Below are positions 1-64,000 of a stretch of 64,000 bases of DNA, piece after piece. The DNA lies in NCBI GenBank assembly GCA_047602905.1, contig JBLKOP010000005.1:1241-65240 (forward strand), written 5' to 3'. The position numbers and the translations under genes were made by a program. Within the stretch, counting starts at the first letter, position 1. Every line of letters begins with the position of its first letter. The notes below the pieces were generated by a model. It searched no databases. It was given only the letters and a program-made list of their open reading frames with translations, and was not told where the DNA came from. The stretch comes from Candidatus Woesearchaeota archaeon. Lineage in GTDB: Archaea; Nanobdellota; Nanobdellia; Woesearchaeales; SKIA01.

Positions 1-1121
1 TTACTAATATGCATTCTATGTTTTCTGGTGCTTCTTCTTTTGATCAGGATATTTCTTCTTGGAATACTAGTAAAGTGACTCGCATGGACAATATGTTTAA
101 TAATGCAGGTAGTTTTAATCAGAATATTTCTTCCTGGGACGTTTCTTCTGTTGAGAATATGTATCGGATGTTTCGTTCTGCTTCTTCTTTTGATCAGGAT
201 TTGGGTTCTTGGAATATTTCCTCTGTAACTGATGGTTCTAATAATGGTTTGCGTGACATGTTTTTGTCTCATTCTCTTTCTTTGTCTAATTATGATTCTT
301 TATTGTCTGGTTGGTCTGGTCTTGATACGTTGCAGTCGGATATGATTTTTCATGGAGGGACTAGTCAGTACTCGTTAGCTGGTGTTGCGGGTCGTGAGAC
401 GCTTACTGATACGTACAGCTGGACAATAACTGATGGTGGTTTGTTTATTGAAGCACCAACACTTCTTCTCCCAGCGAATAATAACAACTCTGTTCAGGAG
501 CGTCGTCCGGAGTTTAGTTGGAGTGTTCCTGAGTTTACTAGTGGCGCGTATAATGAACTCAACATATCAGCTCATGAAGACTGTGCTTTCTTACCGGTAA
601 TTAACGCTTCTTCTGCTACTTCTTTTGTTCCTGATTCTGATTTGTGTGTTGACCGCGTGTATGAGTGGTCTGTTCGTACGTGTTATGGAAGTACGTGTAG
701 TGATTGGTCTGCTCCTTTTACGTTTACTATTTCTAGTAGTGTTGGTATCGCGTTTGTTGTTTCTGAGACGGATTTTGGTGAGTTAGGTGTTTCTTTTGTT
801 GGTGAAGAAGTTGTTCGTGACACGCTCTCTAACGACCCTGCTCCTTTGCGCGTAAACAACACGGGTAATGTTGTTATTAATGTGAGTGTTGAGGCTCTTT
901 CTGATTTGTGGTCGTTACAACCGCTAAACACGCAGTATTTCCAGTTTGCTGATGAGAATAGTTCTTCCTGGACTGATTTCACAAGCGAGTATCAACCCTT
1001 CATAAACGACCTTGGTGTTGGTTCTTTGCGCGAGTTAGAACTCCGCATAGAGGTTCCTGTTGGTGAGCCGCCAGGAAGTAAGTCAACAACTGTTCGTGCT
1101 TTAGCGGTGAGTGCTGAGTAA
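1..1121 (+). CDS. DUF285/BspA-like repeat surface protein, 5' end outside window
   Basis: Three consecutive ~25-aa repeats of the form MF..A.SF(D/N)Q(D/N)IS.W(N/D).S.V..M, the PF03382/DUF285 signature. The frame is open back to base 3 and begins mid-repeat. The C-terminal half is Ser/Val-rich beta-type sequence. Confidence 0.7.
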
Positions 1122-1125
1122 TTTT

Positions 1126-1135
1126 CACTGGACAT
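1126..1135 (+). promoter_or_regulatory. CACTGGACAT box (mini-ORB-like), copy 1, upstream of the helicase gene
   Basis: Exact 10-mer shared with 4684-4693 and 49623-49632. It is followed 13 nt later by the A/T box TTTTTAAAG (1148-1156), which ends 25 nt before the ATG at 1181. Confidence 0.55.
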
Positions 1136-1180
1136 CTTACCGACGCGTTTTTAAAGTGGCTTTTTTCTATTAGTACTTGT

Positions 1181-3157
1181 ATGGATGACTTATCGTATGT
1201 GCACGTGTTAGAGGCGGTTAATGACTTGCCGTTTTCTGTGGGAAAAAACACTCTTATTGATGTTCTTGTTGGTTCAACAAACAAAAAAATGGTTTCTAAT
1301 GACGCGTACCTAGAGTGTGTTGCGTATAATAGTTTGTTTGGTGTTGATAAGGCTCGTATTGATTCCTTGATTCGTGAGCTCATAAGGGCGGGTTGTTTGC
1401 AGTACGTAAGTAGTATGCAAAACCCTCGTTGGAAGACTCTTTCTCTTACTAGCAAGGGAGTTTCTGAGCTTGCTAACCCTTCTCTTATTACTTCTTCTCC
1501 TGTAAGCACTCATTCTAGTTCTTCACCTACTAAGCACGAGTTGTTGCTTATGCAGGAGCACGAGGAGTTCTTGTCCTCATTTACTCAGCAGCAACGCCAC
1601 GCAATTGTTTCTTGTGGTAAGCGCGTGTTGTGCGTTGCTGGTGCTGGGAGTGGCAAAACTACTGTTCTTACGAATCGTATTCGTTTCTTAACACAAAAGC
1701 GCGGCGTTCTTGCTAAAAACGTGCTTGCTATCACGTTTACTCGTAAAGCTCGTGAAGAGATGCAAACGCGCCTTGGTGGCGTTCACGCACAAATTGTTAC
1801 GTTTAACGGTTTTTGTGAGCGGGTTTTACGCGCTCATGGCCTGAATAAACCTCTTGTTTCCTACGGCCAGAAGATTATGTTGTTTCGGGAGGCTTGTAAG
1901 CGTAAGGGTTTAGAAATCCTTGCTCTTATTCATGAGTACTACACTTCTTCTCAGCGTAATGGGAAAAGCTCTGATGAGCTTGCTAGGCGTTTGATGAGTG
2001 ATGTATTTAGTATTCTTGATCACTACGCTAACGAGGATGAAACGGTTGCTTCTTCTGGTCGTAGCGTTCTTGCAAGTACGTTGCTTGCTTTAGCTAAAGA
2101 AATTATTGTTTTAATGGATGAGCGTGGAGTAATGGATTATTCTGGTCAGGTACAGGCTGTTCTTGCGTTGTTTCGGTCTCGTCCCGAGGTCGTTCCTTCT
2201 TTTGATCACGTCCTTGTTGATGAGTATCAGGACGTAAACGTCTCTCAGGTTCGCTTGTTAGAGTTGCTTGCTCCTAGTAATTTGTTTGTTGTGGGGGATC
2301 CTCGTCAAAGCATTTTTGGTTGGCGAGGTAGTCATGTTGAGTTCATTAATGATTTCGAGGGTGATTGTGTTGTTCAGTTAACAAAGAATTTTCGTAGCTG
2401 TAAAGAAGTGGTTTCTGTTATGAACAAGTGTATTTCTTCTATGAAGCTTCCTCCTCTTAAGCCTGGTTTGTCGCTTTCTGGTGCTGTTCAGGTGATGAGT
2501 TACTCAAGTGATTCTGAGGAGTTGCGGGGCGTTGCTGGTTTGCTTAAGCATGTTAATGGTTCCTCGGTGTTTGTTCTTGCTCGAACAAACAAGCAGCTTG
2601 AGGAGTTATCGGTGGTTTTAGATAGAGAGGGTGTTTCGTATAGTATTCGTCAAGAAACTTCTTCTGAGGATGTTTCTAGTGGTATTGTTCTCTCTACCGT
2701 TCATGCGATTAAGGGTTTAGAAGCGGAGACGGTTGTTGTTATTGGTTGTACTTCTCGGTATTTTCCTTGTCGCGTTTCTGATCACCCGGTTGTTGAGTTA
2801 ATTACTGGTGTTTCTTTGCGTGAGGAGGAGGAGCTTCGTTTGTTGTATGTTGCTTTGTCTCGTGCACAAAAATCTCTTATCGTCACGTATAGTGGTTCGT
2901 TAACGTATTTGCTTGACGGAGTGTTTTCTTCTTCTGCTTCTCGTGATGACGAGGCGTATGCTTCTCTTAAGAAGTGGCGTAGTGAAGTTGCTGCTCAGAA
3001 GTCTCTTCCTGCGTATTGCGTGTTCTCTGATAAGACGCTTCGTGAACTCGCTACTCGTAAACCTTCTTCTCTTGCTGAGCTTGAAGCAATTCATGGTATT
3101 GGCCCTAGTAAGCGTGTTGAGTTTGGAGAAGCGGTTTTAGAAGTGCTTGGTTCTTAG
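1181..3157 (+). CDS. UvrD/PcrA-family SF1 helicase with N-terminal winged-helix-like module and C-terminal HRDC domain
   Basis: Walker A AGAGSGKTT, motif II LVDEYQDVN, motif III VVGDPRQSIFGWRG, motif V STVHAIKGLEAETV, motif VI LLYVALSRAQKSL. The C-terminal 65 aa (LKKWRSEVAAQKSLPAYCVFSDKTLRELATRKPSSLAELEAIHGIGPSKRVEFG) matches the RecQ HRDC pattern. Confidence 0.85.
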   Translation: MDDLSYVHVLEAVNDLPFSVGKNTLIDVLVGSTNKKMVSNDAYLECVAYNSLFGVDKARIDSLIRELIRAGCLQYVSSMQNPRWKTLSLTSKGVSELANPSLITSSPVSTHSSSSPTKHELLLMQEHEEFLSSFTQQQRHAIVSCGKRVLCVAGAGSGKTTVLTNRIRFLTQKRGVLAKNVLAITFTRKAREEMQTRLGGVHAQIVTFNGFCERVLRAHGLNKPLVSYGQKIMLFREACKRKGLEILALIHEYYTSSQRNGKSSDELARRLMSDVFSILDHYANEDETVASSGRSVLASTLLALAKEIIVLMDERGVMDYSGQVQAVLALFRSRPEVVPSFDHVLVDEYQDVNVSQVRLLELLAPSNLFVVGDPRQSIFGWRGSHVEFINDFEGDCVVQLTKNFRSCKEVVSVMNKCISSMKLPPLKPGLSLSGAVQVMSYSSDSEELRGVAGLLKHVNGSSVFVLARTNKQLEELSVVLDREGVSYSIRQETSSEDVSSGIVLSTVHAIKGLEAETVVVIGCTSRYFPCRVSDHPVVELITGVSLREEEELRLLYVALSRAQKSLIVTYSGSLTYLLDGVFSSSASRDDEAYASLKKWRSEVAAQKSLPAYCVFSDKTLRELATRKPSSLAELEAIHGIGPSKRVEFGEAVLEVLGS

Positions 3158-3573
3158 AGGTCTTTTTCGTTGAAGATGTACATCACGTTTTCTGGGTTGT
3201 CGGCTGCTTCGTGAAGAACGATGTTTCCTGTGTTTTCGTTAAAGAAAAAATATGCTTTTTCGTATGGTATTTTCTTGTCTTCTATGAGTTGTTTGTATGC
3301 TCCGTTCATGAAACTTTTTGTTATTCCTATTGGCTCTCCTGTTTCTTCTATCATTGCAACGACTGTGTCTATTCCTTGCGCATTTAGTTGTTGGTATAAG
3401 TCTATGGTTGTTCCTCCTAGTGCATATACTGGGCTGAGAGGGTTTATTGGTTTTACTAAGAACGTTTCTTCTCCTACGTTAAATGTTTTTTCTTTTGGTG
3501 TTGCTTTAGTTATTGCTTCGTCAATAACTCCTGTTTCTGCGGGTATCATGAGTTGTTGGTATGATAGCATCAT
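3154..3573 (-). CDS. hypothetical protein (139 aa)
   Basis: Clean ORF filling the gap, converging on the helicase stop with a 4-nt overlap. No motif recognised. Confidence 0.45.
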   Translation of the reverse strand: MMLSYQQLMIPAETGVIDEAITKATPKEKTFNVGEETFLVKPINPLSPVYALGGTTIDLYQQLNAQGIDTVVAMIEETGEPIGITKSFMNGAYKQLIEDKKIPYEKAYFFFNENTGNIVLHEAADNPENVMYIFNEKDL

Positions 3574-3611
3574 ATAATGTGGAGTTTATAAAGATTATTA
3601 TTCTGTACTGG

Positions 3612-4028
3612 CTACGTTTTTTTGTTTTGTAACGAAGAAAAAAACGCTTCTAGACTTTTTGATTTGCTTGCTTGTATTGTGTTGATTTCTTCTTTATGAA
3701 CCCACAGGTGCTTAGTGATGTTTTCGTTTTCTTCTATTTGTGAGGTAGTTATTTCTTTGTTTGTGGTTGTGCAAAGAAAGGTGTTACAGATAACTTGCTG
3801 GTTGTTTTTGTCAGAAAACCACCAGATTCCTACGTGCTCTTTGATGTCTATACTCAGTCCTGTCTCTTCTTTTACCTCTCTAATAAGTGCTTCTTGCGGA
3901 CTCTCTCCTGAACGAATTTTTCCTCCAGGAAGACTAATGTATGTTATTCCGTCATATTCTTGTAACAGAACAAGAAACTTGTCTTTGTACTTAATAAGCG
4001 CCTTTGCTGCTGCTAGTGATGGCTTCAT
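3612..4028 (-). CDS. NUDIX hydrolase
   Basis: Nudix box GGKIRSGESPQEALIREVKEETGL (GX5EX7REUXEEXGU). Confidence 0.85.
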   Translation of the reverse strand: MKPSLAAAKALIKYKDKFLVLLQEYDGITYISLPGGKIRSGESPQEALIREVKEETGLSIDIKEHVGIWWFSDKNNQQVICNTFLCTTTNKEITTSQIEENENITKHLWVHKEEINTIQASKSKSLEAFFSSLQNKKT

Positions 4029-4701
4029 AAAACTCTTTTCTCCTCAAGAAACTTTTTGATATGTCCATACATTTTCTGATAGCCTTCTTTGTTTGGGTGT
4101 AGCCCGTCTGCTAGCAGTGAAGAAAACTCTTCTTCTTTAGCTGCGCAAATAAATCAAGAAAACTTGTTTGCTCTTGTACACTTATTTCTTTAAGTACTTC
4201 GTTGTATTCTTGTATTCGCTGGTTACTAAACCACGTGCCCTCATATGGGTTGGTGAGTTTTTCATCAACAGGGGTTAGTCCAAGTACGACTATTTGTTCT
4301 GCATACTTTTTTGCTATACGTATAATTTCTTGAATGTTTTTTCTAAATGTTTCTGGTCTTGTCTGAGGAATGTTTTTGCTTCCAAGAAGCTTTGCATCAT
4401 TGATACCGATAGTGATGATAATCGTGTATGTGTCTTCTTCTCGTAGTACTTTTGTTCGTGCTTGTGCTTCTATTTCTATTCTCTTAAGAAGTCCTGTGCT
4501 TGTCTCCCCAGGTATTGCCAAGGTGTAGACTGCGTTATACTCGTCAAGGCTCTCAAAATACTCTCTAAGACGTCCACTCCAGCCTCTTTGCGAGTTGTTT
4601 CCTCTCCCAAAGGCTATGCTGTCTCCGAAAACAAGAATTCCTTGCATATAGTGTGTATTTGTGGCTTTCTTTTTAATGATTCTCACTGGACATTTAGGCA
4701 A
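4025..4701 (-). pseudogene. SGNH/GDSL hydrolase interrupted by a -1 frameshift (or assembly indel)
   Basis: Block I ILVFGDSIAFG lies in the tracked ORF 4111-4701. The catalytic block V DGLHPNKEGYQKM is encoded just downstream in the -1 frame (4106-4068), and that frame ends at a TGA (4027-4025) overlapping the NUDIX ATG as ATGA. The likely true start is the ATG at 4647 (MQGILVFGDS). Confidence 0.75.
4684..4693 (+). promoter_or_regulatory. CACTGGACAT box (mini-ORB-like), copy 2, between divergent GDSL and orc1 promoters
   Basis: Exact 10-mer. TTATAAAA (4705-4712) follows and ends 25 nt before the orc1 ATG at 4737. On the other strand CATTAAAAAG lies between the box and the GDSL ATG at 4647. 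Confidence 0.55.
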
Positions 4702-4736
4702 TCATTATAAAAACAGGTTTTGTGCTTAGTGGTATT

Positions 4737-5804
4737 ATGTCGTTATTCAAAGACGTACTGGATAAGAGTAAGAGCTTGTTTGTTGATGAGCACGCACTTA
4801 ATTACGAGTTCTTACCTGGCGTTCTTCCTCACCGAGAAAGTGAGCAAGGTCATTTGGCTACGTGTATTAAGCCGTTGTTCATGGATCGTGCCGGGCGTAA
4901 CTTGCTTATTCATGGTCCTCCTGGTGTGGGAAAAACGGCTGCTTGTCGTTATGTGTTGCGTGATTTGGAGGAGAATACTGATCGTATCCAAACGATTTTT
5001 GTGAGTTGCTGGAAGCATAACACGACCTTTAAGGTTCTTGCTGAGGTGTGTAACCAGATTGGTTACGCGTTTACGCATAACAAGAAAACTGATGAGCTAA
5101 TGCGTATTATCACTCATAACCTCAATAAGTCACGTACAGTGTTTGTTTTTGATGAGGTAGATAAGGCTGAGGACACGGATTTCTTGTATTTCTTACTTGA
5201 AGAAATTGATCGCAAAGTAGTTTTTGCTATTACGAATTTTAAGGAGTGGCTTATTGATTTAGATGAGCGTGTGAAGAGTCGCTTGACTGCTGAGCTTCTT
5301 GAGTTTAAGGCGTACTCACAAGCAGAAGTTACTGATATTCTGAGAAAACGCTTAGCGTACGCGTTTCGTGACGGCGTTTGGAGTGATGAGCCTCTTGGCT
5401 TAGTGGCTTCTCGTACTGTAGAAGCGGGTGATGTGCGTGTTGGTTTGTACTTGCTTAAAGAGGCTGGTATGCTTGCTGAAGAGAAGTTTAAGGACGCAGT
5501 ACTTGTTGAGCACGTAGAGGCTGCTATTAAGAAGCTTGACGAATTCACTATTAAGAATACGAAGGACTTGGATGCTGATGCTCAGCTTGTTCTTTCGTTG
5601 TGTCGTAAGCACGCGGGTAAAAAAATTGGAGAAATTTTTGAGCTCTACGAGTCCAGTGGCGGTAAGGGTGTGTATAAGACGTTTCAAAGAAAGGTTCGGT
5701 ACTTAGCTGAGAATAAGTTCATTACTCAAGAGCGAGTAACTGGTGGAAGTTCTGGCTCGACTACGATTATTCATCCTGCTAATAAGAGCTTAACGGAGTT
5801 TTAG
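4737..5804 (+). CDS. orc1: Orc1/Cdc6 replication initiator (AAA+ plus winged helix)
   Basis: Walker A HGPPGVGKTA, Walker B VFVFDEVD, typical Orc1/Cdc6 N-terminal LNYEFLP..LPHRESE and a C-terminal winged-helix region. The tracked ORF starts at GTG 4722. ATG 4737 is preferred from the TATA spacing. Confidence 0.9.
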   Translation: MSLFKDVLDKSKSLFVDEHALNYEFLPGVLPHRESEQGHLATCIKPLFMDRAGRNLLIHGPPGVGKTAACRYVLRDLEENTDRIQTIFVSCWKHNTTFKVLAEVCNQIGYAFTHNKKTDELMRIITHNLNKSRTVFVFDEVDKAEDTDFLYFLLEEIDRKVVFAITNFKEWLIDLDERVKSRLTAELLEFKAYSQAEVTDILRKRLAYAFRDGVWSDEPLGLVASRTVEAGDVRVGLYLLKEAGMLAEEKFKDAVLVEHVEAAIKKLDEFTIKNTKDLDADAQLVLSLCRKHAGKKIGEIFELYESSGGKGVYKTFQRKVRYLAENKFITQERVTGGSSGSTTIIHPANKSLTEF

Positions 5805-7189
5805 TGGTTCGTCTTCTTCGAGCTTCCGATGTTGCTTTGTGCGTGAAGAGTCCTTTTCTTTTGTGGGCTGATGCGTTTGTTGGTGAGGAGCATAAGGATT
5901 CCTTAACTGTTTTTCAAGAGGCGTTGTTTGAGAAAGGTCGCGTTCATGAAGAAGAAGTTCTTACGCAAAACTATCCTGGTGCTCAAGAGGTTGCTTACGC
6001 TTCTGTTGAGGATGCTTTCTTGCAGACAAAGCAGTTCATGCAAGAGGGTGTTGACGTGCTCTCTCAAGGAGTTCTTCTTTCTGAAGAGTTGGGTTTTGAG
6101 GGCCGTCCGGACGTTCTTGAGAGAGTTCCTGGAGAGTCTGTGTTTGGGGAGTATTATTATGTTGTTAAGGAGATTAAGTACGCAAAGAACCTTAAGCAGC
6201 ACCATATCCTGCAAGCAGCGTTTTATAACAGATTATTAGGTGTTATTCAGGGCGTTACTCCTAAAGAATTCTTCTTAGTTAATAACGAGCATGAAGAGTT
6301 TTCTTTTCTTTACGCGGACTATGAGGCTTTGCTTGATGAGATGGTTGTTCTTGCAAGAAGTGTTCTTTGTGAAGACTTCGTTCCTCTTCCTGTTTTTGGC
6401 GAGGATTGGCCGTGGACTTCTTACTCGCAAGAACTTGCAAGAGAAAACAATGATTTATCGTTGCTGTATCGCTTAGGGCGAACGGTTCGTGACGCGCTAA
6501 ACAAGCAAGGTATATTTACTCTTCAAGACTTTGTTGCTGCTGATAAACAAACTGTTCTTAGCATAAAAGGAGTTGGTGCTTCCTCATACAAGAAGTGGTT
6601 ACTGCAAGCACAAGCATACCTAGAAGACCGAGTAGTTGTTGCAAAAAAACCTACTCTTCCTGCTTCTGAGAACGTGTTCTTTTTTGATATCGAGGGTGAT
6701 ACGGAGATTGGTGTTGATTACTTATACGGGCTTCTTGGTGAAGAGGGTTTTGTGTATTTTTTCGCAGACACTCCTGAAGATGAGGAGGCTATGTGGAGGA
6801 GTTTTTGTTTGTTTATGAGTAATCAACCTGAAGACGTTGTTTTGTATCATTACACGAGTTATGAAAAAACGAGTGTTAAGCGTTTATACAAGAAATACGG
6901 TTGTGATGAGGGTGTGTACAAAAAAGTTGTTTCTTCTCTTACTGACGTATTTCCTATCGTTACTTCTTGCGTGTTTCTTCCTATTCCTGCGTACAGTATT
7001 AAGCCGTTAGCGAATTACTTAGGGTTTTCTTGGCGCGCAAGTGATGCTGGTGGAGCAAATAGTATTCAGTGGTATCAACAATACTTGTTAGGGGATTCTT
7101 CTATGAAGAACAAGATTTTGTTGTATAACGAGGATGACGTACAAGCAACAAAAGTAGTTACTCACTGGTTACAAACACTTAAAAGGTAG
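5804..7189 (+). CDS. TM0106-type putative nuclease: N-terminal RecB/Cas4-like PD-(D/E)XK domain plus C-terminal RNase-H-fold (YprB-like) exonuclease domain
   Basis: GRPDVLE...YVVKEIKY (D...ExK) and QAAFYNRLL (QxxxY), followed by FFFDIEGD, YHYTSYEK and YNEDDVQAT exonuclease-type acidic motifs. The GTG start overlaps the orc1 TAG by 1 nt. Confidence 0.7.
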   Translation: MVRLLRASDVALCVKSPFLLWADAFVGEEHKDSLTVFQEALFEKGRVHEEEVLTQNYPGAQEVAYASVEDAFLQTKQFMQEGVDVLSQGVLLSEELGFEGRPDVLERVPGESVFGEYYYVVKEIKYAKNLKQHHILQAAFYNRLLGVIQGVTPKEFFLVNNEHEEFSFLYADYEALLDEMVVLARSVLCEDFVPLPVFGEDWPWTSYSQELARENNDLSLLYRLGRTVRDALNKQGIFTLQDFVAADKQTVLSIKGVGASSYKKWLLQAQAYLEDRVVVAKKPTLPASENVFFFDIEGDTEIGVDYLYGLLGEEGFVYFFADTPEDEEAMWRSFCLFMSNQPEDVVLYHYTSYEKTSVKRLYKKYGCDEGVYKKVVSSLTDVFPIVTSCVFLPIPAYSIKPLANYLGFSWRASDAGGANSIQWYQQYLLGDSSMKNKILLYNEDDVQATKVVTHWLQTLKR

Positions 7190-7208
7190 CTTTTTTTCTT
7201 GATTTTTT

Positions 7209-7610
7209 GTGGATAAACAATTAGAAGATTCTGTGGAAGAGTTCTTTAAAGAACATAAACGAGTCCAAGAAGAACTAACAGAATTTAGTTGGATAAAACA
7301 ACTCTTTCCTAAAGCAAGAAAACATTTACGAACCTACACATACAATGGTTTTGTAGATACGATTAGTGTCTATCGTGAATCTTCTGGTGTTATTGTAGAG
7401 TTTGAGCCTTCTCGCGATTCATTAGGTGTAATTTCTCGTTATCGTATAACGGCGAAAATCTCTCGCAAGGAACCAGATTTCTCTGTTGACATACGCTATC
7501 CTTTCATGCGTGGTGGATCACACAAGAAAGAAGGAGATTATGTTCGCGAAGTAGTGGATGCCTTATCTGGTCTTCAAGCATACGTACAGAAACAAAACGC
7601 GCAGAAGTAA
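7209..7610 (+). CDS. hypothetical protein (133 aa)
   Basis: ORF with GTG start directly after a T-tract. No recognised motif. Confidence 0.4.
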   Translation: MDKQLEDSVEEFFKEHKRVQEELTEFSWIKQLFPKARKHLRTYTYNGFVDTISVYRESSGVIVEFEPSRDSLGVISRYRITAKISRKEPDFSVDIRYPFMRGGSHKKEGDYVREVVDALSGLQAYVQKQNAQK

Positions 7611-7659
7611 CTACTTGTGAAGAATAATCTTTTTTAATAGGTTGCCTGTACCTAGTAGC

Positions 7660-8697
7660 ATGCACGAACAAAAAACTCCTTTGTACGATACGGGGTTGAT
7701 TTCTGTAATTGCTCCTGCACCTCTTACGGATAGGATTTCTGAGGAAGCACTTACTTTTGTTGATGAAGGAACAAACGAGCTTCTTTGCCAAGAAGTACAT
7801 CAGTACGTAGTGTTTCCTTATGCATCACCTGATAAACAGTTTTTTCTTGATCAAGATTACCAAAACGATTATTTTTTTGAGTGGGAACTGCTTGGGTTCT
7901 GGAATTATGCGCACACAAACCATGACTTGTTTCGAGAAATATCTCCTTTTACTTCACAAGATTTTCTTAACGGGACTTTGTATGTCGATGACGAATTTGA
8001 TATATTGTCCTTTATGGACAAGACGCCTTACACTCAGTATCTTGATTTACATGATTTAGACGAGGATCTTGATGAATATGAAGAGGAGCCTCTTAGAGAA
8101 CTAGACTATTGTTTATCTGCTCCAAGAAAGCTTCTTACAAAGAACTCTCTTGATAATTACTTATTATACGCACGGCAAGCAGGAGTTACTGTGTACTCTT
8201 TTCCAGAGAGTGTTCAGCCATACGCAGAACCTGTTGATGATATCCTTCTTTCCTATGAGCATGCTCTACGCGAGTCAGGTTTGGTTGTTTCTGTAAAAAA
8301 AACTCTTCAGTCAACTTCTGATGCGTGGGTTGATTTACAACAGTGGAGTCCTCATTGGATGTATCGTAAGTTAGTAAAGCAACAAATACGCCAAATAACT
8401 ACTTTGTACGCGGCTCATCATGACGATACTCGTTTCTTCTCAGACCTTCTTGGCGTATACCAAGAAGCGAAGATTCCTGGAGCTGAAATAAGTGATTTTG
8501 TTCAGTCAAGAGTTCCTGGTGATTTTGTTCATAAAAAAAAGTTTTTTGAGCGTTACAAAGAGGCTGTTCGCGCAGAGAATTTTGAGCAAGCAGGAGTTAT
8601 TAAACACACGTTAGAGCAAACACTTGTTCCGTTATTTGCTGAGATTCGAGAAAACCATCTTATGCATCTGTCACGTCGTAAACAAGATTTTGACTAA
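7660..8697 (+). CDS. hypothetical acidic protein with C-terminal UVR-like motif
   Basis: Long ORF. The tracked start is TTG 7642; ATG 7660 is more likely. Contains the acidic tract DLHDLDEDLDEYEEEPL, and the C-terminal ERYKEAVRAENFEQAGVIKHTLEQ resembles the UvrB/UvrC UVR helix pair. Confidence 0.5.
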   Translation: MHEQKTPLYDTGLISVIAPAPLTDRISEEALTFVDEGTNELLCQEVHQYVVFPYASPDKQFFLDQDYQNDYFFEWELLGFWNYAHTNHDLFREISPFTSQDFLNGTLYVDDEFDILSFMDKTPYTQYLDLHDLDEDLDEYEEEPLRELDYCLSAPRKLLTKNSLDNYLLYARQAGVTVYSFPESVQPYAEPVDDILLSYEHALRESGLVVSVKKTLQSTSDAWVDLQQWSPHWMYRKLVKQQIRQITTLYAAHHDDTRFFSDLLGVYQEAKIPGAEISDFVQSRVPGDFVHKKKFFERYKEAVRAENFEQAGVIKHTLEQTLVPLFAEIRENHLMHLSRRKQDFD

Positions 8698-8926
8698 ATA
8701 CTCGTTTTCTGTTTTGTGCTCCACAGTCCATGCAGACAAAGAACGCTCCCCATTTTCCTTCGTGTACTTCTAGGATGTTTCCGCACGCGCATAGCATCTC
8801 GTTCATCACTGCGTTTTTGTGGTCTGTGCACACGACGAATCCTTGCTCGTTCTTACTGTAGGCTTGTTTTTCACAAAACGGGCAGCGCTCTACTTTGCTT
8901 TCTCCGTATCGTTTCTTGCCGTACAT
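8660..8926 (-). CDS. small zinc-ribbon protein (topoisomerase-type C4 finger-like)
   Basis: CPFC..(x17)..C.DH and CACG..(x17)..CMDCG with an internal GKWGAFFVC, resembling zf-C4_Topoisom repeats. Overlaps the convergent upstream ORF by 38 nt. Confidence 0.55.
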   Translation of the reverse strand: MYGKKRYGESKVERCPFCEKQAYSKNEQGFVVCTDHKNAVMNEMLCACGNILEVHEGKWGAFFVCMDCGAQNRKRVFSQNLVYDVTDA

Positions 8927-8950
8927 ACTATTTGTGTTTTTGTGCTTGTT

Positions 8951-9925
8951 TTATGTAGTTTTTGGTTTAGTGATTTTGCACACGAAGAATCCTTCTGTGT
9001 CGTTTGTGTAGGGGTGTATGCGCAAGCACTTGCGTACTTCTGGACTCAGTTCTTCTCCTGTTTCTGGGTGTGTAAGAAATACTTCTTCTCGGTTAATATC
9101 TAGTTCTATATCTTCTAGTATTGCTTCTGGGTTGTTTTTGAGAAATTCGTTAATGACTACTTCGTTTTCTAGTGGTTCTACCGTGCAAGTACTGTAAGTT
9201 AATGCTCCTCCAGGTTCTAATGCGCTATAACCTGCTCGTAGCAGTTGTTGTTGTAAGCGACTAAATCCTTGTACTTGTTTTGGGTTGTACATGCTTAGTG
9301 CTTTTAGGCTTCTTCGTATCGTTCCTGTTCCGCTGCATGGAGCGTCGATGAGTACTTTGTCAAACGGATATTTTTTGAAGCTGCGACCGTCTTTTTTTGT
9401 TATAAGCGTGTTTATTACTCCTAGTCGTTGCGTGTTTATTCCTAGTGCTGCTAGTCTTGGTGCGTCTGCGTCGTTGGCAATAATTACTCCTGTGTTTTTC
9501 ATGATCGCCGCTAGTTGTGTTGTTTTACTTCCTGGACTCGCGCACATATCAAGTACTCGTTCTCCTGGTTGTGGTTGGAGAATGATTGGTGGTAGCATGC
9601 TCGCTGGGTCTTGGATGTATATTTCTCCTCGTTGGTGTGCTAATAAATTTCCTATGTCTAGTCGTTCTCCGCTTATCCAGAATGCTTCTTTGCACCACGG
9701 TACGGGGGTGAGTTTCCAGCCGTTACTTTCGAGTTCTTCTTGTACTTCTTGCACGTCTGCTTTTAGGGTGTTTACTCGTATTGCTCGTCGTAAATACGTG
9801 GCGTTACAGGCCATGAATTCTTCGTACGCATCTTTTAGTAGTGTTTGGTAGTGTTTCTTGAAGGTTTCTTTTACAATAATTTCTTGTGTTTGCTTCTCGC
9901 GCTCTCTCCAGCTCATATTCTGCAA
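8951..9925 (-). CDS. NOL1/NOP2/Sun-family RNA cytosine-C5 methyltransferase
   Basis: SAM motif VLDMCASPGSKTT, catalytic DKVLIDAPCSGTGTIRR and GGALTYSTCT. Confidence 0.85.
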   Translation of the reverse strand: MQNMSWREREKQTQEIIVKETFKKHYQTLLKDAYEEFMACNATYLRRAIRVNTLKADVQEVQEELESNGWKLTPVPWCKEAFWISGERLDIGNLLAHQRGEIYIQDPASMLPPIILQPQPGERVLDMCASPGSKTTQLAAIMKNTGVIIANDADAPRLAALGINTQRLGVINTLITKKDGRSFKKYPFDKVLIDAPCSGTGTIRRSLKALSMYNPKQVQGFSRLQQQLLRAGYSALEPGGALTYSTCTVEPLENEVVINEFLKNNPEAILEDIELDINREEVFLTHPETGEELSPEVRKCLRIHPYTNDTEGFFVCKITKPKTT

Positions 9926-10027
9926 GAAAAGAACGTTTATTTATAAAGGGCGAGTTTTTCGTTTTTCGCGAAACCTTTAAATAGTTATCAATAGAAAATT
10001 ATTGTAGTTCACCACAGGTAGAAACAC

Positions 10028-10930
10028 ATGAACAACAAAGGAATCATGGGTATTGGTACCCTCATCATTTTCATCGCAACTATTCTTGTCGCTGCTGTCG
10101 CTGCTGGAGTAATTATTTCTACAAGCGGAGTTCTTCAGCAACAGTCTCTTCTTATTGCTGATCAAAGCCAGCAACGCCTCGTAAACGGTATACAAATCAC
10201 TCATGTGTTTATGGAGGGTGATTTAGCGCAAAAAACTGCTAATAATATTGAGATTCTTGCTCGTCCCGAGCCTGCTAGTGGACCAATTAATTTTAAGACG
10301 ACGAGTTTGTCGTTCTTCACAAATACTGCTGCGTATTCCGCGACGCTTTCGCACCCAGAGACTATTCAGCTTGAGTTTACTCCTAGTGTTCCTATTACTA
10401 CTGATTTCGTTGCGTTTGGCGATATTGATGGGGATGGGGTCTCTGATGAGATTCGTCTCGTCACAGGAGCGGGTAATGACTTCTTAGAAGTTAATGTGAG
10501 TTCTTTAGGGGTTTCTGAGCTTCTCCCGCTAGGATATGACACCTCAACTACGGGTATGAATGTTACTCGTGAGGATATTCCTATTCGTGTAAACGGCACA
10601 GTTGCTGGGTATATTCACTTATCTGGCGTTCAGGGTACTTCTGGTCAAATCGCTGCTGGTACGCTTACCGTTACTGATGAGATTCGTGGTGAGTGTACGT
10701 TTGCTAAGCTTCGTCCGGATACACGGTATTGTGTTGTTACGATGACAGGTGTTGATGATGCGTACTTGGAGTATGGCGAGACGGTCTTTATGTACTTTAA
10801 GCTTAGTCAATCTCTTAGTGAGAATGAGGAGTATGAGGTAAAGATTTTCTCTCAGGATGGTCGTAGCACGTTTGTTCTTAATCGCGTTCCTGGTGTTATT
10901 TACAAGACTCGTATGAGTGTTTTCCCGTAG
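10028..10930 (+). CDS. archaellin/type IV pilin-like protein with class III signal peptide
   Basis: MNNKG|IMGIGTLIIFIATILVAAVAAGVIISTSGVLQQQ matches the archaeal flagellin N-terminus with a prepilin peptidase site after KG. The body carries a GDIDGDGVSDE Ca-loop-like motif. A TATA-like TTTAAATA lies 45-52 nt upstream. Confidence 0.75.
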   Translation: MNNKGIMGIGTLIIFIATILVAAVAAGVIISTSGVLQQQSLLIADQSQQRLVNGIQITHVFMEGDLAQKTANNIEILARPEPASGPINFKTTSLSFFTNTAAYSATLSHPETIQLEFTPSVPITTDFVAFGDIDGDGVSDEIRLVTGAGNDFLEVNVSSLGVSELLPLGYDTSTTGMNVTREDIPIRVNGTVAGYIHLSGVQGTSGQIAAGTLTVTDEIRGECTFAKLRPDTRYCVVTMTGVDDAYLEYGETVFMYFKLSQSLSENEEYEVKIFSQDGRSTFVLNRVPGVIYKTRMSVFP

Positions 10931-11001
10931 TCGTAGCAGCATAGACTTATATACTCTTTCGCTTATTTTTACTTTACAGAAACTGGGGAGTTTCGTAGAG
11001 A

Positions 11002-11499
11002 GTGATAGAGTACCTAGAAATAGACGAAATACAGCAACTCAAAGCACTCACGAAAGAACAACGAGACGCCCTACTCATAGCTACGCAGTACGAGACAGGA
11101 TGCACCGTTTCTGAACTCATTAATATCCGTCGAGAAGACCTGCGAGAACGCCACATACACGTAGAAGACCGTCTCTGTAGAGTATCAACTACGCTTCTTG
11201 AACAATTATCTCTCTACGTAAAAACCCATGAATCCCCCTACGTGTTTCCTAGCCGACAACAAGACCGCTTAACACAAAAACGAGTACAACAAATTATTCG
11301 TAAACGACTACGAGCACTCAACAAAGACCTAGACAAAACCAGTCCTCACCTTCTGCGCTACTCCCACATAGTCCACGCAGTACAACAAAACATCCCTCTT
11401 CAAGCAATCATGCAACAAACAGGCCTAAAAGAGATGCGCCTATCACAAATAATCAGCCAGATACAAACAAGCACTGGCTATGAGGAGATGTTTACATGA
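11002..11499 (+). CDS. small tyrosine-recombinase-fold protein (catalytic-domain-like, degenerate active site)
   Basis: ETGCTVSELINIRREDL aligns to box I (A/E)TG(x)R(x)SEL, with the catalytic Arg replaced by Thr. HLLRYSHIVHAV aligns to HxLRH box II. No clear C-terminal catalytic Tyr context. Only 165 aa, GTG start, and its TGA overlaps the giant-gene ATG. Confidence 0.5.
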   Translation: MIEYLEIDEIQQLKALTKEQRDALLIATQYETGCTVSELINIRREDLRERHIHVEDRLCRVSTTLLEQLSLYVKTHESPYVFPSRQQDRLTQKRVQQIIRKRLRALNKDLDKTSPHLLRYSHIVHAVQQNIPLQAIMQQTGLKEMRLSQIISQIQTSTGYEEMFT

Positions 11500-14400
11500 A
11501 ACGACTCCTTCTACTCCTCTTAGTATTTACTCTTCTCCCAGCAGCTCTTGGAGTATCAGGAGCAGAAGTATTCATCCAAGCACCAACAACCGCTCTTCCA
11601 GGAGAAACAGTAGCTGTAAGTATAGAAGCACAAATACAAGGAGTGCGAGTAATTAGTTTTCCTCTTGAAGTAACGCTCATATACCCTGACCAAACAACAA
11701 CAACTCTTCCTATACAGCCTGACGGGCAAGGGTTGCTTACAACCACTGCGTACACGCCTTTACAAGGAGTGTATGAGTTACGAGCACAAGCAAGCTTTGC
11801 AGACACACAAGTACAAGCAACGCATGAGATACGCGTACAACCACCACCTCTACAAGCAAATATCACACGAAGTAACGACACGTTTTTCTTTAACGCAACA
11901 GAAGAATACACTTTCAACATATACCCTCTTCTTCTTCAAGCAGGACCAATAACCCAGCAAGAACCCGTCTGTACTGTTACGTGCACCTCTTGTGAGCTTG
12001 TATGCGCAGTCAACAACGCGTTTATAACAGCGCAAGGACAGTACCGATACACACAAATCCTTGCCCCAACAAGCACACAAATCCTTACCACAGGACAAAG
12101 CATAGACACACAAGAACTGTTCTTGCTACGAGAAGAAGCACTCATAGCACTCCCTAGCAAGACCTCGTTTGTCCAAGACCAAACCCTCATCACCCCAGAA
12201 GGAGTACTAGAGATACGCGTTCTTGACGAAGAAGAACTCTCTACACTGCCTGAAGCGTACAGCATCCTAGACGGGCAGTGGTATGTGCGAAGCACACAAC
12301 CACTAACTGCTCTTAACCACACAATACTTGCTGCTTGGAGCTTACAAGGAGAGCTTCTTGAGCACACAACAAACACGTTGCAAACAAGCACTGGTTTTGA
12401 AGCACGCATCCAAAGAACAGGCAGCGCGCAACTACCTGTAGTTACTCATACAGAGCACGGAGTACTCGTAAATAACCTCACCCAACTCTTACGCCTACCA
12501 GCAACAGCCACTCCTATAAGTCTTTCTCAAGAACCAGAACTTCTTGTTTCTCGTGACGAGCAAGGACACCTTGTCTACTACGCACAAGAAGACCACGTAC
12601 TCATACCAGCAAATCTTACAAACAATACCGTGCTGTACGCACGCACGTTTGAGCCAATTAAGCTACCAGTAACTAATGCTTCAAAAACAACAATTCTTAA
12701 TGAAGAATTAGAAGTTGTTCTCGCTCAAGAAGGCACTCTAACTCAATGGACTCCTCGCGTACAACCAGGAAGGTACTTTGTTCTTGCTCAACAAGAACAA
12801 CCCGCTGTACAGGTAGTGGATGTGCTTCCAGCAGGAGAACTCATTACTTCACCAAACAACAATACCTACGCCGCGCAGCCAAACACGCAACTCGTTATTA
12901 AGCGAGAAGTCCGCAACACAGACACGCAACCAAGAACCATTAACGTACAACTCACCGGGGATTCTCGAGCAGTTCTGTACGCAAACAACAAGCAACTTAC
13001 CGACACGAACCTAAATGGAGTTCTTGACACAGGAATTCTTCGTCCAGGAGAAGCAATTACTCTCTCAGCACACGTGTTCATCGCTGCACAGCAACAAGAC
13101 CAAACACTCAAGTGGACTTTCTCAACGCCACAAGCAAGCATTACTCGCTCAGATGAGATACGCATAGCCTCGGAGAGCTCATTCATACAAGTGGATGACG
13201 TGGAAGTAGCGCAAATAACTGCTTCGCAAGCAAGTATTGAGGTAGTTATTAACAACTATGACGTGCAAGAGCGTGTTGAGACGATACGACTAACCTACCA
13301 AACACGAGAAGGAGAGGACGCTGAGCAGTTTAGTGTTGCTTTACCTGCTGGTAGCAGCACGCACACCTTCACAACTCCTCCTAACACGTACCAAGTACGT
13401 GCAGAGCTTCTCGTAACAGACCAAAACCCTAGTAACGATTACCGCTTACTTCGCTTTAATGAAGAAAGCGGCTTGCTTGTTCACGTTAACGAATACCAGA
13501 ACCGCGCTCACGAAGCATTCACTGTTAAAGTACAAGCACCTCTAGGAGCGTACCAAGCATTCATACCCGCTAGTAACGGATCGTTACTGCAAGTCCCTAC
13601 AGCCACTCTTTCTCAGCAAGCAAGAACACAAGACCTCCTAGTGCAGCTTCCTCTTGAAAAAAACACTGATGTACAACTCGTACTCATACCAGGAGAAGAG
13701 CGCACGTTTAATCCGTACCTCATCCTTGATAATCGTGACGCAACGACAAAAGGAAGCTGGTTTAGTGCTAGTCAAGTACCAGGGTTTTATGGTCCAGACT
13801 ACCTAAACGACTTAAATGAGCGTAAAGGAGACAAAGAAGTAGTGTACTCTCCTGTAAGCACTGCTCGTTACGAAGTAGAGATACATCATCCAGGTGATAG
13901 TAGCTTTGCGAGTAACACACGAGTACTTCTTGGAGAAGACACCGTTCTTGTTAACCAAAAAGTTCCTTCTTCTTGGCGCTACCTTGGCCGCTACGAACTA
14001 GGAGTAGACAACCCTATTATCATAACCAACGCAGCAAGTAATGGTGTAGTGGTTGCTGACGCGTTTAGGCTTGTGCGCGTTGATCAATACGCAACAATAG
14101 CTCAAGAAAGTATTGTAACAACTGCTCGTAGAGGAATCATTTTTGATAGTCGAGGACGAGAAGTAGCTGCTCAAGTAAGTCTGCGAGAAGACGGTAGAGA
14201 CGTGCGTGCAGGGCTTCTTCCTCGCCAAGCACAAGCAAATAATCGCAATTACGAAATACTCTTTGAGTTCGAGGATGAAGCAGTAGATAACCTGCGCGTT
14301 CATAACGCAAATCCTTCAGCGATGGGTCTTGGTCTTGAGCGAGTTCCTGTTGCTAGAGCGCAACAATTCACTGCTAGAAGCGTCGTTGATAGTTTCGCAA

Positions 14401-17400
14401 TTGACCCGCAGTTTGAGAGTGACTATTCCTTTACAAGAACAGCAACTGGTCGTGAACTGCTCAAATGTACTGATTACGACTTCACAAACCAAGAGTGTCT
14501 AGGAAGTTTTGAGCACGTAATGTTCTTAACGCCAGGAGAAAAATACACCGCTACTCTTGATCCGCTAGACCCGCTTTTTGTTGAAGTAAACGATTTAACA
14601 ATCCCTCCGGTAAGCGCTGTTTGTAGCGATGATGATCCTGCGAACTGGGATCCTTCTGTGTGTCAAGGAACCTACACTAACAACCCAACTTGTGGTTCTA
14701 GTGGTGCTCGTATTCTTTGTGATGACGGAGTTGTTGAGTCACTCTCAGGTGGAAGACCAGACGTTTTAGGTGTTGATGCTCGCTACGCTGACGTAACTGT
14801 TGATCCTTCAGAGCAATGCGATAACATCTTGAGTGTTTCTCTTGAGTACCGTTGGAGCAGCCCTACTGGTAACGTAAATAATCGGCGAGTAGAAATAAGT
14901 ACTGAAGATAACCCTACGTGGACAAACCCTACTGGTTGCTCAACAAATTTCGGGCTTCAATCCTGTGACATAACAAGCTATCAGTCTTGGTCGTGCGAGG
15001 ATTTCTTTGGAGAAAACACGCAAACAAGAGCTCGCGCTTATGGATGGAGAAGCACAGGTCCAGGAAGTCACCCTACCACCGTTAACGTTGATTACCTTGT
15101 TTTCGTTGTTGATTACGAGTTTGAAGTACAGCCTTTCACCTCTGATTTCTCCTCCTATAGACAAGGAGCGTTTGCTACGTTTACTGGTGCTAATGTTTGG
15201 GGAGCAAACGAGGATGTGCGCATAAATGTTACGCGTGAAGGATCACTTATTAATCAGCTAGACGTACTTACTGACGCAGAAGGAGAGTTTAGTGTACAGT
15301 ACGAGATTGATAGCTACGCAAACACTGGTTCTTGGAGAGCGGTTGTTTGGCAACTCTCAAATAATAGTATCGTTTACGACCGTAACTTTACTGTTACTCT
15401 AAGAAACCCCTCTGTTGCTCCTGCAAGAACAGGAGGGTATTATAATCGTTCCGAAACAGCTACGTTTATTGGTTCTCAGTGGGCAAACAACGCAACAGTT
15501 CTTGTTACAGCAACTGATCCAGAAAGTAACGAGTTTGTTCTTGACGAAATAAACACCACCACTTCTTCTACTGGACAAATCAGTTATAACTGGTCTGTTC
15601 CTGCTGACCTTAGCTTACTTACTGGTCCTTACACGTTTACGTTTGTTGAAGAAGACAATTCTTCTTTTACTCGACAAACACAAGCACAGATAGTTATTCT
15701 TCCTACTTCTGCTACTCGTTGGGACTCCGTTGACTTGCTTAGCGAAATCTATGCTCTTGACGGAACAGAAGCGGGTGTTACGTACACTGGAAACACTGAT
15801 GGGCGGTTTCTTAACTTAACGTTTCCTGAAACGTTTCCTGAAGACATAGAACTCAACCGTTTTGACTTCGTCTTCTTTTATCGTGAAAGCTCAGGAGCTA
15901 CAGGCCATCACATTCAGTGGTGGGATGGTGCTTCTTGGAGTACTATTTGTACTCCTCCAACAAGCACTTCTCAAACAAATTATACGTGCAGCTTGCTTGG
16001 AGAAGTAGCTAGTGATCCTTCTTTAGCAAACAACGTACAAATTCGTCTTACTGATAACGACGCAACAAGTGGAGGAGCAGGAACTGTTCACACGTACTAC
16101 GTTGACATAGCGTTTTTAGATGTTAACTTCACGTTTCCTCGACCACTAGTTGATTTGCTTTCTCCTGCGAACAACTCTTGGTTTAACTCTACTCAGCACG
16201 AACTCTTTTTTAACGCTTCTAATGAGATGTTTGATATTAGTGAGTGTCGTCTCTATGTTAACGAAGCTCTTGAGTACACAAACGATTCGTTTACTAACCC
16301 AGGAACTGATAGCTATACGCACACCTTCTCTGAAGGAGTGAATACGTGGCGCGCTGAGTGTACAGATGATTCTGCAAGACAACTCGTAGGTGAGTCTGAA
16401 ACAAGAGATATCATCATTGACTTAACGCCTCCCTCAACAACTATTAGCACTCCCACGAATAATTCTTGGTTTAACACTAGCACTCCTAGTATTAATTTCA
16501 CGCTCACTGATAACTTAGCTAACCCAGTTAATTGGAGCGTGTACGTAAATAACTCCCTTGATAACTCAGGTGTAGCTACCAACAACACCGCTTTTACTCA
16601 TACACTTAGTTCTCTTGCTGATGGGTACTACGAAGTTGTTGTTGAGGCTTGGGATCCTGCGTTTAACTACGCAGTAAATGAGTCAATTAACTTGTACGTG
16701 GATACTACTGCTCCCGTTGTTACCTTAAACGACCCTGTTGATACGTTTAATACTTCTTCTACGAGCGTGGAGTTTTCTTGGACGCCAACAGATAACCTCG
16801 CACCAACCCTAAGTTGTGATTTGTTTGTTGATGACGTCTCACAAGGAACGTTTGCAACCCAAAACGGTGTTCAGAACCAAACAACGATTCCTGGTTTTAG
16901 TGACGGAGTCTATAACTGGAGTGTTCTTTGCACAGACATAGCAGGTAACAGCGCTCTTAGTGAAGTTCGCGAATTCACAGTAGACACCACTCCTCCTGTA
17001 GTGCTCTTAGAAGCTCCTCTTAACGAGACGGTCTTTGAGGATACAAGAAACATCCAGCTAGACTACAACGTAACAGACAACTTACTTCCTGTTACTGAGT
17101 GCCGCCTATACATAGATGATGAACTTAACCAAACAAACACTACGATAACGCAGTCAGTTACGCAAAGCTTCTTCTTAACAAACCTTGACCTTGGCGTGTA
17201 CGCGTGGAATGTTGAGTGCGTAGACTTAGTAGGTAACGCAGATAATAGTTCTCAGCAAGAGTTCGAAATCAACCTTACTATGTTTAGTACCTCTCCAGCT
17301 AATGGTTTTGTTGTTGATAGAGATGGCGGAGGAGCTGCTCCTGAATCAATAACGTTTGTAGCTAACGCGAGTGATGAAGAAGCAGGTACCCTTGTTTCTT

Positions 17401-20400
17401 TCTATGCTAGCTTGCTTGAACCAGTCGTTGCTGGCCAAGAAAACCTTCTTTTAGGAACGAACACAACTACTAGTAGCGGGGTTGCTGAGTTCACGTTCAC
17501 ACCAGATAATTCTTACTTTGCAGGAAATTATTCTTGGTTTGCTGCTGCTAATCGCTACTACAACGACACCTCTAATGACTTCATTATTTTAGGAACGCCA
17601 ACTATCTCGTATCAAGACGTGCTTTTTGATCCTAACAACGAGTACAACACCAGCCAGCTTGTTCGCCTAAACGCGACAGTAACGAGTAGTCCAGAATCCG
17701 CTTCTCAACTACAAACCTTGTATGGGTTGTTTGTTAACGCAACACTCACGCAACCAGATAGCACGCAGCACTACGTACCCCTTACCGGAGCAGGCAACCT
17801 CTCAGGAACCTACGCTCTTGCTAGCGACGCACAAATTGGTTTGTGGAGTGCTTTACTAAATACCTCGGCTAGTTGGATGTACCCAAACACTACTTCTCTT
17901 CTCTCAAGAACGTTTACTGTCAAGGGGTTTGCGCACACAATAAGTCCTCCTAACGGAACAGTTGTTGATCGCGACGCAGCAGGTATGGATCCAGAAACTC
18001 TTTCTTTAGTAGTGCAGATTCCTGGAGCGACTGCTGGAGAAACCATTAATTTCACCGCAGACCTCACAGACCCTGCTTTCTCAGGAGAGCAAGGCCTTCT
18101 TCTTGGCACTAACACCACAAACGCTACTGGTCACGCAACGCTTAGCTTCACTCCAACAAGTAGTTTTTACGCGGGTAACTACACGTGGTACGCGGTTAGT
18201 AACGTAAGTTATGTAGGAAACACATCCACTCTTCTTATTAAAGGAGGAGCTCAGCTTGCGCGAGCAAACGTTTCTGAAGAGCCTGCTAGTGAGTACAACC
18301 AGTCAGATACTGTGCAGCTACGCTTTAATATTACGAGCGTAAAAGAAACTCAAGAAGAGCTAGGAATAAATTATTCTTTAGTAACTAACGCTACTCTTCA
18401 ACCAAACACGTCTAGTACTCCTACGTATATCCCAACGTTATCCTTTGATGGTTCTAGCTGGGTGGGAAGCCAAGCTATCGGCCTTACAGACCCTGTTGGT
18501 GTGTGGAGAGTAGTTGCTAATACGAGTGGATTATTTACGTACCAGAACCAAAGTGTTGAGTACTTCTTTACTGTTTTTGGACTAACAAACCTCACAGTAG
18601 ATACTTTTGGTGCTCGCGTGTATGAGCCAGTTACCTTCACAGCGAACTATTCAGACACACTTAACCAACCAATTAATTACTCTCAAACTCTGTGTGAGAT
18701 TCGCTTTGACATCCTTGGAGGATACACCTCGTATGAGAATATGAGTTATGATTCTTCTTCTGGCCTCTTCTGGTTTAGTAGACGCTTTAATGAGACGTAC
18801 ACCGACGCGGAGTATAACATTGCGTGTAACGACCCTCTCTACGAGTTTCAAAACGTTACTGACACATTTACTATTAACAGAACTTTCGCTGATGTACTTA
18901 CTGTTCCTGGCCAAGTAGTTGATAGAGACGCAGCTGGTATTGACTCAGAAACGCTCTTACTTGAAGCAAGTATTGTTGAAGCTCCAGAAGGAGTAAGTAT
19001 AGAGTTTTACACAAACCTTACTGATCCTGTTCTTGGACAAACAGAGGTGTTCTTAGGAGCTAACACTACTGATGCTTCTGGAGTTGCGGTGTATTTGTGG
19101 AACCCTGACGGTACTATTCGTGCAGGAAACCACACGCTCTACGCGAACGCTACTTACGCGGATACAAGAAACGTTTCTGACGCACAAGTATTTGCTGCTC
19201 TTCAATCCGTGTTCACAAACCCTGTAAGTAATCCTGATGCGAACTACACCCAGAACCAAACAGTAACTTTGCACGCTAACGCAACAACAGTGGGTGTGGA
19301 GACTTCTGATCAGCTAAACACGAGCTATGCTCTTAGCTACACAGCATACTTGACAAGCGTGAACGGTCAGGACAGTTCAGCACTTGCGTTTATTAATCCT
19401 CTCTGGCAAGCAAGCTACACTCTTCTTGACCTTGCTGGTGTTGGTGTGTGGAACGTAAGTATAAACGCTTCAGCAAATTATCACTACCCTGATTCAAGTA
19501 CCAAAAACTTTGACGTCTTTGGGTACATGAACGTTACTCATTCATCAATAACTCCTACTGATCACTTCGTGTATGGTTCAGCAGCGCAGACTTGTGTTGT
19601 TCAGGATCAGCACACAGCAGTGCCTGTTGAGGATGCGCAAGTCTTTTTCTACCGAAACGCTACGTTGCTTGGAAGTAACACGACAAACAGCACTGGTCAT
19701 GCTCAGTTTACTTTCCAAACAAATTCTAGCGGCGTCTTTGATGTGTTGTGTGAAGTTGAGGACCAGCTAGGAATCTATTATTTCGCTGGGCAAGCACCTA
19801 ACAGCACTGATTCCTTAACGGTTCTTCCTTTCCCTATCACGCCGATAAGTCCTGCTAATGACACGCTTGTTGATCGGGATGAGACCAACGTTTCTGTGCC
19901 TAACACTCTTGAGCTTGTTGTTGAGGTTCCTAGTTACGTTCCTGACGGCGTATCTATTAATTTCTATAGTAACCTCACAGACCCTCTTAGTGAATCAGCT
20001 GTCTTGCTTGGAAGTAACACGACTAGTTCAGGAACTGCTCGCCTAAACTACAACCCAGCAACTGCTTCCTATGCAGGGCTTCACGAGTGGTACGCGACAA
20101 ACCCTGACGCTACTGTGAATGGAACACGAACGTATGAGAGTATTATGAGTTCAGAAATCGTCTTTACAAACACAACACAAAACCCTAACCTAAACTATAC
20201 TCAGAACGAATCAGTAACTCTGCAAGCAAACCTTACCAGTCTTGGTCCTGAGACGAGAACAGAATTAGCTACGAATTACTCTTCATTACTTAACTTCACC
20301 CTTACTAATCAGAATGGACAAACCATCAGTGTTGCTTTTTACTTTGATCCTCTCTGGCAATCCTCATACACTCTTCTTGACCTTGCTGGTGTTGGTGTGT

Positions 20401-23400
20401 GGAATGTGACTGCAAGTAGCGTTGGTGATTATCAGTTTGACGCAGTTTCTTCTCTAAGAAACTTTACTGTTTATGGTTACATGAACCTCACACAAGCAGT
20501 TCTTGATGCCTCAAGTACTCACGTATACGGCTTGACTACACAAACCTGTACTGTGCAAGACCAGCACACAAATGTCGTTGTTGAGGATGCGCAAGTCTTT
20601 TTCTACCGAAACGCTACTCTTTTAGGTTCTAACACGACAAACGTTTCTGGACAAGCAAGCTTTATTTTCCAAACAAACAACACAGGCGTTTACGATATTT
20701 CTTGTGAAGTAGAGGACCAGCTAGGAATCTATTACTACGCAGGTGACGCTCCTACCGCTACAAACACGCTTACCATAACTCCTTTCCCAATAACACCTAT
20801 AAGTCCCTTAAACGACACCCTTGTTGATCGGGATGAAACTAACGTTTCTGTGCCTAATACTATTGAGTTAGTTGTTCAAGTTCCTAGTTACGTTCCTGAC
20901 GCAGTAACGATTAATTTTAGTAGCTCACTTATTAATCCACTCACCCAAGCACCCACTCTTCTTGGTGCTAACACGACGAGTTCAGGTACTGCTCGCCTAA
21001 ACTACAACCCACAGTCTACTTCTTACGCTGGTTTGTACGTGTGGAACGCTTCCTCAACTAACGGGTTTAGTAACGGTTCACGAACGTATCAATCAATAGG
21101 AACAACAAACACTTCTTTCTTTGATGAAACCCTCTTTCCAGGATTAGTGTATGAACAAAACGATTCAGTAACTCTGCAAGCAAACCTTACGAGTCTTGGT
21201 CCTGAGACGAGAACAGAATTAGCTACGAATTACTCCTCTCTACTCAATTTCACCCTTAGTAGCATAAACGGGGTTAATACGAGCGTAGCAACGTACAACA
21301 ACCCTTTCTGGCAATCCTCCTACTCTCTTCTTGACCTTGCTGGTGTTGGTGTGTGGAACGTAACAGCAACTGCTCAAACAAACTACTTCTTTAACTCTCT
21401 TAGTGAGCAAAGAAACTTTACTGTCTATGGGTTTATGAACCTCTCACAAACGTCTCCAAGCAACCCGCAAGCCTACGAGTTTGTTCCTCACACACAAACC
21501 TGTACTGTACAAGACCAGCACACAGCAGTACCTGTTATGGACGCACAAGTATTTTTTTATCGAAACGCTACGTTCTTAGGAAGTAACACAACAAACAGTT
21601 CTGGACAAGCAAGCGTTACGTTTGCAACAAACACGAGCGGAACTTATAACTTGTTGTGTGAAGTACAAGACCAGCTAGGAATCTACTACTACGCAGGAGA
21701 CGAACCATCCCAAACAACTACGCTTACTGTCGAGCCGTTCTTAGTAACACCAACTAATCCTATAAACGACACTTTAGTTGATAGAGACGGTTTCTTAGTA
21801 ACGCCAAACACCATTACGCTTAACGTGAGTGTCGTTGAAGAAATCCCTGCGGGAATAACGATTTATTTCTACGCAAACCTCACCAACCCATCCATAGCAG
21901 GCCAAGAAGAGCTCCTGCTAGGAACTAACACCACAACAAGTAATAACTGGGCTGCGCTAACGTACAACCCTAACAGCACTACGTATCTTGGAGAATACGT
22001 TTGGTGGGCTCAAGGAGGAGCGAGAGGAGCAAACGGTACACGAACCTTTACGCAACTAGGCTCTATGAACGTCACGTTTGCAAACAGCACGATAAACCCA
22101 GACGCTGAGTACGACAAACCAATCAACGTCACTATAGACGCTCTTTTGCAGAGTTACGGCCCTGAAACGAACACGCAATTATCTTCTTTGTACGCAGCAG
22201 CCACGAACAACACGTTCGTCATCCCTAACGGAACTAACCAAACAATCTCTCTTATGTACAACACCGTTAATTGGAGTGGCGAGTACGAGATACAAACGCC
22301 TGATACGAGAGGGTGGTGGTTTGCGCAACTAAACGCAACAGCAAACTACTTCGCTCTCGTGGACGCAGCAAGCAGAAGCTTCTTTGTAAATAACTTCCCA
22401 CCAACGCACACAACACCAATTCTTAACGCGAGTGACCACCCACAAAACTACACGACAGCAAACCTCACGGTTCATCCACAAAACGTCTTTGACGCAGAAG
22501 GAGACTTTGTCACGAACATGACTGATTGGAGAATAGCTAATCAGAGCGTCGCCGTACTCAACCTTCCTTTCCTGAGCAAAACAAATAGCACAGCAGCAGG
22601 TGCTGTTCGTGACTACACCACTTATGAGCACAACGCAACACTAGACTCAAGTGGAGTAAACCCTACGCCTACATACATAGATTCGTGTATCGTTGGTGGG
22701 TGTTACTTCTTTGATAACAACGAGTACATAGACACAACACTAACTCTTAACCCTGCAAGTACGAGCTTTACAATTAGTCTTTGGGCTCGCGTAGAAAGCC
22801 TTCCAAGCACGCTAGGAAGCAGCGTTCCTATCGTTCAGCAAGAAGACGGTACAGGAGTGGGAAGAACACTTGTAGGCCTAAGTAACAACGATGATGGTTG
22901 GTATAGCTTCTATGGAGGCGTGTTTCAGGATAGCGGAGTAGTACCTGCACTAAGTCAGTGGTATCACGTAGTGTACACGTACGATTTACCTTCAGAAACC
23001 CTTACGTTTTACATAGACGCAAATGATATTTACAGCGACCAAGCAGACCCAGAAGTAGCTGATGGTATCTGGACGCTAGCAAGACATAAGAGCGGAGCGA
23101 ATTACTATCACGGATACCTTGATCACGTACTCGTACTTGATAGAGCACTAAGTCAAGAACAAATCGCTCAGATACGCGAGGACGGACTAGCAGGAAAACC
23201 ACCAACGACCATCGTCTCAGAAGAAACAAATAAAGAAGAGGTGTGGAGCGCGTGCCTTACTCCTAATGACGGCCTTGATGACGCAGTTACTCTGTGCAGC
23301 AATGAAGTACGAATCAGAGGACTTCTAGAAGCAATCAACCCAGCTAATGACACAGTAGTTGATAGAGACGCTACAGGGCAAGGAAACGAGACTATCAACC

Positions 23401-24602
23401 TCACTGCATCAACGTTTGGTGACGCAGGAATTAACGTAAGCTTCTTTGCAGACTTAACAGACCCTCTTTACGCAGGACAAAACAATCTTCTTGTAGGATA
23501 CGCAGTTAGTAACGCAACAGGTTTTGCAACCCTCTCTTATAACCCAAACAGTTCAATTTATGCAGGTAACTATACTTGGCGCCCAGAGGAGACAAATAGT
23601 ACTACACTTAATAACAGAACCTATCTTGTTTATGGAAGTCTGCAAGCAAGTTACAACAGTACCGCTCACCCAAACAGCACGTATAACCAAACACAAACAG
23701 CGCTCTTTACACTTAACCTTACTTCTCCAGGTCCAGAAACGCCTCTTGATATTAACAACACACAGGACTTCCTCTTCGAGCAAATACTCACTCTTCCTAA
23801 CGCTACAAACGCCACGCTAACAACTACTTTTACTAATCCACACCACACAAGCAACTATACCTTTAGCGCCACAGAAACCGTTGGTGTGTGGAATACGAGC
23901 GTGTTTGCAAGCGCTCGTTTCTTCTACTCTTTAGAAGAACAACTGCGTACCTTCACGCTACGAGGAGTAAGCACTCTGGAGGTCTTTGACGAGCAAGACA
24001 TTATTCCACGAACAGTCTGGACTGGTGAAGAAGTGCTGCACTTTGCTAACTGGACGCATCTAGACGCTACTCCTGTAGATACAGGTACGTGTACATTAAC
24101 TCTTTGGAATAACACGCAGATACCGATGAGTTATAACTCCTCAAACGAGTTATGGGTTGCGAATCACAGCTATGAGTTCGCAGGGATATTCCGTTACAAC
24201 GCTACGTGTACAAGACCGTTTTACTACGACGTTTTCGACAACAATAACATCAGCATAGCAACGAACGTGAGCTTAGTAGCTAACTACTCCTCACAAGTCC
24301 TTAGCGATGCTCTACGAGAAGTAACGCTAAGGGTAACAAACCTTCGCGGGCACGTAGAAGGAAACGTAACGCTGTACACAGTACTTCACCCCTCACTAAC
24401 ACCAAGCTACAACACAGCTCCTACCGCTACACAAAGCATTACTGGAGAGTACGCAGGAGAAATTCTTGAGTGGTACTTTGCTAACATCACTGGCTTTGCA
24501 ACTCAAGAAATTGTCTTTAACGTAACAGGAGCAGGAAACTATCAAAACGACTTTGTTATTGGTGTGCGCACGCCGCCGGTAAGCGGGGAGGTGTTTGGAT
24601 GA
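11496..24602 (+). CDS. giant secreted surface protein (4368 aa) with Ig-like, prealbumin-like and LamG-like domains
   Basis: - Uninterrupted 13.1-kb ORF.
- N-terminal signal peptide MKRLLLLLLVFTLLPAALGVSGA.
- Four ~95-aa Ig-like repeats ending in D(L/T)T(P/A)P(x)(V/T) at nt ~16140-17280.
- Seven copies of a P.N.T.VDRD...LTDP...LLG.NTT..G.A.L.(F/Y).P....YAGxYxW module.
- LamG/concanavalin-like region at nt ~22600-23200 (ISLWARVE...WYHVVYTYD...FYIDAN...GYLDHVLVLDRALSQEQI).
- Cys-rich region at nt ~14600-15060.
- N-x-S/T sequons every few residues over most of the length. Confidence 0.9.
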   Translation: MKRLLLLLLVFTLLPAALGVSGAEVFIQAPTTALPGETVAVSIEAQIQGVRVISFPLEVTLIYPDQTTTTLPIQPDGQGLLTTTAYTPLQGVYELRAQASFADTQVQATHEIRVQPPPLQANITRSNDTFFFNATEEYTFNIYPLLLQAGPITQQEPVCTVTCTSCELVCAVNNAFITAQGQYRYTQILAPTSTQILTTGQSIDTQELFLLREEALIALPSKTSFVQDQTLITPEGVLEIRVLDEEELSTLPEAYSILDGQWYVRSTQPLTALNHTILAAWSLQGELLEHTTNTLQTSTGFEARIQRTGSAQLPVVTHTEHGVLVNNLTQLLRLPATATPISLSQEPELLVSRDEQGHLVYYAQEDHVLIPANLTNNTVLYARTFEPIKLPVTNASKTTILNEELEVVLAQEGTLTQWTPRVQPGRYFVLAQQEQPAVQVVDVLPAGELITSPNNNTYAAQPNTQLVIKREVRNTDTQPRTINVQLTGDSRAVLYANNKQLTDTNLNGVLDTGILRPGEAITLSAHVFIAAQQQDQTLKWTFSTPQASITRSDEIRIASESSFIQVDDVEVAQITASQASIEVVINNYDVQERVETIRLTYQTREGEDAEQFSVALPAGSSTHTFTTPPNTYQVRAELLVTDQNPSNDYRLLRFNEESGLLVHVNEYQNRAHEAFTVKVQAPLGAYQAFIPASNGSLLQVPTATLSQQARTQDLLVQLPLEKNTDVQLVLIPGEERTFNPYLILDNRDATTKGSWFSASQVPGFYGPDYLNDLNERKGDKEVVYSPVSTARYEVEIHHPGDSSFASNTRVLLGEDTVLVNQKVPSSWRYLGRYELGVDNPIIITNAASNGVVVADAFRLVRVDQYATIAQESIVTTARRGIIFDSRGREVAAQVSLREDGRDVRAGLLPRQAQANNRNYEILFEFEDEAVDNLRVHNANPSAMGLGLERVPVARAQQFTARSVVDSFAIDPQFESDYSFTRTATGRELLKCTDYDFTNQECLGSFEHVMFLTPGEKYTATLDPLDPLFVEVNDLTIPPVSAVCSDDDPANWDPSVCQGTYTNNPTCGSSGARILCDDGVVESLSGGRPDVLGVDARYADVTVDPSEQCDNILSVSLEYRWSSPTGNVNNRRVEISTEDNPTWTNPTGCSTNFGLQSCDITSYQSWSCEDFFGENTQTRARAYGWRSTGPGSHPTTVNVDYLVFVVDYEFEVQPFTSDFSSYRQGAFATFTGANVWGANEDVRINVTREGSLINQLDVLTDAEGEFSVQYEIDSYANTGSWRAVVWQLSNNSIVYDRNFTVTLRNPSVAPARTGGYYNRSETATFIGSQWANNATVLVTATDPESNEFVLDEINTTTSSTGQISYNWSVPADLSLLTGPYTFTFVEEDNSSFTRQTQAQIVILPTSATRWDSVDLLSEIYALDGTEAGVTYTGNTDGRFLNLTFPETFPEDIELNRFDFVFFYRESSGATGHHIQWWDGASWSTICTPPTSTSQTNYTCSLLGEVASDPSLANNVQIRLTDNDATSGGAGTVHTYYVDIAFLDVNFTFPRPLVDLLSPANNSWFNSTQHELFFNASNEMFDISECRLYVNEALEYTNDSFTNPGTDSYTHTFSEGVNTWRAECTDDSARQLVGESETRDIIIDLTPPSTTISTPTNNSWFNTSTPSINFTLTDNLANPVNWSVYVNNSLDNSGVATNNTAFTHTLSSLADGYYEVVVEAWDPAFNYAVNESINLYVDTTAPVVTLNDPVDTFNTSSTSVEFSWTPTDNLAPTLSCDLFVDDVSQGTFATQNGVQNQTTIPGFSDGVYNWSVLCTDIAGNSALSEVREFTVDTTPPVVLLEAPLNETVFEDTRNIQLDYNVTDNLLPVTECRLYIDDELNQTNTTITQSVTQSFFLTNLDLGVYAWNVECVDLVGNADNSSQQEFEINLTMFSTSPANGFVVDRDGGGAAPESITFVANASDEEAGTLVSFYASLLEPVVAGQENLLLGTNTTTSSGVAEFTFTPDNSYFAGNYSWFAAANRYYNDTSNDFIILGTPTISYQDVLFDPNNEYNTSQLVRLNATVTSSPESASQLQTLYGLFVNATLTQPDSTQHYVPLTGAGNLSGTYALASDAQIGLWSALLNTSASWMYPNTTSLLSRTFTVKGFAHTISPPNGTVVDRDAAGMDPETLSLVVQIPGATAGETINFTADLTDPAFSGEQGLLLGTNTTNATGHATLSFTPTSSFYAGNYTWYAVSNVSYVGNTSTLLIKGGAQLARANVSEEPASEYNQSDTVQLRFNITSVKETQEELGINYSLVTNATLQPNTSSTPTYIPTLSFDGSSWVGSQAIGLTDPVGVWRVVANTSGLFTYQNQSVEYFFTVFGLTNLTVDTFGARVYEPVTFTANYSDTLNQPINYSQTLCEIRFDILGGYTSYENMSYDSSSGLFWFSRRFNETYTDAEYNIACNDPLYEFQNVTDTFTINRTFADVLTVPGQVVDRDAAGIDSETLLLEASIVEAPEGVSIEFYTNLTDPVLGQTEVFLGANTTDASGVAVYLWNPDGTIRAGNHTLYANATYADTRNVSDAQVFAALQSVFTNPVSNPDANYTQNQTVTLHANATTVGVETSDQLNTSYALSYTAYLTSVNGQDSSALAFINPLWQASYTLLDLAGVGVWNVSINASANYHYPDSSTKNFDVFGYMNVTHSSITPTDHFVYGSAAQTCVVQDQHTAVPVEDAQVFFYRNATLLGSNTTNSTGHAQFTFQTNSSGVFDVLCEVEDQLGIYYFAGQAPNSTDSLTVLPFPITPISPANDTLVDRDETNVSVPNTLELVVEVPSYVPDGVSINFYSNLTDPLSESAVLLGSNTTSSGTARLNYNPATASYAGLHEWYATNPDATVNGTRTYESIMSSEIVFTNTTQNPNLNYTQNESVTLQANLTSLGPETRTELATNYSSLLNFTLTNQNGQTISVAFYFDPLWQSSYTLLDLAGVGVWNVTASSVGDYQFDAVSSLRNFTVYGYMNLTQAVLDASSTHVYGLTTQTCTVQDQHTNVVVEDAQVFFYRNATLLGSNTTNVSGQASFIFQTNNTGVYDISCEVEDQLGIYYYAGDAPTATNTLTITPFPITPISPLNDTLVDRDETNVSVPNTIELVVQVPSYVPDAVTINFSSSLINPLTQAPTLLGANTTSSGTARLNYNPQSTSYAGLYVWNASSTNGFSNGSRTYQSIGTTNTSFFDETLFPGLVYEQNDSVTLQANLTSLGPETRTELATNYSSLLNFTLSSINGVNTSVATYNNPFWQSSYSLLDLAGVGVWNVTATAQTNYFFNSLSEQRNFTVYGFMNLSQTSPSNPQAYEFVPHTQTCTVQDQHTAVPVMDAQVFFYRNATFLGSNTTNSSGQASVTFATNTSGTYNLLCEVQDQLGIYYYAGDEPSQTTTLTVEPFLVTPTNPINDTLVDRDGFLVTPNTITLNVSVVEEIPAGITIYFYANLTNPSIAGQEELLLGTNTTTSNNWAALTYNPNSTTYLGEYVWWAQGGARGANGTRTFTQLGSMNVTFANSTINPDAEYDKPINVTIDALLQSYGPETNTQLSSLYAAATNNTFVIPNGTNQTISLMYNTVNWSGEYEIQTPDTRGWWFAQLNATANYFALVDAASRSFFVNNFPPTHTTPILNASDHPQNYTTANLTVHPQNVFDAEGDFVTNMTDWRIANQSVAVLNLPFLSKTNSTAAGAVRDYTTYEHNATLDSSGVNPTPTYIDSCIVGGCYFFDNNEYIDTTLTLNPASTSFTISLWARVESLPSTLGSSVPIVQQEDGTGVGRTLVGLSNNDDGWYSFYGGVFQDSGVVPALSQWYHVVYTYDLPSETLTFYIDANDIYSDQADPEVADGIWTLARHKSGANYYHGYLDHVLVLDRALSQEQIAQIREDGLAGKPPTTIVSEETNKEEVWSACLTPNDGLDDAVTLCSNEVRIRGLLEAINPANDTVVDRDATGQGNETINLTASTFGDAGINVSFFADLTDPLYAGQNNLLVGYAVSNATGFATLSYNPNSSIYAGNYTWRPEETNSTTLNNRTYLVYGSLQASYNSTAHPNSTYNQTQTALFTLNLTSPGPETPLDINNTQDFLFEQILTLPNATNATLTTTFTNPHHTSNYTFSATETVGVWNTSVFASARFFYSLEEQLRTFTLRGVSTLEVFDEQDIIPRTVWTGEEVLHFANWTHLDATPVDTGTCTLTLWNNTQIPMSYNSSNELWVANHSYEFAGIFRYNATCTRPFYYDVFDNNNISIATNVSLVANYSSQVLSDALREVTLRVTNLRGHVEGNVTLYTVLHPSLTPSYNTAPTATQSITGEYAGEILEWYFANITGFATQEIVFNVTGAGNYQNDFVIGVRTPPVSGEVFG
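17280..22390 (+). repeat. intragenic tandem array of ~950-bp three-domain supermodules (youngest copies 19826-20780, 20781-21732, 21733-~22390)
   Basis: Exact shared tracts:
- ACACTCTTCTTGACCTTGCTGGTGTTGGTGTGTGGAA at 19417 and 20368, with its last 34 nt (CTCTTCTTGACC...) also at 21325.
- GTTGAGGATGCGCAAGTCTTTTTCTACCGAAACGCTAC at 19626 and 20580.
- A ~70-nt tract with 2 mismatches at 20208 and 21162.
Periods are 951 and 954 nt. Confidence 0.9.
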
Positions 24603-25432
24603 GAGTGCTTGTTCTTGGTGGGCGAGGGTTTCTTGGAGAAGCACTCGTAAACAAACTTCAAGAAACACATGAGGTGCACACTCTAGATACGAGTCTAGGA
24701 GGTGAGAAGCACATACAAGCAAGTGTTCTTGACAAACAAGCATTACGACAAGCGTTTAGTGGCTTTAGTTGTGTAGTTCACTTAGTGAGTCTCTCACCTT
24801 TACGAGAGCCAAAAATTCCTTATACAACAATTCATGTGCAAGCAACTAAGAACGTCGTTTCTGCAGCCAAAGAAGCGAACGTATCGTACGTGGTGTACGT
24901 GAGCGCTCTTGGGGCAAGTACGAACGCACCTACAAGTTTTCTTCGTAGTAAAGCACGTGCAGAGCAAGTAATTTTGCAGCACCAACAAACACTCATTATT
25001 CGTCCTTCTCTTATCGTTGATGAACAAAACGAGCTCATACGCGCCCTAAAGAAACTCTCTCTGACTCGGTTATTCGTGAACCTCCCTTCGCGAGTACAGC
25101 CAGTTGTTCGTGAAGAACTCGCAGAGTTCGTTAGCAAACAACTCACGAAGAAAACTATTGGTGTAGTAGAAGTAGCTGGCTCAGAAATCCTCTCGTTAGG
25201 AGCAATTGGTAAAATCACTTATTCTTCCCTTGGGCGCGGATGCGTCCTTTTACCTTCATGGACTGCGCGCCTATCAGCGCGTATTCTCTCGAAACTCCCT
25301 GGTAGCAGAATCGGTGCTGACCAGGTGCGCAGCCTTGATATTCATAACACCTTACAAGAACCTTCTCGTGGTGTGCGACAAGTTGTTTTACCAACGAGTT
25401 TTTCTTCCTGGGCTAACAAGACGTTCTCGTAA
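24599..25432 (+). CDS. NAD(P)-binding SDR-family protein (epimerase/dehydratase or NmrA-like)
   Basis: N-terminal Rossmann motif MRVLVLGGRGFLGEALV. The ATG overlaps the giant-gene TGA (ATGA at 24599-24602). Confidence 0.65.
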   Translation: MRVLVLGGRGFLGEALVNKLQETHEVHTLDTSLGGEKHIQASVLDKQALRQAFSGFSCVVHLVSLSPLREPKIPYTTIHVQATKNVVSAAKEANVSYVVYVSALGASTNAPTSFLRSKARAEQVILQHQQTLIIRPSLIVDEQNELIRALKKLSLTRLFVNLPSRVQPVVREELAEFVSKQLTKKTIGVVEVAGSEILSLGAIGKITYSSLGRGCVLLPSWTARLSARILSKLPGSRIGADQVRSLDIHNTLQEPSRGVRQVVLPTSFSSWANKTFS

Positions 25433-25479
25433 GGAGGTTTTTCGATGCAATTAAAAACGCGCTTCTCTTTCTGTATTAC

Positions 25480-26856
25480 ATGAGTTTTTCTCGAAGCATC
25501 GTGCTCTTCAGGCGTGACTTACGCTTGGAGGACAACACCGCGTTTCGTAAAGCAGTTATGAACAGCCAAGAAGTCCTGCCGGTGTTCATCTTTGATACGC
25601 GCCAGTACGAGAAGTCTCTTAATGCGTTCTTCTCCTCAAACGCGCTACAATTCATGATCGTTTCCTTACAAGAACTCCAAGAGCAAGTATCTTCTCTTCA
25701 AGGAGTGTTTTTGGTGTGTAAAGGAGAGCCTGAACAAGTCATTTCCTCTCTTATTAAGGAGCACGCTATTGACGCGATATTTCTTAACGAGGACGTAACG
25801 CCGTTTAGTAACAAGCGAGACGAATCTATTAAGCAAGTGTGCGCACAAGAAGACGTAGCGTTTGTCTCGTGCAGTGACCTCTTCTTAACGCGCCCTGGAA
25901 GCGTGGTTACGGGCAGTGAAGAGATGTATCAGGTGTTCACGCCGTTTATGCGTAAAGCACAAGAGCAACAAGTTCCTCCCCCAACTCCTCTTCCAAAAAG
26001 CATCTCTTGGTATACTTCAAGTGCTTCTTCGTTCTCTTTTCCTGATTACACCTCTTTAGTTAAGCGCCCTAACACTGACTTGCTTGTTACGGGTGGGCGT
26101 ACAGAAGCGCTTGCGTTACTTGACGAACTAAGCAACCTTGAAGAATACGCAGAGGTACGTAACTTTCCTAGTGTTACAGGTACTTCTCGTTTATCAGCGC
26201 ATCATAAGTTTGGAACAATAAGTGTTCGCGAAACGTACTACCGAGTAAGGGAGTTGTTTGGTGTTACTCATAAGCTTATTAGTGAGTTGTACTGGAGAGA
26301 TTTCTACAGTCATCTCGTGCACGCATACCCTGAGCTCCTTACAGAAAAAACGGAGTTTCAACAGAAGTATAGAGGAGGTTCTTGGCGCGAGGACGAAGAA
26401 GCGTTTCTTGCTTGGAGGAAAGGAAGAACTGGGTATCCTCTCGTGGATGCGGGTATGCGTGAGCTCAACACTACTGGGTACATGCATAATCGTGTTCGTA
26501 TGGTAGTTGCTAGTTTTCTTACTAAGCATTTACTTCTTGATTGGCGTCTTGGAGAGCAGTACTTTGCAAGCATGCTTACTGATTACGACCCTGCTGTTAA
26601 TAATGGTTCTTGGCAGTGGGCTGCGAGTACTGGTTGCGATGCTCAACCCTATTTTCGCGTGTTTAATCCTTGGTCTCAACAAAAGAAATACGATCCTAAC
26701 TGCGAGTACATTAAGAAGTGGGTTCCTGAACTACGTGACGCGGATGTACAGACGATTCATGACTTGGCTAACCAGTCCGTGCAAGGCTATCCAAAGCCTA
26801 TTGTTGAGCACTCCTTTGCTCGCAAAAGGGCTCTTGATTGGTTTAAGAAATACTAA
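25480..26856 (+). CDS. phr: deoxyribodipyrimidine photolyase / cryptochrome family (class I-like)
   Basis: IVLFRRDLRLEDNTAF N-terminus. FAD-binding C-terminal block TGYPLVDAGMRELNTTGYMHNRVRMVVASFLTKHLLLDWR...NNGSWQWAASTGCDAQPYFRVFNP. Confidence 0.9.
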   Translation: MSFSRSIVLFRRDLRLEDNTAFRKAVMNSQEVLPVFIFDTRQYEKSLNAFFSSNALQFMIVSLQELQEQVSSLQGVFLVCKGEPEQVISSLIKEHAIDAIFLNEDVTPFSNKRDESIKQVCAQEDVAFVSCSDLFLTRPGSVVTGSEEMYQVFTPFMRKAQEQQVPPPTPLPKSISWYTSSASSFSFPDYTSLVKRPNTDLLVTGGRTEALALLDELSNLEEYAEVRNFPSVTGTSRLSAHHKFGTISVRETYYRVRELFGVTHKLISELYWRDFYSHLVHAYPELLTEKTEFQQKYRGGSWREDEEAFLAWRKGRTGYPLVDAGMRELNTTGYMHNRVRMVVASFLTKHLLLDWRLGEQYFASMLTDYDPAVNNGSWQWAASTGCDAQPYFRVFNPWSQQKKYDPNCEYIKKWVPELRDADVQTIHDLANQSVQGYPKPIVEHSFARKRALDWFKKY

Positions 26857-26880
26857 GAAAAAAATATTTTTTTGTTAGTT

Positions 26881-27330
26881 TTATTCTGCTAAGTAACTGT
26901 ATTGTTTTGGGTCGTACTTCCACGTACGAGGGACTTTTCCTGTTGCTACGTGGTGTTTTCGTAAGCGTTGAACTTTGCTTTCTGTTAGTCCAAGGCCTCT
27001 TTTTGCTGATCGGTCTTGCTGGTTTGTTTCTATGTGTTTGCGCAGAATTACTGCTTTTCGTACGAGGTTTCGTAAGTCTTCAGGAAGCTCAAGTGGTTTT
27101 GCTACTTCGTTATATATCTCTGTGAGTTTCTTTCCTGTGCTTGCTTTTACGTCAAGTACTCCGTGCTCGTCTCGCAGGAGGTTTCCTACTTGACTTGGGC
27201 TGTTGTTCTTTGCGAGTTCGGTGATGAGTTTCGTAATGGTTTTCTCATCAGGGCTCTTGTTAGGAAGGGGTCTTCCTGTTGGTCGTTGACTCTTCGCTTT
27301 TCCTCGTGTTCGTGCGTGCATTCGTGCCAT
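26881..27330 (-). CDS. rps15: 30S ribosomal protein uS15 (archaeal/eukaryotic S13e type)
   Basis: MARMHARTRGKAKSQRP N-terminal S13e-type extension plus the C-terminal S15 fold (LRKHIETNQQDRSAKRGL). 149 aa. Confidence 0.85.
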   Translation of the reverse strand: MARMHARTRGKAKSQRPTGRPLPNKSPDEKTITKLITELAKNNSPSQVGNLLRDEHGVLDVKASTGKKLTEIYNEVAKPLELPEDLRNLVRKAVILRKHIETNQQDRSAKRGLGLTESKVQRLRKHHVATGKVPRTWKYDPKQYSYLAE

Positions 27331-27513
27331 GGTATTGTATATGTTGTTCGAGGCTGATAAGAAGTGTTTCTTCCTCCAGCGAGTAACAGCTCCTCACCGT
27401 TACTCCTCTCGGTGTACGCAAGGAAAAACGGTGTTTCTTTATAAGTTCTTCTGTAGGTGTCACTGCTCAGGAAGCAAGAAGGTTTATAAAAGAGTCTTTT
27501 CAGTAATTCATGT

Positions 27514-27852
27514 ATGGCTGACGTAAAGTACCATACAGAACTCGCTACTTGGCAGAAATACCTTATCGCACTTATTATGGTTGTCGTAATCGCTATTGCG
27601 AGTATGATTGCTGTCTCTGATGTTCTTGGTGTAGAAATACTTGGTTTGTTCGTGTGCATCGTTGGTGTACTGCTTCTTAGCTTAGCACTTGTTCGCACAA
27701 ACGACGATTTATTACTTATTGCTCAGCACCCAACAAAAAAGGATATACAAATGATTATTACGCACATGGCTACTGAGCGTTTTCAAATCATGCTTGCGTT
27801 GTTCTTACTCATCCTTGGTTTCTTATTGCAAATCGTAGGTGTTGTTTTCTAA
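27514..27852 (+). CDS. small integral membrane protein (3 predicted TM helices)
   Basis: Hydrophobic segments LIALIMVVVIAIASMIAV, GLFVCIVGVLLLSLALV and MLALFLLILGFLLQIVGVVF. No family recognised. Confidence 0.45.
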   Translation: MADVKYHTELATWQKYLIALIMVVVIAIASMIAVSDVLGVEILGLFVCIVGVLLLSLALVRTNDDLLLIAQHPTKKDIQMIITHMATERFQIMLALFLLILGFLLQIVGVVF

Positions 27853-27886
27853 ACGCTTATATACGTTGTTAACACAAGTTTTTTTT

Positions 27887-28486
27887 ATGAGTCGTCTTGA
27901 AGAACAACTGCGTTTTCTTGAAGAAATTGATCAGTTCAAGAATGTTGAGCGAGTAATTCCGTTGCAAAACGGTCGTTTAGAAACGGATGCTGAGCACACA
28001 TGGCATTTAGCGATGTTTTTGCTTGTTTTTGATAAGGACTTACCTGTAAGTCTTGATCGGACAAAAATGTTTCGTCTTGCTTTGGTTCATGACTTAGCTG
28101 AGGTGTACGCGGGTGATCCGTTCGCGTTTGATACTGTGGGTCGAGTAGGTAAGGCTGATAAGGAGTTAGTTGCTGCGAAGAAACTGTTTTCTTTGCTTCC
28201 AAGCGATCTTTCTGAGGAGTTCTTGCAGTTGTTTCTTGAGTACGAGAATAAGTCTTCTGCTGAAGCTCGCGTAGTTAAGGCGTTTGATAAGTTGCAGCCG
28301 TTACTATCTCATTACTTAACACAAGGTCGTTTGTATCGTGATAAAGCGATTACTCAGGAGATTGTTGAGGAGTATAACAAGCCGCATTTCGGGGAGTTTC
28401 GTGTTCTTGATGAGCTTAATAAGAAACTTATCGCTCTCTTAGCGCAGAGTGGCTCGTTTAGCTCGCAGAAACAAACGACTTTATGA
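27887..28486 (+). CDS. HD-domain phosphohydrolase (YfbR/HDDC2-like 5'-nucleotidase)
   Basis: ETDAEHTWHLAMF and LVHDLAEVYAGD (H...HD...D). ATG 27887 is preferred over the tracked 27839, which overlaps the preceding ORF. Confidence 0.75.
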   Translation: MSRLEEQLRFLEEIDQFKNVERVIPLQNGRLETDAEHTWHLAMFLLVFDKDLPVSLDRTKMFRLALVHDLAEVYAGDPFAFDTVGRVGKADKELVAAKKLFSLLPSDLSEEFLQLFLEYENKSSAEARVVKAFDKLQPLLSHYLTQGRLYRDKAITQEIVEEYNKPHFGEFRVLDELNKKLIALLAQSGSFSSQKQTTL

Positions 28487-29112
28487 AACCGCTAATTCTT
28501 TTTGATTTTGATGGAACACTTGTTGATAGCACACAAGAAGTATTGTTTGTGGTTAATACGCTTCTAAAAAAGAGAGGTCTTAGTGAAGTTACTGCGCAAG
28601 AAGTAGCGACTACTCCTCTTGAAGCACTTGCTCGTAGTAGAGGAGTTGGTCGTTTTCGTGTGTTGTTATTCTTGCGCGAAGTGCAGCAGTTACTTATTAA
28701 GCGAAGCACTCCTGTTCCTGTTCACGAGCACATAAAGCAACTTCTTAACTCAGTTAGTGCGTACGTGGATGTGGGTATTGTTACTTCTAATTCTCTTGAG
28801 TACGTACACGCTGTTGTTAGCGAGGAGTTTCTTTCTCGTTTCGTGTGTGTCTTGCACGCAGGGTTGTTTACAAAAAACAAAGTTATTTCTCGTGTTCGTA
28901 AACAACGAGGGCTTTCTAAGAAGTACGTGTTGTACGTTGGTGATGAGTCTCGTGACGTGCACGCTGCGAGAAGAGCAGGTGTTGATTGCTTAGCGGTTTC
29001 TTGGGGGCTACAAGGAGTTGATAGTTTGCTTGCTTCTCGGCCTGCTATGCTTGCTCAAAGTACTGAGGAAGCAATTCATCTTCTTAAGGCGTGGATTGCT
29101 TCACGTGGTTAA
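28483..29112 (+). CDS. HAD-superfamily hydrolase (phosphoglycolate phosphatase-like)
   Basis: Motif I LILFDFDGTLVDS, motif IV YVGDESRDVHAARRAG. ATGA overlap with the HD gene. Confidence 0.75.
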   Translation: MKPLILFDFDGTLVDSTQEVLFVVNTLLKKRGLSEVTAQEVATTPLEALARSRGVGRFRVLLFLREVQQLLIKRSTPVPVHEHIKQLLNSVSAYVDVGIVTSNSLEYVHAVVSEEFLSRFVCVLHAGLFTKNKVISRVRKQRGLSKKYVLYVGDESRDVHAARRAGVDCLAVSWGLQGVDSLLASRPAMLAQSTEEAIHLLKAWIASRG

Positions 29113-29197
29113 GAACAAGTACATTGCGATACTTACTCCTAAAAAAAGCATTGCTCTTGCTACCCAAATGGCTATTTGAAAGTAGCGTACTTTGTCT

Positions 29198-29809
29198 TCA
29201 GCGTCCATGTTCTTTGATGTGTTTGAGTCGAGTAAACTCTTCTCGTTCTCTTTCAGCAAGTTCTTGTGCTATCGTTTTTTGTGTGCTTTCTAGCTCTGGT
29301 ATGTATATGTGCTCTAGCGCGTTTACTCGTCGCTTCGTTTTTCGTATCTCTTCAGCCAGTGCGTAAATGGTTTGTTCTATCTCCGCTAGTTTTACAAGTA
29401 AAGGAACTACTGTTTGGAATTGTTTTTGTGCTTGCATGACGTACTCGCTTATTCCTATAAGGCTCGCGTTGTGCTTGACTGCTTGTGTTTGTAACTCTAG
29501 TGCGTTTATGCGCACTCCCATCAAGTTCTTTTCTGTGTAGGTGGTAAGAAAGCTTTCTTGTGTGCTGTACGCTAAGCTTTTTACTCTGTTTACTCCGCTT
29601 ACTGCTTGTGCTACGTGCAGTTGTGTATAGGCTTCTTGGAGTTGTTGTGTTACGTCACTTGCGAGTCGTTTGTATTCTTTTACGTAGCTAAAGAAGTGTT
29701 GTATGAGTGCGTCGCGTTTTTTTGTGAGGAGCTGGTGTCCTGTTGTTGCAAGCTTCTTTTTTTTCTTTACCGCAAGTAGTTCCATGCGGTTACTTGGTGG
29801 TCGGTTCAT
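29198..29809 (-). CDS. atpD: A-type ATP synthase subunit D
   Basis: [29 protein letters not shown] matches the V/A-type D subunit N-terminus. Last gene of the operon. Confidence 0.85.
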
Positions 29810-31161
29810 TGTAGGTATTGTTGTACGTGTTCTTTCTTGACTTTTTTGAGTTCGTTTCTGGGCAGCATTGCGAGGAGTTGCCAGCCTATATCAAGAGTTT
29901 TTTGTATGTCTCGGTTACTGTTTGGTTGGTGGATGAATTCGTTCTCAAACGCTTCTGCAAAGCGCAAGTATTTCTTGTCGGTTTCTGAAAGACTGCTTTC
30001 TCCAACGACTGCCACGAGGTTTCGTAGCTCTACTCCTTGCGCGTAGCTTGCGTAGAGTTGATCACTTACTCCTGCGTGGTCTGCTCGTGTCTTGCCTGCT
30101 CCTAGTCCGTTGTTCATGAGTCGCGAGAGACTTGGTAGCGGGTTGATTGGTGGGCTTATTCCTTTTTTGTGTAGTGCTTCGTCAAGAACGATTTGTCCTT
30201 CTGTGATGTATCCTGTCAGGTCGGGTATCGGGTGTGTTTTGTCTCCGCTTGGCATGCTAATAATTGGTATTTGTGTTATGCTTCCTTTGCTTTCCTCTAC
30301 CATTCCTGCTCGTTCGTACTGCGCTGCTAGGTCTGTGTACATGTACCCTGGGTATCCTCTTCTTCCCGGTATCTCTCCTCTTGCGCTACTAATTTCTCGT
30401 AGCGCTTCGCAGTAGTTGGTAAAGTCGGTGAGTACGACAAGTACGTGGTAGTCTTTCTCAAACGCTAAGTACTCTGCTGCTGTGAGCGCTGCTCTTGGGG
30501 TGAGTATTCGTTCTACTGAAGGATCACTTGCGGTGTTAAGAAACACGGCTGTTTTGTTCATGGAGCCTGTTTCTTCAAATGTTTTAAGAAAATAGTCTGC
30601 TTCTTCGTTGGTTATTCCCATTGCTGCAAATACTACTGCGAATTTCTCGCCAGCTATTTGTGCGTGCTTAACAATTTCTGCTGCTAGTTCGTTGTGCGGG
30701 AGTCCTGCTTGGCTGAAAATAGGCAGTTTTTGTCCTCGCACTAAGGTGTTCATGCAGTCTATCGTGCTTATTCCTGTTTGTACGAAGCTGTCCGGGTTTG
30801 TTCTTGCTGCTGGGTTTATTGCGCTTCCGTTCATGTCGCGGTAGTCTTCTGGTGCGTACGCGTCGGTGCTTGTGGGTCTTCCTAGTCCGTCAAACACTAC
30901 TCCTAGCATGTCTTCACTTACTCCCATAAGCGCTGGTTTTGTGCTGAACTGTACTTGTGCTGTTTTATCCACTCCTCTTGGTGAGTCAAAGAGCTGCACT
31001 ACTACTTTGTCCTCGCTTGCTTGTAGTACTTGCCCAAGTATTTCTCTGTCTTCTACGCGTACCGTGCACAGCTCTGCGTAGCTTACTTCTTTGGTTTTTT
31101 CTACTACGAGTAGTGGTCCTTTGATGCTGCTTATGGTTTTGTACCACGGGTTTGTGCTCAT
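29806..31161 (-). CDS. atpB: A-type ATP synthase subunit B
   Basis: [16 protein letters not shown], non-catalytic nucleotide-site region and conserved C-terminus. 451 aa, with 4-nt overlaps on both sides. Confidence 0.92.
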
Positions 31162-32894
31162 CGGCTCTCCTCCACTGACTCAGTTATTATTGTGCGTATA
31201 CGTTTGGTGAGTTCTTTAGCGTTGTTTGTGTATTCGTTGTTTGGGGTGTATTTGAGTTCTGCTATCATGGTGGTTGCTTTGCTTGCTCGTAGCTTCTCTA
31301 AGTTTACTCGTTCTATTTCTTGCATGATTGCTTCTTTGTACGCAAAGATTGCTTGCATCATGTAAAAACTTTTTTGTGCTGGGCAGAACGTGTCTTCTTC
31401 GTGAAAAGCGTTTTGTTGTAGGTAGTCTTCGCGAATAAGTTTTGCTATAAATAGCGTTACTTGTTCTTTTTTTGGTAGAGCATCTACTCCTACGAGCTGC
31501 ACGATTTCTTGTAGCTCGCTTTCTTCTTGTAGTAGCTGCGCTGCTTCTTTGCGGTACTTGCTCCAGTTCTCGTTAATGTTTTTATCAAACCACTCGTCTA
31601 GAATGGTTGTGTATAGGCTGTAGCTTTTTAGCCAGTTAATACTTGGAAAGTGCCTTTTGTCTGCTAGGTTTGCGTCTAGTGCCCAGAAGCTTCTGGTGAG
31701 TCGCAACGTATTCTGCGTTACTGGCTCACTAAAGTCTCCTCCTGCTGGGCTTACCGCTCCTACTATGGTTACGCTTCCTATGTCGTTGTTTAGTGTCTCT
31801 ACTATTCCTGCTCGTTCATAGAACTCTGCGAGTTTTTTGCTAAGGTACGCTGGGTATCCTTCTTCTCCTGGGAGTTCTTCTAGTCGTCCACTGATTTCTC
31901 TCATTGCTTCAGCCCATCTGCTTGTGCTGTCTGCCATGAGTGCTACGCTGTATCCTTGGTCTCGAAAGTACTCTGCTATGGTTATTCCTGTGTATATGCT
32001 TGCTTCTCTTGCTGCTACTGGCATGTTGCTGGTGTTTGCTATGAGTACTGTTCGGTTCATTAATGGGTTGCCGCTTTTTGGGTCTTCTAGGTGCGGGAAT
32101 TCTCGTAGTACTTCTGTCATTTCGTTTCCTCGCTCTCCACAACCGATGTATACGATGATTTCTGCGTCACTCCACTTAGCAAATTGTTGCTGACTTACCG
32201 TTTTTCCTGCCCCGAACGGTCCTGGTATTGCTGCCGCTCCTCCTTTTGCTACTGGGTATAAGAAGTCGAGTACTCGTGTTCCGCTGATGAGTGGTTTGGT
32301 GGTTCTTTCTCGTTTCTTGTAGGGTCTGGGTATTCGTACAGGCCATCGTTGTTTCATAGTAATGGTTTCCTCACCTACTTGTGCTATTGGTTCTTCTACG
32401 GTGTAGTCTCCTTCGTTGATGCTTGTAAGTTTTCCTTTTGTTCCTGGTGGTGCGAGGATGTAGTGTTTTATCGTCTCGTTTTCTTGCACCCATCCGATGC
32501 GTTCTCCGGCAAGGATTTCTTCTCCTTCTTCTCGTAAGGGGGTGAAGTGCCATTTCTTTTCTTGGTTTAGCGCTGCTGCTCTACTTCCTCGTGCTATGAA
32601 AATTCCTTGTTGTTCTTTAAGTACGTCTAGTGGTCTTTGTGTTCCGTCATACACTGATGAAAGAATTCCTGGTCCTAGCTCTACGCTTAGTGCTTCTTGG
32701 GTGTTAGTTATTTTTTCTCCTGGTCGTAGCATGGTTGTTTCTTCATAGACTTGTATGATGGTTGTTTCTTCTCGTACCTCAATGATTTCTCCTAGGAGTT
32801 CTTCTTCTCCTACGAGTACTACGTCGTTTATGGCTCCTTGTATGTCTGCGTGTATTACTGGTCCGGATATGTTTGTTATTCTTCCTTGTTTCAT
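31158..32894 (-). CDS. atpA: A-type ATP synthase catalytic subunit A
   Basis: [14 protein letters not shown], Walker [36 protein letters not shown]. 578 aa. Confidence 0.95.
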
Positions 32895-33169
32895 AGCTGT
32901 ACTCCTAGTAGTTCTTTGGTTAGTGCGTTTATTGCTTCTTGGGTTGTTGTGTTCTTCTCTGGTATTTCAATAATCATTGTCTTGGTTTCTTGTAGGTGTT
33001 CTCGTAGGCTGCTTGGTATGATGAGTACTTGTACTCCTCTTCTCTCAAGTTCTTGCTGTGCTTCTTGAACGATTGTTTTGTCTGCGTTGGGAGGGATTTC
33101 TTGTAGGTGTTCTATTCCTGTTAGTCCAAAGCCTATTACGTCGTCTTGGTAGCCAATAATTCCTATCAT
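32891..33169 (-). CDS. atpF: A-type ATP synthase subunit F
   Basis: 92 aa. [18 protein letters not shown] is typical of V/A-type F. Position between C and A. Confidence 0.8.
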
Positions 33170-34197
33170 GTAGCGAGTACCTCGCGTATTTCTTCTGTGT
33201 TAAAGCCGTGGTGTTTCATTTTTAGAAGTATAATGGTGTTTCTTGTTGTGATGCTTTGTATAGCTACGAGTCCTATCGTGCTTGCTGGACTGAGTGGTTC
33301 TTTCTTTAAGAGCTTTTGTGCGTATGCCCAAAGGTTTTTTTGCATGTCTCGCTCGAGTTGCTCTGCTGTGCTTGCCGTAGTTATGTATCCGTGTTTGTTT
33401 GTTAGGCTTGTGAGTTGTTCTACGTTCATGCTTGTTTGTAGTTCTGTAAGAGGAATTTTTCCTCCTGGTATAGTTGCTTCTTCGTTCTTGTTAATGAGTG
33501 CTATGTTGTGTGTGTCTATGAGTCGTTTCACGTATCCTCTGCTGTTTGGTTCGTTGGCTGTTGAGAGGAGTTTTTTGAAGTAGAATAAGTCGAGTTCTTT
33601 CTCGAAGCTTTCTAGTTGGTGTTCTTGGATTTCTTCGTAGTGCTTAGCAAGTATTTCTTGGTAGACAGTGTTTTTTAGTTCGTTGCGTAGGTCTTGTAGG
33701 CTGTGTTCTTTTCTGCTAATAAAGTCTTTAGAGAAGAGTCTTGTTTGGTGTAGTACGTCGTGAGTTACGCTTCCGGTGGTTGCTAGGCTTCTTGTTACTG
33801 TTTCTATATCTAGGATGTCGTACTTGGCAAGTATTGCTTCTATGAACTTCTTGGTTTCTTGTGGGCTTATTCGGCGTATCTTCTCAAGCTGGGTGATGAG
33901 TTGTTCTCGTAGAGCTGTTTCTAACTTTGAGAAGCTTAGGTCTGCTGCGTAGTACTTGCTGAGTTCTGGGTAGTGTTTCTCGAGTTGTATGATGATGTCG
34001 TTGTAGCTTCTTGGTGCGAGTTCTAGAAGTTCTTGGTTTGTTGGTAGCTTTGCTTTCATTGCTCGTACGCGAGCGTTGGGGTAGCTGTACGGGTATACTT
34101 TGCTTACGATAATCGCTACTGGTATGAGCGCGAGTATTCCTGCTATGAGTACTCCCCATACTACGAGCAGTGCTTGGTCTGTTATTGTTTCAAGCAT
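33166..34197 (-). CDS. atpC: A-type ATP synthase subunit C
   Basis: 343-aa helical protein in the canonical position between E and F. YPYSYPNARVRAMKAKL is typical of the subunit C/d N-terminus. Confidence 0.8.
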   Translation of the reverse strand: MLETITDQALLVVWGVLIAGILALIPVAIIVSKVYPYSYPNARVRAMKAKLPTNQELLELAPRSYNDIIIQLEKHYPELSKYYAADLSFSKLETALREQLITQLEKIRRISPQETKKFIEAILAKYDILDIETVTRSLATTGSVTHDVLHQTRLFSKDFISRKEHSLQDLRNELKNTVYQEILAKHYEEIQEHQLESFEKELDLFYFKKLLSTANEPNSRGYVKRLIDTHNIALINKNEEATIPGGKIPLTELQTSMNVEQLTSLTNKHGYITTASTAEQLERDMQKNLWAYAQKLLKKEPLSPASTIGLVAIQSITTRNTIILLKMKHHGFNTEEIREVLAT

Positions 34198-34706
34198 TTC
34201 TTTACCTCTTTTTGTACTTGTTGGATGATTCTTCTTTCTTGCTCTCGCAGATAGTCTTGTAGGCTGTACTCGATAAGGAGTTCTTGTGTGTTTGCTTGTA
34301 CGAGAAGTTTTTTTGTGTCCTCATGGTATTCTGCGTTGCTGAGTTGTTGTTTTTGTACTTCTTCTTGTACTGTTGTTCTTAGCCACTGCATGGTTTTGTT
34401 TGTTTCTTCTTCTCGTATCTTGTTTTCTTCTCTTACAAGCACTTCTGCTACGAGTTCTTCTATTGCTGCGTTTATTTCTTTGTTTGCGCTTGCTTGTGCT
34501 ATTGCTATTTGTTTTTTGCTTTGCTCACTTGCTTGTTTTTTGCTTGCTGTTAACATGTTGGTTTCTTCTGTTTTTGCTTGCATCAAGTATTCTTTTGTGA
34601 GTGCTTCTGCCTCTGTCTGTGCTTGTTTGTTTATTTGTTGTATTGCTTGCTCGTAGCGCTCTTTTAAGTGCTTGTTGAGCAGTGCTTCGTTGTTAGCTAC
34701 CTGCAT
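34182..34706 (-). CDS. atpE: A-type ATP synthase subunit E
   Basis: 174-aa highly charged coiled-coil protein in the canonical operon position. Confidence 0.7.
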   Translation of the reverse strand: MQVANNEALLNKHLKERYEQAIQQINKQAQTEAEALTKEYLMQAKTEETNMLTASKKQASEQSKKQIAIAQASANKEINAAIEELVAEVLVREENKIREEETNKTMQWLRTTVQEEVQKQQLSNAEYHEDTKKLLVQANTQELLIEYSLQDYLREQERRIIQQVQKEVKKCLKQ

Positions 34707-34741
34707 TGTGTGTTTTCTGTTTTTCTTAGCGGTTGTTCTCT

Positions 34742-34972
34742 TTATGCTGCGAATACGAATAACAAGATGATTGCTATTACGAATCCGTAGATTGCTTGTG
34801 TTTCAGGAAGTGCTGCGAAAACAAGCATTTTTGCGAGTAATTTCTCGTTTTCTGCTGTTGCTCCTGCTGCTGCGCTGCTGGCGAGTCCTTGACCAATTCC
34901 TGATCCTAGGCCTGCAAATCCAATTGCTATTCCTGCTCCTATTGCGATGAGTCCGCTGGTAATGTCTACCAT
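34742..34972 (-). CDS. atpK: A-type ATP synthase proteolipid subunit K (c)
   Basis: 76-aa two-helix hairpin. GAGIAIGFAGLGSGIGQG and the ion-binding Glu in LPETQAIYGFVIAI. Confidence 0.9.
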   Translation of the reverse strand: MVDITSGLIAIGAGIAIGFAGLGSGIGQGLASSAAAGATAENEKLLAKMLVFAALPETQAIYGFVIAIILLFVFAA

Positions 34973-36741
34973 TATTGTTGTACCTCCGTATAGTTTTTTC
35001 TCATAAAAGGATTGAAGAGTTCTCCTCCTCCTTCAAAGAAGAGGCTAAAGAACTCTACGTAGTGTAATCTCGCTGCGTTGATACTTACTCCGATGATGCT
35101 TACTACGAAGTTAAATGCGTGTCCTGCGAGTATGATGATTAGCCAGAGAGCTATTCCTAGTGTTCCTAGGCTGAGTGTTTGTTCTGCTATGGTGTTTACT
35201 GCTAGTGCTACTCCTGCTGTTGCTAGGCTTAGGGCGAGTATTCTTGCGTAGCTGAATACTTGTCCTATGTAGCTTGTTAAGTTCATGATGCCAAACACTC
35301 CTTGGTTTCGTATGAGTAGCGCTGCTGTTGCTGCTAGGATGATGTGTCCTGCTGTGGTGTTTTGTGTAAAGTACGCCGCTATTGCTAGTTGTAAAAGCCA
35401 AAACGGTGCTGCTTTGCTCCATGTTTGTTTTTCTTGGTTCTTAATTGCTTGTATGAGTCCTAGCAGTACTCCTAGGTTCATGTGTATGAGTCCAAGTGTT
35501 ATGCTGAGGATGAGCAGGGGTATTGTTGCTTCAAAGCTGCTTGTATAGATTGGTTGTAGGGGTATGAGTCCTCCAAAGAAGCTTCCAAATATTGCTCCAA
35601 AGAGCATGGTGCTTATTGCTGATAGTGTGAGTATTCTTCGCGGCCATTTTTCGTGTGTGTAGTTTTTAATGATTGGTATGAGTGCTAGGAGTATGAGTGC
35701 GTATCCTATGTCTGCGAGCATGAGTCCAAAGAATATGGGAAAGAAGATGCTTACGATAAATGTTGGGTCTATGCTCGTGTATTTTGGTGTGCTAAAGAGT
35801 TTTGTTAGTGGTTCAAAGTACGTGGTGAATTTGTTGTTGGCAAGTTTTGTTGGTGCTTGTTTGTCTGCTTTTTGTGCTGTTATGGTTGCTTGCGGTATTG
35901 CTTTTTTGAGTTTTTTGAAGTCTTTTTTCTCACAGTAGCCTGTTATGAGGGTGAGTTCTTGTGTTCGTGAGAATTTGTTTGGTAGCGTGTATGCTTCGTA
36001 GTGGTTTTCTAGGCTTATGAGTAGGTGTTGTAGGGTGCTTGTGTGTACTCCGAGTAGTGTTGTTTGTTGTTTGTTGTTGTTTGTTATGTTGGTTTCTAGT
36101 TCTTCTTCTCTTCTTTGTAGTTCTTGTTTTGTTTCTTTAGTGTTTTTGGTGATGAAGGTCGTGTTTATTTCTTTGAGTTCTGTTTCTTGGAGTGCTTCTC
36201 GTACTGCTTGTACGTGTTCTTCTTGTACTTCTATTTTTGTGTAGTGTTTATTGCCGTGTTTGTGTTGGTGTACGATTCCTTTCTTTATTGTTATTTTGAT
36301 TTCTTTGTTTGCTTCAAAGATGAGTGTTGGTTGTTTGGTGATTTCAAACGGGATTGTTTCTAGAATTTCTTTTCTTGCTTGTACTCGCTGGAGTTTTTGT
36401 GTAAGCGTCTTTTCTTCTTTTTGGAGTTGTTGTACTTGGGGCAGGTATTTGTTTATGAATGCTTTTGCTTCTGTGAGTGCGAGTAGTGGTGTTGGGAGTT
36501 TGTTTATGGTGGTTGCTTCTGTGCTTGTGTTGGTTTGTTCTGCTATGTAGCGTAGTTGCAGGAGTGCTTCTCCTATTTGGTTTGTTCCTGGTAGGCTCGT
36601 GTCTGCTTGTAGGCCTTCTGTTTCTGTTGGGCTTTGCGTTATGTGTACTGCTGCGAGTTTGTGTAGTTGACGGATAACTTCTGTTTTTTCTTCATTCGTG
36701 GTAAGAATCGTTATTTTATGGAGTTTGGCAGGAAAAATCAT
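34972..36741 (-). CDS. atpI: A-type ATP synthase subunit I (a)
   Basis: 589 aa. Soluble coiled-coil N-terminal half plus a multi-TM C-terminal half with the conserved Arg region (YARILALSLAT). Confidence 0.85.
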   Translation of the reverse strand: MIFPAKLHKITILTTNEEKTEVIRQLHKLAAVHITQSPTETEGLQADTSLPGTNQIGEALLQLRYIAEQTNTSTEATTINKLPTPLLALTEAKAFINKYLPQVQQLQKEEKTLTQKLQRVQARKEILETIPFEITKQPTLIFEANKEIKITIKKGIVHQHKHGNKHYTKIEVQEEHVQAVREALQETELKEINTTFITKNTKETKQELQRREEELETNITNNNKQQTTLLGVHTSTLQHLLISLENHYEAYTLPNKFSRTQELTLITGYCEKKDFKKLKKAIPQATITAQKADKQAPTKLANNKFTTYFEPLTKLFSTPKYTSIDPTFIVSIFFPIFFGLMLADIGYALILLALIPIIKNYTHEKWPRRILTLSAISTMLFGAIFGSFFGGLIPLQPIYTSSFEATIPLLILSITLGLIHMNLGVLLGLIQAIKNQEKQTWSKAAPFWLLQLAIAAYFTQNTTAGHIILAATAALLIRNQGVFGIMNLTSYIGQVFSYARILALSLATAGVALAVNTIAEQTLSLGTLGIALWLIIILAGHAFNFVVSIIGVSINAARLHYVEFFSLFFEGGGELFNPFMRKNYTEVQQ

Positions 36742-37019
36742 AGTTGTTCGTGGATGTCTTGTGCTTGTAGTTGCTTAATTGTTTGTATCTTTTTTTGTGC
36801 TTCTTCGCGTATTTGTTGAATGTGTTCTTGTGTTTGTTCGTGTACTGCTTGTGCGTAGATGTTTGCTTTGGTTTTTGCTTCTGTTCGTGTTTGTTCTAGG
36901 TGTTTGTTTCCTTGTGTGTGTGCTCGCGTAATTGTTCGTTTCGCGTTGGTGTGTGCTTGGCGGAGTTTTTGTTGCCACTCCTGTTCTTTTCTAAGCACTT
37001 TCTGTACTGCTTCGTGCAT
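36738..37019 (-). CDS. atpH: A-type ATP synthase subunit H
   Basis: 93-aa Lys/Glu/Gln-rich helical protein. First gene of the operon, with a 4-nt overlap onto atpI. Confidence 0.65.
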   Translation of the reverse strand: MHEAVQKVLRKEQEWQQKLRQAHTNAKRTITRAHTQGNKHLEQTRTEAKTKANIYAQAVHEQTQEHIQQIREEAQKKIQTIKQLQAQDIHEQL

Positions 37020-37141
37020 GCCTGTGCGGACAAAGCAAGTCTTTAAGAAGGTATTGGTTCACAAAAAACTTGTTTTAGGAGTACTTCTTAGTGGATACGA
37101 AAGGTGTTGTTTTTATATAGTTGCTTTTTCTTCCTTTCTTC

Positions 37142-38422
37142 ATGTCTATTGATGCGATTCTTCTTGGAGGACAAGACGTTACAGAAAATCTTTTTTCTCG
37201 TGTAGATAAGCAGCTTAAGCGGGATAAGCGTTTGCCAGGAAAAATTGCTTCTCCGACTCTGTATCGTCCTTCTTCTCTGCCGTTTTTTCCTTGGGGTAAA
37301 GATTTTGTGAAGTCAAACGCTCCTATGCCTGGAGGTCCTCCTCTTGGTTCGTACGCTGCGATGACGTTGTTACTTAATGATGCCGTTGATTCTTTTGCCG
37401 TAACAGGTCCTCGATACACTGCTTGGTGGACTGATACGCTTCGCTCATTTATTATTGGTTCTCGTGGTTCCTGCAACGCTACACAAACCATGCTTTACCT
37501 TGATGAGACTGCTTCTTCTCCTCTTCTTGCTACAAAGCAAGCAATTAATTATCTTAAAGAAAGCTCTTCTCAACCTCCTGGTAAGCCCTACTTGGTTTTC
37601 TCAGCGGACACTCCTTTACAAGAAATAGCGAGCTTGCACTTATCTGATGATTTGCTTGTTAAAGCGAGTCTTCCAAGTTTCTTTAAGATATACGGTGCTG
37701 AGGCTTCTGTTTTTGAGCCTAACCTTTGGCCTCGCACGTACCAACTTGCTCTTATTCAAGATGGAGTGTTTCATTACGCTAAGGAGCCAAACCAAGGCCT
37801 TCTTCGTGATGACAAAGACCTTTTTTCTTTACTTACTGTGCTCTCTGATTATCGTAAAGGTAACGGTCTTGTTGTTGCTGCGCACAAAGTTCTCTCTGAG
37901 CTTGCTAGTCGCAGTGATGACAAAGTATCTTTTTATCGTCATGCAAGCCAGTTCCTCCCTCACGTAGCTGAGGCTAAGTTACTGTATTCTTTTGGTCGTC
38001 TGCCTAGAAAAGGAATTCGTGTAGATGACGTTCTTGACACGCTCAAGCAAGCCAAACTTTCAGGAATTGAACTTACTCCCAGTGGTGATTTGCGCGAAGC
38101 AATGGATGTGGATACGCTTGGTTGTTACGCAAAGATGTACGCTTTACTTGATAAACGCCCTGAGGTGTACGCGCACCAAGACGAAATGCAGGATTTTAAG
38201 GAGCGCTTTTCGTTCATAGAAGCAAGTTCACTAAACCAGCGCCCTGAAGGATATATTAGTCATGAACAAATGAACTCTTATGCGCGGTTATTTTTTGGTC
38301 CTCCTATTTTTTCCAAAAAAGAAGTTACTAAAGAAGCGTTAAGGCACTATGCTTCGTGCACCTATGACGATATTGATGCTCTTGCGGATTACTTACTTGC
38401 TTCGCAAAAAACTAATTCGTAA
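37142..38422 (+). CDS. hypothetical protein (~427 aa)
   Basis: Long clean ORF divergent from the atp operon. TTTTATATA at 37111-37119 lies ~23 nt before ATG 37142 (the tracked start is TTG 37121). No family recognised. Confidence 0.55.
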   Translation: MSIDAILLGGQDVTENLFSRVDKQLKRDKRLPGKIASPTLYRPSSLPFFPWGKDFVKSNAPMPGGPPLGSYAAMTLLLNDAVDSFAVTGPRYTAWWTDTLRSFIIGSRGSCNATQTMLYLDETASSPLLATKQAINYLKESSSQPPGKPYLVFSADTPLQEIASLHLSDDLLVKASLPSFFKIYGAEASVFEPNLWPRTYQLALIQDGVFHYAKEPNQGLLRDDKDLFSLLTVLSDYRKGNGLVVAAHKVLSELASRSDDKVSFYRHASQFLPHVAEAKLLYSFGRLPRKGIRVDDVLDTLKQAKLSGIELTPSGDLREAMDVDTLGCYAKMYALLDKRPEVYAHQDEMQDFKERFSFIEASSLNQRPEGYISHEQMNSYARLFFGPPIFSKKEVTKEALRHYASCTYDDIDALADYLLASQKTNS

Positions 38423-38902
38423 CTCGTTTGTCTTCGCGTAATGAGTTACTCGTTTCACAAAGCTTCTCATCTCGTTTTCTCGTCGAATAATTGCTACTGC
38501 GTTGTTTGTTACGGGCACAATGAGAGGTTGAGCGTTTGTTGGTGTGTACGTGATTTCTCCTCGAAACAACTCCTCCCACTCAGGAGCGCTCATATACAGT
38601 ATTTCTACTCCTTCGTAAGGCTCTTGGCTGTCTTGTAGAGTAAAGTCTCCTGTCGTGAATGTCTGCGTGCTTATCGTGTATTCTTCTAGGGAGAGCTTAT
38701 CAGCTATTTTTTCTAGGAGTTTACGTATTTCTTCTGGTGTGCTTGTTTGTGTGTAGCTGTGCTTGTCTGCGCGCACTACTCGTTTTTCTTTCGTATAGGT
38801 TGGTGTGTTATTAAGTGCTTCTGGTAGAAGGACGAATCCTTGGCTGTCTAGTTGTTCTCGTATTTGTTTCCAGTGCTGTTCGTATTGTTTCATAGCAGCC
38901 AC
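38393..38902 (-). CDS. hypothetical protein, possibly the non-catalytic C-terminal DSBH domain partner of the adjacent 2OG oxygenase
   Basis: 169-aa ORF overlapping the upstream oxygenase gene by 13 nt. Beta-rich, lacks an HxD motif. The assignment rests on context only. Confidence 0.4.
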   Translation of the reverse strand: MAAMKQYEQHWKQIREQLDSQGFVLLPEALNNTPTYTKEKRVVRADKHSYTQTSTPEEIRKLLEKIADKLSLEEYTISTQTFTTGDFTLQDSQEPYEGVEILYMSAPEWEELFRGEITYTPTNAQPLIVPVTNNAVAIIRRENEMRSFVKRVTHYAKTNELRISFLRSK

Positions 38903-39483
38903 CCTCCAATGCTTACTCGGTATATTTTATCAGTTACTTCTTCTACTTCGTGCCAGCTTTGCGGACTTACTGTGAAGAGTGCTAGGCTGTTGGCTTCTGG
39001 TTGGTACGCAAGTACTTTCTTCTCGGGCCCGTTATTGTCGGTGTATAGCGCTAGTCCTCCTCCTTGTTCTGTATCTAGTGTTGTGAGGTAGAGTATCCAT
39101 GCGAGCTTTCTTTCTTCTAGTTGGTCGTCGTGACACAATAAGTAGTCGGTGTCTTGGTAGAGTGCTCCAAACACTTCTATCTCTCCTGGTGTAGTCGCTA
39201 CTCCTGTGAGTGTCTTAAACCACTTTCTTGTTTCTTTGCTGTTCATAAAAGAAATGAACTCTTGTATCGTCTCGTTCTTGCTTGTCTGTAAGTTATTGGT
39301 TTGTGCTAGGCTGAACAAATCGCTTTCTTTATGTATAAATTCTTCTTGGCTGAGTGCTTCTACGAGAGCTTTGAAGCGTTTTTGTGTAAGGAATTCTGGG
39401 AGTTGTAGGTGTGGGTACGGCGTTGCTTCTTGATACTTTTTTGCGAGTGCTTCTGCTTCGTGCTTAGGGTTCATCCAGTTCAT
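38890..39483 (-). CDS. 2-oxoglutarate/Fe(II) oxygenase of the OGFOD1/Tpa1/Ofd1 prolyl-hydroxylase type
   Basis: LLCHDDQLEERKLAWILYL (HxD), GGGLALY, NSLALFTVSPQSWHEVEEV (distal His) and RVSIGGWL (2OG Arg). From memory these match the OGFOD1 blocks LLCHDDELEGRRIAFILYL / FHQVSEV / RLSISGWF. Confidence 0.8.
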   Translation of the reverse strand: MNWMNPKHEAEALAKKYQEATPYPHLQLPEFLTQKRFKALVEALSQEEFIHKESDLFSLAQTNNLQTSKNETIQEFISFMNSKETRKWFKTLTGVATTPGEIEVFGALYQDTDYLLCHDDQLEERKLAWILYLTTLDTEQGGGLALYTDNNGPEKKVLAYQPEANSLALFTVSPQSWHEVEEVTDKIYRVSIGGWLL

Positions 39484-39601
39484 GTCTTTGGTGAGTCTGG
39501 CAGGGTTTTTATGTGCTACTTTTTTTGGGTTACTAAGTGGATGCTACTTGTTGTTATTGTATGAAGTGTGCTTGCTGTAAAGAAGTAGGGTTGTTTGTTT
39601 T

Positions 39602-39913
39602 TTATCGTTTCTTCTTCTTTTTTTGAAACGTCTCGTACCAAGAAAATTCTGATAACAAATTAGGTACTGCCCAGAGAATAGTTATTATTCCTATTAAGAA
39701 GAGGTATAAACTATAGGTTTCTGGGCTTTCGTTAAGAAATTGTTTTCCTGTAAGCGCGTAGTAGATGATGCTTACTCCTGCGTAGAGGAGCATGATGGCA
39801 AGGAATTTCTCTAGTATTTCTGCTGGTCGCTGCAATACTTTTCTTTCTGCTATGAGTAGTGCTAGGTAGTAAAGAAGAAAAGCTGCTATTATTATGAGGT
39901 ACCCGCTAATCAT
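39602..39913 (-). CDS. small membrane protein (3 TM) with poly-Lys tail
   Basis: Three hydrophobic helices and a C-terminal QKKKKKR. No family recognised. Confidence 0.45.
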   Translation of the reverse strand: MISGYLIIIAAFLLYYLALLIAERKVLQRPAEILEKFLAIMLLYAGVSIIYYALTGKQFLNESPETYSLYLFLIGIITILWAVPNLLSEFSWYETFQKKKKKR

Positions 39914-40006
39914 GGTTGTGTGTGTTAGTGCTTGTTTTTATGTTCTCTCTTTTTGTTGTGTTCTAAGATACTATTATAAATCAAGATTTTTTCTGTTTTT
40001 TTTTAT

Positions 40007-41071
40007 ATGGATTCTTTACACCAAGACCGCGTAGTTAATATCTTGTCTCAAGCAGTTAATCAATCCCCGTTTGGGTTAGTAATCGCTTCTGCTGATATTC
40101 CTGATAACCCTCTTGTATACGCTAATGAGGGGTTTACTCGCCTTACTGGATATTCTTTTTCTGAGGTGGAGGGACGAAACTGTCGTTTCTTACAGGGAGA
40201 GGATACACAACAGACTCCTCTGAGTGGGTTGCGTGATGCGATTAAGAATTTTCGTCCGTACGCGTGTACTTTACGTAACTATACGAAGTCTGGTGAGTTA
40301 TTCTATAATGATTTGATGATAACTCCTGCGTCTACTGATCAAGGAAACTTCTTTGTAGGTACACAAAGAGACGTTACTGCTCGTGAACGGTTGTATTCTT
40401 CTCTTCGTGAAGAATCTTCTTCTCTTGATGAACAAGTTGGTGACTTACTTCATGACGCGCGTAATAAGCTTGGAGTATTTACTGGTCTGTGTGATTTAGC
40501 GCGTGAAGAACCAGATCTTCTTAATAGTCTTAGGAGATACCTAGGTGATTTTTCTTCTTCTATAACTCAGAGATTAGAGGATATTCGTAATAGAAAACAA
40601 TCTTATCCTCTTTCCTTAGTTGATGTTGCTGCGCACGCACAAAATCAAGTATCGTTGTTTAGTGTTTCTTCTGAGCACGAAATATCGTATTCTGGTCCTT
40701 CTTCTCTAGAGGTCTTTACGAGTAGAGATGTGTATGTTTCTGCTCTTGAGAACTTGCTTTCTAATGCTTCTAAGTTCATTCCTTCTTCTCGCAAAGGAGT
40801 TATTGATGTATCCTTACTAGAAGAAGAGTCGCAAGTAGCTTTACAGGTGTGTGATAATGGTGTTGGTATTCCTGAGGGTTCTTTAGAGGAGATTTTTGAG
40901 GAGTTTAATTTTGTTTCTTCACGCCAAGAAGTAAAAGTTGCTAGTTCTGGTCGTGGGTTGAGTCAAGTTCGTCGAGAGCTTTCTCGCGTAGGAGGGGTTA
41001 TTTTTGCTTCTAATAACAAGACGTACGGCTCTACTTTTTCTGTGAAGCTTCCTAAAACGCCAGCTTTATAA
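40007..41071 (+). CDS. LOV-domain sensor histidine kinase
   Basis: Canonical LOV flavin-adduct motif GRNCRFLQG (Cys59, TGT at 40181-40183) within GLVIASADIPDNPLVYANEGFTRLTGYS. H-box LLHDARNKLGVF, N-box NLLSNASKF, G1 DNGVGIP, G2 SGRGLS. Confidence 0.88.
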   Translation: MDSLHQDRVVNILSQAVNQSPFGLVIASADIPDNPLVYANEGFTRLTGYSFSEVEGRNCRFLQGEDTQQTPLSGLRDAIKNFRPYACTLRNYTKSGELFYNDLMITPASTDQGNFFVGTQRDVTARERLYSSLREESSSLDEQVGDLLHDARNKLGVFTGLCDLAREEPDLLNSLRRYLGDFSSSITQRLEDIRNRKQSYPLSLVDVAAHAQNQVSLFSVSSEHEISYSGPSSLEVFTSRDVYVSALENLLSNASKFIPSSRKGVIDVSLLEEESQVALQVCDNGVGIPEGSLEEIFEEFNFVSSRQEVKVASSGRGLSQVRRELSRVGGVIFASNNKTYGSTFSVKLPKTPAL

Positions 41072-41095
41072 AGTCGTTCTTGACGCAATACTTGT

Positions 41096-41719
41096 ATGTT
41101 AGAGGCGTTCGTGTTGGCGGTGGGTACGTTGCTTCCTATTGCTAACCCGCTAAGCACTGCGTTTGTTTTTAACAGCTTAGCTGCGAACAGAAGCGTTCAG
41201 GAACGAAGGCGTATAGCACTAAAAGCGTCCTTTACTGCTATGGTTACGTTGTTGATATTTATGGTTTTAGAAAACTGGTTGCTTTCGTTCTTTGGAATTA
41301 CTGTGTACGCTTTTCGCGTAGCAGGAGGCTTGTATTTGGGTATGATTGGTTTTGAGATGTTGAGTGCGAATATGCGCAGAAACCCAGATAATTATGTTGA
41401 TGAGAAAGAAGACATCAGTATTATTCCTCTTGCTATCCCGCTTATTAGCGGTCCTGGAAGCATGACAGCAGTTCTTGTTCTTTCTCAAGGAGGTAGCTGG
41501 GGCGTGTATGCAGTTGTGGCGGCGGCTATTGTTGTTGTTGCAGTCTCTGCTTGGTTGCTTCTTCGCCACGCGCATTACTTAACAAAAATCTTTGGCCGCA
41601 CAGGAACTAACGCTCTTGAGCGTATCCTTGGCCTTATTGTCTTAGTGATTGCTGTTCAATTCCTCTTTAATGGGATATCAGGCTACTTACAAGACATCGG
41701 TATTGGGTTATTTGAGTAG
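41096..41719 (+). CDS. MarC-family (UPF0056) integral membrane protein
   Basis: GTLLPIANPLSTAFVF N-terminal signature and six hydrophobic segments. 207 aa. Confidence 0.75.
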   Translation: MLEAFVLAVGTLLPIANPLSTAFVFNSLAANRSVQERRRIALKASFTAMVTLLIFMVLENWLLSFFGITVYAFRVAGGLYLGMIGFEMLSANMRRNPDNYVDEKEDISIIPLAIPLISGPGSMTAVLVLSQGGSWGVYAVVAAAIVVVAVSAWLLLRHAHYLTKIFGRTGTNALERILGLIVLVIAVQFLFNGISGYLQDIGIGLFE

Positions 41720-42310
41720 TGCGAAGAAGTCATCTTTTGTTTCTCGCATATCTCTTGGATTGCTGTTTGCTGCGTAAAAGAACTCGTTTGCAGCTACAGG
41801 TGCTTCTACTGGGTCTTGGAGTTGATTAAATGCTTGCTCGTACGCGTTGATAAAAACGCTTTTTGCTTGTTGGCTTCTGCTTGAGCGTAAATGTTTATCG
41901 TGCAAGTCTATTAAGAAATCTTCTAGTGCTATGTACGCACTAAACGTTACCTCTCCTTTAATTGAGTGAAAATTGTTTATTACTTCGAGGGCTTTGTATG
42001 GTGTGCTGTGCACACGTGTTTCTGGAGGAAAGAATTCGTTTGCGTGGTTGTTCACGCTTCCGTTTTTTCGTAGACGAAGAGGAATTGTTTCCTCATGAAC
42101 TGTTCGTAAAGTATATGCAGGTTCTATAATTGTGCTGTTGGGGGTTGTGAGGAGGTTAAGCTCTTTTCCTTGCTCTGTACGTATAGTGTATATTCGTAGA
42201 CAGGTATTTGTGCTTGGGAGCTGTTCTTGTAGTGCAAAGAAGTAGTGAGCGTTGTTCTTATCAGGAGTTTTTTTACCAAACCAAGTCATGTTCTTACGCA
42301 TAAGAGACAA
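41708..42310 (-). CDS. hypothetical protein (200 aa)
   Basis: Clean ORF. No motif recognised. Confidence 0.4.
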   Translation of the reverse strand: MSLMRKNMTWFGKKTPDKNNAHYFFALQEQLPSTNTCLRIYTIRTEQGKELNLLTTPNSTIIEPAYTLRTVHEETIPLRLRKNGSVNNHANEFFPPETRVHSTPYKALEVINNFHSIKGEVTFSAYIALEDFLIDLHDKHLRSSRSQQAKSVFINAYEQAFNQLQDPVEAPVAANEFFYAANSNPRDMRETKDDFFALLK

Positions 42311-42348
42311 CTAGTTGTTTATATTGTTAATGGTTATAAACAAAGGGT

Positions 42349-43413
42349 GTGTCTGCTTGCTTTATGGTTAAGTGCAAGTTCTTTACTCAATGCGGTGGGT
42401 GTACAACAATGGATGTAGACTATACCAAGCAAATACAACAAAAACAAGAGTATTTACGAACACTTTTTCATCAAGAAGTGCCTGTTCTTAAGCAAACAAA
42501 CCCGTACAGTTTTCGTAATCGAATGGACTTTGTTATTACAGCAGACAAGCTAGGACTTAAACAATCCTACAAAGAAGTAGTTGATATTTCTCGCTGCGAA
42601 GTACTTAAAGAACCTCTAAACAAGATATTAACGACTATTCGCGAGTGGTTTAGTACTGAAGAACTCACCGGATGCACTCCAGGAAGCTTTGATGGGTTTT
42701 TGCGCTTTGTCATGCTGCGAGGAGACGATCAAGAACAACAAGTAACGCTTACAACAACTACTCACGAACACCAAGAAGCAATTCTTCGCCTAGCAGACAA
42801 CCTAGCAGTTAAGAGTTTTGTTTGGCTTGTAGAAGAAGAAAGCACTGAGCGAAGTGTTGGCAGCAAAGAAGTACTTGTTGTTGGAGAGCGAGAAATAACT
42901 CTTCGTTTAGCAAACAAACAATTTCTTATTTCTTCACACACGTTCTTTCAGACAAGTCCAGAAATGGCGGAGAAAGCTATAGAGTACATGAAGCGGTACG
43001 TTCACGGACGAGTACTGGACTTATATTGCGGAGTGGGCGTTCTTGGACAAGCACTTAGTAGTGAAGTAGTAGGTGTTGATAGTAACAAAGAAAACGTTTT
43101 GCAAGCAAGAAGAAACGCAGAAATAAACAGCGTACAAGCAGAGTACTTCGTTGAGGACGCAGCGAGGTTTTTACGAAAAGAAGCTTTTGACACAATCATT
43201 GTTGACCCTCCAAGAACAGGACTACAAACAGGAGTTCACTCATTACTTGCTAGTAACGCAGAGACTATTGTGTACTTAAGCTGCAACCCAAAAACGCAAG
43301 CAAGAGACTTAGTATTTTTGAAACAAGTCTACGAAGTAATAGACTTGCAAGCGTTTGATTTCTTTGCGCACACAGAACACGTTGAGTGCTTGGCTGTTTT
43401 GAGAAAGAAATAA
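42349..43413 (+). CDS. RumA/TrmA-family RNA (uracil-5)-methyltransferase with N-terminal Fe-S Cys cluster
   Basis: CKFFTQCGGC Cys cluster, SAM motif VLDLYCGVGVLG, IIVDPPRTGL, catalytic IVYLSCNPKTQARDL. GTG start; an alternative ATG lies at 42364. Confidence 0.85.
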   Translation: MSACFMVKCKFFTQCGGCTTMDVDYTKQIQQKQEYLRTLFHQEVPVLKQTNPYSFRNRMDFVITADKLGLKQSYKEVVDISRCEVLKEPLNKILTTIREWFSTEELTGCTPGSFDGFLRFVMLRGDDQEQQVTLTTTTHEHQEAILRLADNLAVKSFVWLVEEESTERSVGSKEVLVVGEREITLRLANKQFLISSHTFFQTSPEMAEKAIEYMKRYVHGRVLDLYCGVGVLGQALSSEVVGVDSNKENVLQARRNAEINSVQAEYFVEDAARFLRKEAFDTIIVDPPRTGLQTGVHSLLASNAETIVYLSCNPKTQARDLVFLKQVYEVIDLQAFDFFAHTEHVECLAVLRKK

Positions 43414-43419
43414 CTTATT

Positions 43420-44136
43420 TTACACTGCTAGTTTCCAGAGTAGGTTGAAGTATTTTGTGTATGTCTGAGCCATTTCTTCTGAGGTGATTACTACGCAGAA
43501 GGGTTGTTTTGAGAATATCCAGAAGCTTGTTTTGTTTCCGTACACTAGCGTTGCTGCAGGGACTGTGTATTCGGAAGGAAGATATTTGGCGTCCGAGTAC
43601 TCTAGCTCTTTAAGAAAGGTTATTCTTTCTGTTGCGTTCTCGTTGTATATGTGTAGTATTCGTTGTTTGTTTGCAATTCTTTTTCTATGAAAGGTTGCTA
43701 AGAATGATCCAAGTTTCTCAGGAAGTTCCTTTGGTATTCCAAATGCGAGTATATCTTTTTTTTCTTCAAGCATATCGTTAATTATGAGTTTTATTCCTTC
43801 AAAGCCCTCATATATTCTTGCTTGGTTTTCTGTTGAGTCATAATACGTTTCTAGCTGAGGAAGTATTGTTTCTAGTTTGTTTTCTTTTTCTTTAAGGAGG
43901 TCTTTTAAGTTGCTTGGATGATTGGCTCTATACACTTTTTTCTTTGCTACTTCTACTTCAAAAACAAGTCCTTTCTCAACAAGTTTTCTTATTGAATCAT
44001 ACACATTTACTCGGTGAACTGAGGACTTCTTTGCTATGTGGTTAACTGTTAAATCCTTGTTTTTTAGTAGCGAGAGATATATTTTTGCTTCGTTCTTTCC
44101 TAATCCTAGCTCTTTTATTACGTCTATTTCACTCAT
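43420..44136 (-). CDS. TrmB-family transcriptional regulator
   Basis: N-terminal wHTH LGLGKNEAKIYLSLLKNKDLTVNHIAKKSSVHRVNVYDSIRKLVEKGLV plus a C-terminal effector-type domain. Confidence 0.8.
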   Translation of the reverse strand: MSEIDVIKELGLGKNEAKIYLSLLKNKDLTVNHIAKKSSVHRVNVYDSIRKLVEKGLVFEVEVAKKKVYRANHPSNLKDLLKEKENKLETILPQLETYYDSTENQARIYEGFEGIKLIINDMLEEKKDILAFGIPKELPEKLGSFLATFHRKRIANKQRILHIYNENATERITFLKELEYSDAKYLPSEYTVPAATLVYGNKTSFWIFSKQPFCVVITSEEMAQTYTKYFNLLWKLAV

Positions 44137-44194
44137 TTCTGTATAGTTTATTACTACAAGAATTTAAATATTTCTTTTTTCTTACTATTCCTAG

Positions 44195-44518
44195 GTGATA
44201 CACATGAAAACACTTACTTCACATATAGGCGCTTACACAGCAGCAGCCACTCTTCTTCTGGGAGGATGTACTCCTTTAGAGCAAGAGCAATCAACGCATC
44301 TAAGAGGAAATATTCTTGGTAGCGAAACGACTAAGCCAACAACAATTACTCGCTTTTCTCAAAGTAACTGTTTAGTACTGCAATACCAGCAAAAAGTCTA
44401 TGACAGCTGTGCAGGTATAAACACGTTTGACGTGCCCGCTGATAGTTTAGATATTAAACTCAACGAGCTTATGGATGTAACAGAGAAATTACGAGGATAC
44501 ATGCGCAGTAACTACTAA
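44195..44518 (+). CDS. small secreted/lipobox-like protein
   Basis: Signal-like AAATLLLGGC with Cys after LGG. Likely start ATG 44204. Confidence 0.4.
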   Translation: MIHMKTLTSHIGAYTAAATLLLGGCTPLEQEQSTHLRGNILGSETTKPTTITRFSQSNCLVLQYQQKVYDSCAGINTFDVPADSLDIKLNELMDVTEKLRGYMRSNY

Positions 44519-44579
44519 TCTTGCACAAATAACTAAAGAACGAATACTTTTTTGTTTCTTAAACAAAACTAAGAAATTC

Positions 44580-44642
44580 CTTGACTTCTTCGCACGTATA
44601 CAATATGTTGAGTGCTTAGCTATTTTGAGAAAGAAACACTAA
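44580..44642 (+). pseudogene. orphan 3'-terminal fragment of a rumA-like methyltransferase gene
   Basis: Nt 44607-44636 match 43381-43410 at 28/30. In frame the fragment reads LDFFARIQYVECLAILRKKH*, against FDFFAHTEHVECLAVLRKK* at the end of the intact gene (13/19 identical, differences synonymous or conservative). No upstream gene body. Confidence 0.75.
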
Positions 44643-44668
44643 TAACCTTTTACTAACTTCTTATAGTT

Positions 44669-45241
44669 ATGAGTGATTTAGAAGTAATCTTGTTTTTTGG
44701 CATGCATGGTTCAGGAAAAACTACTGTTGGAGAGCGTTTAGCACAAGAAATTCCTGGTTACGTTCATTGGAGCTCCGGAGAAACTATTCGCTCAGTTGAT
44801 GTGGCTAACTTATCTTCTGATTTAGCAAAAGAAATTGTTCATTACCGGTTTACTGAAGAATACTTACCCGATAAGTATATGTTGCAGTTGTTACAAGAAG
44901 ACTTAAACGACTCTTCACTTACTTACATTCTTGACGGAATACCTGCAAATACTAATCAACTCTTGTTTATTCAAAATAATTTTCTTATAAGAAAAAACTT
45001 TTTCTTTGATGTTGATGAAGATGTAGCTGTTGAGCGATTACTTAAGCGAGCTAGTAGAAAAACTGATTCCACTAGAGAAGCAATTAATAATCGTAACAAG
45101 CCATACTTTGAGGAAACACTTCCTGCTCTTACAAGCATTCCTCACACACGAATAAATGCTAACTTATCTGAGCGAGAAGTGTATGAGCAAGTTATTGCTA
45201 GTTTATATTCTTCTAGCGTAAACCTCTTAAGTAGCAAATAA
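44669..45241 (+). CDS. P-loop nucleoside-monophosphate kinase, adenylate-kinase-like
   Basis: P-loop FFGMHGSGKTTVGERLA. ILDGIPANTNQ resembles the Adk LDGFPRT..Q. 190 aa. Confidence 0.55.
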   Translation: MSDLEVILFFGMHGSGKTTVGERLAQEIPGYVHWSSGETIRSVDVANLSSDLAKEIVHYRFTEEYLPDKYMLQLLQEDLNDSSLTYILDGIPANTNQLLFIQNNFLIRKNFFFDVDEDVAVERLLKRASRKTDSTREAINNRNKPYFEETLPALTSIPHTRINANLSEREVYEQVIASLYSSSVNLLSSK

Positions 45242-45253
45242 TTCCTTACTTGT

Positions 45254-45664
45254 ATGAGTCTTCACCAAGCATACCCTACTGAGTACACAGCACCGATACG
45301 AAAACAAGTTCAAGAGCACGGAGTACAAGAACTCCTTACTGCAGAGCAAGTACAAGAAGCTCTGCGTAAACAACGAGTGCTCATCCTTATCAATAGTGTG
45401 TGCGGTTGCTCAGCAGCAAACGCAAGACCTGCTCTGTACGAAATTATGAAAGAACAACCAGAACTAAAAGTAGCAACAGTATTTGCAGGTGTTCATCACG
45501 AAGCAACAAAAACGCTTCGAGAAAGTGTTCCTCATCCTCCAAGCAGTCCTAGCTTCGCACTTTTTGAGAACGGCAAGTGCACGTTTTTCTTGCCAAGAGA
45601 AGAGATACAAGGAGTAGATGTTAGTGAGATTGTTAATCAACTCCAACAAGCTCTTAGTAACTAA
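45254..45664 (+). CDS. DUF1094 / bacilliredoxin (YphP/YqiW)-like thiol-disulfide protein
   Basis: LINSVCGCSAANARPA matches the family's NSVCGCAAG.ARP CGC active-site block. Size of 136 aa is typical. Confidence 0.7.
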   Translation: MSLHQAYPTEYTAPIRKQVQEHGVQELLTAEQVQEALRKQRVLILINSVCGCSAANARPALYEIMKEQPELKVATVFAGVHHEATKTLRESVPHPPSSPSFALFENGKCTFFLPREEIQGVDVSEIVNQLQQALSN

Positions 45665-45706
45665 TAGAGAACAAACATATTTAAGAATAAGTACTCCTCC
45701 TCAGTA

Positions 45707-47455
45707 GTGGGGATAATGAAATTTTCGTATAGTGACGCACTACTTCAGGCACGAACGTACAATATTGAGTTATTATTGAAATCATTCATCACCGCTGATT
45801 CACGAATAAAAAACTCCTCTCTTCCCTTCTGGAAGCAAGAATTACTCGCACAAAGTACTTCTTGGAAGAAACACAACGCTTTTGTTAATGAGCCACTAAA
45901 AAAAGTTGGTGATCCCATAAGTTTTGTGATGCAAGCACAAGAAGTTCCTGTAATAGAAGCAGTTAAGTACGTATTACGTCAGCAAGGTTACGACGCAGAA
46001 ATAGTTTTTAATCCTCCTATTGATCAATCTCCCTATGAAGTGCTTGTTCACGCACAGAAATTTTTTCTTTCACACCAAGAAGAAGCAATCGCGTATTTCT
46101 CTAACAAAAGAAGAACCTCTGCTGACGTAGTACAACAATGGGGTGTTGGTTTTGCGAAGAGAAACAACGAGTTGGTTAATGAGTTGTTTGAAGAATTTTC
46201 TTCTCAAACAATAGCTGCTTCAGGAATTATAGGCACTCAAGCAAGATCTGTTGACGAAATGTCCGCAAGTAATTCGTATTGCTCATTAGTTGATCGAGTA
46301 ACGTTTCCCATCAAGGACTTACAAGGGAGGATAATTGGTTTTAGCGGACGACTCGTTTCTGAGAGTACTAAGCGACCAAAGTATAAGAACTCTTCTTCAC
46401 AAGTAGCGAACCAACCAACAATTTTTAGTCGCTCTAATTCCTTCTTTGGTCTTTACGAAGCAAAACAACGCATTCAAGAAACAGGAGTTGTGTACGTAAC
46501 AGAAGGATACACCGATGTTATGTCCGCAAGCACTACTCTTCCAAACGTAGTCGCTGCTCTTGGAACAGGAATTACTTCTTCACAACTAAAAACGCTCTCA
46601 GAACTAGCGAAAACAGTTGTTTTTGTCATGGATGGAGATGCTGCAGGAAGACTTTCTGCTCGTAAATATGCTAGCATAGCTCTTGAGTACGGAATAAACC
46701 CAGAAGTAGTTCTTCTTCCTATTCAGGAAAATAAAAAAGATCAAGAAGATATAGATTCTTTAGTAAGAAAAGGAACTCCTGCTTCTCAGATCGTAGATGC
46801 TTTCTCTGTTCCCATAGGGGAGTTGTTTCTTGAAGACATCATAAACCCTTCACACATAGATTTACTTCCCATAGTTAAAGAAGTAATTGCTAATTCTTCT
46901 CAAGCAACTTCCTCACACCCAATTATTGATTCATTGTATCAAGTATCTGGATTGCCTCCTGTTAGTGAAGAGCTTATTGAGCAACTACTTGCTAAACAAG
47001 CAAGTCCTTTTCAACAAGCAGCTGCTCGTTACGTATCAGCAATGTTTAGTACTTCTTCAAAAAAAGCAATCACGTATTTTGAAGACCTCCCGTGCACTCA
47101 TGAGTTTTTTCCAGAAGAACTACGATCAGCGTATTGCGCTCTTCAAGAAGCGTATATGAATGGAGTAATATCTTCTGTCGTTCCTTTACACAAACAAGAG
47201 CCAGACCATCCTGATCTTTTTGCTCCTGAAGAGATATCCTCAAGTATTACTAGCTTACAACAAACAATGAATGAGCCATCAGTTCCTTTGTATCTACGTC
47301 AAGAACTTGCTCGCCCAGCCAAACGCAACGTTTCTAAAGAGCATATATTTATTAATGAATTTATCGAGTTCTTTACTCGGGAGAAGATGTATTCTCGTTT
47401 ACAACAAGCAGATAGTACTTTTACAAAGGAGATTTTTGATACGTATGTCTCTTGA
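45707..47455 (+). CDS. bacterial-type DnaG-like primase (RNA-polymerase core plus TOPRIM), zinc-binding ligands absent
   Basis: VDRVTFPIKDLQGRIIGFSGR, PKYKNSSS...IFSRSNSFFGLYEA, TOPRIM VYVTEGYTDVMS and VFVMDGDAAGRLSA. The N-terminal region keeps GDPISFVMQAQEVPVIEAVKYV but carries no Cys/His ligands. GTG start; an ATG lies at 45716. Confidence 0.75.
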   Translation: MGIMKFSYSDALLQARTYNIELLLKSFITADSRIKNSSLPFWKQELLAQSTSWKKHNAFVNEPLKKVGDPISFVMQAQEVPVIEAVKYVLRQQGYDAEIVFNPPIDQSPYEVLVHAQKFFLSHQEEAIAYFSNKRRTSADVVQQWGVGFAKRNNELVNELFEEFSSQTIAASGIIGTQARSVDEMSASNSYCSLVDRVTFPIKDLQGRIIGFSGRLVSESTKRPKYKNSSSQVANQPTIFSRSNSFFGLYEAKQRIQETGVVYVTEGYTDVMSASTTLPNVVAALGTGITSSQLKTLSELAKTVVFVMDGDAAGRLSARKYASIALEYGINPEVVLLPIQENKKDQEDIDSLVRKGTPASQIVDAFSVPIGELFLEDIINPSHIDLLPIVKEVIANSSQATSSHPIIDSLYQVSGLPPVSEELIEQLLAKQASPFQQAAARYVSAMFSTSSKKAITYFEDLPCTHEFFPEELRSAYCALQEAYMNGVISSVVPLHKQEPDHPDLFAPEEISSSITSLQQTMNEPSVPLYLRQELARPAKRNVSKEHIFINEFIEFFTREKMYSRLQQADSTFTKEIFDTYVS

Positions 47456-49559
47456 GAAATACCTTGAGATGGATCTTGATGAGATAAACCCTCTTCAGTG
47501 GTCTACTAGAAAAAGATATTTGAAGCCTTTAGCAGAGATTATTAAAGAAGTAAGCCAAGTTGCTAAAAACGTTTCTGAGCCGTTATCAAAAAAGTCTTTT
47601 CGTGCAGTAACGTACCGGCAGCTATGCATGTGGTCTTTTGTTATGTATGGAGAATCAAATCCTGCTTGGCTTGTTGAAGACATGGGTTTTGAGTATTTTT
47701 CAAAAAAAGTTCTTCCGTATAACAAAATGCAATCTTATATTAAGAAACGATTTACTCGAGAACAAGCAGAACAAGCATACACAGGTTCTTTAGTTGGAAA
47801 GATGACGCAAACAGTTTTTGACTTAAGCGATCATAAGTCTAAAAGAATTCATAAACGCGTTACACGAGAAGGAGGTGGTTATATGGCTGAATTCATTAAT
47901 TCGTTATACCCTGATCTTCAACAAAAACATGGTTTTTCTTTGTATGATGCGTTCATAAACGGGTATTCAGGAAACATGGAGGATATTGATGTGCTACTTA
48001 CTGAACGGCACTTCTCAGGAGCTTCTATGTTTGAGCGCTCGCTACGAAAAGATGGGTTGTCATACGTAGTATCTGCTCTTATGAAAACTTCTGATAACGA
48101 ATTATTTCCTAAAACCTTCTCTCAAGCACTCTTTGAGCGATTAGGTTATGACGTTTCTGCTGATAGGTTTCATCAAAACTCACAGGACGCTCAGAACGGG
48201 TTATCAGAGAAACTTGGTATTTCTTCAACAAGAAACATTGTTTCTTTAGCTGGTGAGCGCTACGCCACGCTGCTTTTTTCTCTTCTGCAAAGAAATCCTT
48301 TCGCATCTGCTAGTATCCCTGAAGCGCTGCGCTCAGGGTTTTCTTTAGTTGCTTCTGAGCGCGATAAACAATTGCTTGTTCAAGTAAACGAGTTATTTTC
48401 TGAGGATAAACAGTTAGTAGCTGATAATAGGGTGGTCACAAGTAATGGTTCTTCTGTGCTTGTAGAGACAAAGACGCTCTCAAACGGATATTATAATGTA
48501 GGCACAAAAATTATTGATAAGTACGCTTCGAGTACTCACTGGGCTGATGGGACTCCTATTGACCAAAAACTTGCAGTTTTTCATGCTAACGGGTTTGCTT
48601 CTGAAGCAGAAGAAGAATTAAAAAAAAATGGTTGGCAAGTGTTTTCTGGCAACCAATTTCATGACGTTCTTGGAGAATTAATTCATAAAGAAGAAGGTTT
48701 TCTTGATAGACTATCTGTTCCTTTAACTTCTCTTGATGATTTATTGCTTGGACACGAAATAGTTAATAAACGCTCTCACCTCTTATACCGACGCCCTCAT
48801 AAGCTATTGCGCGAATGGATGGTGGATATGCTTGAGAAGAATATTTCTTCTCTTGGTGCTTCCGAAAAAACGTATTTTTCTCGAAACATTCCTTTTGAAA
48901 CAGTTACTTCTGTTCGCGAGTTTGAAGGAGTGTATGACTTATCTTCTTTTATTAAGCCTAATCAACCAACTGTCTATTTTGATTTAGAAACGCCTGGTTT
49001 TCTCTCAGAAGGAGTTCCTATTGGTATTGCTGGTGTTGCGTACTGGCAGGGTGATGAGCTTGTTGCTAAGCAGTTTCTTGCACGAACTCCTCTGGAGGAG
49101 ACTCGTTTGCTTAATGAGTTAGAAAAAATTTTTTCTCAGGCCAAACGAGTAGTGACGTTTAATGGGGAGCGCTTTGATAATCCTTTCTATAACTCTCGTG
49201 CGTGGCATAATCTTGTTCGTTCAAAAATCGTTTCTTCTCAATCAGTTGATCGTATGCAAATTTTTAAGCATGAGCGAGGAATTTTTTATGATCAAGGATA
49301 CCGTTTACAGGATTATGAGCGAGAACACATCGGTCTTGTTCGTTCAGAAGTATTTAAGGAGCAGGATATTCGTTCAAGTGACATCCCTCCTGTGTTTAAG
49401 AACTATTGGTATGGTGGTCCAGAAAGCGGGGTTCTTCGTGTGCTGCTTCATAACCAGCTAGATGTGTTTTCTACTGCGATGATTGATTCAACGTATTTGT
49501 TAAGAAAACCTTCTTCTGTTATTCCTACTTTTCCTTTCGAAGAAAAAGCTCCTTTCTAG
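47445..49559 (+). CDS. large hypothetical protein (704 aa) with C-terminal RNase-H-fold (YprB-like) exonuclease domain
   Basis: C-terminal VYFDLETPGF, VVTFNGERFDNPF and LLHNQLDVFSTA (DEDD-like spacing). Possible PD-(D/E)XK signature D...VLVETK mid-protein. ATG 47445 overlaps the primase stop by 11 nt; the tracked 47271 extension reads as low-complexity junk. Confidence 0.6.
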   Translation: MSLEKYLEMDLDEINPLQWSTRKRYLKPLAEIIKEVSQVAKNVSEPLSKKSFRAVTYRQLCMWSFVMYGESNPAWLVEDMGFEYFSKKVLPYNKMQSYIKKRFTREQAEQAYTGSLVGKMTQTVFDLSDHKSKRIHKRVTREGGGYMAEFINSLYPDLQQKHGFSLYDAFINGYSGNMEDIDVLLTERHFSGASMFERSLRKDGLSYVVSALMKTSDNELFPKTFSQALFERLGYDVSADRFHQNSQDAQNGLSEKLGISSTRNIVSLAGERYATLLFSLLQRNPFASASIPEALRSGFSLVASERDKQLLVQVNELFSEDKQLVADNRVVTSNGSSVLVETKTLSNGYYNVGTKIIDKYASSTHWADGTPIDQKLAVFHANGFASEAEEELKKNGWQVFSGNQFHDVLGELIHKEEGFLDRLSVPLTSLDDLLLGHEIVNKRSHLLYRRPHKLLREWMVDMLEKNISSLGASEKTYFSRNIPFETVTSVREFEGVYDLSSFIKPNQPTVYFDLETPGFLSEGVPIGIAGVAYWQGDELVAKQFLARTPLEETRLLNELEKIFSQAKRVVTFNGERFDNPFYNSRAWHNLVRSKIVSSQSVDRMQIFKHERGIFYDQGYRLQDYEREHIGLVRSEVFKEQDIRSSDIPPVFKNYWYGGPESGVLRVLLHNQLDVFSTAMIDSTYLLRKPSSVIPTFPFEEKAPF

Positions 49560-49571
49560 AACTAGTTGAAA

Positions 49572-49592
49572 TGGGCTCAGAGGGATTTGAAC
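49572..49592. repeat. 21-nt direct repeat of the tRNA-Lys 3' end (att-like)
   Basis: TGGGCTCAGAGGGATTTGAAC is identical to 50307-50327. Identity stops exactly at both edges, and the flanking sequence cannot form a T-stem. Confidence 0.9.
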
Positions 49593-49622
49593 TGCAAGTT
49601 ATTTGTACAGAGTAATTGCTTC

Positions 49623-49632
49623 CACTGGACAT
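49623..49632 (+). promoter_or_regulatory. CACTGGACAT box (mini-ORB-like), copy 3, upstream of the LAGLIDADG gene
   Basis: Exact 10-mer. The reverse complement reads TGTCCAGTGGAAGC. The A/T box AAAAGTATTT (49642-49651) ends 25 nt before ATG 49677. Confidence 0.55.
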
Positions 49633-49676
49633 TTACGACCGAAAAGTATTTGTTGCATTCTTACTGTTTTTTTTAT

Positions 49677-50345
49677 ATGAAACCAACTGTTGAGTTTTGC
49701 GAGTTATACGGTGCTATGCTGGGTGATGGTTGTGTTGGTGTATATCAGTACGGAACCAAGAAACCTGTTTTTGTTGTGATGTTAACTGGTTCGATGTATG
49801 ACCGTGATTATTATGTGTTCAAAATTATTCCGATACTTAATAAGTTGTTTGGAGACTGTTTTCAATTGCGAAAGAAATCAAATGCACATGCGTTGTTGCT
49901 TCGTTCATATCAAAAAAAACCGTATATGTGTTTACGTAAGTTTGGGTTTCCTAGTGGCAAGAAATACAATCTCATAATTCCTCCTTGTTTCTATAAGGAC
50001 AAAAAATGGGTTATTGCATGTATTCGAGGAATATTTGATACTGATGGTTCAGTATATTTGCGATACTCGAAGAAATATAAGAACCATGCTAAGCATTACT
50101 TGTACATGAACGTCCAGTTTAAGATGACATCGCCGTTCTTATTGCGTCAAATCAAGGTATTTCTTACAGGAATAGGTATTTGCTGTAATAACAGATATAC
50201 TGAGGGTACTTCAACAGTACTTAGAATTACTAATCAGAAGTCAGTTCATCGTTTCTTTGAGATAATAAAACCAAGTAATTTTCATCATCAGAGAAGATAT
50301 TGGTACTGGGCTCAGAGGGATTTGAACCCCCGACCTACCGGTTAA
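49677..50345 (+). CDS. LAGLIDADG homing endonuclease (double-motif)
   Basis: LYGAMLGDGCVG and IRGIFDTDGSVY motifs ~100 aa apart. The 3' end runs 39 nt antisense into the tRNA-Lys gene. The tracked start at 49566 lies inside the upstream repeat. Confidence 0.85.
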   Translation: MKPTVEFCELYGAMLGDGCVGVYQYGTKKPVFVVMLTGSMYDRDYYVFKIIPILNKLFGDCFQLRKKSNAHALLLRSYQKKPYMCLRKFGFPSGKKYNLIIPPCFYKDKKWVIACIRGIFDTDGSVYLRYSKKYKNHAKHYLYMNVQFKMTSPFLLRQIKVFLTGIGICCNNRYTEGTSTVLRITNQKSVHRFFEIIKPSNFHHQRRYWYWAQRDLNPRPTG

Positions 50346-50381
50346 GAGCCGGCCGCTCTTGCCAGACTGAGCTATGAGCCC
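50307..50381 (-). tRNA. tRNA-Lys (anticodon CUU), intron-less, no encoded CCA
   Basis: The reverse complement GGGCTCATAGCTCAGTCTGGCAAGAGCGGCCGGCTCTTAACCGGTAGGTCGGGGGTTCAAATCCCTCTGAGCCCA folds as a cloverleaf: 7-bp acceptor, GCTC/GAGC D-stem, 5-bp anticodon stem, loop CTCTTAA, T-arm GGGGG-TTCAAAT-CCCTC. Confidence 0.9.
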
Positions 50382-50416
50382 GTAAGTACTTAATGATTTA
50401 TGAATTCTTTAAAAGA

Positions 50417-51178
50417 CTATGCTGCTTTGTGTAATTTTTTGTTTTCGTATTCACAAAGTTTCTCTACTGTTTTTCTTGATCGTAAACTCCCTTTTTTCTT
50501 TAGTGATTCAAATCCTTGCAAAAGTGCAAATCTATCTAAACTGTTTATGAGTGGGCTGCTTGCTTTGACATATGCAGGGACTCCTAAATACTCATATCTT
50601 CCTGGTTCTGCTTGGTATTTTATTATTTCTCCTTCACTTATTTTAAATGGTAAATAAATTCCTTTTTGTCGTGCGTAATTCGCAAATAAGCAGTTAAATA
50701 CGTTCATTGCTCTGTTTACTGCGTCTTCTTCGTGTTTTGCTCTTGTGCTTCTTATTAGTTCTTCAGAAAACCATCGAGGAGTTGTTGTTGGAGTCACTGC
50801 TGTGCTATTAATGAATCCGTGGCTAACGCTTGGTTGTTCTATGTTGTATCCATCAGTAAAGTATTGTATAAGAAAAACCTCTTTTCTCTCTCCGTTTAAG
50901 CTGTATTGTTTTTTTGTTCCTGAAAAAGAGTTTTTGTGAGTGTAAGGGAGTTTTTTTGTTATGAATTCTGTGTGATTACTGATGCCGCTTATAGCTATTG
51001 AGAGCTTATACCAGTCTGCGTTAAGTCTTTGAATTCCTAATGCGTCATCGTGATTGTATGTTTTGTTGTTATCAATTGCAAAAAACGGTATTTGGGGCTG
51101 TTGAATATTGACTGTTGTCTCAATATTTAGTAAAGAGAGTCTCTCGTATGAAAAGTTGCTTCTCTCCCGTTGCTGCAT
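50417..51178 (-). CDS. short, degenerate RNase II/R (RNB)-like protein
   Basis: FAIDNNKTYNHDDALGIQ (RNB motif I, (I)D-x6-D-x-DDA, with one Asp replaced by Asn), KLSIAISGISNH (motif II) and YLGVPAYVKASSPLINSLDRFALLQ (motif IV TSPIRRY.DL, both Arg lost). Only 253 aa. Confidence 0.5.
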   Translation of the reverse strand: MQQRERSNFSYERLSLLNIETTVNIQQPQIPFFAIDNNKTYNHDDALGIQRLNADWYKLSIAISGISNHTEFITKKLPYTHKNSFSGTKKQYSLNGERKEVFLIQYFTDGYNIEQPSVSHGFINSTAVTPTTTPRWFSEELIRSTRAKHEEDAVNRAMNVFNCLFANYARQKGIYLPFKISEGEIIKYQAEPGRYEYLGVPAYVKASSPLINSLDRFALLQGFESLKKKGSLRSRKTVEKLCEYENKKLHKAA

Positions 51179-51268
51179 AATTATATCGCCAATAAGGAGT
51201 ATTTAAGCTTTTCTTCACTGCAGAATACTCATATATTCTTTTAAGGTGTTGTTTGTGTTCTTTATTCT

Positions 51269-52255
51269 ATGATTATTACGTTGCTTGAGTGCGAGGATTG
51301 GGAGAAGGAGTTTTTTAAGCAGCGTTTGCATCAGCACGAGTTGCATTTTGTTGATGAGCCTATTGAGTCTGGCGTTCCTGAAAACACTGAGGTTCTTGTT
51401 GTGTTTATTTATTCTCCTGTTACTCAGAAGCTGCTTAGTTCTCTTCCTAACGTAAAGCTTGTGTGTACTCGTAGTACGGGTTTTGATCATATCGACTTAG
51501 TTGCTTGTGCGAGTAAGGGTGTTGTTGTTAAGAACGTTCCTTTCTATGGTGAGAACACGGTTGCTGAGCACACCTTTGCGCTTTTATTGGCTATTTCTCG
51601 TCGCTTAGTTGAGGGTGTTTTGCGTGTTCGTAGCGGGGTTTTTGATCCTCATGGTCTTGAGGGTTTTGATTTGAAGTCTAAGACTCTTGGGGTTGTTGGT
51701 ACGGGTCATATTGGTCAGCACGTTATTCGTATGGCTAATGGTTTTGAGATGGACGTGGTTGCTTTTGATCCGTTTCCTAACAAGGCTGTTCAACGTAAGC
51801 TTGGTTTTCGTTACGCAGACCTTAATGAGTTACTAGCTACTTCTGATATCGTTACCCTTCATTGTCCGTATAACGAGCACACGCATCACTTACTTAATCA
51901 GGACAACTTATCTAAGATTAAGAAGGGCGCTGTTATTATTAACACTGCTCGAGGAGGCCTTATTCATAACGAGGCTCTTCTCTCTGCTCTTAGTGATGGG
52001 CGAGTTGGTTTTGCTGGTCTTGATGTTCTTGAGGAAGAAGTGAGTATTCGTGAGGAAGTAGAGGTTCTTAGTAAGCGAAGAAAAGGCGTTGACGTTCATT
52101 CTATGCTTATTGATCACGTTCTTATCAATCACCCACGGGTTGTAGTTACGCCTCATAACGCGTTTAATAGTAAAGAGGCTTTGCAGAGAATTCTTAATAC
52201 TACTGCTGATAATATCCTTGTTAGTTCTGATGCTAACGTAGTAAAGGTTAAATAA
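51269..52255 (+). CDS. D-isomer-specific 2-hydroxyacid dehydrogenase (D-lactate/phosphoglycerate dehydrogenase family)
   Basis: NAD motif LGVVGTGHIGQHV, catalytic-region INTARGGLI and VVTPHNAFNSKEA. Confidence 0.85.
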   Translation: MIITLLECEDWEKEFFKQRLHQHELHFVDEPIESGVPENTEVLVVFIYSPVTQKLLSSLPNVKLVCTRSTGFDHIDLVACASKGVVVKNVPFYGENTVAEHTFALLLAISRRLVEGVLRVRSGVFDPHGLEGFDLKSKTLGVVGTGHIGQHVIRMANGFEMDVVAFDPFPNKAVQRKLGFRYADLNELLATSDIVTLHCPYNEHTHHLLNQDNLSKIKKGAVIINTARGGLIHNEALLSALSDGRVGFAGLDVLEEEVSIREEVEVLSKRRKGVDVHSMLIDHVLINHPRVVVTPHNAFNSKEALQRILNTTADNILVSSDANVVKVK

Positions 52256-52277
52256 GCCAGTAGTTTTTTGTTGTTGT

Positions 52278-54455
52278 ATGAAGAAGTTGCTTTACGTTTC
52301 TGGTATGCATTGCGCTAGTTGCGCGAATACTATTGAGGAGCGTTTGTTATCTGTAAAGAAGGTTTCTTCTGCTAGTGTTAATTCTGCTAACAACACTGTT
52401 TTGGTTGTTCATGAGGGTGTTCCTGTTCAGACTCTTATTAATCAAATAAAACTTGCTGGTTATAGTGCTTCTGAGCACCCTCCTCTTGCTGATGAACATC
52501 ATAAGGTGGAGTCGTTTCCGCTTATTGCTTGTTTTGCTGGTTTTTTCTTGCTTGTCTTATCCATGGGTCACATGCTTGGCTTGCCTATTCATGAAACGGT
52601 ACTGAACGCTTTCTTGCAGTTTCTTCTTGCTTCGTACTTGTTATTTGTTAACAAAGAGGTCTTTAGGCAGGGTTTGCTTGTTGTTTGGAGAACAAAAACT
52701 TCTACTATGGACACATTAGTTGCTCTTGGTGTTGGTTCTGCGTATCTGTACTCATCAGTTGTTTTCTTGTACGGAGTGTTTTCTCCTCCTATTGAGTTTT
52801 CTCAATTATTTTTTGAGAGCGCAGGAATTATCTTGTTGTTCGTGCAGATTGGCAGATATTTTGAGTTCAAAGCTACTCGTAGAGCTGCTTCTCGTATGAA
52901 GGGCTTGCTTTCTCTTGCTTCTCCAAGCGCTCTTGTTGTTGATGGCTCCTCTGAGCAAGAAGTACTTCTTGATGAGGTGGTTGTTGGTTCTATTGTTAAA
53001 GTAAAGCCTGGTATGCGCATTCCTCTTGATGGTGTTATTCATGTAGGAGCTACTCGTATTGATGAGAGCTTAGTTACTGGTGAGAGTGTTCCTGTTAAGA
53101 AAACGAAGGGAGACGTTGTTTTTGGTGGTTCTATTAATAAGACGGGTATGGTTCTTGTTCGTGTTACTGCTTCTTCTCAGAAAAGTACTGTTCAGCGCAT
53201 TGCTGATCTTGTTGAGGAGGCTCAGAGTAGTAAAGCTCCTATTCAGCGCGTTGTTGATAAGGTCGCTTCTCGTTTTGTTCCTTTCGTTCTTCTTCTTGCT
53301 GTATTGACTTTTGTTGGTTGGTTACTGTTTCCTCCTCTTGAGGCTGTTGTTCCGTTATTGTTTGCTTTGCAAGCAAGCATTGCTGTTTTGGTAATTGCTT
53401 GTCCTTGCGCTCTTGGTCTTGCTACTCCTACTGCTGTCATGGTTTCTATGGGTGAGGCTGGTAAGCAGGGTGTTGTTTTCTCTGATGCCGCTACTCTTCA
53501 GGCTGCTTCTTCTGCTCGAACTGTTGTTTTTGATAAGACTGGAACGCTTACTGTTGGTAAGCCTGTTGTTTCTGCTATTAAGACGTATAATGATTTATCT
53601 TCTCAGGTTGTGTTTCGTTACGCTGCTAGTCTTGCTAGTACTTCTACTCATCCTCTTAGCGAGGCTATTGTTTCTTATGCTAAGAAGCAAAGTATTGGTT
53701 TTGGCAGTCCTCGTCAGTGCGAGGAGGTTGAGGGTAAGGGTCTTGTTGGTAAGGTTGAGGGTCGAAAGATTGTTGTTGGTAGCGTGGATTTCTTTGTTGA
53801 GTCGGGTATTGGTTTGTATGACGTTCGTGAAAAACTTCCTTCTTTTGCTAGTAAGCAGTACACTCCTGTTTTAGTTGCTGTTGAGGGTAGAATTGCTGCT
53901 CTTATCGGTATTTCTGATGCTCTTAAGGATTCTGCTAAGGCGGGTGTTGAGGCTGTTCATGCTCTTGGTTTACAGACTGTTATGCTTACTGGGGACCGTC
54001 AAGAAATTGCTGAGAGCGTTGCTTCTTCTCTTGGTGTTGGTGTTGTTCGTGCTCAGCTTTCTCCTCAGCAAAAACTTGAGGAGATTACTCGTATGCGTAA
54101 GAAGCGAGGTGTTGTTATGGTTGGGGACGGTATTAATGACGCTCCTGCTCTTGCTGCTGCTGATGTAGGTGTTGTTCTCTCTAATAGTACTGAGGTTGCT
54201 TCTGAAGCCAGTAGTGTTCGTGTTATGAGTGATGACGTTACTAAGGTTGCTTTTGCTCTTGGTCTTTCTCGTCGTACGATGAGGGTTGTTAAGCAAAACC
54301 TTGCTTGGGCTTTTTCTTATAACGTACTTGCTATTCCTATTGCTATGGGTGTTTTGTATCCGTTTACTGGTTGGTTGCTCTCGCCTATGATTGCTGGTGC
54401 TGCTATGGCAGCAAGTAGTTTGTCTGTCGTTCTGAATAGTCTGCGTCTAAAATGA
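52278..54455 (+). CDS. copA: copper-translocating P1B-type ATPase
   Basis: HMA domain GMHCASCANTIE, TM6 CPCALGLATP, phosphorylation site DKTGTLT, hinge GDGINDAPAL. Confidence 0.92.
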   Translation: MKKLLYVSGMHCASCANTIEERLLSVKKVSSASVNSANNTVLVVHEGVPVQTLINQIKLAGYSASEHPPLADEHHKVESFPLIACFAGFFLLVLSMGHMLGLPIHETVLNAFLQFLLASYLLFVNKEVFRQGLLVVWRTKTSTMDTLVALGVGSAYLYSSVVFLYGVFSPPIEFSQLFFESAGIILLFVQIGRYFEFKATRRAASRMKGLLSLASPSALVVDGSSEQEVLLDEVVVGSIVKVKPGMRIPLDGVIHVGATRIDESLVTGESVPVKKTKGDVVFGGSINKTGMVLVRVTASSQKSTVQRIADLVEEAQSSKAPIQRVVDKVASRFVPFVLLLAVLTFVGWLLFPPLEAVVPLLFALQASIAVLVIACPCALGLATPTAVMVSMGEAGKQGVVFSDAATLQAASSARTVVFDKTGTLTVGKPVVSAIKTYNDLSSQVVFRYAASLASTSTHPLSEAIVSYAKKQSIGFGSPRQCEEVEGKGLVGKVEGRKIVVGSVDFFVESGIGLYDVREKLPSFASKQYTPVLVAVEGRIAALIGISDALKDSAKAGVEAVHALGLQTVMLTGDRQEIAESVASSLGVGVVRAQLSPQQKLEEITRMRKKRGVVMVGDGINDAPALAAADVGVVLSNSTEVASEASSVRVMSDDVTKVAFALGLSRRTMRVVKQNLAWAFSYNVLAIPIAMGVLYPFTGWLLSPMIAGAAMAASSLSVVLNSLRLK

Positions 54456-54524
54456 GGTTTTTGGTCTTTTTTTTGATTACTTGTTAATGGGAACATTTTT
54501 ATATCTTCTTACTTTATTTCTTGT

Positions 54525-54842
54525 ATGGATGTAACTGCTTCTAATGGTTTATACGCACATAAACATAATTTAGAAACACATGTATCTATTCTTAATAGGA
54601 AATCTGCTGATTCTCAAGTTAATATTCCTGCGTTTTCTTTAGGAATTCCTTTTTATGAGTTCGCAATTGATGCGTTAACTAGTGCATTGGTACATACGTC
54701 TTCTGAAGAAGTAATTGCTGAGTACATTAGTCAATTAAACGATTGTGTTGCTGCTCAAAAAGGTCTTTCTGAACTTGATGAAAGGTATTTATTATCTTGT
54801 CGAGAAACGATTATTTCTGATCTTCACAAAAAAATTAATTAG
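54525..54842 (+). CDS. hypothetical protein (105 aa)
   Basis: ORF only. No motif recognised. Confidence 0.35.
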   Translation: MDVTASNGLYAHKHNLETHVSILNRKSADSQVNIPAFSLGIPFYEFAIDALTSALVHTSSEEVIAEYISQLNDCVAAQKGLSELDERYLLSCRETIISDLHKKIN

Positions 54843-54905
54843 TGCATATTCTTCTTCTTGAATAAGTAACTCTACGTATCTATCATGCTAATTTATCATG
54901 TATTT

Positions 54906-55391
54906 CTATCTAAGTATCTTTGCTACTGTTTCTGATAGTTGTATCTTGTTTGTTTTTCCGTGTTTGGTTATTGTTATTAGTTTTTGTTCTTTTAGTTTGT
55001 TTAGTGTTCGATGCACTTTTACTCTGCTCAGTCCTTCTATTCTTGATAGTTCTGCTTGGAGTGCTTTATTGTTGTTTTCTATGAGGTAGTTGATGATTGT
55101 TTGTTCTTCCTCGCTTAGGAATTGTTTGAGTAGTTCTATGACTTCTTGGGTTTTTGCTTGTGTGTCTGCTAGTTTTATGTTTGTGTATGTTGCTAGTGCG
55201 TATCCTGCTACTGCTGATAATATCATGGTTGCTATGGTGAAGGGAAGCCTGTTTTGTATGAGCCAGTAGTACACAGGATTTGCTGGTGTGTGTGCTTGGT
55301 GCAGATACACTAAAAACCATACGAGGCCAAGCAGTGTTATGGTTAGTGCTGCGAATCCTATGGTTATTGATGTGAAGGTTTTTTGTTTCAT
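54906..55391 (-). CDS. membrane-anchored winged-helix (MarR/ArsR-like) regulator
   Basis: Three N-terminal TM helices followed by SEEEQTIINYLIENNNKALQAELSRIEGLSRVKVHRTLNKLKEQKLITI, a wHTH pattern. Confidence 0.55.
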   Translation of the reverse strand: MKQKTFTSITIGFAALTITLLGLVWFLVYLHQAHTPANPVYYWLIQNRLPFTIATMILSAVAGYALATYTNIKLADTQAKTQEVIELLKQFLSEEEQTIINYLIENNNKALQAELSRIEGLSRVKVHRTLNKLKEQKLITITKHGKTNKIQLSETVAKILR

Positions 55392-55485
55392 TTCTTGTAC
55401 GGAACGTTTCCGTACCTTTTAAATATTGTTTCATCTTATGTAACAGTAGTTGTCGGGGTGAGAGTTCCTCGATATAGTATTAATT

Positions 55486-56232
55486 ATGGCAAAGAAAACA
55501 AAAACTACGTCTGTGCGCAAGAGCGCTTCGACGCAGAAAAAAGATGTTCCGGCGAAGAGCAACCCTTGGGTTGTTGCTGTTATCGTGCTTGGTGTCCTGC
55601 TGTTTATCAGTTTGGTTGCTAACGCGGTTCTTGCAACACTTCTTGTGGTTAGTGCTCCAACGACAGCAACTGCTCCTACGCAGGTTGCTCCTCAGCAACA
55701 ACAAGCTCCTTCTGGTGGCCCTGTTGAGGTTGATTTAGAGAGTGCTCACCTTCTAGGAGATCCTAGTGCTTCTGTGGTTATGGTTGAGTACAGTAGCTTT
55801 ACGTGTCCGTTCTGTGGTCGTTTCCACGCGGAGACGTTTGGGCAGATAAAGAGTAACTTCGTTGATACGGGTGATGTTTTGTATGCGTACAAGCACTTCA
55901 TCCGTAGCCCTGATGATGCTCGTATTGCTAATGTTGCTGAGTGCGCTGCTGAGCAAGGTGATTTCTTTGCGTTTATCGACCAGGTGTATAGCAACCAGCA
56001 TGACTTAAGTGATGCTGCTTTGCGTCGATACGCAGAAAATCTTGGTCTTGATGTCTCTGAGCTGGATAGTTGTGTATCTTCTGGTCGTAATCAGCAAGTT
56101 GCTAACGATCATGTTGCTGAGGCTCGAGCGAATGGTATTTCAGGTACTCCTAGCTTTCTTATTAATGGGGAGCGTTTAGTGGGTGCTCAGCCGTATCCTG
56201 TTTTTGAGCAGGCTCTTCGTTCAGCGCAATAA
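55486..56232 (+). CDS. membrane-anchored DsbA-family thiol:disulfide oxidoreductase
   Basis: N-terminal TM anchor, CxxC site FTCPFCGRFH and DsbA-type C-terminal GISGTPSFLINGERLVGAQPY. Confidence 0.8.
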   Translation: MAKKTKTTSVRKSASTQKKDVPAKSNPWVVAVIVLGVLLFISLVANAVLATLLVVSAPTTATAPTQVAPQQQQAPSGGPVEVDLESAHLLGDPSASVVMVEYSSFTCPFCGRFHAETFGQIKSNFVDTGDVLYAYKHFIRSPDDARIANVAECAAEQGDFFAFIDQVYSNQHDLSDAALRRYAENLGLDVSELDSCVSSGRNQQVANDHVAEARANGISGTPSFLINGERLVGAQPYPVFEQALRSAQ

Positions 56233-56270
56233 ATTTTTTTTCTAAATATTTTTTTTCTTTTTTTTTCCAC
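56233..56270 (+). terminator. oligo-T archaeal-type terminator after the dsbA-like gene
   Basis: Three T-runs of 8, 8 and 9 nt within 35 nt directly after the TAA. Confidence 0.45.
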
Positions 56271-56331
56271 ACTAGTTCTTGTTTTGCGTTTTTAAATGCG
56301 TCAATTTTTGTTTTTAAACAAACACAAAACA

Positions 56332-56379
56332 ACACTATATATAGTGTCTTAGTACATAACAACGTACTGTATGTTGTGT
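56332..56379. promoter_or_regulatory. tandem NrdR-box-like operator upstream of nrdA
   Basis: Box 1, ACACTATATATAGTGT (56332-56347), is a perfect 16-bp palindrome matching the bacterial NrdR-box pattern acaCwAnATnTwGtgt. Box 2, GTACTGTATGTTGTGT (56364-56379), has a full right half-site. Centre-to-centre spacing is 32 bp, as in bacterial tandem boxes. Confidence 0.55.
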
Positions 56380-56433
56380 TTATTATGTTTGAGAATATAA
56401 ACACTTATAACACAAACCAACAACACTACCTGT

Positions 56434-59259
56434 ATGGATGATTTACTCGTAACAAAAAGAAATGGAAAAATAGTTCCGTACGATAAGCAACGAATTCACA
56501 ACGCACTACAACACGCGTTTCGCGCAAAACAAGAAACGATACGCAAAGAAGAACTAGAAGAACTCACCCAAGCAATACACGAAGAAATACACGCTCGCTT
56601 CAAAGAATTCTACCCAAACGTAGAAAACATCCAAGACATCGTAGAAAAACACCTCATGAGAAACGAACACTACGAAGTAGCCAAACAATACATCCTCTAC
56701 CGAGAACAACGAACCAAAGAACGATCAGCCAAGCAAGACGAAGCAATAAAAAAAAGCTACTTAGGAAAACTCACCGTAACCAAAAGAAACGGAGAAAAAA
56801 CCCTCATTAACATGAAAAAACTCCAAGACACGCTACGACGAGCAACCAAAGGATACACCGTACCCGAAGAAGACATCATCGCCATCTGCGAGCAAACAGT
56901 AAAGAACCTATACGAAGGAGTACCCACAACAGAAATAGAAGAAGCACTCATCCTCACAACCACCTCGCGCATAGAACAAGATTCTTGCTACAACGTAATA
57001 GCACAACGACTCCTAAGCCAAAAAATCTACAAAGAACTCATGCAAGAAAGCGTTACTGATGAAGCGTTTGAAAAAAAATACCAAGAAACCTTTGTGCGCG
57101 TACAAGAAGAAGCGCACAAGAAAGGAATACTTGATGAGCGCATGAAAGAATACGACGTAGAAGAACTCGCAAAGTACTTACGCGTAGAACGAGACGACTT
57201 GCTAGAATACATGGCACTACGAACACTACACGAGCGCTACTTCATACACACACTAGAAGGAGACTCTATAGAGCTGCCACAAATCTTTTGGATGCGCGTA
57301 GCGATGGGACTAGCCTTAGCAGAAGAAACCCCAGAAGAACGCCACGAGCAAGCAAAGAAGTTCTACGACATCCTCAGCGTCATGAGATACACACCAAGCA
57401 CCCCAACGCTCTTTCACGCAGGACTAAAGAAAGCGCAGCTAAGCAGCTGCTACCTAACAACAACTCAAGACGACCTAAACGATATCTTCAAACAATACAG
57501 CGACCACGCACAACTCAGCAAGTGGAGCGGAGGAATAGGCCATGACTGGACGAATATTCGCGCAACAGGAGCAATGATAAAAAGTACTCGCGTAGAAAGC
57601 CAAGGAGTAATTCCGTTTCTAAAAATCGCAAACGACGTAACAGCAGCGATTAATCGCAGCGGAAAACGACGAGGAGCGACTTGCGCGTACCTAGAAACCT
57701 GGCACTTAGACATAGAAGACTTCGTTGATCTGCGAAGAAACACCGGGGATGAGCGCAGACGAACTCACGACATGAATACCGCAAACTGGATTCCTGACTT
57801 GTTTATGAAACGAGTAGATAACGATGAGAACTGGACGTTATTTAGTCCTGAAGAAGTACCCGAACTACACAGCCTTTACGGGCGAGCGTTTGAGAAGAAG
57901 TACGAGGAGTACGAGAAGAAAGCACAAGAAGGAAAGCTTGCTAAGCACAAAGTAGTACAAGCAAAAGATTTGTACAGACGAATGCTCTCGCGACTCTTTG
58001 AAACAGGCCATCCGTGGTTTACGTTTAAAGACCCCTGCAACATCAGAAGCCCCCAAGACCACGCAGGAGTTATTCACTCAAGTAATTTATGCACAGAAAT
58101 TACTCTGAACACAAGCAAAGAAGAAACTGCTGTTTGTAACTTAGGAAGCATTAATCTGAGCCGACACGTACTTGATGGAAGTATTAACTACGAGTTACTT
58201 CAGCACACAATTCACGTGGCTGTACGCATGCTTGACAACGTCATTGACCTCTGCTACTACCCAACTACAGAAGCAAAAACTAGTAATTTACGCCACCGAC
58301 CAATAGGTTTGGGAATTATGGGTTTTCAAGACTTGCTCTTTAAGCTAAAAGTACCTTTTGACAGCCAAGAAGCGCTCACTTTATCAAGCAAAACCCAGGA
58401 GTTCATCGCGTACCACGCAATTCTTGGCAGCAGTAAGTTAGCACGAGAAAAAGAGACGTACTCTTCGTACGAAGGAAGTAAGTGGAGTCGAGGAATCCTT
58501 CCTCAAGACACCGTAGCGCTCTTAGAGCAAGAACGAGGACTGCCTATAGAAGTGCACCCTAACGAAACCCTTGATTGGAGTGTTGTGCGCAAGCACGTAG
58601 AAGAGTACGGAATGAGAAACAGTAATACCATGGCAATAGCTCCCACAGCAAGTATTAGCACGATTAACGCTTGTCTTCCTAGTATGGAGCCTATTTACAA
58701 GAACATTTATGTGAAGAGTAACATGACAGGGGAGTTTACGATTATTAATCGTTTCTTAGTTGCTGATCTAAAGAAGCATCATATGTGGAACCAAGAAGTT
58801 CTTGACCAACTAAAATTCTATGATGGTAACGTCTCTATGATAGCAGGTGTTCCTGAAGAACTAAAAGTGTTGTATAAAGAAGCGTTTCAGATAGATCCTC
58901 GCTGGGCACTAAAGATGAGTGCGTACCGACAAGTATGGATGGACCAAGCAGTTAGTCATAACGTGTTTATGAGCGGGAGTAGTGGTAAGTTACTCTCAGA
59001 CATTTACATGACTGCGTGGAAGTTAGGACTAAAAACCACGTACTACTTGCGCAGCTTAGCAAAGAGCCAGATAGAAAAAAGCACTCTTGACGCAAGTAAG
59101 TATGGCTTTACGCAAAAACGCGAGTTTGAGGTAGCTAAAGAAGACCTTCCTAAAGAATCAGCTTCTCAAGCGCACTCAGAAGTAACCGCCACCACGAGTA
59201 CTGGACAAGCAGTGAAGCTGTGTAAGATTGAAGACCCTGATTGCGAGGCGTGCCAATGA
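56434..59259 (+). CDS. nrdA: class Ia ribonucleotide reductase alpha subunit with two N-terminal ATP-cones
   Basis: ATP-cones LVTKRNGKIVPYDKQRI and LTVTKRNGEKTLINMKKL. Catalytic SNLCTEI, PTASIS and a C-terminal Cys pair CKIEDPDCEAC. Confidence 0.92.
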   Translation: MDDLLVTKRNGKIVPYDKQRIHNALQHAFRAKQETIRKEELEELTQAIHEEIHARFKEFYPNVENIQDIVEKHLMRNEHYEVAKQYILYREQRTKERSAKQDEAIKKSYLGKLTVTKRNGEKTLINMKKLQDTLRRATKGYTVPEEDIIAICEQTVKNLYEGVPTTEIEEALILTTTSRIEQDSCYNVIAQRLLSQKIYKELMQESVTDEAFEKKYQETFVRVQEEAHKKGILDERMKEYDVEELAKYLRVERDDLLEYMALRTLHERYFIHTLEGDSIELPQIFWMRVAMGLALAEETPEERHEQAKKFYDILSVMRYTPSTPTLFHAGLKKAQLSSCYLTTTQDDLNDIFKQYSDHAQLSKWSGGIGHDWTNIRATGAMIKSTRVESQGVIPFLKIANDVTAAINRSGKRRGATCAYLETWHLDIEDFVDLRRNTGDERRRTHDMNTANWIPDLFMKRVDNDENWTLFSPEEVPELHSLYGRAFEKKYEEYEKKAQEGKLAKHKVVQAKDLYRRMLSRLFETGHPWFTFKDPCNIRSPQDHAGVIHSSNLCTEITLNTSKEETAVCNLGSINLSRHVLDGSINYELLQHTIHVAVRMLDNVIDLCYYPTTEAKTSNLRHRPIGLGIMGFQDLLFKLKVPFDSQEALTLSSKTQEFIAYHAILGSSKLAREKETYSSYEGSKWSRGILPQDTVALLEQERGLPIEVHPNETLDWSVVRKHVEEYGMRNSNTMAIAPTASISTINACLPSMEPIYKNIYVKSNMTGEFTIINRFLVADLKKHHMWNQEVLDQLKFYDGNVSMIAGVPEELKVLYKEAFQIDPRWALKMSAYRQVWMDQAVSHNVFMSGSSGKLLSDIYMTAWKLGLKTTYYLRSLAKSQIEKSTLDASKYGFTQKREFEVAKEDLPKESASQAHSEVTATTSTGQAVKLCKIEDPDCEACQ

Positions 59260-60251
59260 CTATAATTAATAACAGCAAGACTGACCCGAACAAAATTCTT
59301 CCTATGAAGTACAAATGGGCTCGTGAACACTACAAAACAGGCATAGCAAATAATTGGTCTCCTGAAGAAATAACTATGCAAAACGATATTGAGCAGTGGA
59401 AGAGCGATAAGGTTCTTAGTGAGAAAGAGCGGCGCTTAATACTGTGGAACCTTGGTTTCTTTAGTACTGCTGAGAGCCTTACAGCAAACAACTTGGTGTT
59501 AGCTGTGTATAACCACGTCACTAACCCAGAGGCTAGACAGTACTTACTGCGACAAGCGTTTGAAGAGGCTATTCATACGGACACGTTTATTTATTGCTGT
59601 GATAGTCTTGGTCTTGATCCTGATGAGATATTTACTATGTACGAGACGATTCCTTCTATTAAGGAAAAAGATGATTTCGTAGTAAACCTTACTCAAAGCG
59701 TGTTTGATCCTACCTTTAAGACGGAGACTACTGAGGATATTCAGAAGTTCTTACACGACCTCGTAGGGTTTTATGTGATTATGGAAGGAATTTTCTTCTA
59801 TGCTGGCTTTGCGATGATGCTTGCTTTGCGCCGTCAAGGAAAAATGGTTGGTATTGGCGAGCAGTTCGAGTACATCATGCGTGACGAGTCTGTTCATCTT
59901 GCTTTTGGTTGTGACTTAATTAATACGATTAAAGAGGAGTTTCCTGATACGTGGACGCAAGAGTTTCAGGACGAGCTTGTTGAGTTGATTAAGCAGAGTG
60001 TTGAGTTAGAAAAAATTTATGCTAATGACGCGTGTCCTGAAGGGTTGCTTGGTATTAATGCTGAGCAGTTTAGTGAGTACGTAGAGTACATCGCTGATAG
60101 GCGTCTGCAACGTATTGGTCTTAAGAAGCAGTACGGAACAAAAAGTCCGTTTCCTTGGATGAGTCAGAGTACTGATTTGAATAAGGAGAAGAACTTCTTT
60201 GAGACTCGCGTGACTGAGTACCAGACAGCAAGTAATTTGGACTGGGATTAG
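59256..60251 (+). CDS. nrdB: class Ia ribonucleotide reductase beta subunit
   Basis: Di-iron ligand blocks FEEAIHTDTF and MRDESVHLAFG. C-terminal acidic tail NLDWD. The ATG overlaps the nrdA TGA (ATGA at 59256-59259). Confidence 0.9.
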   Translation: MTIINNSKTDPNKILPMKYKWAREHYKTGIANNWSPEEITMQNDIEQWKSDKVLSEKERRLILWNLGFFSTAESLTANNLVLAVYNHVTNPEARQYLLRQAFEEAIHTDTFIYCCDSLGLDPDEIFTMYETIPSIKEKDDFVVNLTQSVFDPTFKTETTEDIQKFLHDLVGFYVIMEGIFFYAGFAMMLALRRQGKMVGIGEQFEYIMRDESVHLAFGCDLINTIKEEFPDTWTQEFQDELVELIKQSVELEKIYANDACPEGLLGINAEQFSEYVEYIADRRLQRIGLKKQYGTKSPFPWMSQSTDLNKEKNFFETRVTEYQTASNLDWD

Positions 60252-60303
60252 TTGTGATACAAAATACTTTTTTTTTCTTTTCAACAAGATTTATATAGTT
60301 CTT

Positions 60304-60594
60304 TTGTTGAGTTACTGTATGAAAATAGATTCTTCTTCCATTTCTTCTTACGTGAATACTTTATGGACTCAGGTAACAAGTTTTTCTGAGCCTGCTGTTC
60401 GCAAATATCCTTGTGAGTACGTTGCAAACGTTGCTCGTGCTTTGGTGGGTGAAACGCCCAAACGCTATGTTCATAACCGTCTAACGGACAGTTATATTTA
60501 TCCTTTTCGTCAACTTCTTCCTAAAGGTGAACGAGACCGTATTTCTGGTTCGTACATCCCTCCTGCTCCTCCTCGAGAAGAGTCTTGCAAGTAA
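60304..60594 (+). CDS. hypothetical protein (96 aa)
   Basis: ORF only (TTG start; an ATG lies at 60319). No motif recognised. Confidence 0.3.
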   Translation: MLSYCMKIDSSSISSYVNTLWTQVTSFSEPAVRKYPCEYVANVARALVGETPKRYVHNRLTDSYIYPFRQLLPKGERDRISGSYIPPAPPREESCK

Positions 60595-60597
60595 TGT

Positions 60598-61164
60598 TTA
60601 TGGGTTCCAGTATGTTCCACGAAATAAATGTCTTGTTTTTCCTATTGTTCCTGTGTATACAATAACTTCTGTTTTTCCTTTAAGAGTGTTTTTTGCTTCT
60701 TGAAGACTGCTTATCCAGTGAGGAGGGGTTTTTTGTATGAGTTGTTTGTGAACGAGTAGTTGAGTAATTCCTGCTTGTTCTATTTCTTGTGCGCAGGGGT
60801 CGCAGGGAAACCATGGCATGACCATTAACGCACCAATTGTTGATGTAACGCCGTATGTTCTGTGAGCGTTTCGTATAGCAAGTATTTCTGCGTGATCAGT
60901 ATTCTCGTTCTTCCAATTCCTGTCTTGGATGTGTTCGTTTACGTAATCAATATCTTCTTGACTTAACAACGATATATCTCTTGAGAGTTGGTTTACTCCT
61001 TGCCCTAGTATTCCATTTTTTTCTATAAATGCTCCTACGTGTGTGTTTGGGTCTGTGCTGTAAGTTGCTATGCGGTACGCTTCTCGCAATAATACCTTGC
61101 TTTTCTCGTCTTGTACGTGCGTGTAGCCCTCGAGTAGTTTGTCAATCACGTAGTAAGGATACAC
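60598..61164 (-). CDS. dCMP/cytidine deaminase-family zinc enzyme
   Basis: HAEILAIRNA and PCDPCAQEI (H-A-E ... PCxxC). Confidence 0.85.
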   Translation of the reverse strand: MYPYYVIDKLLEGYTHVQDEKSKVLLREAYRIATYSTDPNTHVGAFIEKNGILGQGVNQLSRDISLLSQEDIDYVNEHIQDRNWKNENTDHAEILAIRNAHRTYGVTSTIGALMVMPWFPCDPCAQEIEQAGITQLLVHKQLIQKTPPHWISSLQEAKNTLKGKTEVIVYTGTIGKTRHLFRGTYWNP

Positions 61165-61239
61165 ACAGCATTTTTGTATGTTGTGGTTATTCTGTAGTGG
61201 TTACGCACGCATAAAAAGTGTTGTTTTCTGTGTGTATCT

Positions 61240-62733
61240 ATGCTTCAACTCTTCCTTGCTCTCTTACCGTTTATTCTTATCACGTACTTGCTTGTTGTTC
61301 GTAAAGTTGCTGCTAGTACGGTTATGTTGTGGGCGTTCTTAATTACTCTTTCTAGTTTGTTGTTTGTGTGGCGCCAGCCTTTTGTGGACGTTCTCTCCTC
61401 GAGTCTGAAAGGGTTTTTTATTACTATTGATTTGTTGCTTATCATTGCTGGTGTGCTTCTTATCTTTACGTTACTTAGTCGTACTAAGCACTTGGTTGCT
61501 TTGGAGAAGTTTTTTGTTTCTCTTAGTGATAAAGCGCCTGTTCACGTCGTTCTTATCGGCTTCTTTTTTGTGATGTTTCTTGAGGGCATCGCTGGTTTTG
61601 GCACTCCTGCTCTTATCGCTGCTCCTCTCTTAGTGCTTGTTGGTTTGCGTCCTCTCTCTGCTGTCGTATTAACGCTTGTTGCTGATAGCATGGCTGTGGT
61701 GTTTGGGGCTTTTGGTACTCCTGTGGTTGTTGGTCTTGCTGGTCTGCAAGCAAACCTTCTTGAAGTTTCTTTTCTAAGCGCTTTACTTGCTGGTAGCGTG
61801 TTGTTGTTCTTGCCTACGCTTATGTTGTTTTTATACGGCTTGTTAGAGCATAAATCGTTTGCTCAGCTGCGCCCGTTTCTTCGCTTAACTGTTGTGAGTG
61901 GGTTACTTACTGCTGGTTTGTTTGTTTTAAGTGCTTATATTTTTGGTAGCGAGTTACCTACTGTTCTTGCTAGTCTTGGCGGGCTAGTTATTGTTCTTGT
62001 GCTGCTACGAACTCCTCTTCTTGGTGTAAGAACTAATAGAGGTGTTTCTTCTCGTCAAGCTCTTCCTGCTATTCTTGCGTACCTTTCTGCTGTGTTCTTG
62101 CTGGTTTTTTCTCGTGCTGACGTGTTTGGTTTTGGCTCTTTGTTACAGTCTCTTAGTGTTTCTGTTTCTCTTACTAACGGAGTTTCTCACTCGTTTTCAG
62201 CGTACACTCCTGGCGTGTTGTTACTTCTTGCTTTTGTTTTGTGTCTCTTATTTATTCGTCCTTCGCAAAAACAAATACGAGGAGCTGTTTTTGATGCGTA
62301 CACAAAAGCTGCTCCTGTTCTGTTTACTTTAGCGGTTACGTTAATGTTTGCTCAGCTCATCATCTATAGTCCTAGTCCTTCTATTCCTAGTTTGCTTGCT
62401 GGCTTGTTTTCTGGAACCAACACGTATTACGTGTTTTTTGCTTCTCTTATCGGTGCTTTTGGGAGTTTCGTTGCTGGTAGCGCTACGGTTAGTAACTTAA
62501 TGCTTGCGAGTGTTCAGTTAGATGCTGCTGTGGTAAATTCTGTTTCTGAGTCGTTAGTTCTTGCTTTACAAACCGTTGGTGCGGGTGCTGGTAACATGGT
62601 TGCTATTCATAACGTGCTTGCTGTTTTGGCTGTTGTTCACGTGAAGGGAGGTGTTTCTTCTGTTATTCGCGTTACTGGCTTAGTTGCTATTGTTCTGTGC
62701 TTGTTTGTTAGCGTAGTTGCTTTTCTTCTTTAA
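61240..62733 (+). CDS. L-lactate permease (LctP family)
   Basis: FLEGIAGFGTPALIAAPLLVLVGL signature. ~13 hydrophobic segments, 497 aa. Confidence 0.8.
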   Translation: MLQLFLALLPFILITYLLVVRKVAASTVMLWAFLITLSSLLFVWRQPFVDVLSSSLKGFFITIDLLLIIAGVLLIFTLLSRTKHLVALEKFFVSLSDKAPVHVVLIGFFFVMFLEGIAGFGTPALIAAPLLVLVGLRPLSAVVLTLVADSMAVVFGAFGTPVVVGLAGLQANLLEVSFLSALLAGSVLLFLPTLMLFLYGLLEHKSFAQLRPFLRLTVVSGLLTAGLFVLSAYIFGSELPTVLASLGGLVIVLVLLRTPLLGVRTNRGVSSRQALPAILAYLSAVFLLVFSRADVFGFGSLLQSLSVSVSLTNGVSHSFSAYTPGVLLLLAFVLCLLFIRPSQKQIRGAVFDAYTKAAPVLFTLAVTLMFAQLIIYSPSPSIPSLLAGLFSGTNTYYVFFASLIGAFGSFVAGSATVSNLMLASVQLDAAVVNSVSESLVLALQTVGAGAGNMVAIHNVLAVLAVVHVKGGVSSVIRVTGLVAIVLCLFVSVVAFLL

Positions 62734-62752
62734 GTAATCTTTATTAAGAAGA

Positions 62753-63298
62753 GTGTTTTGTGTGTTGTATATGAGATACGCGTATTTGTTTGTACTTGTC
62801 TTTCTTGTTGGTTGTGTTGGTGTTTATGAAACGCACGAGGAGGCTGAGCACGCAGTTCACGATCCTCATATCCACGCGGTTTCTTCTGAGCAAGAGTTTC
62901 TTGTTGAGATGATTCCTCATCACCAAGAAGCAGTTGATACCTCACAAGTCATTGTTGACTCCTCTCAAAACCCTTCTTTAGTTGCTCTTGCGCAAGGTAT
63001 TATTGATGAGCAAGTCGCTGAGATTGCTTTTATGACTTCATTACTTGAGCGCTACGACGCAGAGCTTGTTTCTTCGTACAGGCCTATGATGGGTGACTTA
63101 TCTCTTCTTCGCGGTAACTCCTTGGATGTAGCGTACATTACAGGCATGATTGCTCATCACCAAGCAGCTATTGTTATGGCTCGTAGCGTTCTTGAACTAC
63201 GCCCTTCTGAGGAGGTGTTTGTTCTTGCAAACAATATTATTGAGTCACAAACAACAGAGGTTTTTTTGTTACGTGAATTTCTTAGTGAGTATGAGTAA
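62753..63298 (+). CDS. DUF305 four-helix-bundle (copper-associated) protein, lipobox-like N-terminus
   Basis: Duplicated MIPHHQEAV / MIAHHQAAIVMA motifs. N-terminal LVFLVGC. Likely start ATG 62771. Confidence 0.75.
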   Translation: MFCVLYMRYAYLFVLVFLVGCVGVYETHEEAEHAVHDPHIHAVSSEQEFLVEMIPHHQEAVDTSQVIVDSSQNPSLVALAQGIIDEQVAEIAFMTSLLERYDAELVSSYRPMMGDLSLLRGNSLDVAYITGMIAHHQAAIVMARSVLELRPSEEVFVLANNIIESQTTEVFLLREFLSEYE

Positions 63299-64000
63299 GT
63301 ATTTCTTGTAGAAGCATTCTTGTTTCTGAGTAACTATAGATGTTGTTATGTCCTGCTTGTTGTATGAGTGTTCGTTCTCCTCGCAAATCCTCACTTAGTG
63401 TTGCAGGTACTACTCGGTCTTTTTCTGCGTGAATAATCGTTGTTGGGGTGTTTGTTTCTTCAAGATACTTGTTTGTTGGGTACTCTTCTTTTATCAACCA
63501 AGAAACAGGGTATATCTTGTAGTGTTTCTTCGCTACTGCTTCTAAGCTACTAAACGGGTTTATGAGTATTAGCTGGTCTACTCTTGTTTGTGTGCTGTGA
63601 TACGCAGCTACTGCTGCTCCTAGGCTTTCTCCTAGTACTGTTACGCTAGTCGGCTCTTGTTTAGTAAGCCACTCTATAAGTTCATTTACTGCTTGGTACG
63701 TTCTTTCTTCACTTGGTTTTTGTGTATCTCCTGCGTATCCAGGATACTCTAGTATCACGAGTGTTTTGTTGCTGTACTCACGAAAATGCGCTCTGTTACA
63801 TGCTCTTCCTGCGTTTCCATGATACACTACGAGGTAGTCGCTACTAGTGCCGCTAACATACATACGAGTGTTTTTGTGCGTTACTTGTTCTTCGCTACTA
63901 AACGCTACGCAGTCAGTAAACGCCTCCTTTGAGGGGTGGTAGGTGAGGGTTGTTTGCGCAACGTACAGGTACGCTCCTAAGAACACGTATATGAGTATCG
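63282..64000 (-). CDS. alpha/beta-fold hydrolase, N-terminus probably beyond window
   Basis: Nucleophile elbow VLGESLGAAV, late GHNNIY. The frame stays open and hydrophobic (ILIYVFLGAYLYV) up to the window edge. Confidence 0.7.
   Translation of the reverse strand, partial: ILIYVFLGAYLYVAQTTLTYHPSKEAFTDCVAFSSEEQVTHKNTRMYVSGTSSDYLVVYHGNAGRACNRAHFREYSNKTLVILEYPGYAGDTQKPSEERTYQAVNELIEWLTKQEPTSVTVLGESLGAAVAAYHSTQTRVDQLILINPFSSLEAVAKKHYKIYPVSWLIKEEYPTNKYLEETNTPTTIIHAEKDRVVPATLSEDLRGERTLIQQAGHNNIYSYSETRMLLQEILTHTH

Follow-up and report, generated by a model that had tools for sequence, protein, structure and literature searches.

What does a short sequence in front of the replication initiator gene of an uncultivated Woesearchaeota (DPANN) archaeon serve: the binding of Orc1/Cdc6, as was originally predicted, or that of some other protein? 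In the whole stretch of 64,000 nucleotides analysed here (the window), the exact 10-mer CACTGGACAT occurs three times, always on the plus strand (1126-1135, 4684-4693 and 49623-49632), and no further exact copy is present on either strand. The mean chance expectation in the window is 0.11 copies, and three copies were reached in none of 100 dinucleotide shuffles, in line with the original prediction of a chance count far below one. Permitting one mismatch adds a single match, at 19691, which lies in a coding region and corresponds to the chance level. All three boxes are intergenic relative to real genes, as had been reported; box 3 is overlapped by a mechanical TTG-initiated ORF (49566-50345), but the homologues begin at the ATG instead.

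The conserved word of 9-10 bases, CACTGGACA(T), is located just upstream of a TATA box in all three promoters of the window, with 9-12 nt between the box and the A/T box and about 23-25 nt between the end of the latter and the ATG. At site 1 the box is followed, after 12 nt, by the TATA-like sequence TTTTTAAA (1148-1155, plus strand), and after 25 nt more by the ATG at 1181. Site 2 has a gap of 10-11 nt, the TATA box ATTATAAAAA, laid out as (A)TTATAAAA(A) (4704-4713, plus strand), and then 23-24 nt before the ATG at 4737. Site 3 has a gap of 9 nt, the weak TATA-like sequence AAAAGTATTT (49642-49651, plus strand; the equivalent in L034 is GTAAAATACTTT) and again 25 nt before the ATG at 49677. 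These A/T boxes were read from the sequence, and so were the distances of 55, 53 and 54 nt from box start to ATG (sites 1, 2 and 3), which agree with the values first given; the geometry is also consistent with the leaderless transcripts suggested at that time. The intergenic spacers holding boxes 1 and 2 measure 59 and 89 nt, and in the latter, a divergent spacer, 4 nt separate box 2 from TCATTAAAAAG, the TATA-like sequence of the GDSL-lipase gene on the other side. The heptamer GAGTAAT precedes copies 1 and 3.

Pfam assignments agree with the predicted set of genes served, namely a UvrD-like helicase, orc1/cdc6 and a LAGLIDADG endonuclease. The first (1181-3157, plus strand, 658 aa) combines RQC, UvrD/REP and HRDC domains (PF09382, PF00580, PF13361, PF00570); this helicase is RecQ-like. 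The second, orc1/cdc6 (4737-5804, plus strand, 355 aa; Cdc6_lid, AAA_22), has 943 homologues, Woesearchaeota names included, and its best solved relatives are Cdc6-1 of Sulfolobus solfataricus (2QBY_A, E = 4e-29) and ORC1 of Aeropyrum pernix (2V1U_A, E = 3e-27). Downstream of it lies the gene of an RNase_H_2/HhH protein (5804-7189, plus strand; PF13482, PF14520); its GTG start codon overlaps the stop codon of orc1, which makes co-transcription of the two genes probable, and the same gene order is repeated in L029 and L030. The third gene (49677-50345, plus strand) encodes a LAGLIDADG homing endonuclease of 222 aa (PF14528, PF00961). The box is not found at the genes of a photolyase, a DnaG-like primase and a ribonucleotide reductase, all of which are encoded within the window. 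The part of the original interpretation in which the box serves orc1 and a DNA helicase is supported.

Related genomes strengthen the link between the box and promoters. The 9-mer occupies the equivalent position of the orc1 promoter in seven genomes, whose Orc1 proteins are 74-100% identical, and lies 51-54 nt before the orc1 start codon in L002, L029, L030, L031, L032 and L057. At the helicase promoter it stands at equal offset in four genomes (the window and the orthologues in L030, L031 and L057), and a degenerate copy, TACTGGACT, is present in L032/33. None of the orc1 (7) and helicase (4) promoters shows any variation in the 9-mer, which is placed 51-57 nt before the ATG, while the spacers have diverged outside it, with unalignable flanks and a GC content ranging from about 35 to 54%. 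TATAAAA boxes equivalent to the orc1 TATA box are found in all relatives, and in the relatives' helicase promoters the TATA box lies 12-15 nt past the box. The helicase gene and orc1 are syntenic in L030-L033 and L057, and in L057 a stretch of 3.2 kb contains the box three times, before a small ORF, before the helicase gene and before orc1. In L002, where an extra inverted copy lies over the start site, the TATA box is bracketed by an inverted pair.

In more distant relatives (Orc1 47-58% identical) the box is absent from orc1 and is found upstream of LAGLIDADG genes and of a small-ORF/Sua5 cluster, in many cases in the form of a 7-bp tandem; the tandem lies 0.05-5 kb from orc1. Tandem forms of directly abutting heptads, CACTGGA-CACTGGA-CA, are present in L003-L026, L031, L014 and L050, and in distant relatives the tandem box is flanked by a highly conserved, A/T-rich block, TTTATATA...TTTTCAATATAG... 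The promoter of a small RNA and that of the L036 endonuclease share a module of about 60 nt, composed of TTTTCNATATNGNAANNAA, the box, TGAA and TATTTAAA. Within the clade, conservation is widest not at orc1 but at the small-ORF/small-RNA cluster upstream of Sua5/YrdC; the original idea of a regulon was in part too narrow and in part too broad. It is proposed that this cluster and the endonuclease represent the older, most widespread targets, and that orc1 and the helicase gene gained their boxes in the lineage with Orc1 proteins at least 74% identical to that of the window.

In 357 kb of non-redundant related DNA the box is present at 30 distinct sites, where about 2.7 would be expected. Because orc1 and LAGLIDADG homologues were the starting points for collecting these loci, the enrichment is not genome-wide and the list of regulon members is incomplete. 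A TATA box follows 8-24 nt downstream in 28 or 29 of the 30 sites, the gap being 9-15 nt in nearly all of them, and only one site (L011:2484) looks like coding sequence. The box thus keeps one orientation and a fixed distance with respect to BRE/TATA and the start codon, and it is conserved in orthologous promoters surrounded by diverged non-coding DNA; within a sample biased towards orc1 and LAGLIDADG loci it also recurs at several unlinked promoters (orc1, helicase, LAGLIDADG and the small-ORF/Sua5 cluster) and is depleted elsewhere. Kept as it is at a fixed promoter spot in related genomes, the box is a genuine cis-element of promoters, at a constant distance from TATA, and a previously undescribed candidate gene-control site.

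The favoured reading, to which we assign a probability of roughly 0.55, is that CACTGGACA(T/A) represents a clade-wide upstream regulatory box of Woesearchaeota, the predicted site of a sequence-specific DNA-binding protein. Its place would be at about -45 to -55 relative to a leaderless start, with about 5-8 bp between it and the BRE/TATA core promoter downstream. In the sublineage of the window the regulon may comprise the orc1 operon, the neighbouring RQC-UvrD-HRDC helicase gene and the tRNA-Lys-linked LAGLIDADG endonuclease gene, to which the small-ORF cluster might be added in relatives. In Archaea, upstream activator or operator sites next to BRE/TATA are known for Ptr2, TFB-RF1, SurR and TrmBL1; binding upstream of the BRE leads to activation, and binding over the start to repression. 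The position of the box just upstream of the BRE is that of archaeal activators recruiting TFB/TBP, from which we infer positive control by the bound factor, and the box genes would probably be co-expressed. The extra inverted copy over the start site in L002, an arrangement shared with dual activator/repressor systems, suggests that the same factor might also repress. The box resembles the known archaeal sites in its location directly upstream of the BRE, its fixed TATA spacing and its restriction to a handful of promoters, although its sequence is unrelated to the sites of Ptr2, TFB-RF1, SurR and TrmBL1. A functional analogy may also be drawn with the G1/S promoter boxes of eukaryotes, the MCB/E2F sites upstream of ORC1/CDC6, where a short box likewise co-regulates the initiator gene and DNA-metabolism genes; neither the site nor the factor is homologous, however, and cell-cycle regulation would here be speculation.

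The bound protein is somewhat more likely to be a dedicated small transcription factor than Orc1 itself, because the 7-bp tandem would suit dimers of a heptad-reading repressor or activator and is too tight for two Orc1 monomers. Orc1 on DNA, as in the 2V1U and 2QBY complexes, is too large for two monomers to be placed 7 bp apart, and the size of the protein implies that neighbouring copies could not each hold one. Heptad-repeat operators are read by omega of pSM19035, a ribbon-helix-helix repressor from a bacterial plasmid system, and the abutting repeats of the relatives (CACTGGA CACTGGA CA) resemble them; the window, in contrast, has single heptads only, which would be weak sites for a heptad-reading dimer, and no ribbon-helix-helix gene has been linked to the box. 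No candidate regulator gene linked to the box was found in the window, where a TrmB-family gene (43423-44136) is unlinked, and we know of no characterised regulators in the DPANN clade.

The strongest competing explanation is that Orc1/Cdc6 binds the box as an ORB-derived operator, autoregulating the orc1 operon and co-regulating the helicase, the endonuclease and the small-ORF cluster. Its attraction lies in the heptamer TCCAGTG, which is central in each curated ORB consensus (CTTCCAGTGGAAACGAAAGGGGT; PMC4153887 Table 2, PMC1868953, PMC4164010) and contained in the box; a rough count made post hoc puts the probability of sharing this 7-mer with the ORB core by chance at about 0.006. Beyond the heptamer, the likeness fades. 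The box matches the ORB core TTCCAGTGGAAA(C) only in TCCAGTG, and the next base is also G (TCCAGTGG) in 6 of 13 sites of the window's sublineage. The submotifs TTCC and GAA are perfectly conserved in ORBs and needed for binding (Matsunaga et al., PMC1904270), whereas the first T of TTCC is replaced by G in all 39 box sites. The G/A/A/A/C positions of the core are matched in 14, 5, 7, 26 and 8 of the 39 sites (6, 4, 6, 5 and 6 of 13 in the sublineage), and those of the G-string (GGGGT, which follows the core of full ORBs at a distance of about 4 nt) in just 1-6 of 39, so that both GGAAAC and the G-string occur in box sites at background frequency only. The box is single or a 7-bp tandem rather than arranged in clusters or inverted pairs around a DUE, and it keeps a fixed register with TATA, also at promoters far from orc1. 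The mini-ORB identity put forward in the original prediction is therefore not borne out, and a lone mini-ORB is reported not to be bound in vivo (Matsunaga et al., PMC1904270).

Binding by Orc1 is nevertheless possible, given the shared heptamer and the location of the site on orc1's own promoter in seven genomes, and we regard it as a tentative second choice. The tandem box near orc1 in more distant relatives would fit such binding, as would the finding that, in about 25 genomes, the 6-10 kb around orc1 contain no canonical mini-ORB cluster to compete for Orc1. By inspection, the residues (V)YK(T/S)FQRK of the wH helix are common to the Orc1 proteins of the window and of distant relatives. 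A precedent is provided by Orc1-2 of Sulfolobales, a regulator that binds the promoters of its own and other genes at the DDRE ANTTTC (PMC9738581), likewise a short asymmetric box on promoters of orc1-family and other DNA-transaction genes. The parallel would, however, involve an ORB-core-like site: the box is unrelated to ANTTTC and does not belong to the DDREs, and Orc1-2 is a non-initiator paralogue, whereas the Orc1 of the window is Orc1-1-like and closest to the initiator-type Cdc6-1/ORC1 (best PDB match 2QBY_A). Against Orc1 as the binder stand also the absence of the box from orc1 where Orc1 is 47-58% identical and the fixed TATA spacing, which indicates a function in transcription. The original interpretation is partly supported, its observation of the boxes being confirmed and their link to promoters strengthened by the seven orc1 and four to five helicase genomes.

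It is very unlikely that the boxes are dispersed ORB elements marking at least one replication origin, such as a minimal one lying between orc1 and the helicase gene, or, in relatives, an oriC made of the tandem box and its A/T-rich neighbour. The ORB-core heptamer, the proximity to orc1 and the conserved A/T-rich block in distant relatives could be read in this way, and canonical ORB clusters were found nowhere else near orc1, with no mini-ORB cluster (at most 2 mismatches) in any of the roughly 30 non-redundant loci scanned. The spacers of 59 and 89 nt, however, exclude a DUE at boxes 1 and 2 and are occupied by promoter elements, and in L032/33 the helicase stop and the orc1 ATG are just 64 nt apart. 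The copies in the window are single and co-oriented, 3.5 and 45 kb apart, with no inverted ORB pair, the third belonging to an endonuclease cassette, and the fixed TATA register at every copy is not required by an origin. The sign of the GC/AT skew is unchanged across 1.1, 4.7 and 49.6 kb, though in this clade skew has not been validated as an indicator of origins, and in relatives it tracks the coding strand with no origin signal. This alternative, raised in the original prediction, is accordingly not favoured.

Very unlikely, too, is that the LAGLIDADG protein, as a homing endonuclease or a domesticated derivative, binds the box to regulate itself and has acquired host targets. Precedents are the autorepression by I-TevI and the LAGLIDADG scaffold of WhiA. 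Box 3 resides in a 714-bp insert bracketed by 21-bp direct repeats derived from tRNA-Lys(CTT) (50307-50381, minus strand; ARAGORN; Rfam RF00005, 70.1 bits), which the 3' end of the endonuclease gene overlaps on the opposite strand. The left border (49572-49592) is a copy of the 3' end of this tRNA (20/20 exact in the search, 0 expected; 21 bp by inspection), and the second copy is its 3'-terminal 21 nt (50307-50327). The box, followed by TATA, occurs in the gene's own promoter in every LAGLIDADG homologue examined, including L034/35 (81% identical), L036-38 (43%) and L039/40 (42%), and in more distant relatives the LAGLIDADG genes with a box also adjoin tRNA-Lys. Such a constant locus across 42-81% identical lineages is more suggestive of vertical retention than of selfish spread, and one source labels a homologue a DNA-binding transcriptional regulator (P0139). 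On the other hand, monomeric double-motif LAGLIDADG enzymes typically read about 20 bp, for which a conserved core of 9-10 bp is short, and the translation shows the catalytic aspartates of both motifs (MLGDG and FDTDG) to be intact, pointing to an active nuclease.

That the three copies recur by chance, or are left over from a longer mobile repeat, would fit the insert around copy 3 and the GAGTAAT before copies 1 and 3. It is effectively refuted by the shuffles, by the retention of the box in orthologous promoters of seven genomes, by its enrichment and TATA register in related DNA and by an alignment of the three contexts in which likeness is confined to the 10-mer, with no extended repeat around copies 1 and 2. 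An origin of the boxes in a mobile repeat, a possibility named in the original prediction, was likewise rejected for MITE or IS ends, only copy 3 lying in an insert and the borders of that insert being tRNA-derived. As for the weaker inverted match reported inside orc1, GTCCAGTGG is absent from the orc1 of L002, L029-L033 and L057 and, being kept in no relative, is judged a chance occurrence outside the system, present in the window only (5651-5659, minus strand).

The 10-mer CACTGGACAT occurs in the 64-kb window in three exact copies (1126, 4684 and 49623), all on the + strand, and no copy is present on its reverse strand. In dinucleotide-preserving shuffles the mean count was 0.11, and three copies were never reached. 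Tolerating one mismatch added a single match in the window, at 19691, which is coding and within chance, and a relaxed scan, in which up to two mismatches were allowed and a TATA box was required, yielded a single further, weak match at 27461, judged to be due to chance. The genes downstream were assigned by Pfam as an RQC-UvrD-HRDC helicase (1181-3157), orc1/cdc6 (4737-5804) and a double-motif LAGLIDADG endonuclease (49677-50345). At all three sites the box is separated by 9-12 nt from an A/T box (TTTTTAAA, ATTATAAAAA and the weaker AAAAGTATTT), the end of which lies 24-25 nt before the ATG (1181, 4737 and 49677). The original prediction of an exact 10-mer occurring three times, in one orientation and with a fixed promoter geometry, was thus confirmed by counts, shuffles and sequence reading. 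An inverted GTCCAGTGG is also present within orc1 (5651), but it was found in no relative's orc1 and is treated as chance. The orc1 box, in the spacer 4648-4736, is located 4 nt from the TATA-like TCATTAAAAAG of a divergent GDSL-lipase gene (4114-4647, - strand), so a protein bound there would also overlap the BRE of that promoter.

Homologues of Orc1 bear Candidatus Woesearchaeota and Nanoarchaeota names, which places the window in a DPANN archaeon. DNA around the homologous genes was taken from GTDB genomes, JGI metagenomes and assemblies. The footprint set comprised loci with Orc1 74-83% identical to that of the window and a contig reaching the upstream region (L002, L029, L030, L031, L032/33 and L057). 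In every genome of this set CACTGGACA is found 51-54 nt before the orc1 ATG and 12-14 nt from a TATAAA-type box; the remaining spacer is unalignable, and GC content varies between about 35% and 54%. The helicase gene and orc1 are syntenic in L030-L033 and L057, and in L030, L031 and L057 the box recurs in the helicase promoter at an unchanged offset, while L032/33 has a version of it with two mismatches. On sequence comparison, the orc1 and helicase boxes are a classical phylogenetic footprint, which removes both chance recurrence and a mobile repeat as explanations. Other contigs with an identical Orc1 (L052-L056) are 100% identical to the window and so allow no population-level test. The helicase itself, kept beside orc1 in L030-L033 and L057, is an unusual fusion of an N-terminal RQC domain, a UvrD/REP core and a C-terminal HRDC domain. 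In the window the orc1 stop codon is overlapped by a gene of an RNase_H_2/HhH protein (5804-7189), and L029 and L030 have this gene after orc1 too.

The box is absent at orc1 in relatives with Orc1 47-58% identical, where only a AGCAAAAACTATATAAAC-type promoter is found. These distant relatives have the box elsewhere, usually as a tandem of abutting 7-bp units, CACTGGACACTGGACAT (with the variants CACTGGTCACTGGACA and CCACTGTCCACTGGACA). The tandem lies 0.05-5 kb from orc1, with a conserved TGAA-ATATTTAAA promoter 11 nt downstream of it. This promoter drives a short, putatively hairpin-forming leader or small RNA of the form GCAGGAAA-(variable hairpin)-CTTTTCACCCC-TTTCCTGC (L003:7606-7659, L010:8269-8316, L012:2179-2228 and equivalents); a T-run comes after it in L003 and L015, and A/T-rich sequence in the others. 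It had no match in Rfam, which returned nothing in L003, L008, L010 and L031, and RNAalifold on a MAFFT alignment gave a 5-bp terminal stem only and no covariation. Downstream are small ORFs encoding a zinc ribbon of 49 aa and two peptides of ~40 aa each, MELSNEFIEDLFLQQIKELT... and the acidic ...DDEIxxxEEGFMxGYL, and then a short Sua5/YrdC gene (clusters at L003:7683-8259, L010:8341-8973, L051:12604-13052, L057:3111-3227 and L031:8656-8769). The small ORFs belong to no Pfam family and have no homologue in the window; in two close relatives of the window, L031 and L057, the box precedes the same small ORF. The small-ORF/Sua5 cluster is the most widely conserved putative target of the box.

In 357 kb of non-redundant Woesearchaeota DNA, CACTGGACA was found at 30 distinct sites against ~2.7 expected, an enrichment that describes loci sampled around orc1 and LAGLIDADG genes rather than an unbiased genome-wide figure. 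A TATA box follows 28 or 29 of the 30 sites by 8-24 nt, and one site (L011) looks coding; the shorter ACTGGAC occurs randomly in coding DNA. The tandem box was rejected as an element of viral contigs, as its 16-mer had nine matches in IMG/VR, about the chance number, in unrelated contexts. At the sequence level, the box occurs across the clade and independently of orc1, and its role as a promoter element is supported by the footprint, the fixed TATA register and the enrichment in related loci.

A perfect 21-bp direct repeat (49572-49592 and 50307-50327) flanks the 714-bp segment in which the third copy of the box is found. The repeat is the 3' end of a tRNA-Lys(CTT) gene (50307-50381, - strand), the only Rfam match in the window. 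Neither a matching tRNA 5' half nor a T-stem was found beside the duplicated 3' end, and a pseudo-tRNA or split tRNA was rejected, since only the 3' 21 nt are duplicated and ARAGORN calls one tRNA. Homologous endonuclease genes abut tRNA-Lys(CTT) in the other three lineages too, on either strand: the tRNA is on the opposite strand, with a decayed repeat copy left, in L034:2950-3750; it is on the same strand, with its 5' 19-20 nt duplicated, in L036:3800-4790; and in L039:3800-4760 the endonuclease gene has its stop codon within the 5' end of the tRNA. CACTGGACA and then a TATA box precede all these homologues (L034/35, 81% identity; L036-38, 43%; L039/40, 42%), and the L036 endonuclease promoter has in common with the small-RNA promoters of the distant clade a ~60-nt module of TTTTCNATATNGNAANNAA, box, TGAA and TATTTAAA. 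Both catalytic Asp positions are kept in the LAGLIDADG endonuclease. The arrangement resembles that of a free-standing homing endonuclease which resides at the tRNA-Lys locus and probably has the tRNA-Lys gene as its target. In its predicted promoter the cassette carries the host-type box, an example of a homing-endonuclease cassette that uses a regulatory box of the host. In the distant relatives, the tRNA-Lys(CTT) genes (L036:4685-4781 and L039:4655-4760) contain short introns at non-canonical positions, in the D-arm region in L036; ARAGORN mis-called one of the two as tRNA-Val and missed the other.

In all, the box is a 9-bp element, conserved and oriented, that is located at about -45 to -55 of genes that appear to be leaderless. 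It is found at four types of unlinked promoter, and a few bp separate it from the downstream position that the BRE must occupy. A site just upstream of the BRE is used by the archaeal activators Ptr2, TFB-RF1, SurR and TrmBL1. The box would be bound by a sequence-specific protein, and, because the position is one used by archaeal activators, this protein may contact or recruit TFB/TBP. We favour, with a probability of roughly 0.55, a dedicated factor as the protein that binds the box. In L002 alone, an inverted box pair CCACTGGACA-N28-TGTCCAGTGG (5947-5995) surrounds the orc1 TATA box, and its second copy, over the presumed start site, suggests that the factor could also repress. The original prediction was of a small regulon of DNA-metabolism genes. 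The box serves orc1 and the helicase, but photolyase (25480), DnaG-like primase (45707) and ribonucleotide reductase (56434) genes in the window have no box and putative targets of another kind exist, so the proposed regulon is not simply one of DNA metabolism.

A possible but less probable binder is Orc1/Cdc6 itself, for which the best solved relatives of the window protein are S. solfataricus Cdc6-1 and A. pernix ORC1. The box contains the core TCCAGTG of the archaeal origin recognition box (ORB), a shared 7-mer with a chance of ~0.006 by a rough, post hoc count, and this, together with the location of the box on the promoter of orc1, keeps Orc1 as a candidate. Promoter binding has a precedent in the family: Orc1-2 of Sulfolobales recognises ANTTTC both at its own promoter and at others (PMC9738581). 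The 7-bp tandem architecture, however, would suit small dimeric regulators better than Orc1 with its footprint of roughly 25 bp. The fuller reading, in which Orc1/Cdc6 doubles as a promoter-bound transcription factor through a reduced form of the ORB core, TGTCCAGTG, set directly before the BRE/TATA, is more doubtful still; the initiator would then control its own operon, the RecQ-like helicase, the tRNA-Lys-linked homing endonuclease and the small-RNA/peptide cluster.

Published ORB consensuses are CTTCCAGTGGAAACGAAAGGGGT (quoted in PMC4153887), GTTCCAGTGGAAAC-AAA----GGGGG (PMC1868953) and, in Ori-Finder 2, TCCA[CG]T[TG]GAAA[TC][GA]AAGGGGT (PMC4164010); in the work of Matsunaga et al., perfect conservation in ORBs was seen for TTCC and GAA, and a lone mini-ORB was unbound in vivo (PMC1904270). 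Against the ORB 23-mer, the box sites match invariantly at TCCAGTG only: the two preceding bases are always TG, versus CT in the ORB, so that TTCC is missing, and GGAAAC and the G-string are at background frequency. Clusters of mini-ORB-like words were found in none of the scanned loci, and the short spacers (59 and 89 nt in the window; only 64 nt from helicase stop to orc1 ATG in L032/33) leave no room for a DUE. Membership of the ORB family fails on these features testable here, and the proposal that the box is a mini-ORB was not borne out; overall, the evidence neither proves nor disproves the ORB/Orc1 part of the original interpretation. No sign change of GC or AT skew occurs at the three window sites, and in relatives the skew, including that around the tandem box, tracks the coding strand and is uninformative on an origin. 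It is very unlikely that the boxes are origin elements, and binding by the LAGLIDADG protein itself is, if anything, even less credible.

The box is probably a promoter-proximal regulatory site, of a familiar kind, to which the partial ORB-core likeness and the unusual target set add interest. A literature search found no description of the motif or of any Woesearchaeota promoter or origin element, and matches to the motif string were primers only. DPANN archaea cannot be grown alone, and, to our knowledge, neither their gene regulation nor the way in which they recognise origins is known from experiments. The box offers a concrete, testable handle, as a 9-bp site at defined positions with a short, defined list of promoters (orc1, RecQ-like helicase, homing endonuclease and small-ORF cluster). 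If Orc1 is not the binder, this would be the first regulon of a Woesearchaeota regulator linked to DNA replication and repair genes; if it is, an initiator would be shown to act as a transcription factor via an ORB-derived site. Should the fuller Orc1 reading be true, replication initiation would be coupled to transcription in a reduced-genome archaeon, and the DPANN origin, long sought, could be the locus of the tandem box near orc1.

The region of about 43000-51000 is a lower-GC block (0.36-0.39) that holds a DnaG-like Toprim primase (45707-47455), a 762-aa RNase_H_2-domain protein (47271-49559), the ORF of which overlaps that of the primase, and the endonuclease cassette. This block could have been integrated or be of mosaic origin; a further copy of the tRNA repeat was not found for it. 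The + strand of the window is T-rich and G-rich regardless of the coding strand (AT skew -0.2 to -0.48, especially 28000-38000 versus 11500-24600), unlike the relatives, where skew follows coding strand. The skew is opposite in an ORF of 4368 aa (11496-24602), before which stands a truncated Phage_integrase ORF (11002-11499).

Follow-up and report, generated by a model that had tools for sequence, protein, structure and literature searches.

A giant adhesin-like protein and a catalytically dead recombinase domain in a candidate operon of a Woesearchaeota-like archaeon

Why should a small protein with a recombinase fold be encoded directly ahead of, and overlapping, the gene for a giant, apparently secreted protein, which in turn runs into the gene for an SDR? 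The question is raised by a 64,000-nucleotide stretch of DNA (hereafter the window) from a DPANN-like, Woesearchaeota-like archaeon, whose sole named relative is a soda-lake sediment MAG of Candidatus Woesearchaeota.

Layout of the locus

The three ORFs and both ATGA overlaps (11496-11499 between gene A and the giant, 24599-24602 between the giant and the SDR) described in the initial annotation were confirmed in the sequence. The elements of the locus, all on the + strand, were as follows.

10028-10930, +: archaellin-like gene, 300 aa, class III signal-peptide N-terminus (Pfam Arch_flagellin 8.5e-21)
10946-10953, +: TATA-like box CTTATATA, candidate operon promoter, ~50 nt 5' of the start codon
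10979-10994, +: perfect palindrome GAAACT-GGGG-AGTTTC, candidate operator or 5'-UTR hairpin
11002-11499, +: gene A, 165 aa, GTG start, pI 8.6
11482-11499, +: SD-like GAGGAG, then the ATGA at which A stops and the giant starts, read from the sequence
11496-24602, +: giant ORF, 4,368 aa, 478 kDa, pI 4.2, Lys 0.55%
24587-24602, +: SD-like GGAGGTG, then the ATGA shared by the giant and the SDR gene, kept in L004, L005 and L006
24599-25432, +: SDR gene, 277 aa, pI 10.0

SD motifs were kept across relatives at both overlaps; at the A/giant junction, GAGG, GGAGG or AAGG lay 8-10 nt 5' of an ATGA/GTGA overlap in L001, L002, L007 and L008, and L033 likewise had an AGGAG...ATGA arrangement. Because 5 of the 22 same-strand neighbour pairs in the window were joined by ATGA, such an overlap is by itself unremarkable. 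The same caution applies to gene order, since the flanking housekeeping genes for RsmB/F and photolyase, which keep their order in close relatives, are equally syntenic in the window's clade, and synteny there is alone no proof of function. The A-rich island with which the unit had been said to coincide is real and reaches four-fold degenerate sites, but the RNR large subunit shows the same composition and the island is not unique within the window.

The surface-type flanks reported earlier were also found. The archaellin-like gene, whose NCBIfam arch_flag_Nterm score exceeds the cut-off, has its own BRE/TATA (GCGAAAC-CTTTAAATA, about 9969-9983), and a DUF285/PARCEL protein is the other such neighbour. 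An archaellin gene stood directly 5' of the dead-recombinase gene in L001, L002, L007 and L008/L009, and in L033 it was the last gene of a full archaellum operon, divergently upstream of the pair. The archaellin gene is a more widely conserved neighbour of the giant/A pair than the SDR.

Window positions 1923-19445 were 100% identical in 10 independent assemblies, and the last 1,088 codons of the giant ORF were covered by other assemblies. The segment at ~19445-21340, inside three 954-nt repeats (73-92% identical), was found on the window's own contig only, so that the repeat copy number there is that of a single contig.

Anatomy of the giant protein

The giant was resolved into the following parts.

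11496-11555, +: Sec-type signal peptide, residues 1-20 (MKRLLLLLLVFTLLPAALG), the only hydrophobic segment
11556-15095, +: sequon-poor N-terminal 'head', residues 21-1200
13722-14081, +: Golvesin_C/xanthan-lyase C-terminal-type carbohydrate-binding module, ~residues 743-862 (Golvesin_C 4.8e-13)
16113-17285, +: four tandem Ig-like domains of ~95 aa each, residues ~1540-1930 (Big_13 6.3e-14, Big_7 7.4e-12)
17274-22430, +: six super-repeats, each 217-318 aa long, with first residues 1927, 2144, 2462, 2780, 3098 and 3416
22713-23168, +: LamG/concanavalin-A-like lectin domain, residues 3740-3891 (Laminin_G_3 3.6e-18 and 3.3e-20)
23319-24599, +: seventh super-repeat (residues 3942-4165) and C-terminal region (4166-4368), without an anchor

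As first proposed, the giant has a signal peptide and no C-terminal anchor: no second segment of the protein exceeded a mean Kyte-Doolittle value of 1.3, and neither a lipobox nor a PGF/PEF C-terminal motif was present. Equivalent signal-peptide N-termini occurred in all orthologues, which were found at 40-54% identity in L001, L002, L004, L005 and L007, with a distant homologue in L033. An anchorless giant could be released, or could be structural instead of adhesive. The saturation with N-x-S/T sequons claimed for the protein held overall (177 observed vs 68.4±7.0 in shuffles), but residues 1-1200 were at chance (10 vs 10.1 expected), the excess being limited to residues 1201-4368 (167 vs 59.8±6.5). 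On these sequon statistics the giant is probably N-glycosylated.

The Ig-like repeats, Cys-rich region and LamG domain of the earlier description were all recovered. The head, which is the part kept in the distant L033 homologue (E 2e-32), carries the carbohydrate-binding module, matching PDB 6f2p (xanthan lyase, residues 906-1039) at 6.9e-8, and a conserved Cys-rich region at ~residues 990-1180, with 9 Cys in residues 1001-1200. The Ig-like internal repeats were detected at residues 1550, 1645, 1740 and 1834. Each super-repeat consists of two or three β-sandwich domains at a density of ~5 sequons per 100 aa, and the youngest three have the 954-nt period and 60-70% protein identity. An AF2 model of one unit was all-β (domain 1, pLDDT ~85), and its Foldseek matches included MG domains of α2-macroglobulin, CD109 and a large adhesion protein's extender (6xi3); MG2/bMG3 matches in the giant were weak and under Pfam cut-offs. 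Residues 4150-4368 had no Pfam or PDB match, and the nucleotides that form the SD and overlap of the SDR gene also encode the conserved end of the giant (...GEVFG-stop).

Matches of the giant to solved or named proteins were limited to shared domain types. With bacterial fibrillar adhesins and α2-macroglobulin-type MG proteins it shares a tandem β-sandwich (MG/Ig/FN3-like) stalk with embedded lectin/CBM modules, but it lacks a thioester motif (CxEQ), bait region and TED domain, has no sortase, LPXTG or type-1-secretion signal, and is saturated with sequons in the archaeal manner. Other halophilic DPANN are documented to have giant Ig/LamG surface proteins (PMC10266531). Like the Nanohaloarchaeota 'SPEARE' proteins (SVXNc_0300/BNXNv_0298) and DPANN LamG/PKD proteins, the giant is very large and acidic, has a Sec signal and long runs of Ig-like β-sandwiches, comes from a small-genome, saline-habitat DPANN archaeon, and shares their proposed role in cell-cell interaction; LamG lectin domains also occur in surface proteins of SPEARE-bearing organisms (PMC10266531, PMC6642349). 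It differs from these proteins in having no C-terminal transmembrane region, VirB4/TraG-like ATPase domain or adjacent secretion ATPase, and in its partner genes (dead recombinase domain, SDR, archaellin).

This anatomy suggests a fibrillar adhesin-like surface protein. The giant would be exported via Sec. Its stalk, built of ~30 or more β-sandwich domains of MG/Ig-like type, would be N-glycosylated at up to ~170 sequons, while an unglycosylated head would present the polysaccharide-binding module and the Cys-rich domain and the LamG lectin domain would lie distal; the giant would thus be a fibrillar, glycan-binding adhesin. The initial view of a host-attachment or cell-surface module keeps its second half, in that the anatomy is secreted and adhesin-like, but host attachment and episymbiosis were unsupported, and relatives have full archaellum and chemotaxis genes beside the A/giant pair. 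There is a possible alternative, one to which we give appreciable though clearly lower weight, in which the giant is not a host or partner adhesin but belongs to the envelope or matrix, where it could be associated with the S-layer, form a protective glycocalyx or, in a motile cell living free, be a fibre that binds exopolysaccharide or minerals; it might also be an archaellum-associated structure. The missing anchor, the lack of a host-specific domain, the polysaccharide type of the recognisable binding modules, the adjoining motility genes of relatives and the recurrent archaellin adjacency are all consistent with it, whereas adhesins typically have a β-sandwich stalk with lectin modules, the Foldseek matches include the extender 6xi3, and giants of DPANN that carry Ig and LamG domains are usually taken as host-interaction proteins (PMC10266531).

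A dead recombinase domain paired with large secreted proteins

The product of gene A consists of a XerA-type catalytic (CAT) domain only (PF00589 Phage_integrase 6.5e-13; profile vs PDB XerA 4a8e, 5.4e-18). The 'recombinase-fold' label was correct as to the fold, the AF2 model (pLDDT 86.5) matching XerA 5hxy at a Foldseek TM of 0.80, but not as to a recombinase. Alignment to XerA/XerD showed Thr at the Arg-I position, a deletion of the Lys loop, Leu in place of His-III and Ile in place of the tyrosine nucleophile, so that 4 of 6 catalytic residues are gone while His-II and Arg-II (the HxxR motif) are retained. With the nucleophile and three further catalytic residues lost, A cannot cut or rejoin DNA; having also no N-terminal core-binding domain, it is, as judged from its sequence, not a recombinase. 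The substitutions were invariant in 10 orthologues, and 49 columns were invariant across 10 sequences at 50-62% identity, which indicates clear constraint.

In a profile search with A, 43 cluster representatives scored E≤1e-30, and the number rose to 476 when the threshold was E≤1e-10. Of the best 150 taken together with the 10 orthologues, 77 were single-domain and 82 tandem; Arg-I and Tyr were both present in only 5 of 241 family domains, and the median pI was 9.9. These searches place A in a large unnamed family of single, tandem and fused dead domains now annotated "integrase/XerD". Compared with XerA/XerC-XerD (PF00589; PDB 4a8e, 5hxy, 1a0p), to which homology is detectable (E 5e-18), A shares the catalytic-domain fold and retains HxxR and the DNA-contacting helices. 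Its family differs in Arg-I (Thr/Ser/Lys), the deleted β-hairpin Lys loop, His/Trp-III (Leu/Ile) and the Tyr nucleophile (Ile/Leu/Val), and A has no core-binding domain, dif site or mobile element but is fixed 5' of a surface-protein gene.

In 5 of the 5 lineages examined, a dead-CAT gene lay directly 5' of, overlapped or was fused to a gene for a large secreted sequon-rich protein:

Window clade: L001, L002, L007
L008/L009: A 38% identical; ATGA overlap, then a giant of >3,083 aa
L033: A, ATGA overlap, then a giant (2,619 aa or more) with signal peptide and a head homologous to that of the window giant (E 2e-32); complete archaellum operon beside
L034/L035: tandem dead CAT overlapping a 1,102-aa secreted protein with 6.35 sequons per 100 aa
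L031/L032: fusion of dead CAT with a hydrophobic segment and an Ig-like region rich in sequons (P0139); identical in two samples

The pairing therefore recurs far beyond the window, persisting in L033, L034 and L031 where the remaining surroundings differ; archaellum genes adjoin it in 3 of the 5 lineages. What had been presented as a three-gene unit is better described as a conserved pair plus a clade-specific SDR. The earlier impression that a link between a recombinase fold and a giant had not been described was borne out by targeted literature searches, which gave no description of the A/giant pairing. The P0139 fusion would equally suit a protein-level role of the dead CAT at the membrane.

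The non-coding elements upstream are likewise conserved. The TATA-like box CTTATATA, a putative promoter, was kept in the window, L001, L002 and L007. The palindrome, which occurs once in the window and could form an RNA hairpin (-12.1 kcal/mol, z -2.2), sits in a leader (10976-11004) that is near-invariant at the nucleotide level although the proteins are only 50-60% identical; it was identical in L001, L002 and L003, and L007 differed in the loop only. Over six loci (window, L007, L008, L033, L034 and L031), GAAACT/AGTTTC had 10 matches within 100 nt 5' of the dead-CAT gene vs 0.45 expected, the motif having been chosen post hoc, and the hexamer occurred upstream of that gene in every lineage examined. 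The motif came from the window's clade and at some loci partly resembles the archaeal BRE (CGAAA).

We therefore favour, with moderate confidence, a chromosomal giant-adhesin operon with a recombinase-derived nucleic-acid-binding regulator, the A/giant pairing probably marking a dedicated regulator of giant surface-protein genes. A conserved TATA box and leader of its own would drive the operon, and A, keeping the nucleic-acid-binding surface of its fold, would regulate the giant gene in a locus-specific manner. It would probably do so by binding the GAAACT/AGTTTC boxes of promoter and leader, either as an autoregulator that occupies an operator or as a factor of the processivity type, and A may coordinate expression of the adjacent archaellin too. 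Bacteroides UpxY is a NusG-like antiterminator encoded by the first gene of capsule operons, RfaH works with ops leader elements, and MrpJ/PapX are fimbrial-operon regulators that repress flagella. Like A in its proposed role, these are small nucleic-acid-binding proteins in cis with a very long surface-structure unit, a leader element and adjacent motility genes; the likeness is one of analogy, not membership, as their folds are unrelated and they belong to another domain of life. A precedent for a catalysis-free tyrosine-recombinase fold kept as a sequence-specific DNA-binding/bending module is TnsF of Tn6022-like Tn7 transposons, in which an inactivated tyrosine-recombinase domain selects the DNA target (PMC10293859). 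TnsF, however, is large and multidomain, has zinc fingers and serves transposition, whereas A is a 165-aa stand-alone (in relatives also tandem) domain with putative DNA binding, in a chromosomal surface-protein operon.

Less probably, A could act on the protein and not on the gene, as a cytoplasmic adaptor or chaperone that, at the membrane or the Sec translocon, would handle the nascent giant or its signal peptide and would be delivered in cis by translational coupling. The constant stop-to-start overlap of A and giant agrees with such a role, as does P0139, in which the dead CAT is joined to a hydrophobic segment and an extracellular sequon-rich region in two samples; a membrane-tethered DNA-binding regulator of the ToxR type would account for the fusion equally well, however. 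The fold is that of a DNA-binding catalytic domain with His-II and Arg-II retained, the family is strongly basic, half of it consists of tandem duplications mimicking a DNA-bound dimer, and a conserved nucleotide box accompanies the A gene, all of which make this role unlikely.

The SDR and the remaining explanations

The third product is predicted to be an NDUFA9/YbjT-like, NAD(P)-binding atypical SDR, linked to the giant only in the window's clade. It matched the Pfam families 3Beta_HSD, Epimerase, NAD_binding_10, RmlD_sub_bind and Polysacc_synt_2; among named proteins, those of the 'complex I NDUFA9 subunit family' and 'YbjT' stand closest to it, and its best PDB matches are NDUFA9 subunits. 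It contains GGRGFLG, and in YxxxK Phe takes the place of Tyr both in the window protein (SFLRSK, where relatives carry Y or F) and in one of three orthologues. With NDUFA9 (the 39-kDa complex I subunit) and YbjT it shares a GxxGxxG Rossmann fold, 28-32% whole-length similarity and the motif S-x-[YF]-x-R-[ST]-K; it differs in being shorter (277 aa vs 300-380), archaeal and translationally coupled to a secreted giant, and no complex I genes were evident in the window.

The SDR follows the giant through an ATGA overlap in L004, L005 and L006. That SD and ATGA coupling to a 177-sequon protein is kept in four loci and, together with the Epimerase, 3Beta_HSD, RmlD_sub_bind and Polysacc_synt_2 matches, would suit a sugar-nucleotide epimerase or reductase making part of the giant's N-glycan. 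We consider this improbable, because the whole-length relatives and best PDB matches are of NDUFA9/YbjT type, every NCBIfam sugar-enzyme score fell far under its cut-off, the catalytic Tyr is replaced as described, and the secreted proteins of L034 and L031 have no SDR after them.

For the SDR alone, simple inheritance of gene order in a compact genome is quite possible: its nearest homologues outside the clade are bacterial YbjT/NDUFA9-like genes in housekeeping contexts, the photolyase gene downstream of it is equally syntenic in the window's clade, the RsmB/F and photolyase order is shared by close relatives, and ATGA overlaps are common. Extended to both genes, so that A too would be unrelated to the giant and a decaying XerA-like or integrase remnant, this explanation becomes rather doubtful, since A is constrained down to the catalytic-site substitutions themselves, the pairing outlasts changed surroundings in three lineages, and a gene fusion exists.

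A recombinase gene beside one for an adhesin or fimbria is a classic sign of phase variation, and the three 954-nt repeats and the retained HxxR motif might recall it, but that A is, or works with, an active site-specific recombinase varying the adhesin (through a Fim/Mrp-type invertible promoter or recombination of the repeats) is very improbable, given that none of Arg-I, the β-hairpin Lys, His-III and the nucleophile is left and the core-binding domain is missing, that inverted repeats around the promoter are short and at chance level (71-93% complementary), and that 10 independent assemblies show a single orientation with a 100% identical promoter. The catalytic-residue test by itself largely refuted A as an active phase-variation recombinase.

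The gene A/giant/SDR unit

Gene A, the giant ORF and the SDR gene make up an operon-like unit that has its own conserved promoter and leader and carries coupling signals of the SD-plus-overlap type. The three ORFs lie where the initial annotation had placed them, and both junctions are ATGA overlaps, as it had read them.

Genes of the unit
11002-11499, + strand: gene A, 165 aa, GTG start
11496-24602, + strand: giant ORF, 4,368 aa
24599-25432, + strand: SDR, 277 aa

ATGA overlaps occur in 5 of the 22 same-strand neighbor pairs within the window. SD-like motifs stand 6-10 nt ahead of both overlapping starts and are kept in relatives, and this conserved pairing of SD and overlap fits, at the level of sequence, translation of the three genes off one mRNA.

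The giant had been read as a single continuous ORF. Independent assemblies bear this out as far as position 19445 and over the last 1,088 codons, whereas the middle comes from the window's contig alone. Window positions 1923-19445 were found at 100% identity in ten Logan assemblies, four of which terminate at exactly 19445, and the last 1,088 giant codons together with the downstream genes were present in other assemblies. The stretch at 19395-19480 is well conserved among the three 954-nt repeat copies, the youngest super-repeats of the ORF (the other copies lie at 20346-20431 and 21300-21385), with a common run of ~30 nt as read off the printed copies; the four independent k-mer-based assemblies thus break within the conserved stretch of the three copies. 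Because they break inside the repeats, the number of 954-nt units is backed by the window's own contig only. The repeat organization recurs in the giant orthologues of two relative loci, L001 and L004. An exact-product look-up returned no record of the 4,368-aa protein.

Gene A and the dead-CAT family

Gene A has the fold of the catalytic (CAT) domain of XerA-type tyrosine recombinases (PF00589, 6.5e-13). Its AF2 model (pLDDT 86.5, pTM 0.83) superimposed in Foldseek on XerA 5hxy (TM 0.80, rmsd 2.5 Å), and a profile of ten orthologues matched archaeal XerA (4a8e, E 5.4e-18) and XerD (1a0p). The catalytic residues were read residue by residue from alignments to 4a8e and 1a0p.

Catalytic positions of tyrosine recombinases and their state in gene A, from the alignments
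Arg-I (TG-L-R-VSEL): Thr, T35 (ETGCTVSEL)
β-hairpin Lys: loop deleted (E55)
His-II and Arg-II: kept, H116 and R119 (PHLLRY), the only two retained
His-III (LGH): Leu, L142 (TGL)
Tyr nucleophile (TQIYT): I151; Ile/Leu/Val in orthologues (SQI-I-S)

The substitutions at these positions are identical in 10/10 orthologues, at an overall identity of only 50-62%. Gene A aligns solely to XerA residues 104-269 and to positions 94-255 of the NCBIfam XerA model, and therefore lacks the N-terminal core-binding (SAM-like) domain; its start codon and upstream leader are conserved. Since the fold is present and the catalytic residues are gone, the protein is predicted to be incapable of tyrosine-recombinase chemistry. 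The earlier description "recombinase-fold" thus holds for the CAT fold and fails for an active recombinase. An invertase-controlled, phase-variable adhesin of the Fim/Mrp type was rejected on the dead residues, the single orientation seen in 10/10 independent assemblies and the lack of flanking inverted repeats, those around the promoter and gene A being chance-level matches of which none marks an invertible segment. A mobile-element or recombination-site context was likewise rejected: the 16-nt palindrome that is present has 6-bp arms and a 4-bp spacer, and the window is core chromosome, encoding Orc1/Cdc6, a UvrD-type helicase, A-type ATP synthase, DnaG primase, ribonucleotide reductase (RNR) and photolyase. 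No paralogue of gene A was found in the window or the fetched loci.

To define the family of such CAT domains with lost catalytic residues (dead CATs), the orthologue profile was run in an exhaustive HMMER search against 1.84 billion cluster representatives, which gave 7,136 matches at E≤1e-3, 476 at E≤1e-10 and 43 at E≤1e-30. The best 150 matches plus the ten gene A orthologues comprised 77 single domains (160-230 aa) and 82 tandem duplications (260-390 aa), and 241 domains from this set were aligned to the profile for catalytic-site counts. The Arg-I position holds T/K/S in 187/241 domains and R in 18/241, the His-III position L/I in 148/241 and H in 6/241, and the Tyr nucleophile is present in 12/241, while Arg-II is R in 184/241. 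Arg-I and Tyr occur together in just five, which rank among the weakest matches, and 236/241 are without the pair. The family is strongly basic (median pI 9.9). No relatives on viral contigs turned up in a scan with a broad family alignment. Among GTDB species representatives the sole named relative of gene A was in a Candidatus Woesearchaeota MAG, isolate CSSed162cmB_258, whose name we take to point to a soda-lake sediment series; a more distant family member is likewise labeled Candidatus Woesearchaeota at NCBI.

Targeted literature searches found no account of an archaeal family of CAT-only recombinases that have lost catalysis, and a search on the Woesearchaeota/soda-lake context turned up only nanohaloarchaeal work. 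The family and its conserved coupling to large surface-protein genes (see below) thus appear to be undescribed. The nearest precedent found is bacterial TnsF, in which an inactivated tyrosine-recombinase domain serves as a DNA target selector (PMC10293859); gene A would set beside it an archaeal case of a recombinase fold that, without catalysis, probably acts as a nucleic-acid-binding module. Named members carry the source labels 'integrase', 'XerD' or 'tyrosine-type recombinase/integrase', so that hundreds of public proteins are labeled in this way yet cannot recombine DNA, and counts of mobile elements and integrases in Woesearchaeota are inflated accordingly.

The giant protein and the exoproteome

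The giant has one hydrophobic segment, MKRLLLLLLVFTLLPAALG (residues 1-20), which agrees with the cleavable-looking signal peptide and the lack of an obvious C-terminal anchor first noted; a check of the whole protein found no lipobox and no PGF/PEF-type C-terminus. Ig-like repeats and a LamG domain, also listed at the outset, were recovered by Pfam as four Big_13/Big_7 domains and a Laminin_G_3 domain (profile positions 2-151 of 151), and Pfam added Golvesin_C, a domain absent from that list.

Layout of the giant protein (residues)
1-20: signal peptide
21 to ~1200: unique sequon-poor head, with Golvesin_C module and Cys-rich region conserved in orthologues
~743-862: Golvesin_C (Pfam 49.7 bits vs cut-off 31.6; profile positions 2-132 of 132)
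~1200-1420: MG2/FlgD-Ig-like domains
1540-1930: four Ig domains (Big_13/Big_7), ~95 aa each (Pfam, self-comparison)
starts at 1927, 2144, 2462, 2780, 3098, 3416 and 3942: seven super-repeats, 217-318 aa (self-comparison)
3740-3891: Laminin_G_3, ahead of the last repeat (66.6-73.2 bits vs cut-off 27.6)
end: C-terminal region, ~200 aa, no match

The Golvesin_C region also matched the C-terminal module of a Paenibacillus xanthan lyase (6f2p residues 906-1039, E 6.9e-8). The C-terminal 219 aa and most of the N-terminal 740 aa had no Pfam or PDB match, and the MG2/bMG3 matches are weak, falling below the Pfam cut-offs. The three youngest super-repeats are 60-70% identical. An AlphaFold model of one 318-aa unit, with the seven internal copies as alignment, was all-β, domain 1 being confidently and domain 3 moderately predicted; Foldseek with this model returned α2-macroglobulin MG domains, CD109, complement proteins and the adhesion-protein tandem-repeat extender 6xi3. 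An α2-macroglobulin-like function was dismissed, since there is no CxEQ thioester motif and the likeness is one of fold, in single β-sandwich domains.

Sequons (N-x-S/T) number 177 in the protein, compared with 68.4±7.0 when its sequence is shuffled at constant composition. Residues 1201-4368 account for the whole excess (167 vs 59.8±6.5 in shuffles), while residues 1-1200 hold 10 where 10.1 were expected; the earlier term "sequon-saturated" is therefore apt for residues 1201-4368 and does not extend to the first 1,200, which are at chance level. Giant orthologues, taken from the fetched relative loci, have 4-6 sequons per 100 aa, and cytoplasmic proteins of the window 0-1.2. Thus the giant combines an export signal with above-chance sequons, as N-glycosylated archaeal surface proteins do; there is no aglB gene in the window.

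These features suggest a picture, drawn from sequence and models, of a long, probably glycosylated β-sandwich stalk with glycan-binding modules, of the fibrillar adhesin type. The giant would be Sec-exported and N-glycosylated along the stalk, and its naked head (the polysaccharide-binding module and the Cys-rich domain) and LamG domain may bind glycans on another surface. The leading candidates for mediating contact of DPANN archaea with other cells are giant surface proteins; the main rival to host adhesion is that this one has a structural or matrix role. It falls among the giant Ig/LamG surface proteins of DPANN, which are already documented (PMC10266531). Nanohaloarchaeal giants of the SPEARE type have a C-terminal TM region, a cytoplasmic VirB4/TraG-like ATPase domain and an adjacent VirB4-like ATPase gene (PMC10266531). 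The window giant shares with them the N-terminal Sec signal and the long Ig-like ectodomain, but not the C-terminal TM/VirB4-ATPase feature: it has no hydrophobic segment past residue 20 and no ATPase domain by Pfam or NCBIfam, and the genes downstream are the SDR and a photolyase. The conserved pentapeptide GEVFG at its C-terminus is encoded by the SD (GGAGGTG) and the start of the next gene, and because of this overlap is probably constrained as nucleotides and not as a sorting signal.

Cytoplasmic proteins of the window are non-acidic (pI 5-10, Lys 5-9%), whereas the three secreted proteins, namely the giant, a DUF285/PARCEL-repeat protein and the archaellin, have a pI of 4.1-4.6 and 0.5-2.3% Lys. 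Compared with all other window ORFs, Lys depletion and low pI are limited to these secreted ORFs (9-1121, 10028-10930 and 11496-24602). Such a pattern resembles adaptation confined to the exoproteome and not a salt-in proteome; an alkaline saline habitat would be consistent with it. The acidic, Lys-poor DUF285/PARCEL-repeat surface protein (9-1121) has 2.4 sequons per 100 aa and covers only the distal part of its profiles (Pfam positions 28-104; NCBIfam positions 300-373 of 433), so it may be cut by the window start. The 300-aa archaellin has a ~120-aa insertion relative to the Pfam archaellin model (residues 5-281 span 158 profile positions), in which a DIDGDGVSD motif of calcium-binding type (residues ~125-140, window 10400-10440) is kept in the homologue from locus L008. 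Elsewhere in the window, the DnaG-type primase ORF (45707-47455) overlaps by 185 nt a 762-aa ORF bearing an RNase_H_2-superfamily domain, a LAGLIDADG endonuclease ORF (49566-50345) begins 6 nt past that 762-aa ORF, and a second RNase_H_2 protein, with HHH_5, adjoins Orc1/Cdc6 (5804-7189).

Pairing with secreted proteins, upstream elements and proposed control of the giant gene

Dead-CAT genes were paired with or fused to a secreted protein in 5/5 lineages inspected, which is far beyond chance given how few of the proteins of any genome are large and secreted. Loci of the window clade (L001, L002, L007) share the order RsmB/F(-), archaellin(+), gene A(+), giant(+), with an ATGA or GTGA overlap. 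At L008/L009 an archaellin gene is followed by a gene A homologue (38% identical) that overlaps by ATGA an ORF with a signal peptide, open over >3,083 codons. The dead-CAT gene of L033 (member P0097) again has an ATGA overlap with the next ORF, which runs for at least 2,619 codons, encodes a signal peptide and has a sequon density of 3.5 per 100 aa; the head of its product shows homology (E 2e-32) to the window giant over residues 425-866. Divergent from this pair, on the opposite strand (L033 1-7557), runs a complete archaellum operon with T2SSF/ArlJ, T2SSE/ArlI, a KaiC-like ATPase (ArlH), FlaC and two archaellin-type genes; an HTH regulator also lies within this cluster, and in the window clade the archaellin gene alone adjoins. 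The tandem member P0074 (L034/L035) overlaps a 1,102-aa signal-peptide protein with 6.35 sequons per 100 aa. P0139 (L031/L032) is an in-frame fusion of the dead CAT with a hydrophobic segment and an Ig-like region rich in Cys and sequons; this fusion is identical in two samples, and another overlapping secreted protein comes next. The fusion provides independent 'Rosetta-stone' evidence for a functional link.

The three-gene synteny that had been envisaged stands for the gene A-giant pair and not for the SDR, which follows the giant in the window clade alone (L004, L005/L006; 42-44% identical, ATGA and SD conserved) and is absent from L034 and L031; the photolyase downstream of the SDR is equally conserved in that clade. 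The SDR has the NAD(P)-binding motif GxxGxxG (as GGRGFLG). Its closest named relatives, at ~30% identity, are of the 'complex I NDUFA9 subunit family' and 'YbjT (DUF2867)', and its best PDB matches are NDUFA9 subunits of complex I. Within YxxxK the Lys is invariant, and the window protein and 1/3 orthologues carry Phe in place of Tyr; Phe also stands there in the homologue P0014 and an animal NDUFA9-like sequence, and Tyr in the others aligned. A sugar-nucleotide epimerase, dehydratase or reductase was rejected (NCBIfam 15-42 bits vs cut-offs 220-580; Tyr to Phe), and a role in glycan biosynthesis is possible but not favored. Bacterial homologues occur in unrelated housekeeping contexts, and a functional association with the photolyase, as in bacterial photo-oxidative stress operons, gained no support because the homologues P0037 and P0016 are not beside photolyases. 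The link between SDR and giant is thus weak.

The archaellin-gene A spacer of 71 nt holds a TATA-like box, CTTATATA (10946-10953), and a leader, ACAGAAACTGGGGAGTTTCG(T/C)AGAGAGTG, with virtually the same sequence in the window, L001, L002 and L003; in L007 the loop alone differs, while the encoded proteins are only 50-60% identical. The leader contains a palindrome unique in the window, with perfect 6-bp arms and a 4-nt spacer (16 nt), which can be folded as an RNA hairpin (-12.1 kcal/mol, z -2.2). Every lineage has a GAAACT/AGTTTC hexamer in the 100 nt ahead of its dead-CAT gene, with 10 matches vs 0.45 expected over six loci (window, L007, L008, L033, L034, L031), the motif having been picked after the window clade had been seen. 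AGTTTCGTAAT adjoins the TATA box in both L007 and L034; L034 has the inverted pair AGTTTCG-N17-CGAAACT, and L031 and L033 have GGGAAAC(T). In some places CGAAAC may be nothing more than the BRE, a role that is clear at the archaellin promoter (GCGAAAC-CTTTAAATA). A 19-nt palindrome containing the GAAAC core, GTACGGAAACGTTCCGTAC, was also seen directly 3' of a BRE/TATA-like GAAACAATATTTAAAA at window 55392-55450, upstream of the minus-strand ORF 54906-55391.

The plus strand of the window shows extreme T- and G-richness at four-fold degenerate sites, for genes of both orientations (AT skew -0.4 to -0.9, GC skew positive). The A-rich island ascribed to the unit is real, but it is not unique in the window.

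AT skew at four-fold degenerate sites
Gene A: +0.30
Giant overall: -0.08
Giant, first 500 codons: +0.23
SDR: -0.14
RNR large subunit: +0.41

Exceptions to the prevailing skew were located at 11002-14000, 21996-25432, 42349-43413, 45707-47455 and 56434-59259; the genes concerned are gene A, the giant in parts, the SDR, a tRNA-U5-methyltransferase-like gene, DnaG primase and the RNR large subunit, the adjoining RNR small subunit having normal skew. The deviation of gene A and the giant from their flanks recurs in L001, L002, L007 and L008, at a GC3 of 0.2 to 0.85, so the island goes beyond amino-acid composition and is a maintained property of the genes; the same conservation disfavors a recent inversion or horizontal transfer as its cause. 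Because archaeal transcription terminates at T-runs, avoidance of such runs was tested as a cause. The giant has 12 runs of T5 or longer where its codon-shuffled versions have 21.6±4.1, and most plus-strand genes exceed it in runs per kb; this lends T-run avoidance modest support that is suggestive, not decisive.

In the most likely account of the unit, gene A would bind nucleic acid via its retained recombinase surface, tandem members mimicking the dimer, and would regulate the unit in cis via the GAAACT/AGTTTC boxes, possibly affecting the adjoining archaellin gene as well. It is possible, though we would not call it probable, that dead-CAT proteins are an unrecognized, Woesearchaeota-wide (perhaps DPANN-wide) class of domesticated recombinase domains that serve as dedicated cis-regulators of genes for giant or large surface glycoproteins through these boxes. 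They might do so as locus-specific processivity or antitermination factors, required for transcribing genes of 10 kb and more where a plain T-run is enough to signal termination, or as a switch between adhesion and motility that also acts on the neighboring archaellin/archaellum promoter. Locus-specific elongation factors of long surface operons (UpxY, RfaH) and adhesin-operon regulators of motility (MrpJ, PapX) are functional analogies only, none being homologous to gene A. The main rival reading, in which gene A is a protein-level adaptor at the membrane, is suggested by the fusion P0139. To our knowledge, nothing is known of how giant DPANN surface-protein genes are controlled, and gene A, a small protein with a defined 70-bp DNA/RNA target, offers a testable handle on this control.

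A similar design with a different small protein was observed at L034 1484-6999 (minus strand) and, identically, in L035: a 193-aa HTH-type (Sigma70_r4/HTH_23-like) protein shares a 4-nt overlap with a 1,645-aa secreted, sequon-rich cadherin/Big_13-like protein. A few kb separate this pair from the tandem dead-CAT/1,102-aa pair, with CheW, a response regulator and an MCP nearby.

Follow-up and report, generated by a model that had tools for sequence, protein, structure and literature searches.

In a woesearchaeal genome, a LAGLIDADG endonuclease gene lies between a complete tRNA-Lys(CUU) gene and a detached copy of the 3' end of that same tRNA. How did the gene arrive there, and what does the repeated tRNA end record? 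Integrase-mediated integration classically leaves direct repeats of a tRNA 3' end. An earlier note on this DNA had proposed either a remnant of a tRNA-integrating element or a tRNA-targeted mode of homing-endonuclease mobility. The stretch of DNA analysed here, called the window, is 64 kb long; related loci are designated by L-numbers. The locus contains the following features:

49572..49592, minus strand: stub ("relic"), an exact 21-nt copy of positions 53–73 of tRNA-Lys(CUU)
49623..49631, plus strand: CACTGGACA box, with the ORB-like core TCCAGTG on the other strand, 46 nt before the ATG
49642..49651, plus strand: TATA-like run aaaagtattt, putative promoter of the endonuclease gene, from sequence
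49677..50345, plus strand: double-motif LAGLIDADG endonuclease gene, 222 amino acids (ATG at 49677, TAA at 50343–50345; Pfam, family alignment and model)
50307..50381, minus strand: tRNA-Lys(CUU), intact and intron-less, 75 nt (ARAGORN; Rfam tRNA, 70.1 bits)
50407..50415, minus strand: TATA-like cttttaaag, putative tRNA promoter about 26 nt upstream of the tRNA 5' end, from sequence

The repeat and the tRNA gene

The repeat, TGGGCTCAGAGGGATTTGAAC, is present in two exact, directly oriented copies at the sites given in the earlier note, 49572–49592 and 50307–50327. Their starts are 735 nt apart, with 714 bp between them (49593–50306), and no third copy with up to three mismatches was found in the 64-kb window, where 100 shuffles gave an expectation of 0. 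The second copy is formed by the last 21 nt of the tRNA gene (positions 53–73), comprising the T-loop, the 3' strand of the T-stem, the 3' acceptor strand and the discriminator. The upstream copy, the stub, begins 12 nt past the stop codon of an upstream 762-amino-acid ORF. It is devoid of the 5' partner of the T-stem, so that no T-arm can fold and it is not a functional RNA; neither ARAGORN nor Rfam calls an RNA gene at 49572–49592, which disposes of the second RNA gene that the earlier note had named as a possible refutation. As the stub is identical to the tRNA, donor and recipient sequences are indistinguishable in the window. The insert is single-copy.

The tRNA gene itself is uninterrupted; the ORF is located outside it on the other strand and is not carried by a bulge-helix-bulge intron. 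Its D-loop, GGCAAGAGC, is one nucleotide longer than in three gene-free relatives when the syntenic tRNAs are aligned. This extra nucleotide is located at the position where other members of the family have an intron (see below) and is present in both gene-bearing tRNAs of this synteny group, those of the window and of L011, which represent a single lineage. An immunity role for the D-loop change was considered and is suggestive only, L141 having an ordinary intron-less tRNA beside its gene. In L011, a tttaaaag run is found in the flank that corresponds to the tRNA promoter of the window.

The endonuclease and its promoter

According to the ORF list and Pfam, the 714 bp between the repeats contain the LAGLIDADG ORF only, on the strand opposite to the tRNA, in agreement with the earlier note. 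The protein matches the Pfam families LAGLIDADG_3 (3.7e-9; 37.1 bits, with a cut-off of 22.5) and LAGLIDADG_1 (8.3e-6), both above their cut-offs. Its two motifs are YGAMLGDG, containing Asp17, and IRGIFDTDG, containing Asp123; in an alignment with 29 relatives, Gly16, Asp17, Gly18, Asp123 and Gly124 are invariant. The AlphaFold2 model has a pLDDT of 91.3 and a pTM of 0.89, with a low-confidence tail, and the best Foldseek matches are I-Tsp061I (1e-10), E-DreI, PI-PfuI and I-DmoI, with query-normalised TM-scores of 0.6 to 0.7. Profile matches in the PDB likewise point to archaeal intron-encoded enzymes of the I-Tsp061I and I-DmoI type, at sequence identities to the solved enzymes of just 16–20%. 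As modelled, the protein is an intact, two-domain monomeric LAGLIDADG enzyme, in which two alpha-beta-beta-alpha-beta-beta-alpha domains form a predicted DNA-binding saddle.

The conserved core of the protein ends with the residues RRYWY (at about 50304), and the final 13 codons are read through into the antisense strand of the tRNA gene. The stop codon is located 39 nt inside the tRNA gene, as had been noted before, within the antisense of the anticodon loop (TTAAGAG). The carboxy-terminal overlap would be incidental, the reading frame running on into the G+C-rich antisense strand until the anticodon loop provides a first stop. The frame is open from 49566, and the spacing of the repeats amounts to 245 codons, as for an endless ORF on a 735-nt circle. 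This is regarded as a coincidence, because the promoter lies within the open stretch and the frame is not kept in other loci with stubs, such as L025.

The mini-ORB-like box reported in the cassette promoter is indeed present, as CACTGGACA at 49623–49631. Exact copies occur in the promoters of a RecQ/UvrD-like helicase gene (1126–1134) and an Orc1/Cdc6-like gene (4684–4692), where the box is situated about 11 to 14 nt ahead of a TATA-like run; the spacing of box, TATA-like run and start codon at the endonuclease gene agrees with both. Among relatives, the box is found upstream of the ORF on the coding strand in 27 of 125 loci and on the other strand in 2 of 125. The endonuclease gene, intergenic in the window and adjoining a conserved tRNA gene, therefore appears to possess a host-type promoter of its own with the CACTGGACA box. 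No RNA contigs covering the locus were present in three metatranscriptome runs of the same study.

A family associated with tRNA-Lys(CUU)

The gene belongs to a large and seemingly undescribed family of DPANN archaea that is tied to tRNA-Lys(CUU); the literature searched contained no description of this association. A tRNA with a CUU-type anticodon loop touches the 3' end of the ORF in 52 of 63 distinct close-family loci, of which 37 are arranged on the same strand, 11 are antisense and 4 were scored as spanning. The remainder consists of one same-strand neighbour without a recognised loop motif and ten loci without a detected tRNA, at least four of these ten being on contigs that end there (L037 is cut at its 5' end). 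ARAGORN missed or misnamed the interrupted tRNA-Lys genes of relatives, for instance as "Val(tac)" or "Stop(tta)", and the tRNAs of relatives were scored instead by Rfam and a custom search for acceptor and T-arm. The linkage to one tRNA holds across protein identities of 25–45%. Distant subfamilies adjoin tRNA-Ile(GAU), Phe(GAA), Thr(CGU), Pro(UGG), Arg(CCU) and Val(GAC).

Three main layouts are observed. The ORF can be located in a bulge-helix-bulge intron at position 22/23 of the tRNA, the gene can lie directly upstream of the tRNA on the same strand, or the tRNA can be antisense at the 3' end of the gene, as in the window. The first layout is found in L023, L123 and L127, where the ORF is contained in introns of 668 to 674 nt in the D-arm of tRNA-Lys(CUU). 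These introns have canonical bulge-helix-bulge motifs, with a 4-bp helix UGGU/RCCA, 3-nt bulges AGA and AAA and a covarying inner helix, and their predicted excision restores a normal D-arm. The same site holds ORF-less introns of 21–36 nt in tRNAs that lie beside free-standing copies of the gene; many same-strand relatives combine a free-standing gene with a tRNA containing such a mini-intron. The family thus has genuine intron-borne members, and the window gene is no oddity outside introns. Partly duplicated target genes beside homing endonuclease genes are known from fungal mitochondria, and free-standing homing genes at tRNA loci from phages (SegB). The neighbour-joining tree of the family is weak and does not settle the direction of change between intron-borne and free-standing forms.

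The distribution of the family is sporadic. A scan covering 185,579 species genomes of bacteria and archaea yielded 75 loci, and most archaeal species genomes are without the gene. A viral origin was rejected, the IMG/VR viral contigs yielding just two weak matches. In the close relatives L158 and L162, the tRNA is flipped relative to the gene and no stub is left, which indicates that rearrangements besides homing also shape these loci.

Stubs and empty sites in relatives

Including the window, at least six independent loci have a stub of a tRNA end beside the gene; controls scored 10 or less. Stubs of the 3' end are present in the window (21 of 21 positions identical), L025 (22 of 24) and L131 (13 of 14), and stubs of the 5' end in L016 (18 of 19) and L110 (15 of 15). 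L159, once considered an intron-type locus, was rejected as such: it consists of a complete tRNA, a pseudogene with an in-frame stop and a 3' stub of about 38 nt. Such decay is in keeping with the life cycle usual for homing endonuclease genes. A presumed stub in L154 was also rejected, being a complete second gene for tRNA-Lys(UUU).

Stubs range from 14 to 38 nt and are copied from either end of the tRNA, with limits at positions 1–15, 1–19, or from 35, 49, 53 or 60 to 73. These limits differ and none coincides with the intron site 22/23, so that no single cleavage site can be read from them. In L025 and L159, compensatory changes in the T-stem and acceptor stem set the stub apart from the adjacent tRNA, which means that these two stubs derive from another functional allele, as expected of transfer between genomes. 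The majority of relatives have no stub at all; it is thus not required for persistence.

Empty sites, which the earlier note had proposed to look for in related genomes, were located through the syntenic dehydrogenase gene. L100, L102 and L104 have the same synteny (2-hydroxyacid dehydrogenase and HMA ATPase) with tRNA-Lys(CUU), and in these three loci there is no gene, gene remnant or stub; the window and L011 have the gene, which three of five syntenic relatives lack. A repeat without insertion, which would have spoken against the proposal of the earlier note, is therefore not what these gene-free relatives contain. The corresponding search in metagenomes came out differently: contigs of JGI metagenomes, scanned by exact pattern for this tRNA, gave no matches, and all lake-water contigs of the source population are filled, without empty or excised forms or joints, which for assembled contigs is a weak negative.

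On the left, the window stub abuts a lineage-specific module of 3.9 kb, encoding a DnaG-type primase and an orphan protein of 704 amino acids, with a composition not distinct from that of its neighbours. A left flank different in every relative was considered and rejected: its synteny (methyltransferase, adenylate kinase and disulphide-isomerase) is kept in relatives, apart from the extra module of the window. L011, without the module, has a decayed stub at the same place as the window stub. Synteny with L011 resumes exactly at the stub, past the module, and the non-coding cassette DNA of the two loci is 73% identical. Among relatives, neighbouring genes vary around the tRNA region.

Origin of the repeat

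The reading that we prefer, with a probability of roughly 65%, is that double-strand-break repair inserted a free-standing homing endonuclease gene here, and that the repeat is the scar of the junction and possibly a second homology arm. The enzyme would cut gene-free alleles of tRNA-Lys(CUU), and the break would be repaired from a gene-bearing copy, with the conserved tRNA itself serving as homology. Where the far flank is not homologous, copying would proceed from the tRNA through the gene and its end would then be joined to the broken tRNA end of the recipient. The locus would then consist of a complete tRNA and the gene, with a remaining piece of the recipient's own tRNA end as the scar of the junction, and the 21-nt repeat of the window would be that scar. 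Once there, the stub may act as a second, portable homology arm, which would make tRNA, gene and stub a self-contained homing unit. Weighing against this reading are the lack of a stub in most relatives, the scattered stub limits, the flip between L158 and L162 that left no stub, and the 3.9-kb module next to the stub of the window. The idea of tRNA-targeted homing in the earlier note thus went in the right direction; its notion of a target duplication did not hold, since the repeat is lacking in most relatives and elsewhere has no constant length (14–38 nt) or end.

Under the other reading of the earlier note, the locus would be what is left of a tRNA-integrating virus or plasmid of the SSV or pNOB8 type, with the repeats as attL and attR and the rest deleted, or else a mini-element moved in trans by an integrase from another locus. 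The exact 21-nt direct repeat of the tRNA 3' part is what such integration would produce, the foreign-allele stubs of L025 and L159 are equally expected from a tRNA end borne on attP, and the lineage-specific module lies directly beyond the stub; a comparable tRNA fragment with a recombinase-encoding element exists in Caldiarchaeum (PMC3293823). However, a domain search of the ORFs between 40 and 56 kb of the window bore out the absence of an integrase, no recombinase was found by gene call beside the relatives' cassettes examined, and the far side of the module has no third att copy. More than 50 independent loci link the gene to this one tRNA, in either orientation and at its 5' as well as its 3' end, and copies with 5' stubs (L016 and L110) or in D-arm introns are not products of integration at a 3' att site. 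With the family also essentially absent from viral contigs, apart from the two weak matches, we consider this origin very improbable. The repeat could also be a by-product of local rearrangement, by insertion or deletion of the 3.9-kb module or by slippage duplication, kept exact through gene conversion from the tRNA 735 nt away. That the stub is located precisely where synteny with L011 resumes agrees with this, as does the rearrangement-prone nature of the tRNA region, with its variable neighbours and the flip between L158 and L162. The exactness of the stub beside non-coding cassette DNA that has diverged to 73% identity argues for conversion or a recent event. Against it, the decayed stub of L011, which has no module, indicates that the stub predates the module or is independent of it; stubs accompany the family in at least five other, unrelated contexts and are missing from the three gene-free syntenic loci. 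Such a by-product is thus improbable.

Lastly, the protein might have been domesticated for a cellular task at tRNA-Lys, as a WhiA-like regulator or a maturase-like factor, and have become immobile, with the repeat as an old scar. The persistence of the linkage to one tRNA at 25–45% protein identity would fit, as would the promoter box in common with the Orc1/Cdc6 and helicase genes; WhiA appears at rank 29 in the fold search, and one public source names a relative "DNA-binding transcriptional regulator". Unlike in WhiA-type derivatives, both catalytic acidic residues are invariant in this family. Three of five syntenic relatives and the majority of archaeal species genomes moreover do without the gene, at least one copy has decayed to a pseudogene and the foreign-allele stubs indicate transfer, all of which makes domestication an unlikely explanation.

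Comparison with known systems

The archaeal rRNA-intron enzymes I-DmoI, I-Tsp061I and I-PorI have the same monomeric two-motif architecture of about 200 amino acids, and like them L023, L123 and L127 reside in a bulge-helix-bulge intron of a stable-RNA gene. Here, the host gene is a tRNA instead of an rRNA gene; for homing genes in archaeal introns, the literature searched mentions rRNA introns only. The window copy differs further in being outside an intron and antisense, with a putative promoter of its own and a flanking stub.

SegB of phages T4 and T6 cuts DNA that contains tRNA genes, shows a statistical association with such genes and causes duplications by way of microhomology that the 3' end of its own gene shares with the 5' end of a tRNA (PMC13096335). 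In this "intronless homing", as here, free-standing endonuclease genes lie among or adjoin tRNA genes. SegB is a GIY-YIG enzyme of bacteriophages without isotype preference, while the present family consists of LAGLIDADG enzymes of cellular archaea associated with one tRNA species per sublineage; the likeness to Seg and Mob enzymes (GIY-YIG or HNH) is functional and positional, not one of homology. In the "collaborative homing" that Zeng, Bonocora and Shub reportedly described in 2009 for cyanophage psbA and F-CphI, a free-standing endonuclease gene lies beside an ORF-less intron. In many same-strand relatives, a free-standing gene is similarly accompanied by a tRNA whose ORF-less mini-intron occupies the site where others have the ORF. 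The introns here are, however, protein-spliced bulge-helix-bulge introns and not group I ribozymes, and the window tRNA has none.

The layout of the window is matched in the atp6 and cob genes of fungal mitochondria, where an intact gene is followed by one or more endonuclease ORFs and then by a leftover terminal fragment of the same gene (PMC6279837). The targets there are protein-coding and their frame must be healed, whereas the target here is a 75-nt RNA gene of which 14–38 nt from either end are left over. The Allomyces atp6 element is said to result in a hybrid gene, an outcome matched by the foreign-allele stubs of L025 and L159. In Caldiarchaeum, a fragment of tRNA-Thr(GGU) is located upstream of the complete, intron-bearing tRNA, with a multi-copy element of 1.8 kb encoding a DNA recombinase inserted between them, and the authors proposed that tRNA introns and split tRNAs may arise in this way (Sugahara et al. 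2012, PMC3293823). Both loci combine a tRNA fragment, an insert and a complete tRNA, but the insert of the window is single-copy and encodes a homing endonuclease.

Implications for archaeal tRNA genes

How introns at odd positions and splitting arose in archaeal tRNA genes is a long-standing question, for which "intron transposition" or integrating elements have been proposed. One endonuclease lineage is found here in three states, inside a tRNA intron, beside a tRNA with an ORF-less intron and beside an intron-less tRNA with a duplicated end, which makes the family a concrete candidate for what brings introns into tRNA genes and scatters tRNA fragments. With it, the homes known for archaeal LAGLIDADG enzymes extend to tRNA genes, and it supplies natural meganucleases whose putative targets in tRNA genes can be predicted. 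Because tRNA finders miscall the interrupted genes, tRNA-Lys(CUU) may be under-annotated in DPANN genomes.

A wider proposal is more doubtful, though it deserves mention as a tentative one: that tRNA, gene and stub together form a homing unit free of intron and intein, and that the same family plants non-canonical bulge-helix-bulge introns in archaeal tRNA genes. If this were so, the tRNA and its duplicated end would provide two homology arms and allow entry into any genome that has a comparable tRNA-Lys(CUU), regardless of the flanking sequence, and duplication, rather than RNA or protein splicing, would keep the target gene intact. The family would then shuttle between free-standing and intron-borne forms, and the 21–36-nt mini-introns at position 22/23 would be its ORF-less footprints.

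The tRNA-Lys locus and its endonuclease

The locus is made up of the following elements:

49572-49592: upstream copy of the 21-nt repeat TGGGCTCAGAGGGATTTGAAC (the stub), exact match
49677-50345, plus strand: LAGLIDADG ORF (Pfam) of 222 aa, from ATG 49677 to TAA 50343-50345
50307-50327: downstream copy of the repeat, exact match; positions 53-73 (the last 21 nt) of the tRNA
50307-50381, minus strand: intron-less tRNA-Lys(CUU) (ARAGORN; Rfam, 70.1 bits)

As the earlier note described, the tRNA 3' end is repeated exactly on both sides of 714 bp. TGGGCTCAGAGGGATTTGAAC occurs exactly twice in the window, with a spacing of 735 nt; allowing up to three mismatches adds no further copy, and chance alone would give none. 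The 714 bp contain a single ORF, on the strand opposite to the tRNA, of which the LAGLIDADG_3 and LAGLIDADG_1 matches exceed the Pfam cut-offs. Its stop codon is located 39 nt within the tRNA gene, antisense of the anticodon loop, again as had been read. A second functional RNA gene at 49572-49592 was not detected (ARAGORN, Rfam), and sequence inspection shows this copy to be without a T-stem partner.

In the alignment of 29 relatives, both LAGLIDADG motifs and the acidic residues Asp17 and Asp123 are invariant. The AlphaFold2 model of the protein is confident (pLDDT 91.3), and structurally it comes closest to the archaeal intron-encoded I-Tsp061I, E-DreI (an I-DmoI/I-CreI chimera), the intein enzyme PI-PfuI and I-DmoI; a sequence profile recovers the same enzymes. 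From sequence and model, the protein looks like a working homing endonuclease. The conserved core stops at RRYWY, right at the tRNA gene boundary. The 13-residue carboxy-terminal tail is not conserved and has low model confidence, and thus represents read-through to the first stop offered by the G+C-rich antisense strand.

One tRNA gene was detected in the 64-kb window (ARAGORN and Rfam); as ARAGORN missed or misnamed interrupted tRNAs in relatives, intron-bearing ones could remain. Next to the locus (50417-51178, minus strand), a 253-aa protein is encoded that matches the start of the RNB exoribonuclease domain only weakly and below threshold; in the related locus L100 it is conserved beside the dehydrogenase gene, and L011 lacks it. 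Elsewhere (11496-24602, plus strand), a single ORF encodes 4368 amino acids; DPANN archaea commonly have giant proteins of this kind.

The family and its tRNA partners

About 35 relatives, 210-240 aa in length, came from a protein search; they belong to Woesearchaeota, Aenigmatarchaeota and unnamed metagenome contigs, and a tRNA lies at the 3' end of the ORF in every context inspected. Another 155 loci were found by scanning a single genome of each species together with JGI metagenomes; from viral contigs the family is essentially absent. Layouts were counted with a custom intron-tolerant tRNA search at 63 distinct close-family loci, taking the anticodon-loop motif [C/U]UCUUA as a crude marker of Lys-CUU.

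Position of the tRNA gene at the 63 close-family loci
Same strand, tRNA 5' end at the ORF stop: 38/63; 37 with the motif
Antisense, tRNA 3' end at the ORF stop (layout of the window): 11/63; 11/11 with the motif
tRNA spanning the ORF: 4/63; 4/4 with the motif
tRNA not detected: 10/63; at least 4 on contigs ending there, and L037 cut at its 5' end

In all, 52 of the 63 loci have a tRNA with this motif at the ORF. Distant subfamilies similarly adjoin tRNA-Ile(GAU), Phe(GAA), Thr(CGU), Pro(UGG), Arg(CCU) and Val(GAC), and each sublineage appears to be bound to one tRNA species. Those beside tRNA-Ile(GAU) or tRNA-Phe(GAA) are loci L161, L163, L168, L171, L173-L177 and L180; L075, L079, L086, L090 and L167; and the crenarchaeal L055, L083 and L093. 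In the last three, the ORF lies within a tRNA-Phe intron, which a long helix closes (Desulfurococcales and Culexmicrobium contigs).

In L023, L123 and L127, the ORF occupies a 668-674-nt insertion in the tRNA D-arm. The junctions form a 4-bp helix (UGGU/RCCA) with flanking 3-nt bulges (AGA and AAA), and the inner helix varies in sequence with pairing always kept. Cleavage behind the second nucleotide of the bulge yields an ordinary D-stem, GGUAG|AGC; judged by these pairings, the insertions are genuine bulge-helix-bulge introns. A strict bulge-helix-bulge test is passed by 13 of the 19 D-arm-interrupted tRNAs adjoining family genes, ten of them with ORF-less introns of 21-36 nt at the same site. 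A second recurrent mini-intron type, ending in ..GGUGAAR, is frequent among the remaining tRNAs; read by eye, it apparently interrupts the anticodon stem directly ahead of the loop. The tRNAs of the window, L011 and L141 are intron-less.

At L154 (1260-2293), tRNA-Lys(UUU) and tRNA-Lys(CUU) flank the endonuclease gene. Their D-arms are interrupted at position 22/23 by mini-introns that lack an ORF and are homologous to each other, indicating intron spread between the two lysine isoacceptors. ARAGORN labels the tRNA-Lys(CUU) genes at L016 (3685-3781) and L100 (2487-2583), which have a non-canonical or canonical intron, as 'tRNA-Val(tac)' and 'tRNA-Stop(tta)', names that can mislead the annotation of DPANN genomes.

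Stubs and empty sites

A copy of the ORF-abutting tRNA end was searched for in the 450 nt upstream of each free-standing ORF, with shuffled controls. No stub was found at most loci; at six, the match is well above the controls.

Stubs and the tRNA end copied
Window: 21/21, 3' end
L025: 22/24, 3' end
L131: 13/14, 3' end
L016: 18/19, 5' end
L110: 15/15, 5' end
L159: about 38 nt, 3' end, intron-less

The layout of L159 (1263-2175) is a fourth one. It begins with a complete tRNA-Lys(CUU) interrupted by introns, of which one, read by eye, apparently lies in the T-loop; an endonuclease pseudogene (in-frame TAA) and then the stub follow. The L011 gene is the sister of that in the window (81% identical), with a decayed stub at the same place. 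In L025 and L159, stub and live tRNA differ by paired changes that keep T-stem and acceptor complementarity, so the stub comes from another functional tRNA-Lys allele; such a foreign-allele stub is the signature of an event between two genomes.

A search anchored on the neighbouring 2-hydroxyacid dehydrogenase revealed the empty site in three relatives, L100, L102 and L104 (dehydrogenases 60-65% identical to that of the window), with tRNA-Lys(CUU) on the same strand and the same synteny with the HMA ATPase. These loci contain no LAGLIDADG gene, no detectable remnant and no second tRNA-end copy; a repeat without an insertion, which would have spoken against the earlier reading, is not seen there. 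Among assembled contigs of the source population no empty site was seen, and no RNA from the locus was found. In the gene-bearing tRNAs of the window and L011, the D-loop has 1 nt more than in these three, right at the intron site; a resistant allele is suggested, though by a single lineage and with L141 as a counter-example.

Origin of the repeat

The earlier note had considered a minimal remnant of a larger tRNA-integrating element. Its statement that no integrase is present holds: there is no recombinase in the window between 40 and 56 kb, nor around the relatives. Moreover, stubs are copied from either tRNA end and the gene is found in both orientations and inside an intron, which together make such a relic unlikely. 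Best supported is an insertion in which a break made by the endonuclease was repaired with no shared homology other than the tRNA. Copying would start in the tRNA and continue through the gene; its product would then be rejoined to the broken tRNA end of the recipient, giving a complete tRNA, the gene and a stub that could afterwards act as a second homology arm. Repair of this kind predicts variable-length stubs of the recipient allele, as in L025 and L159; the stub end-points do not match the one proven intron site. We infer that the repeat in the window is most likely a repair scar.

The layouts themselves appear to interconvert, as they are scattered over a weak neighbour-joining tree: antisense layouts take at least six separate positions, and intron-borne forms are nested among free-standing ones. 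The close relatives L158 (692-1547) and L162 (1477-2295) share the upstream zinc-ribbon (TFS-like) gene and the endonuclease gene, and have the same intron-bearing tRNA-Lys in opposite orientation, without a stub. Between the two, the tRNA has cleanly changed direction; its own ends form inverted repeats (acceptor stem).

The gene order on the left, with a tRNA methyltransferase, an adenylate kinase and a disulphide isomerase, is common to the window and L011, and partly to L104. Between the isomerase gene and the stub, the window has an extra two-gene module, absent from L011:

45707-49559: module of 3.9 kb, ending 12 nt before the stub

The first gene encodes a DnaG primase of bacterial or phage type (phrog_6444, 1e-49). 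The product of the second is 704/762 aa long and has an RNase_H_2 domain that resembles a PolB exonuclease; a set of 5.8 billion proteins contains no homologue of it at E<=1e-10. As listed, the two reading frames share about 185 nt; in public gene calls the second has a later start. At its far edge the module carries no copy of the repeat, and its composition does not stand out. It either landed beside the stub or was lost from L011, along with the left part of the stub there.

The putative promoter box

The mini-ORB-like box reported for the cassette promoter is borne out, with identical copies before two other genes:

49623-49631: CACTGGACA, 46 nt before the ATG of the endonuclease gene
4684-4692: CACTGGACA, Orc1/Cdc6-like gene (4722-5804)
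1126-1134: CACTGGACA, RecQ/UvrD-like helicase gene (1181-3157)

All three have the same geometry, about 10-14 nt before a TATA-like run; three matches against 1.0 expected in the window is a modest enrichment. In relatives, 27 of 125 loci have the box upstream of the ORF on the coding strand and 2 of 125 have it on the opposite one; no intron-type locus has it. Its core, TCCAGTG, matches archaeal origin-recognition boxes. As a hypothesis only, Orc1/Cdc6 might bind the candidate box; the shared motif suggests a small replication-linked regulon that the selfish gene may have joined.

Relation to known systems

Full-text literature searches turned up no paper that places a LAGLIDADG gene within or next to an archaeal tRNA gene. 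A comprehensive tRNA-intron review never mentions homing (PMC4090602), archaeal group I introns with such ORFs are reported from rRNA only (PMC6125680), and rRNA introns are where a 2015 survey places homing genes (PMC4496867). Precedents exist for parts of the picture: SegB adjoins phage tRNA genes (PMC13096335), partial atp6 and cob duplications in fungal mitochondria are flanked by endonuclease ORFs (PMC6279837), and Caldiarchaeum has an element with a tRNA fragment and a recombinase (PMC3293823). The gene in the window is a free-standing member of a LAGLIDADG lineage that is dedicated to tRNA genes and apparently so far undescribed.
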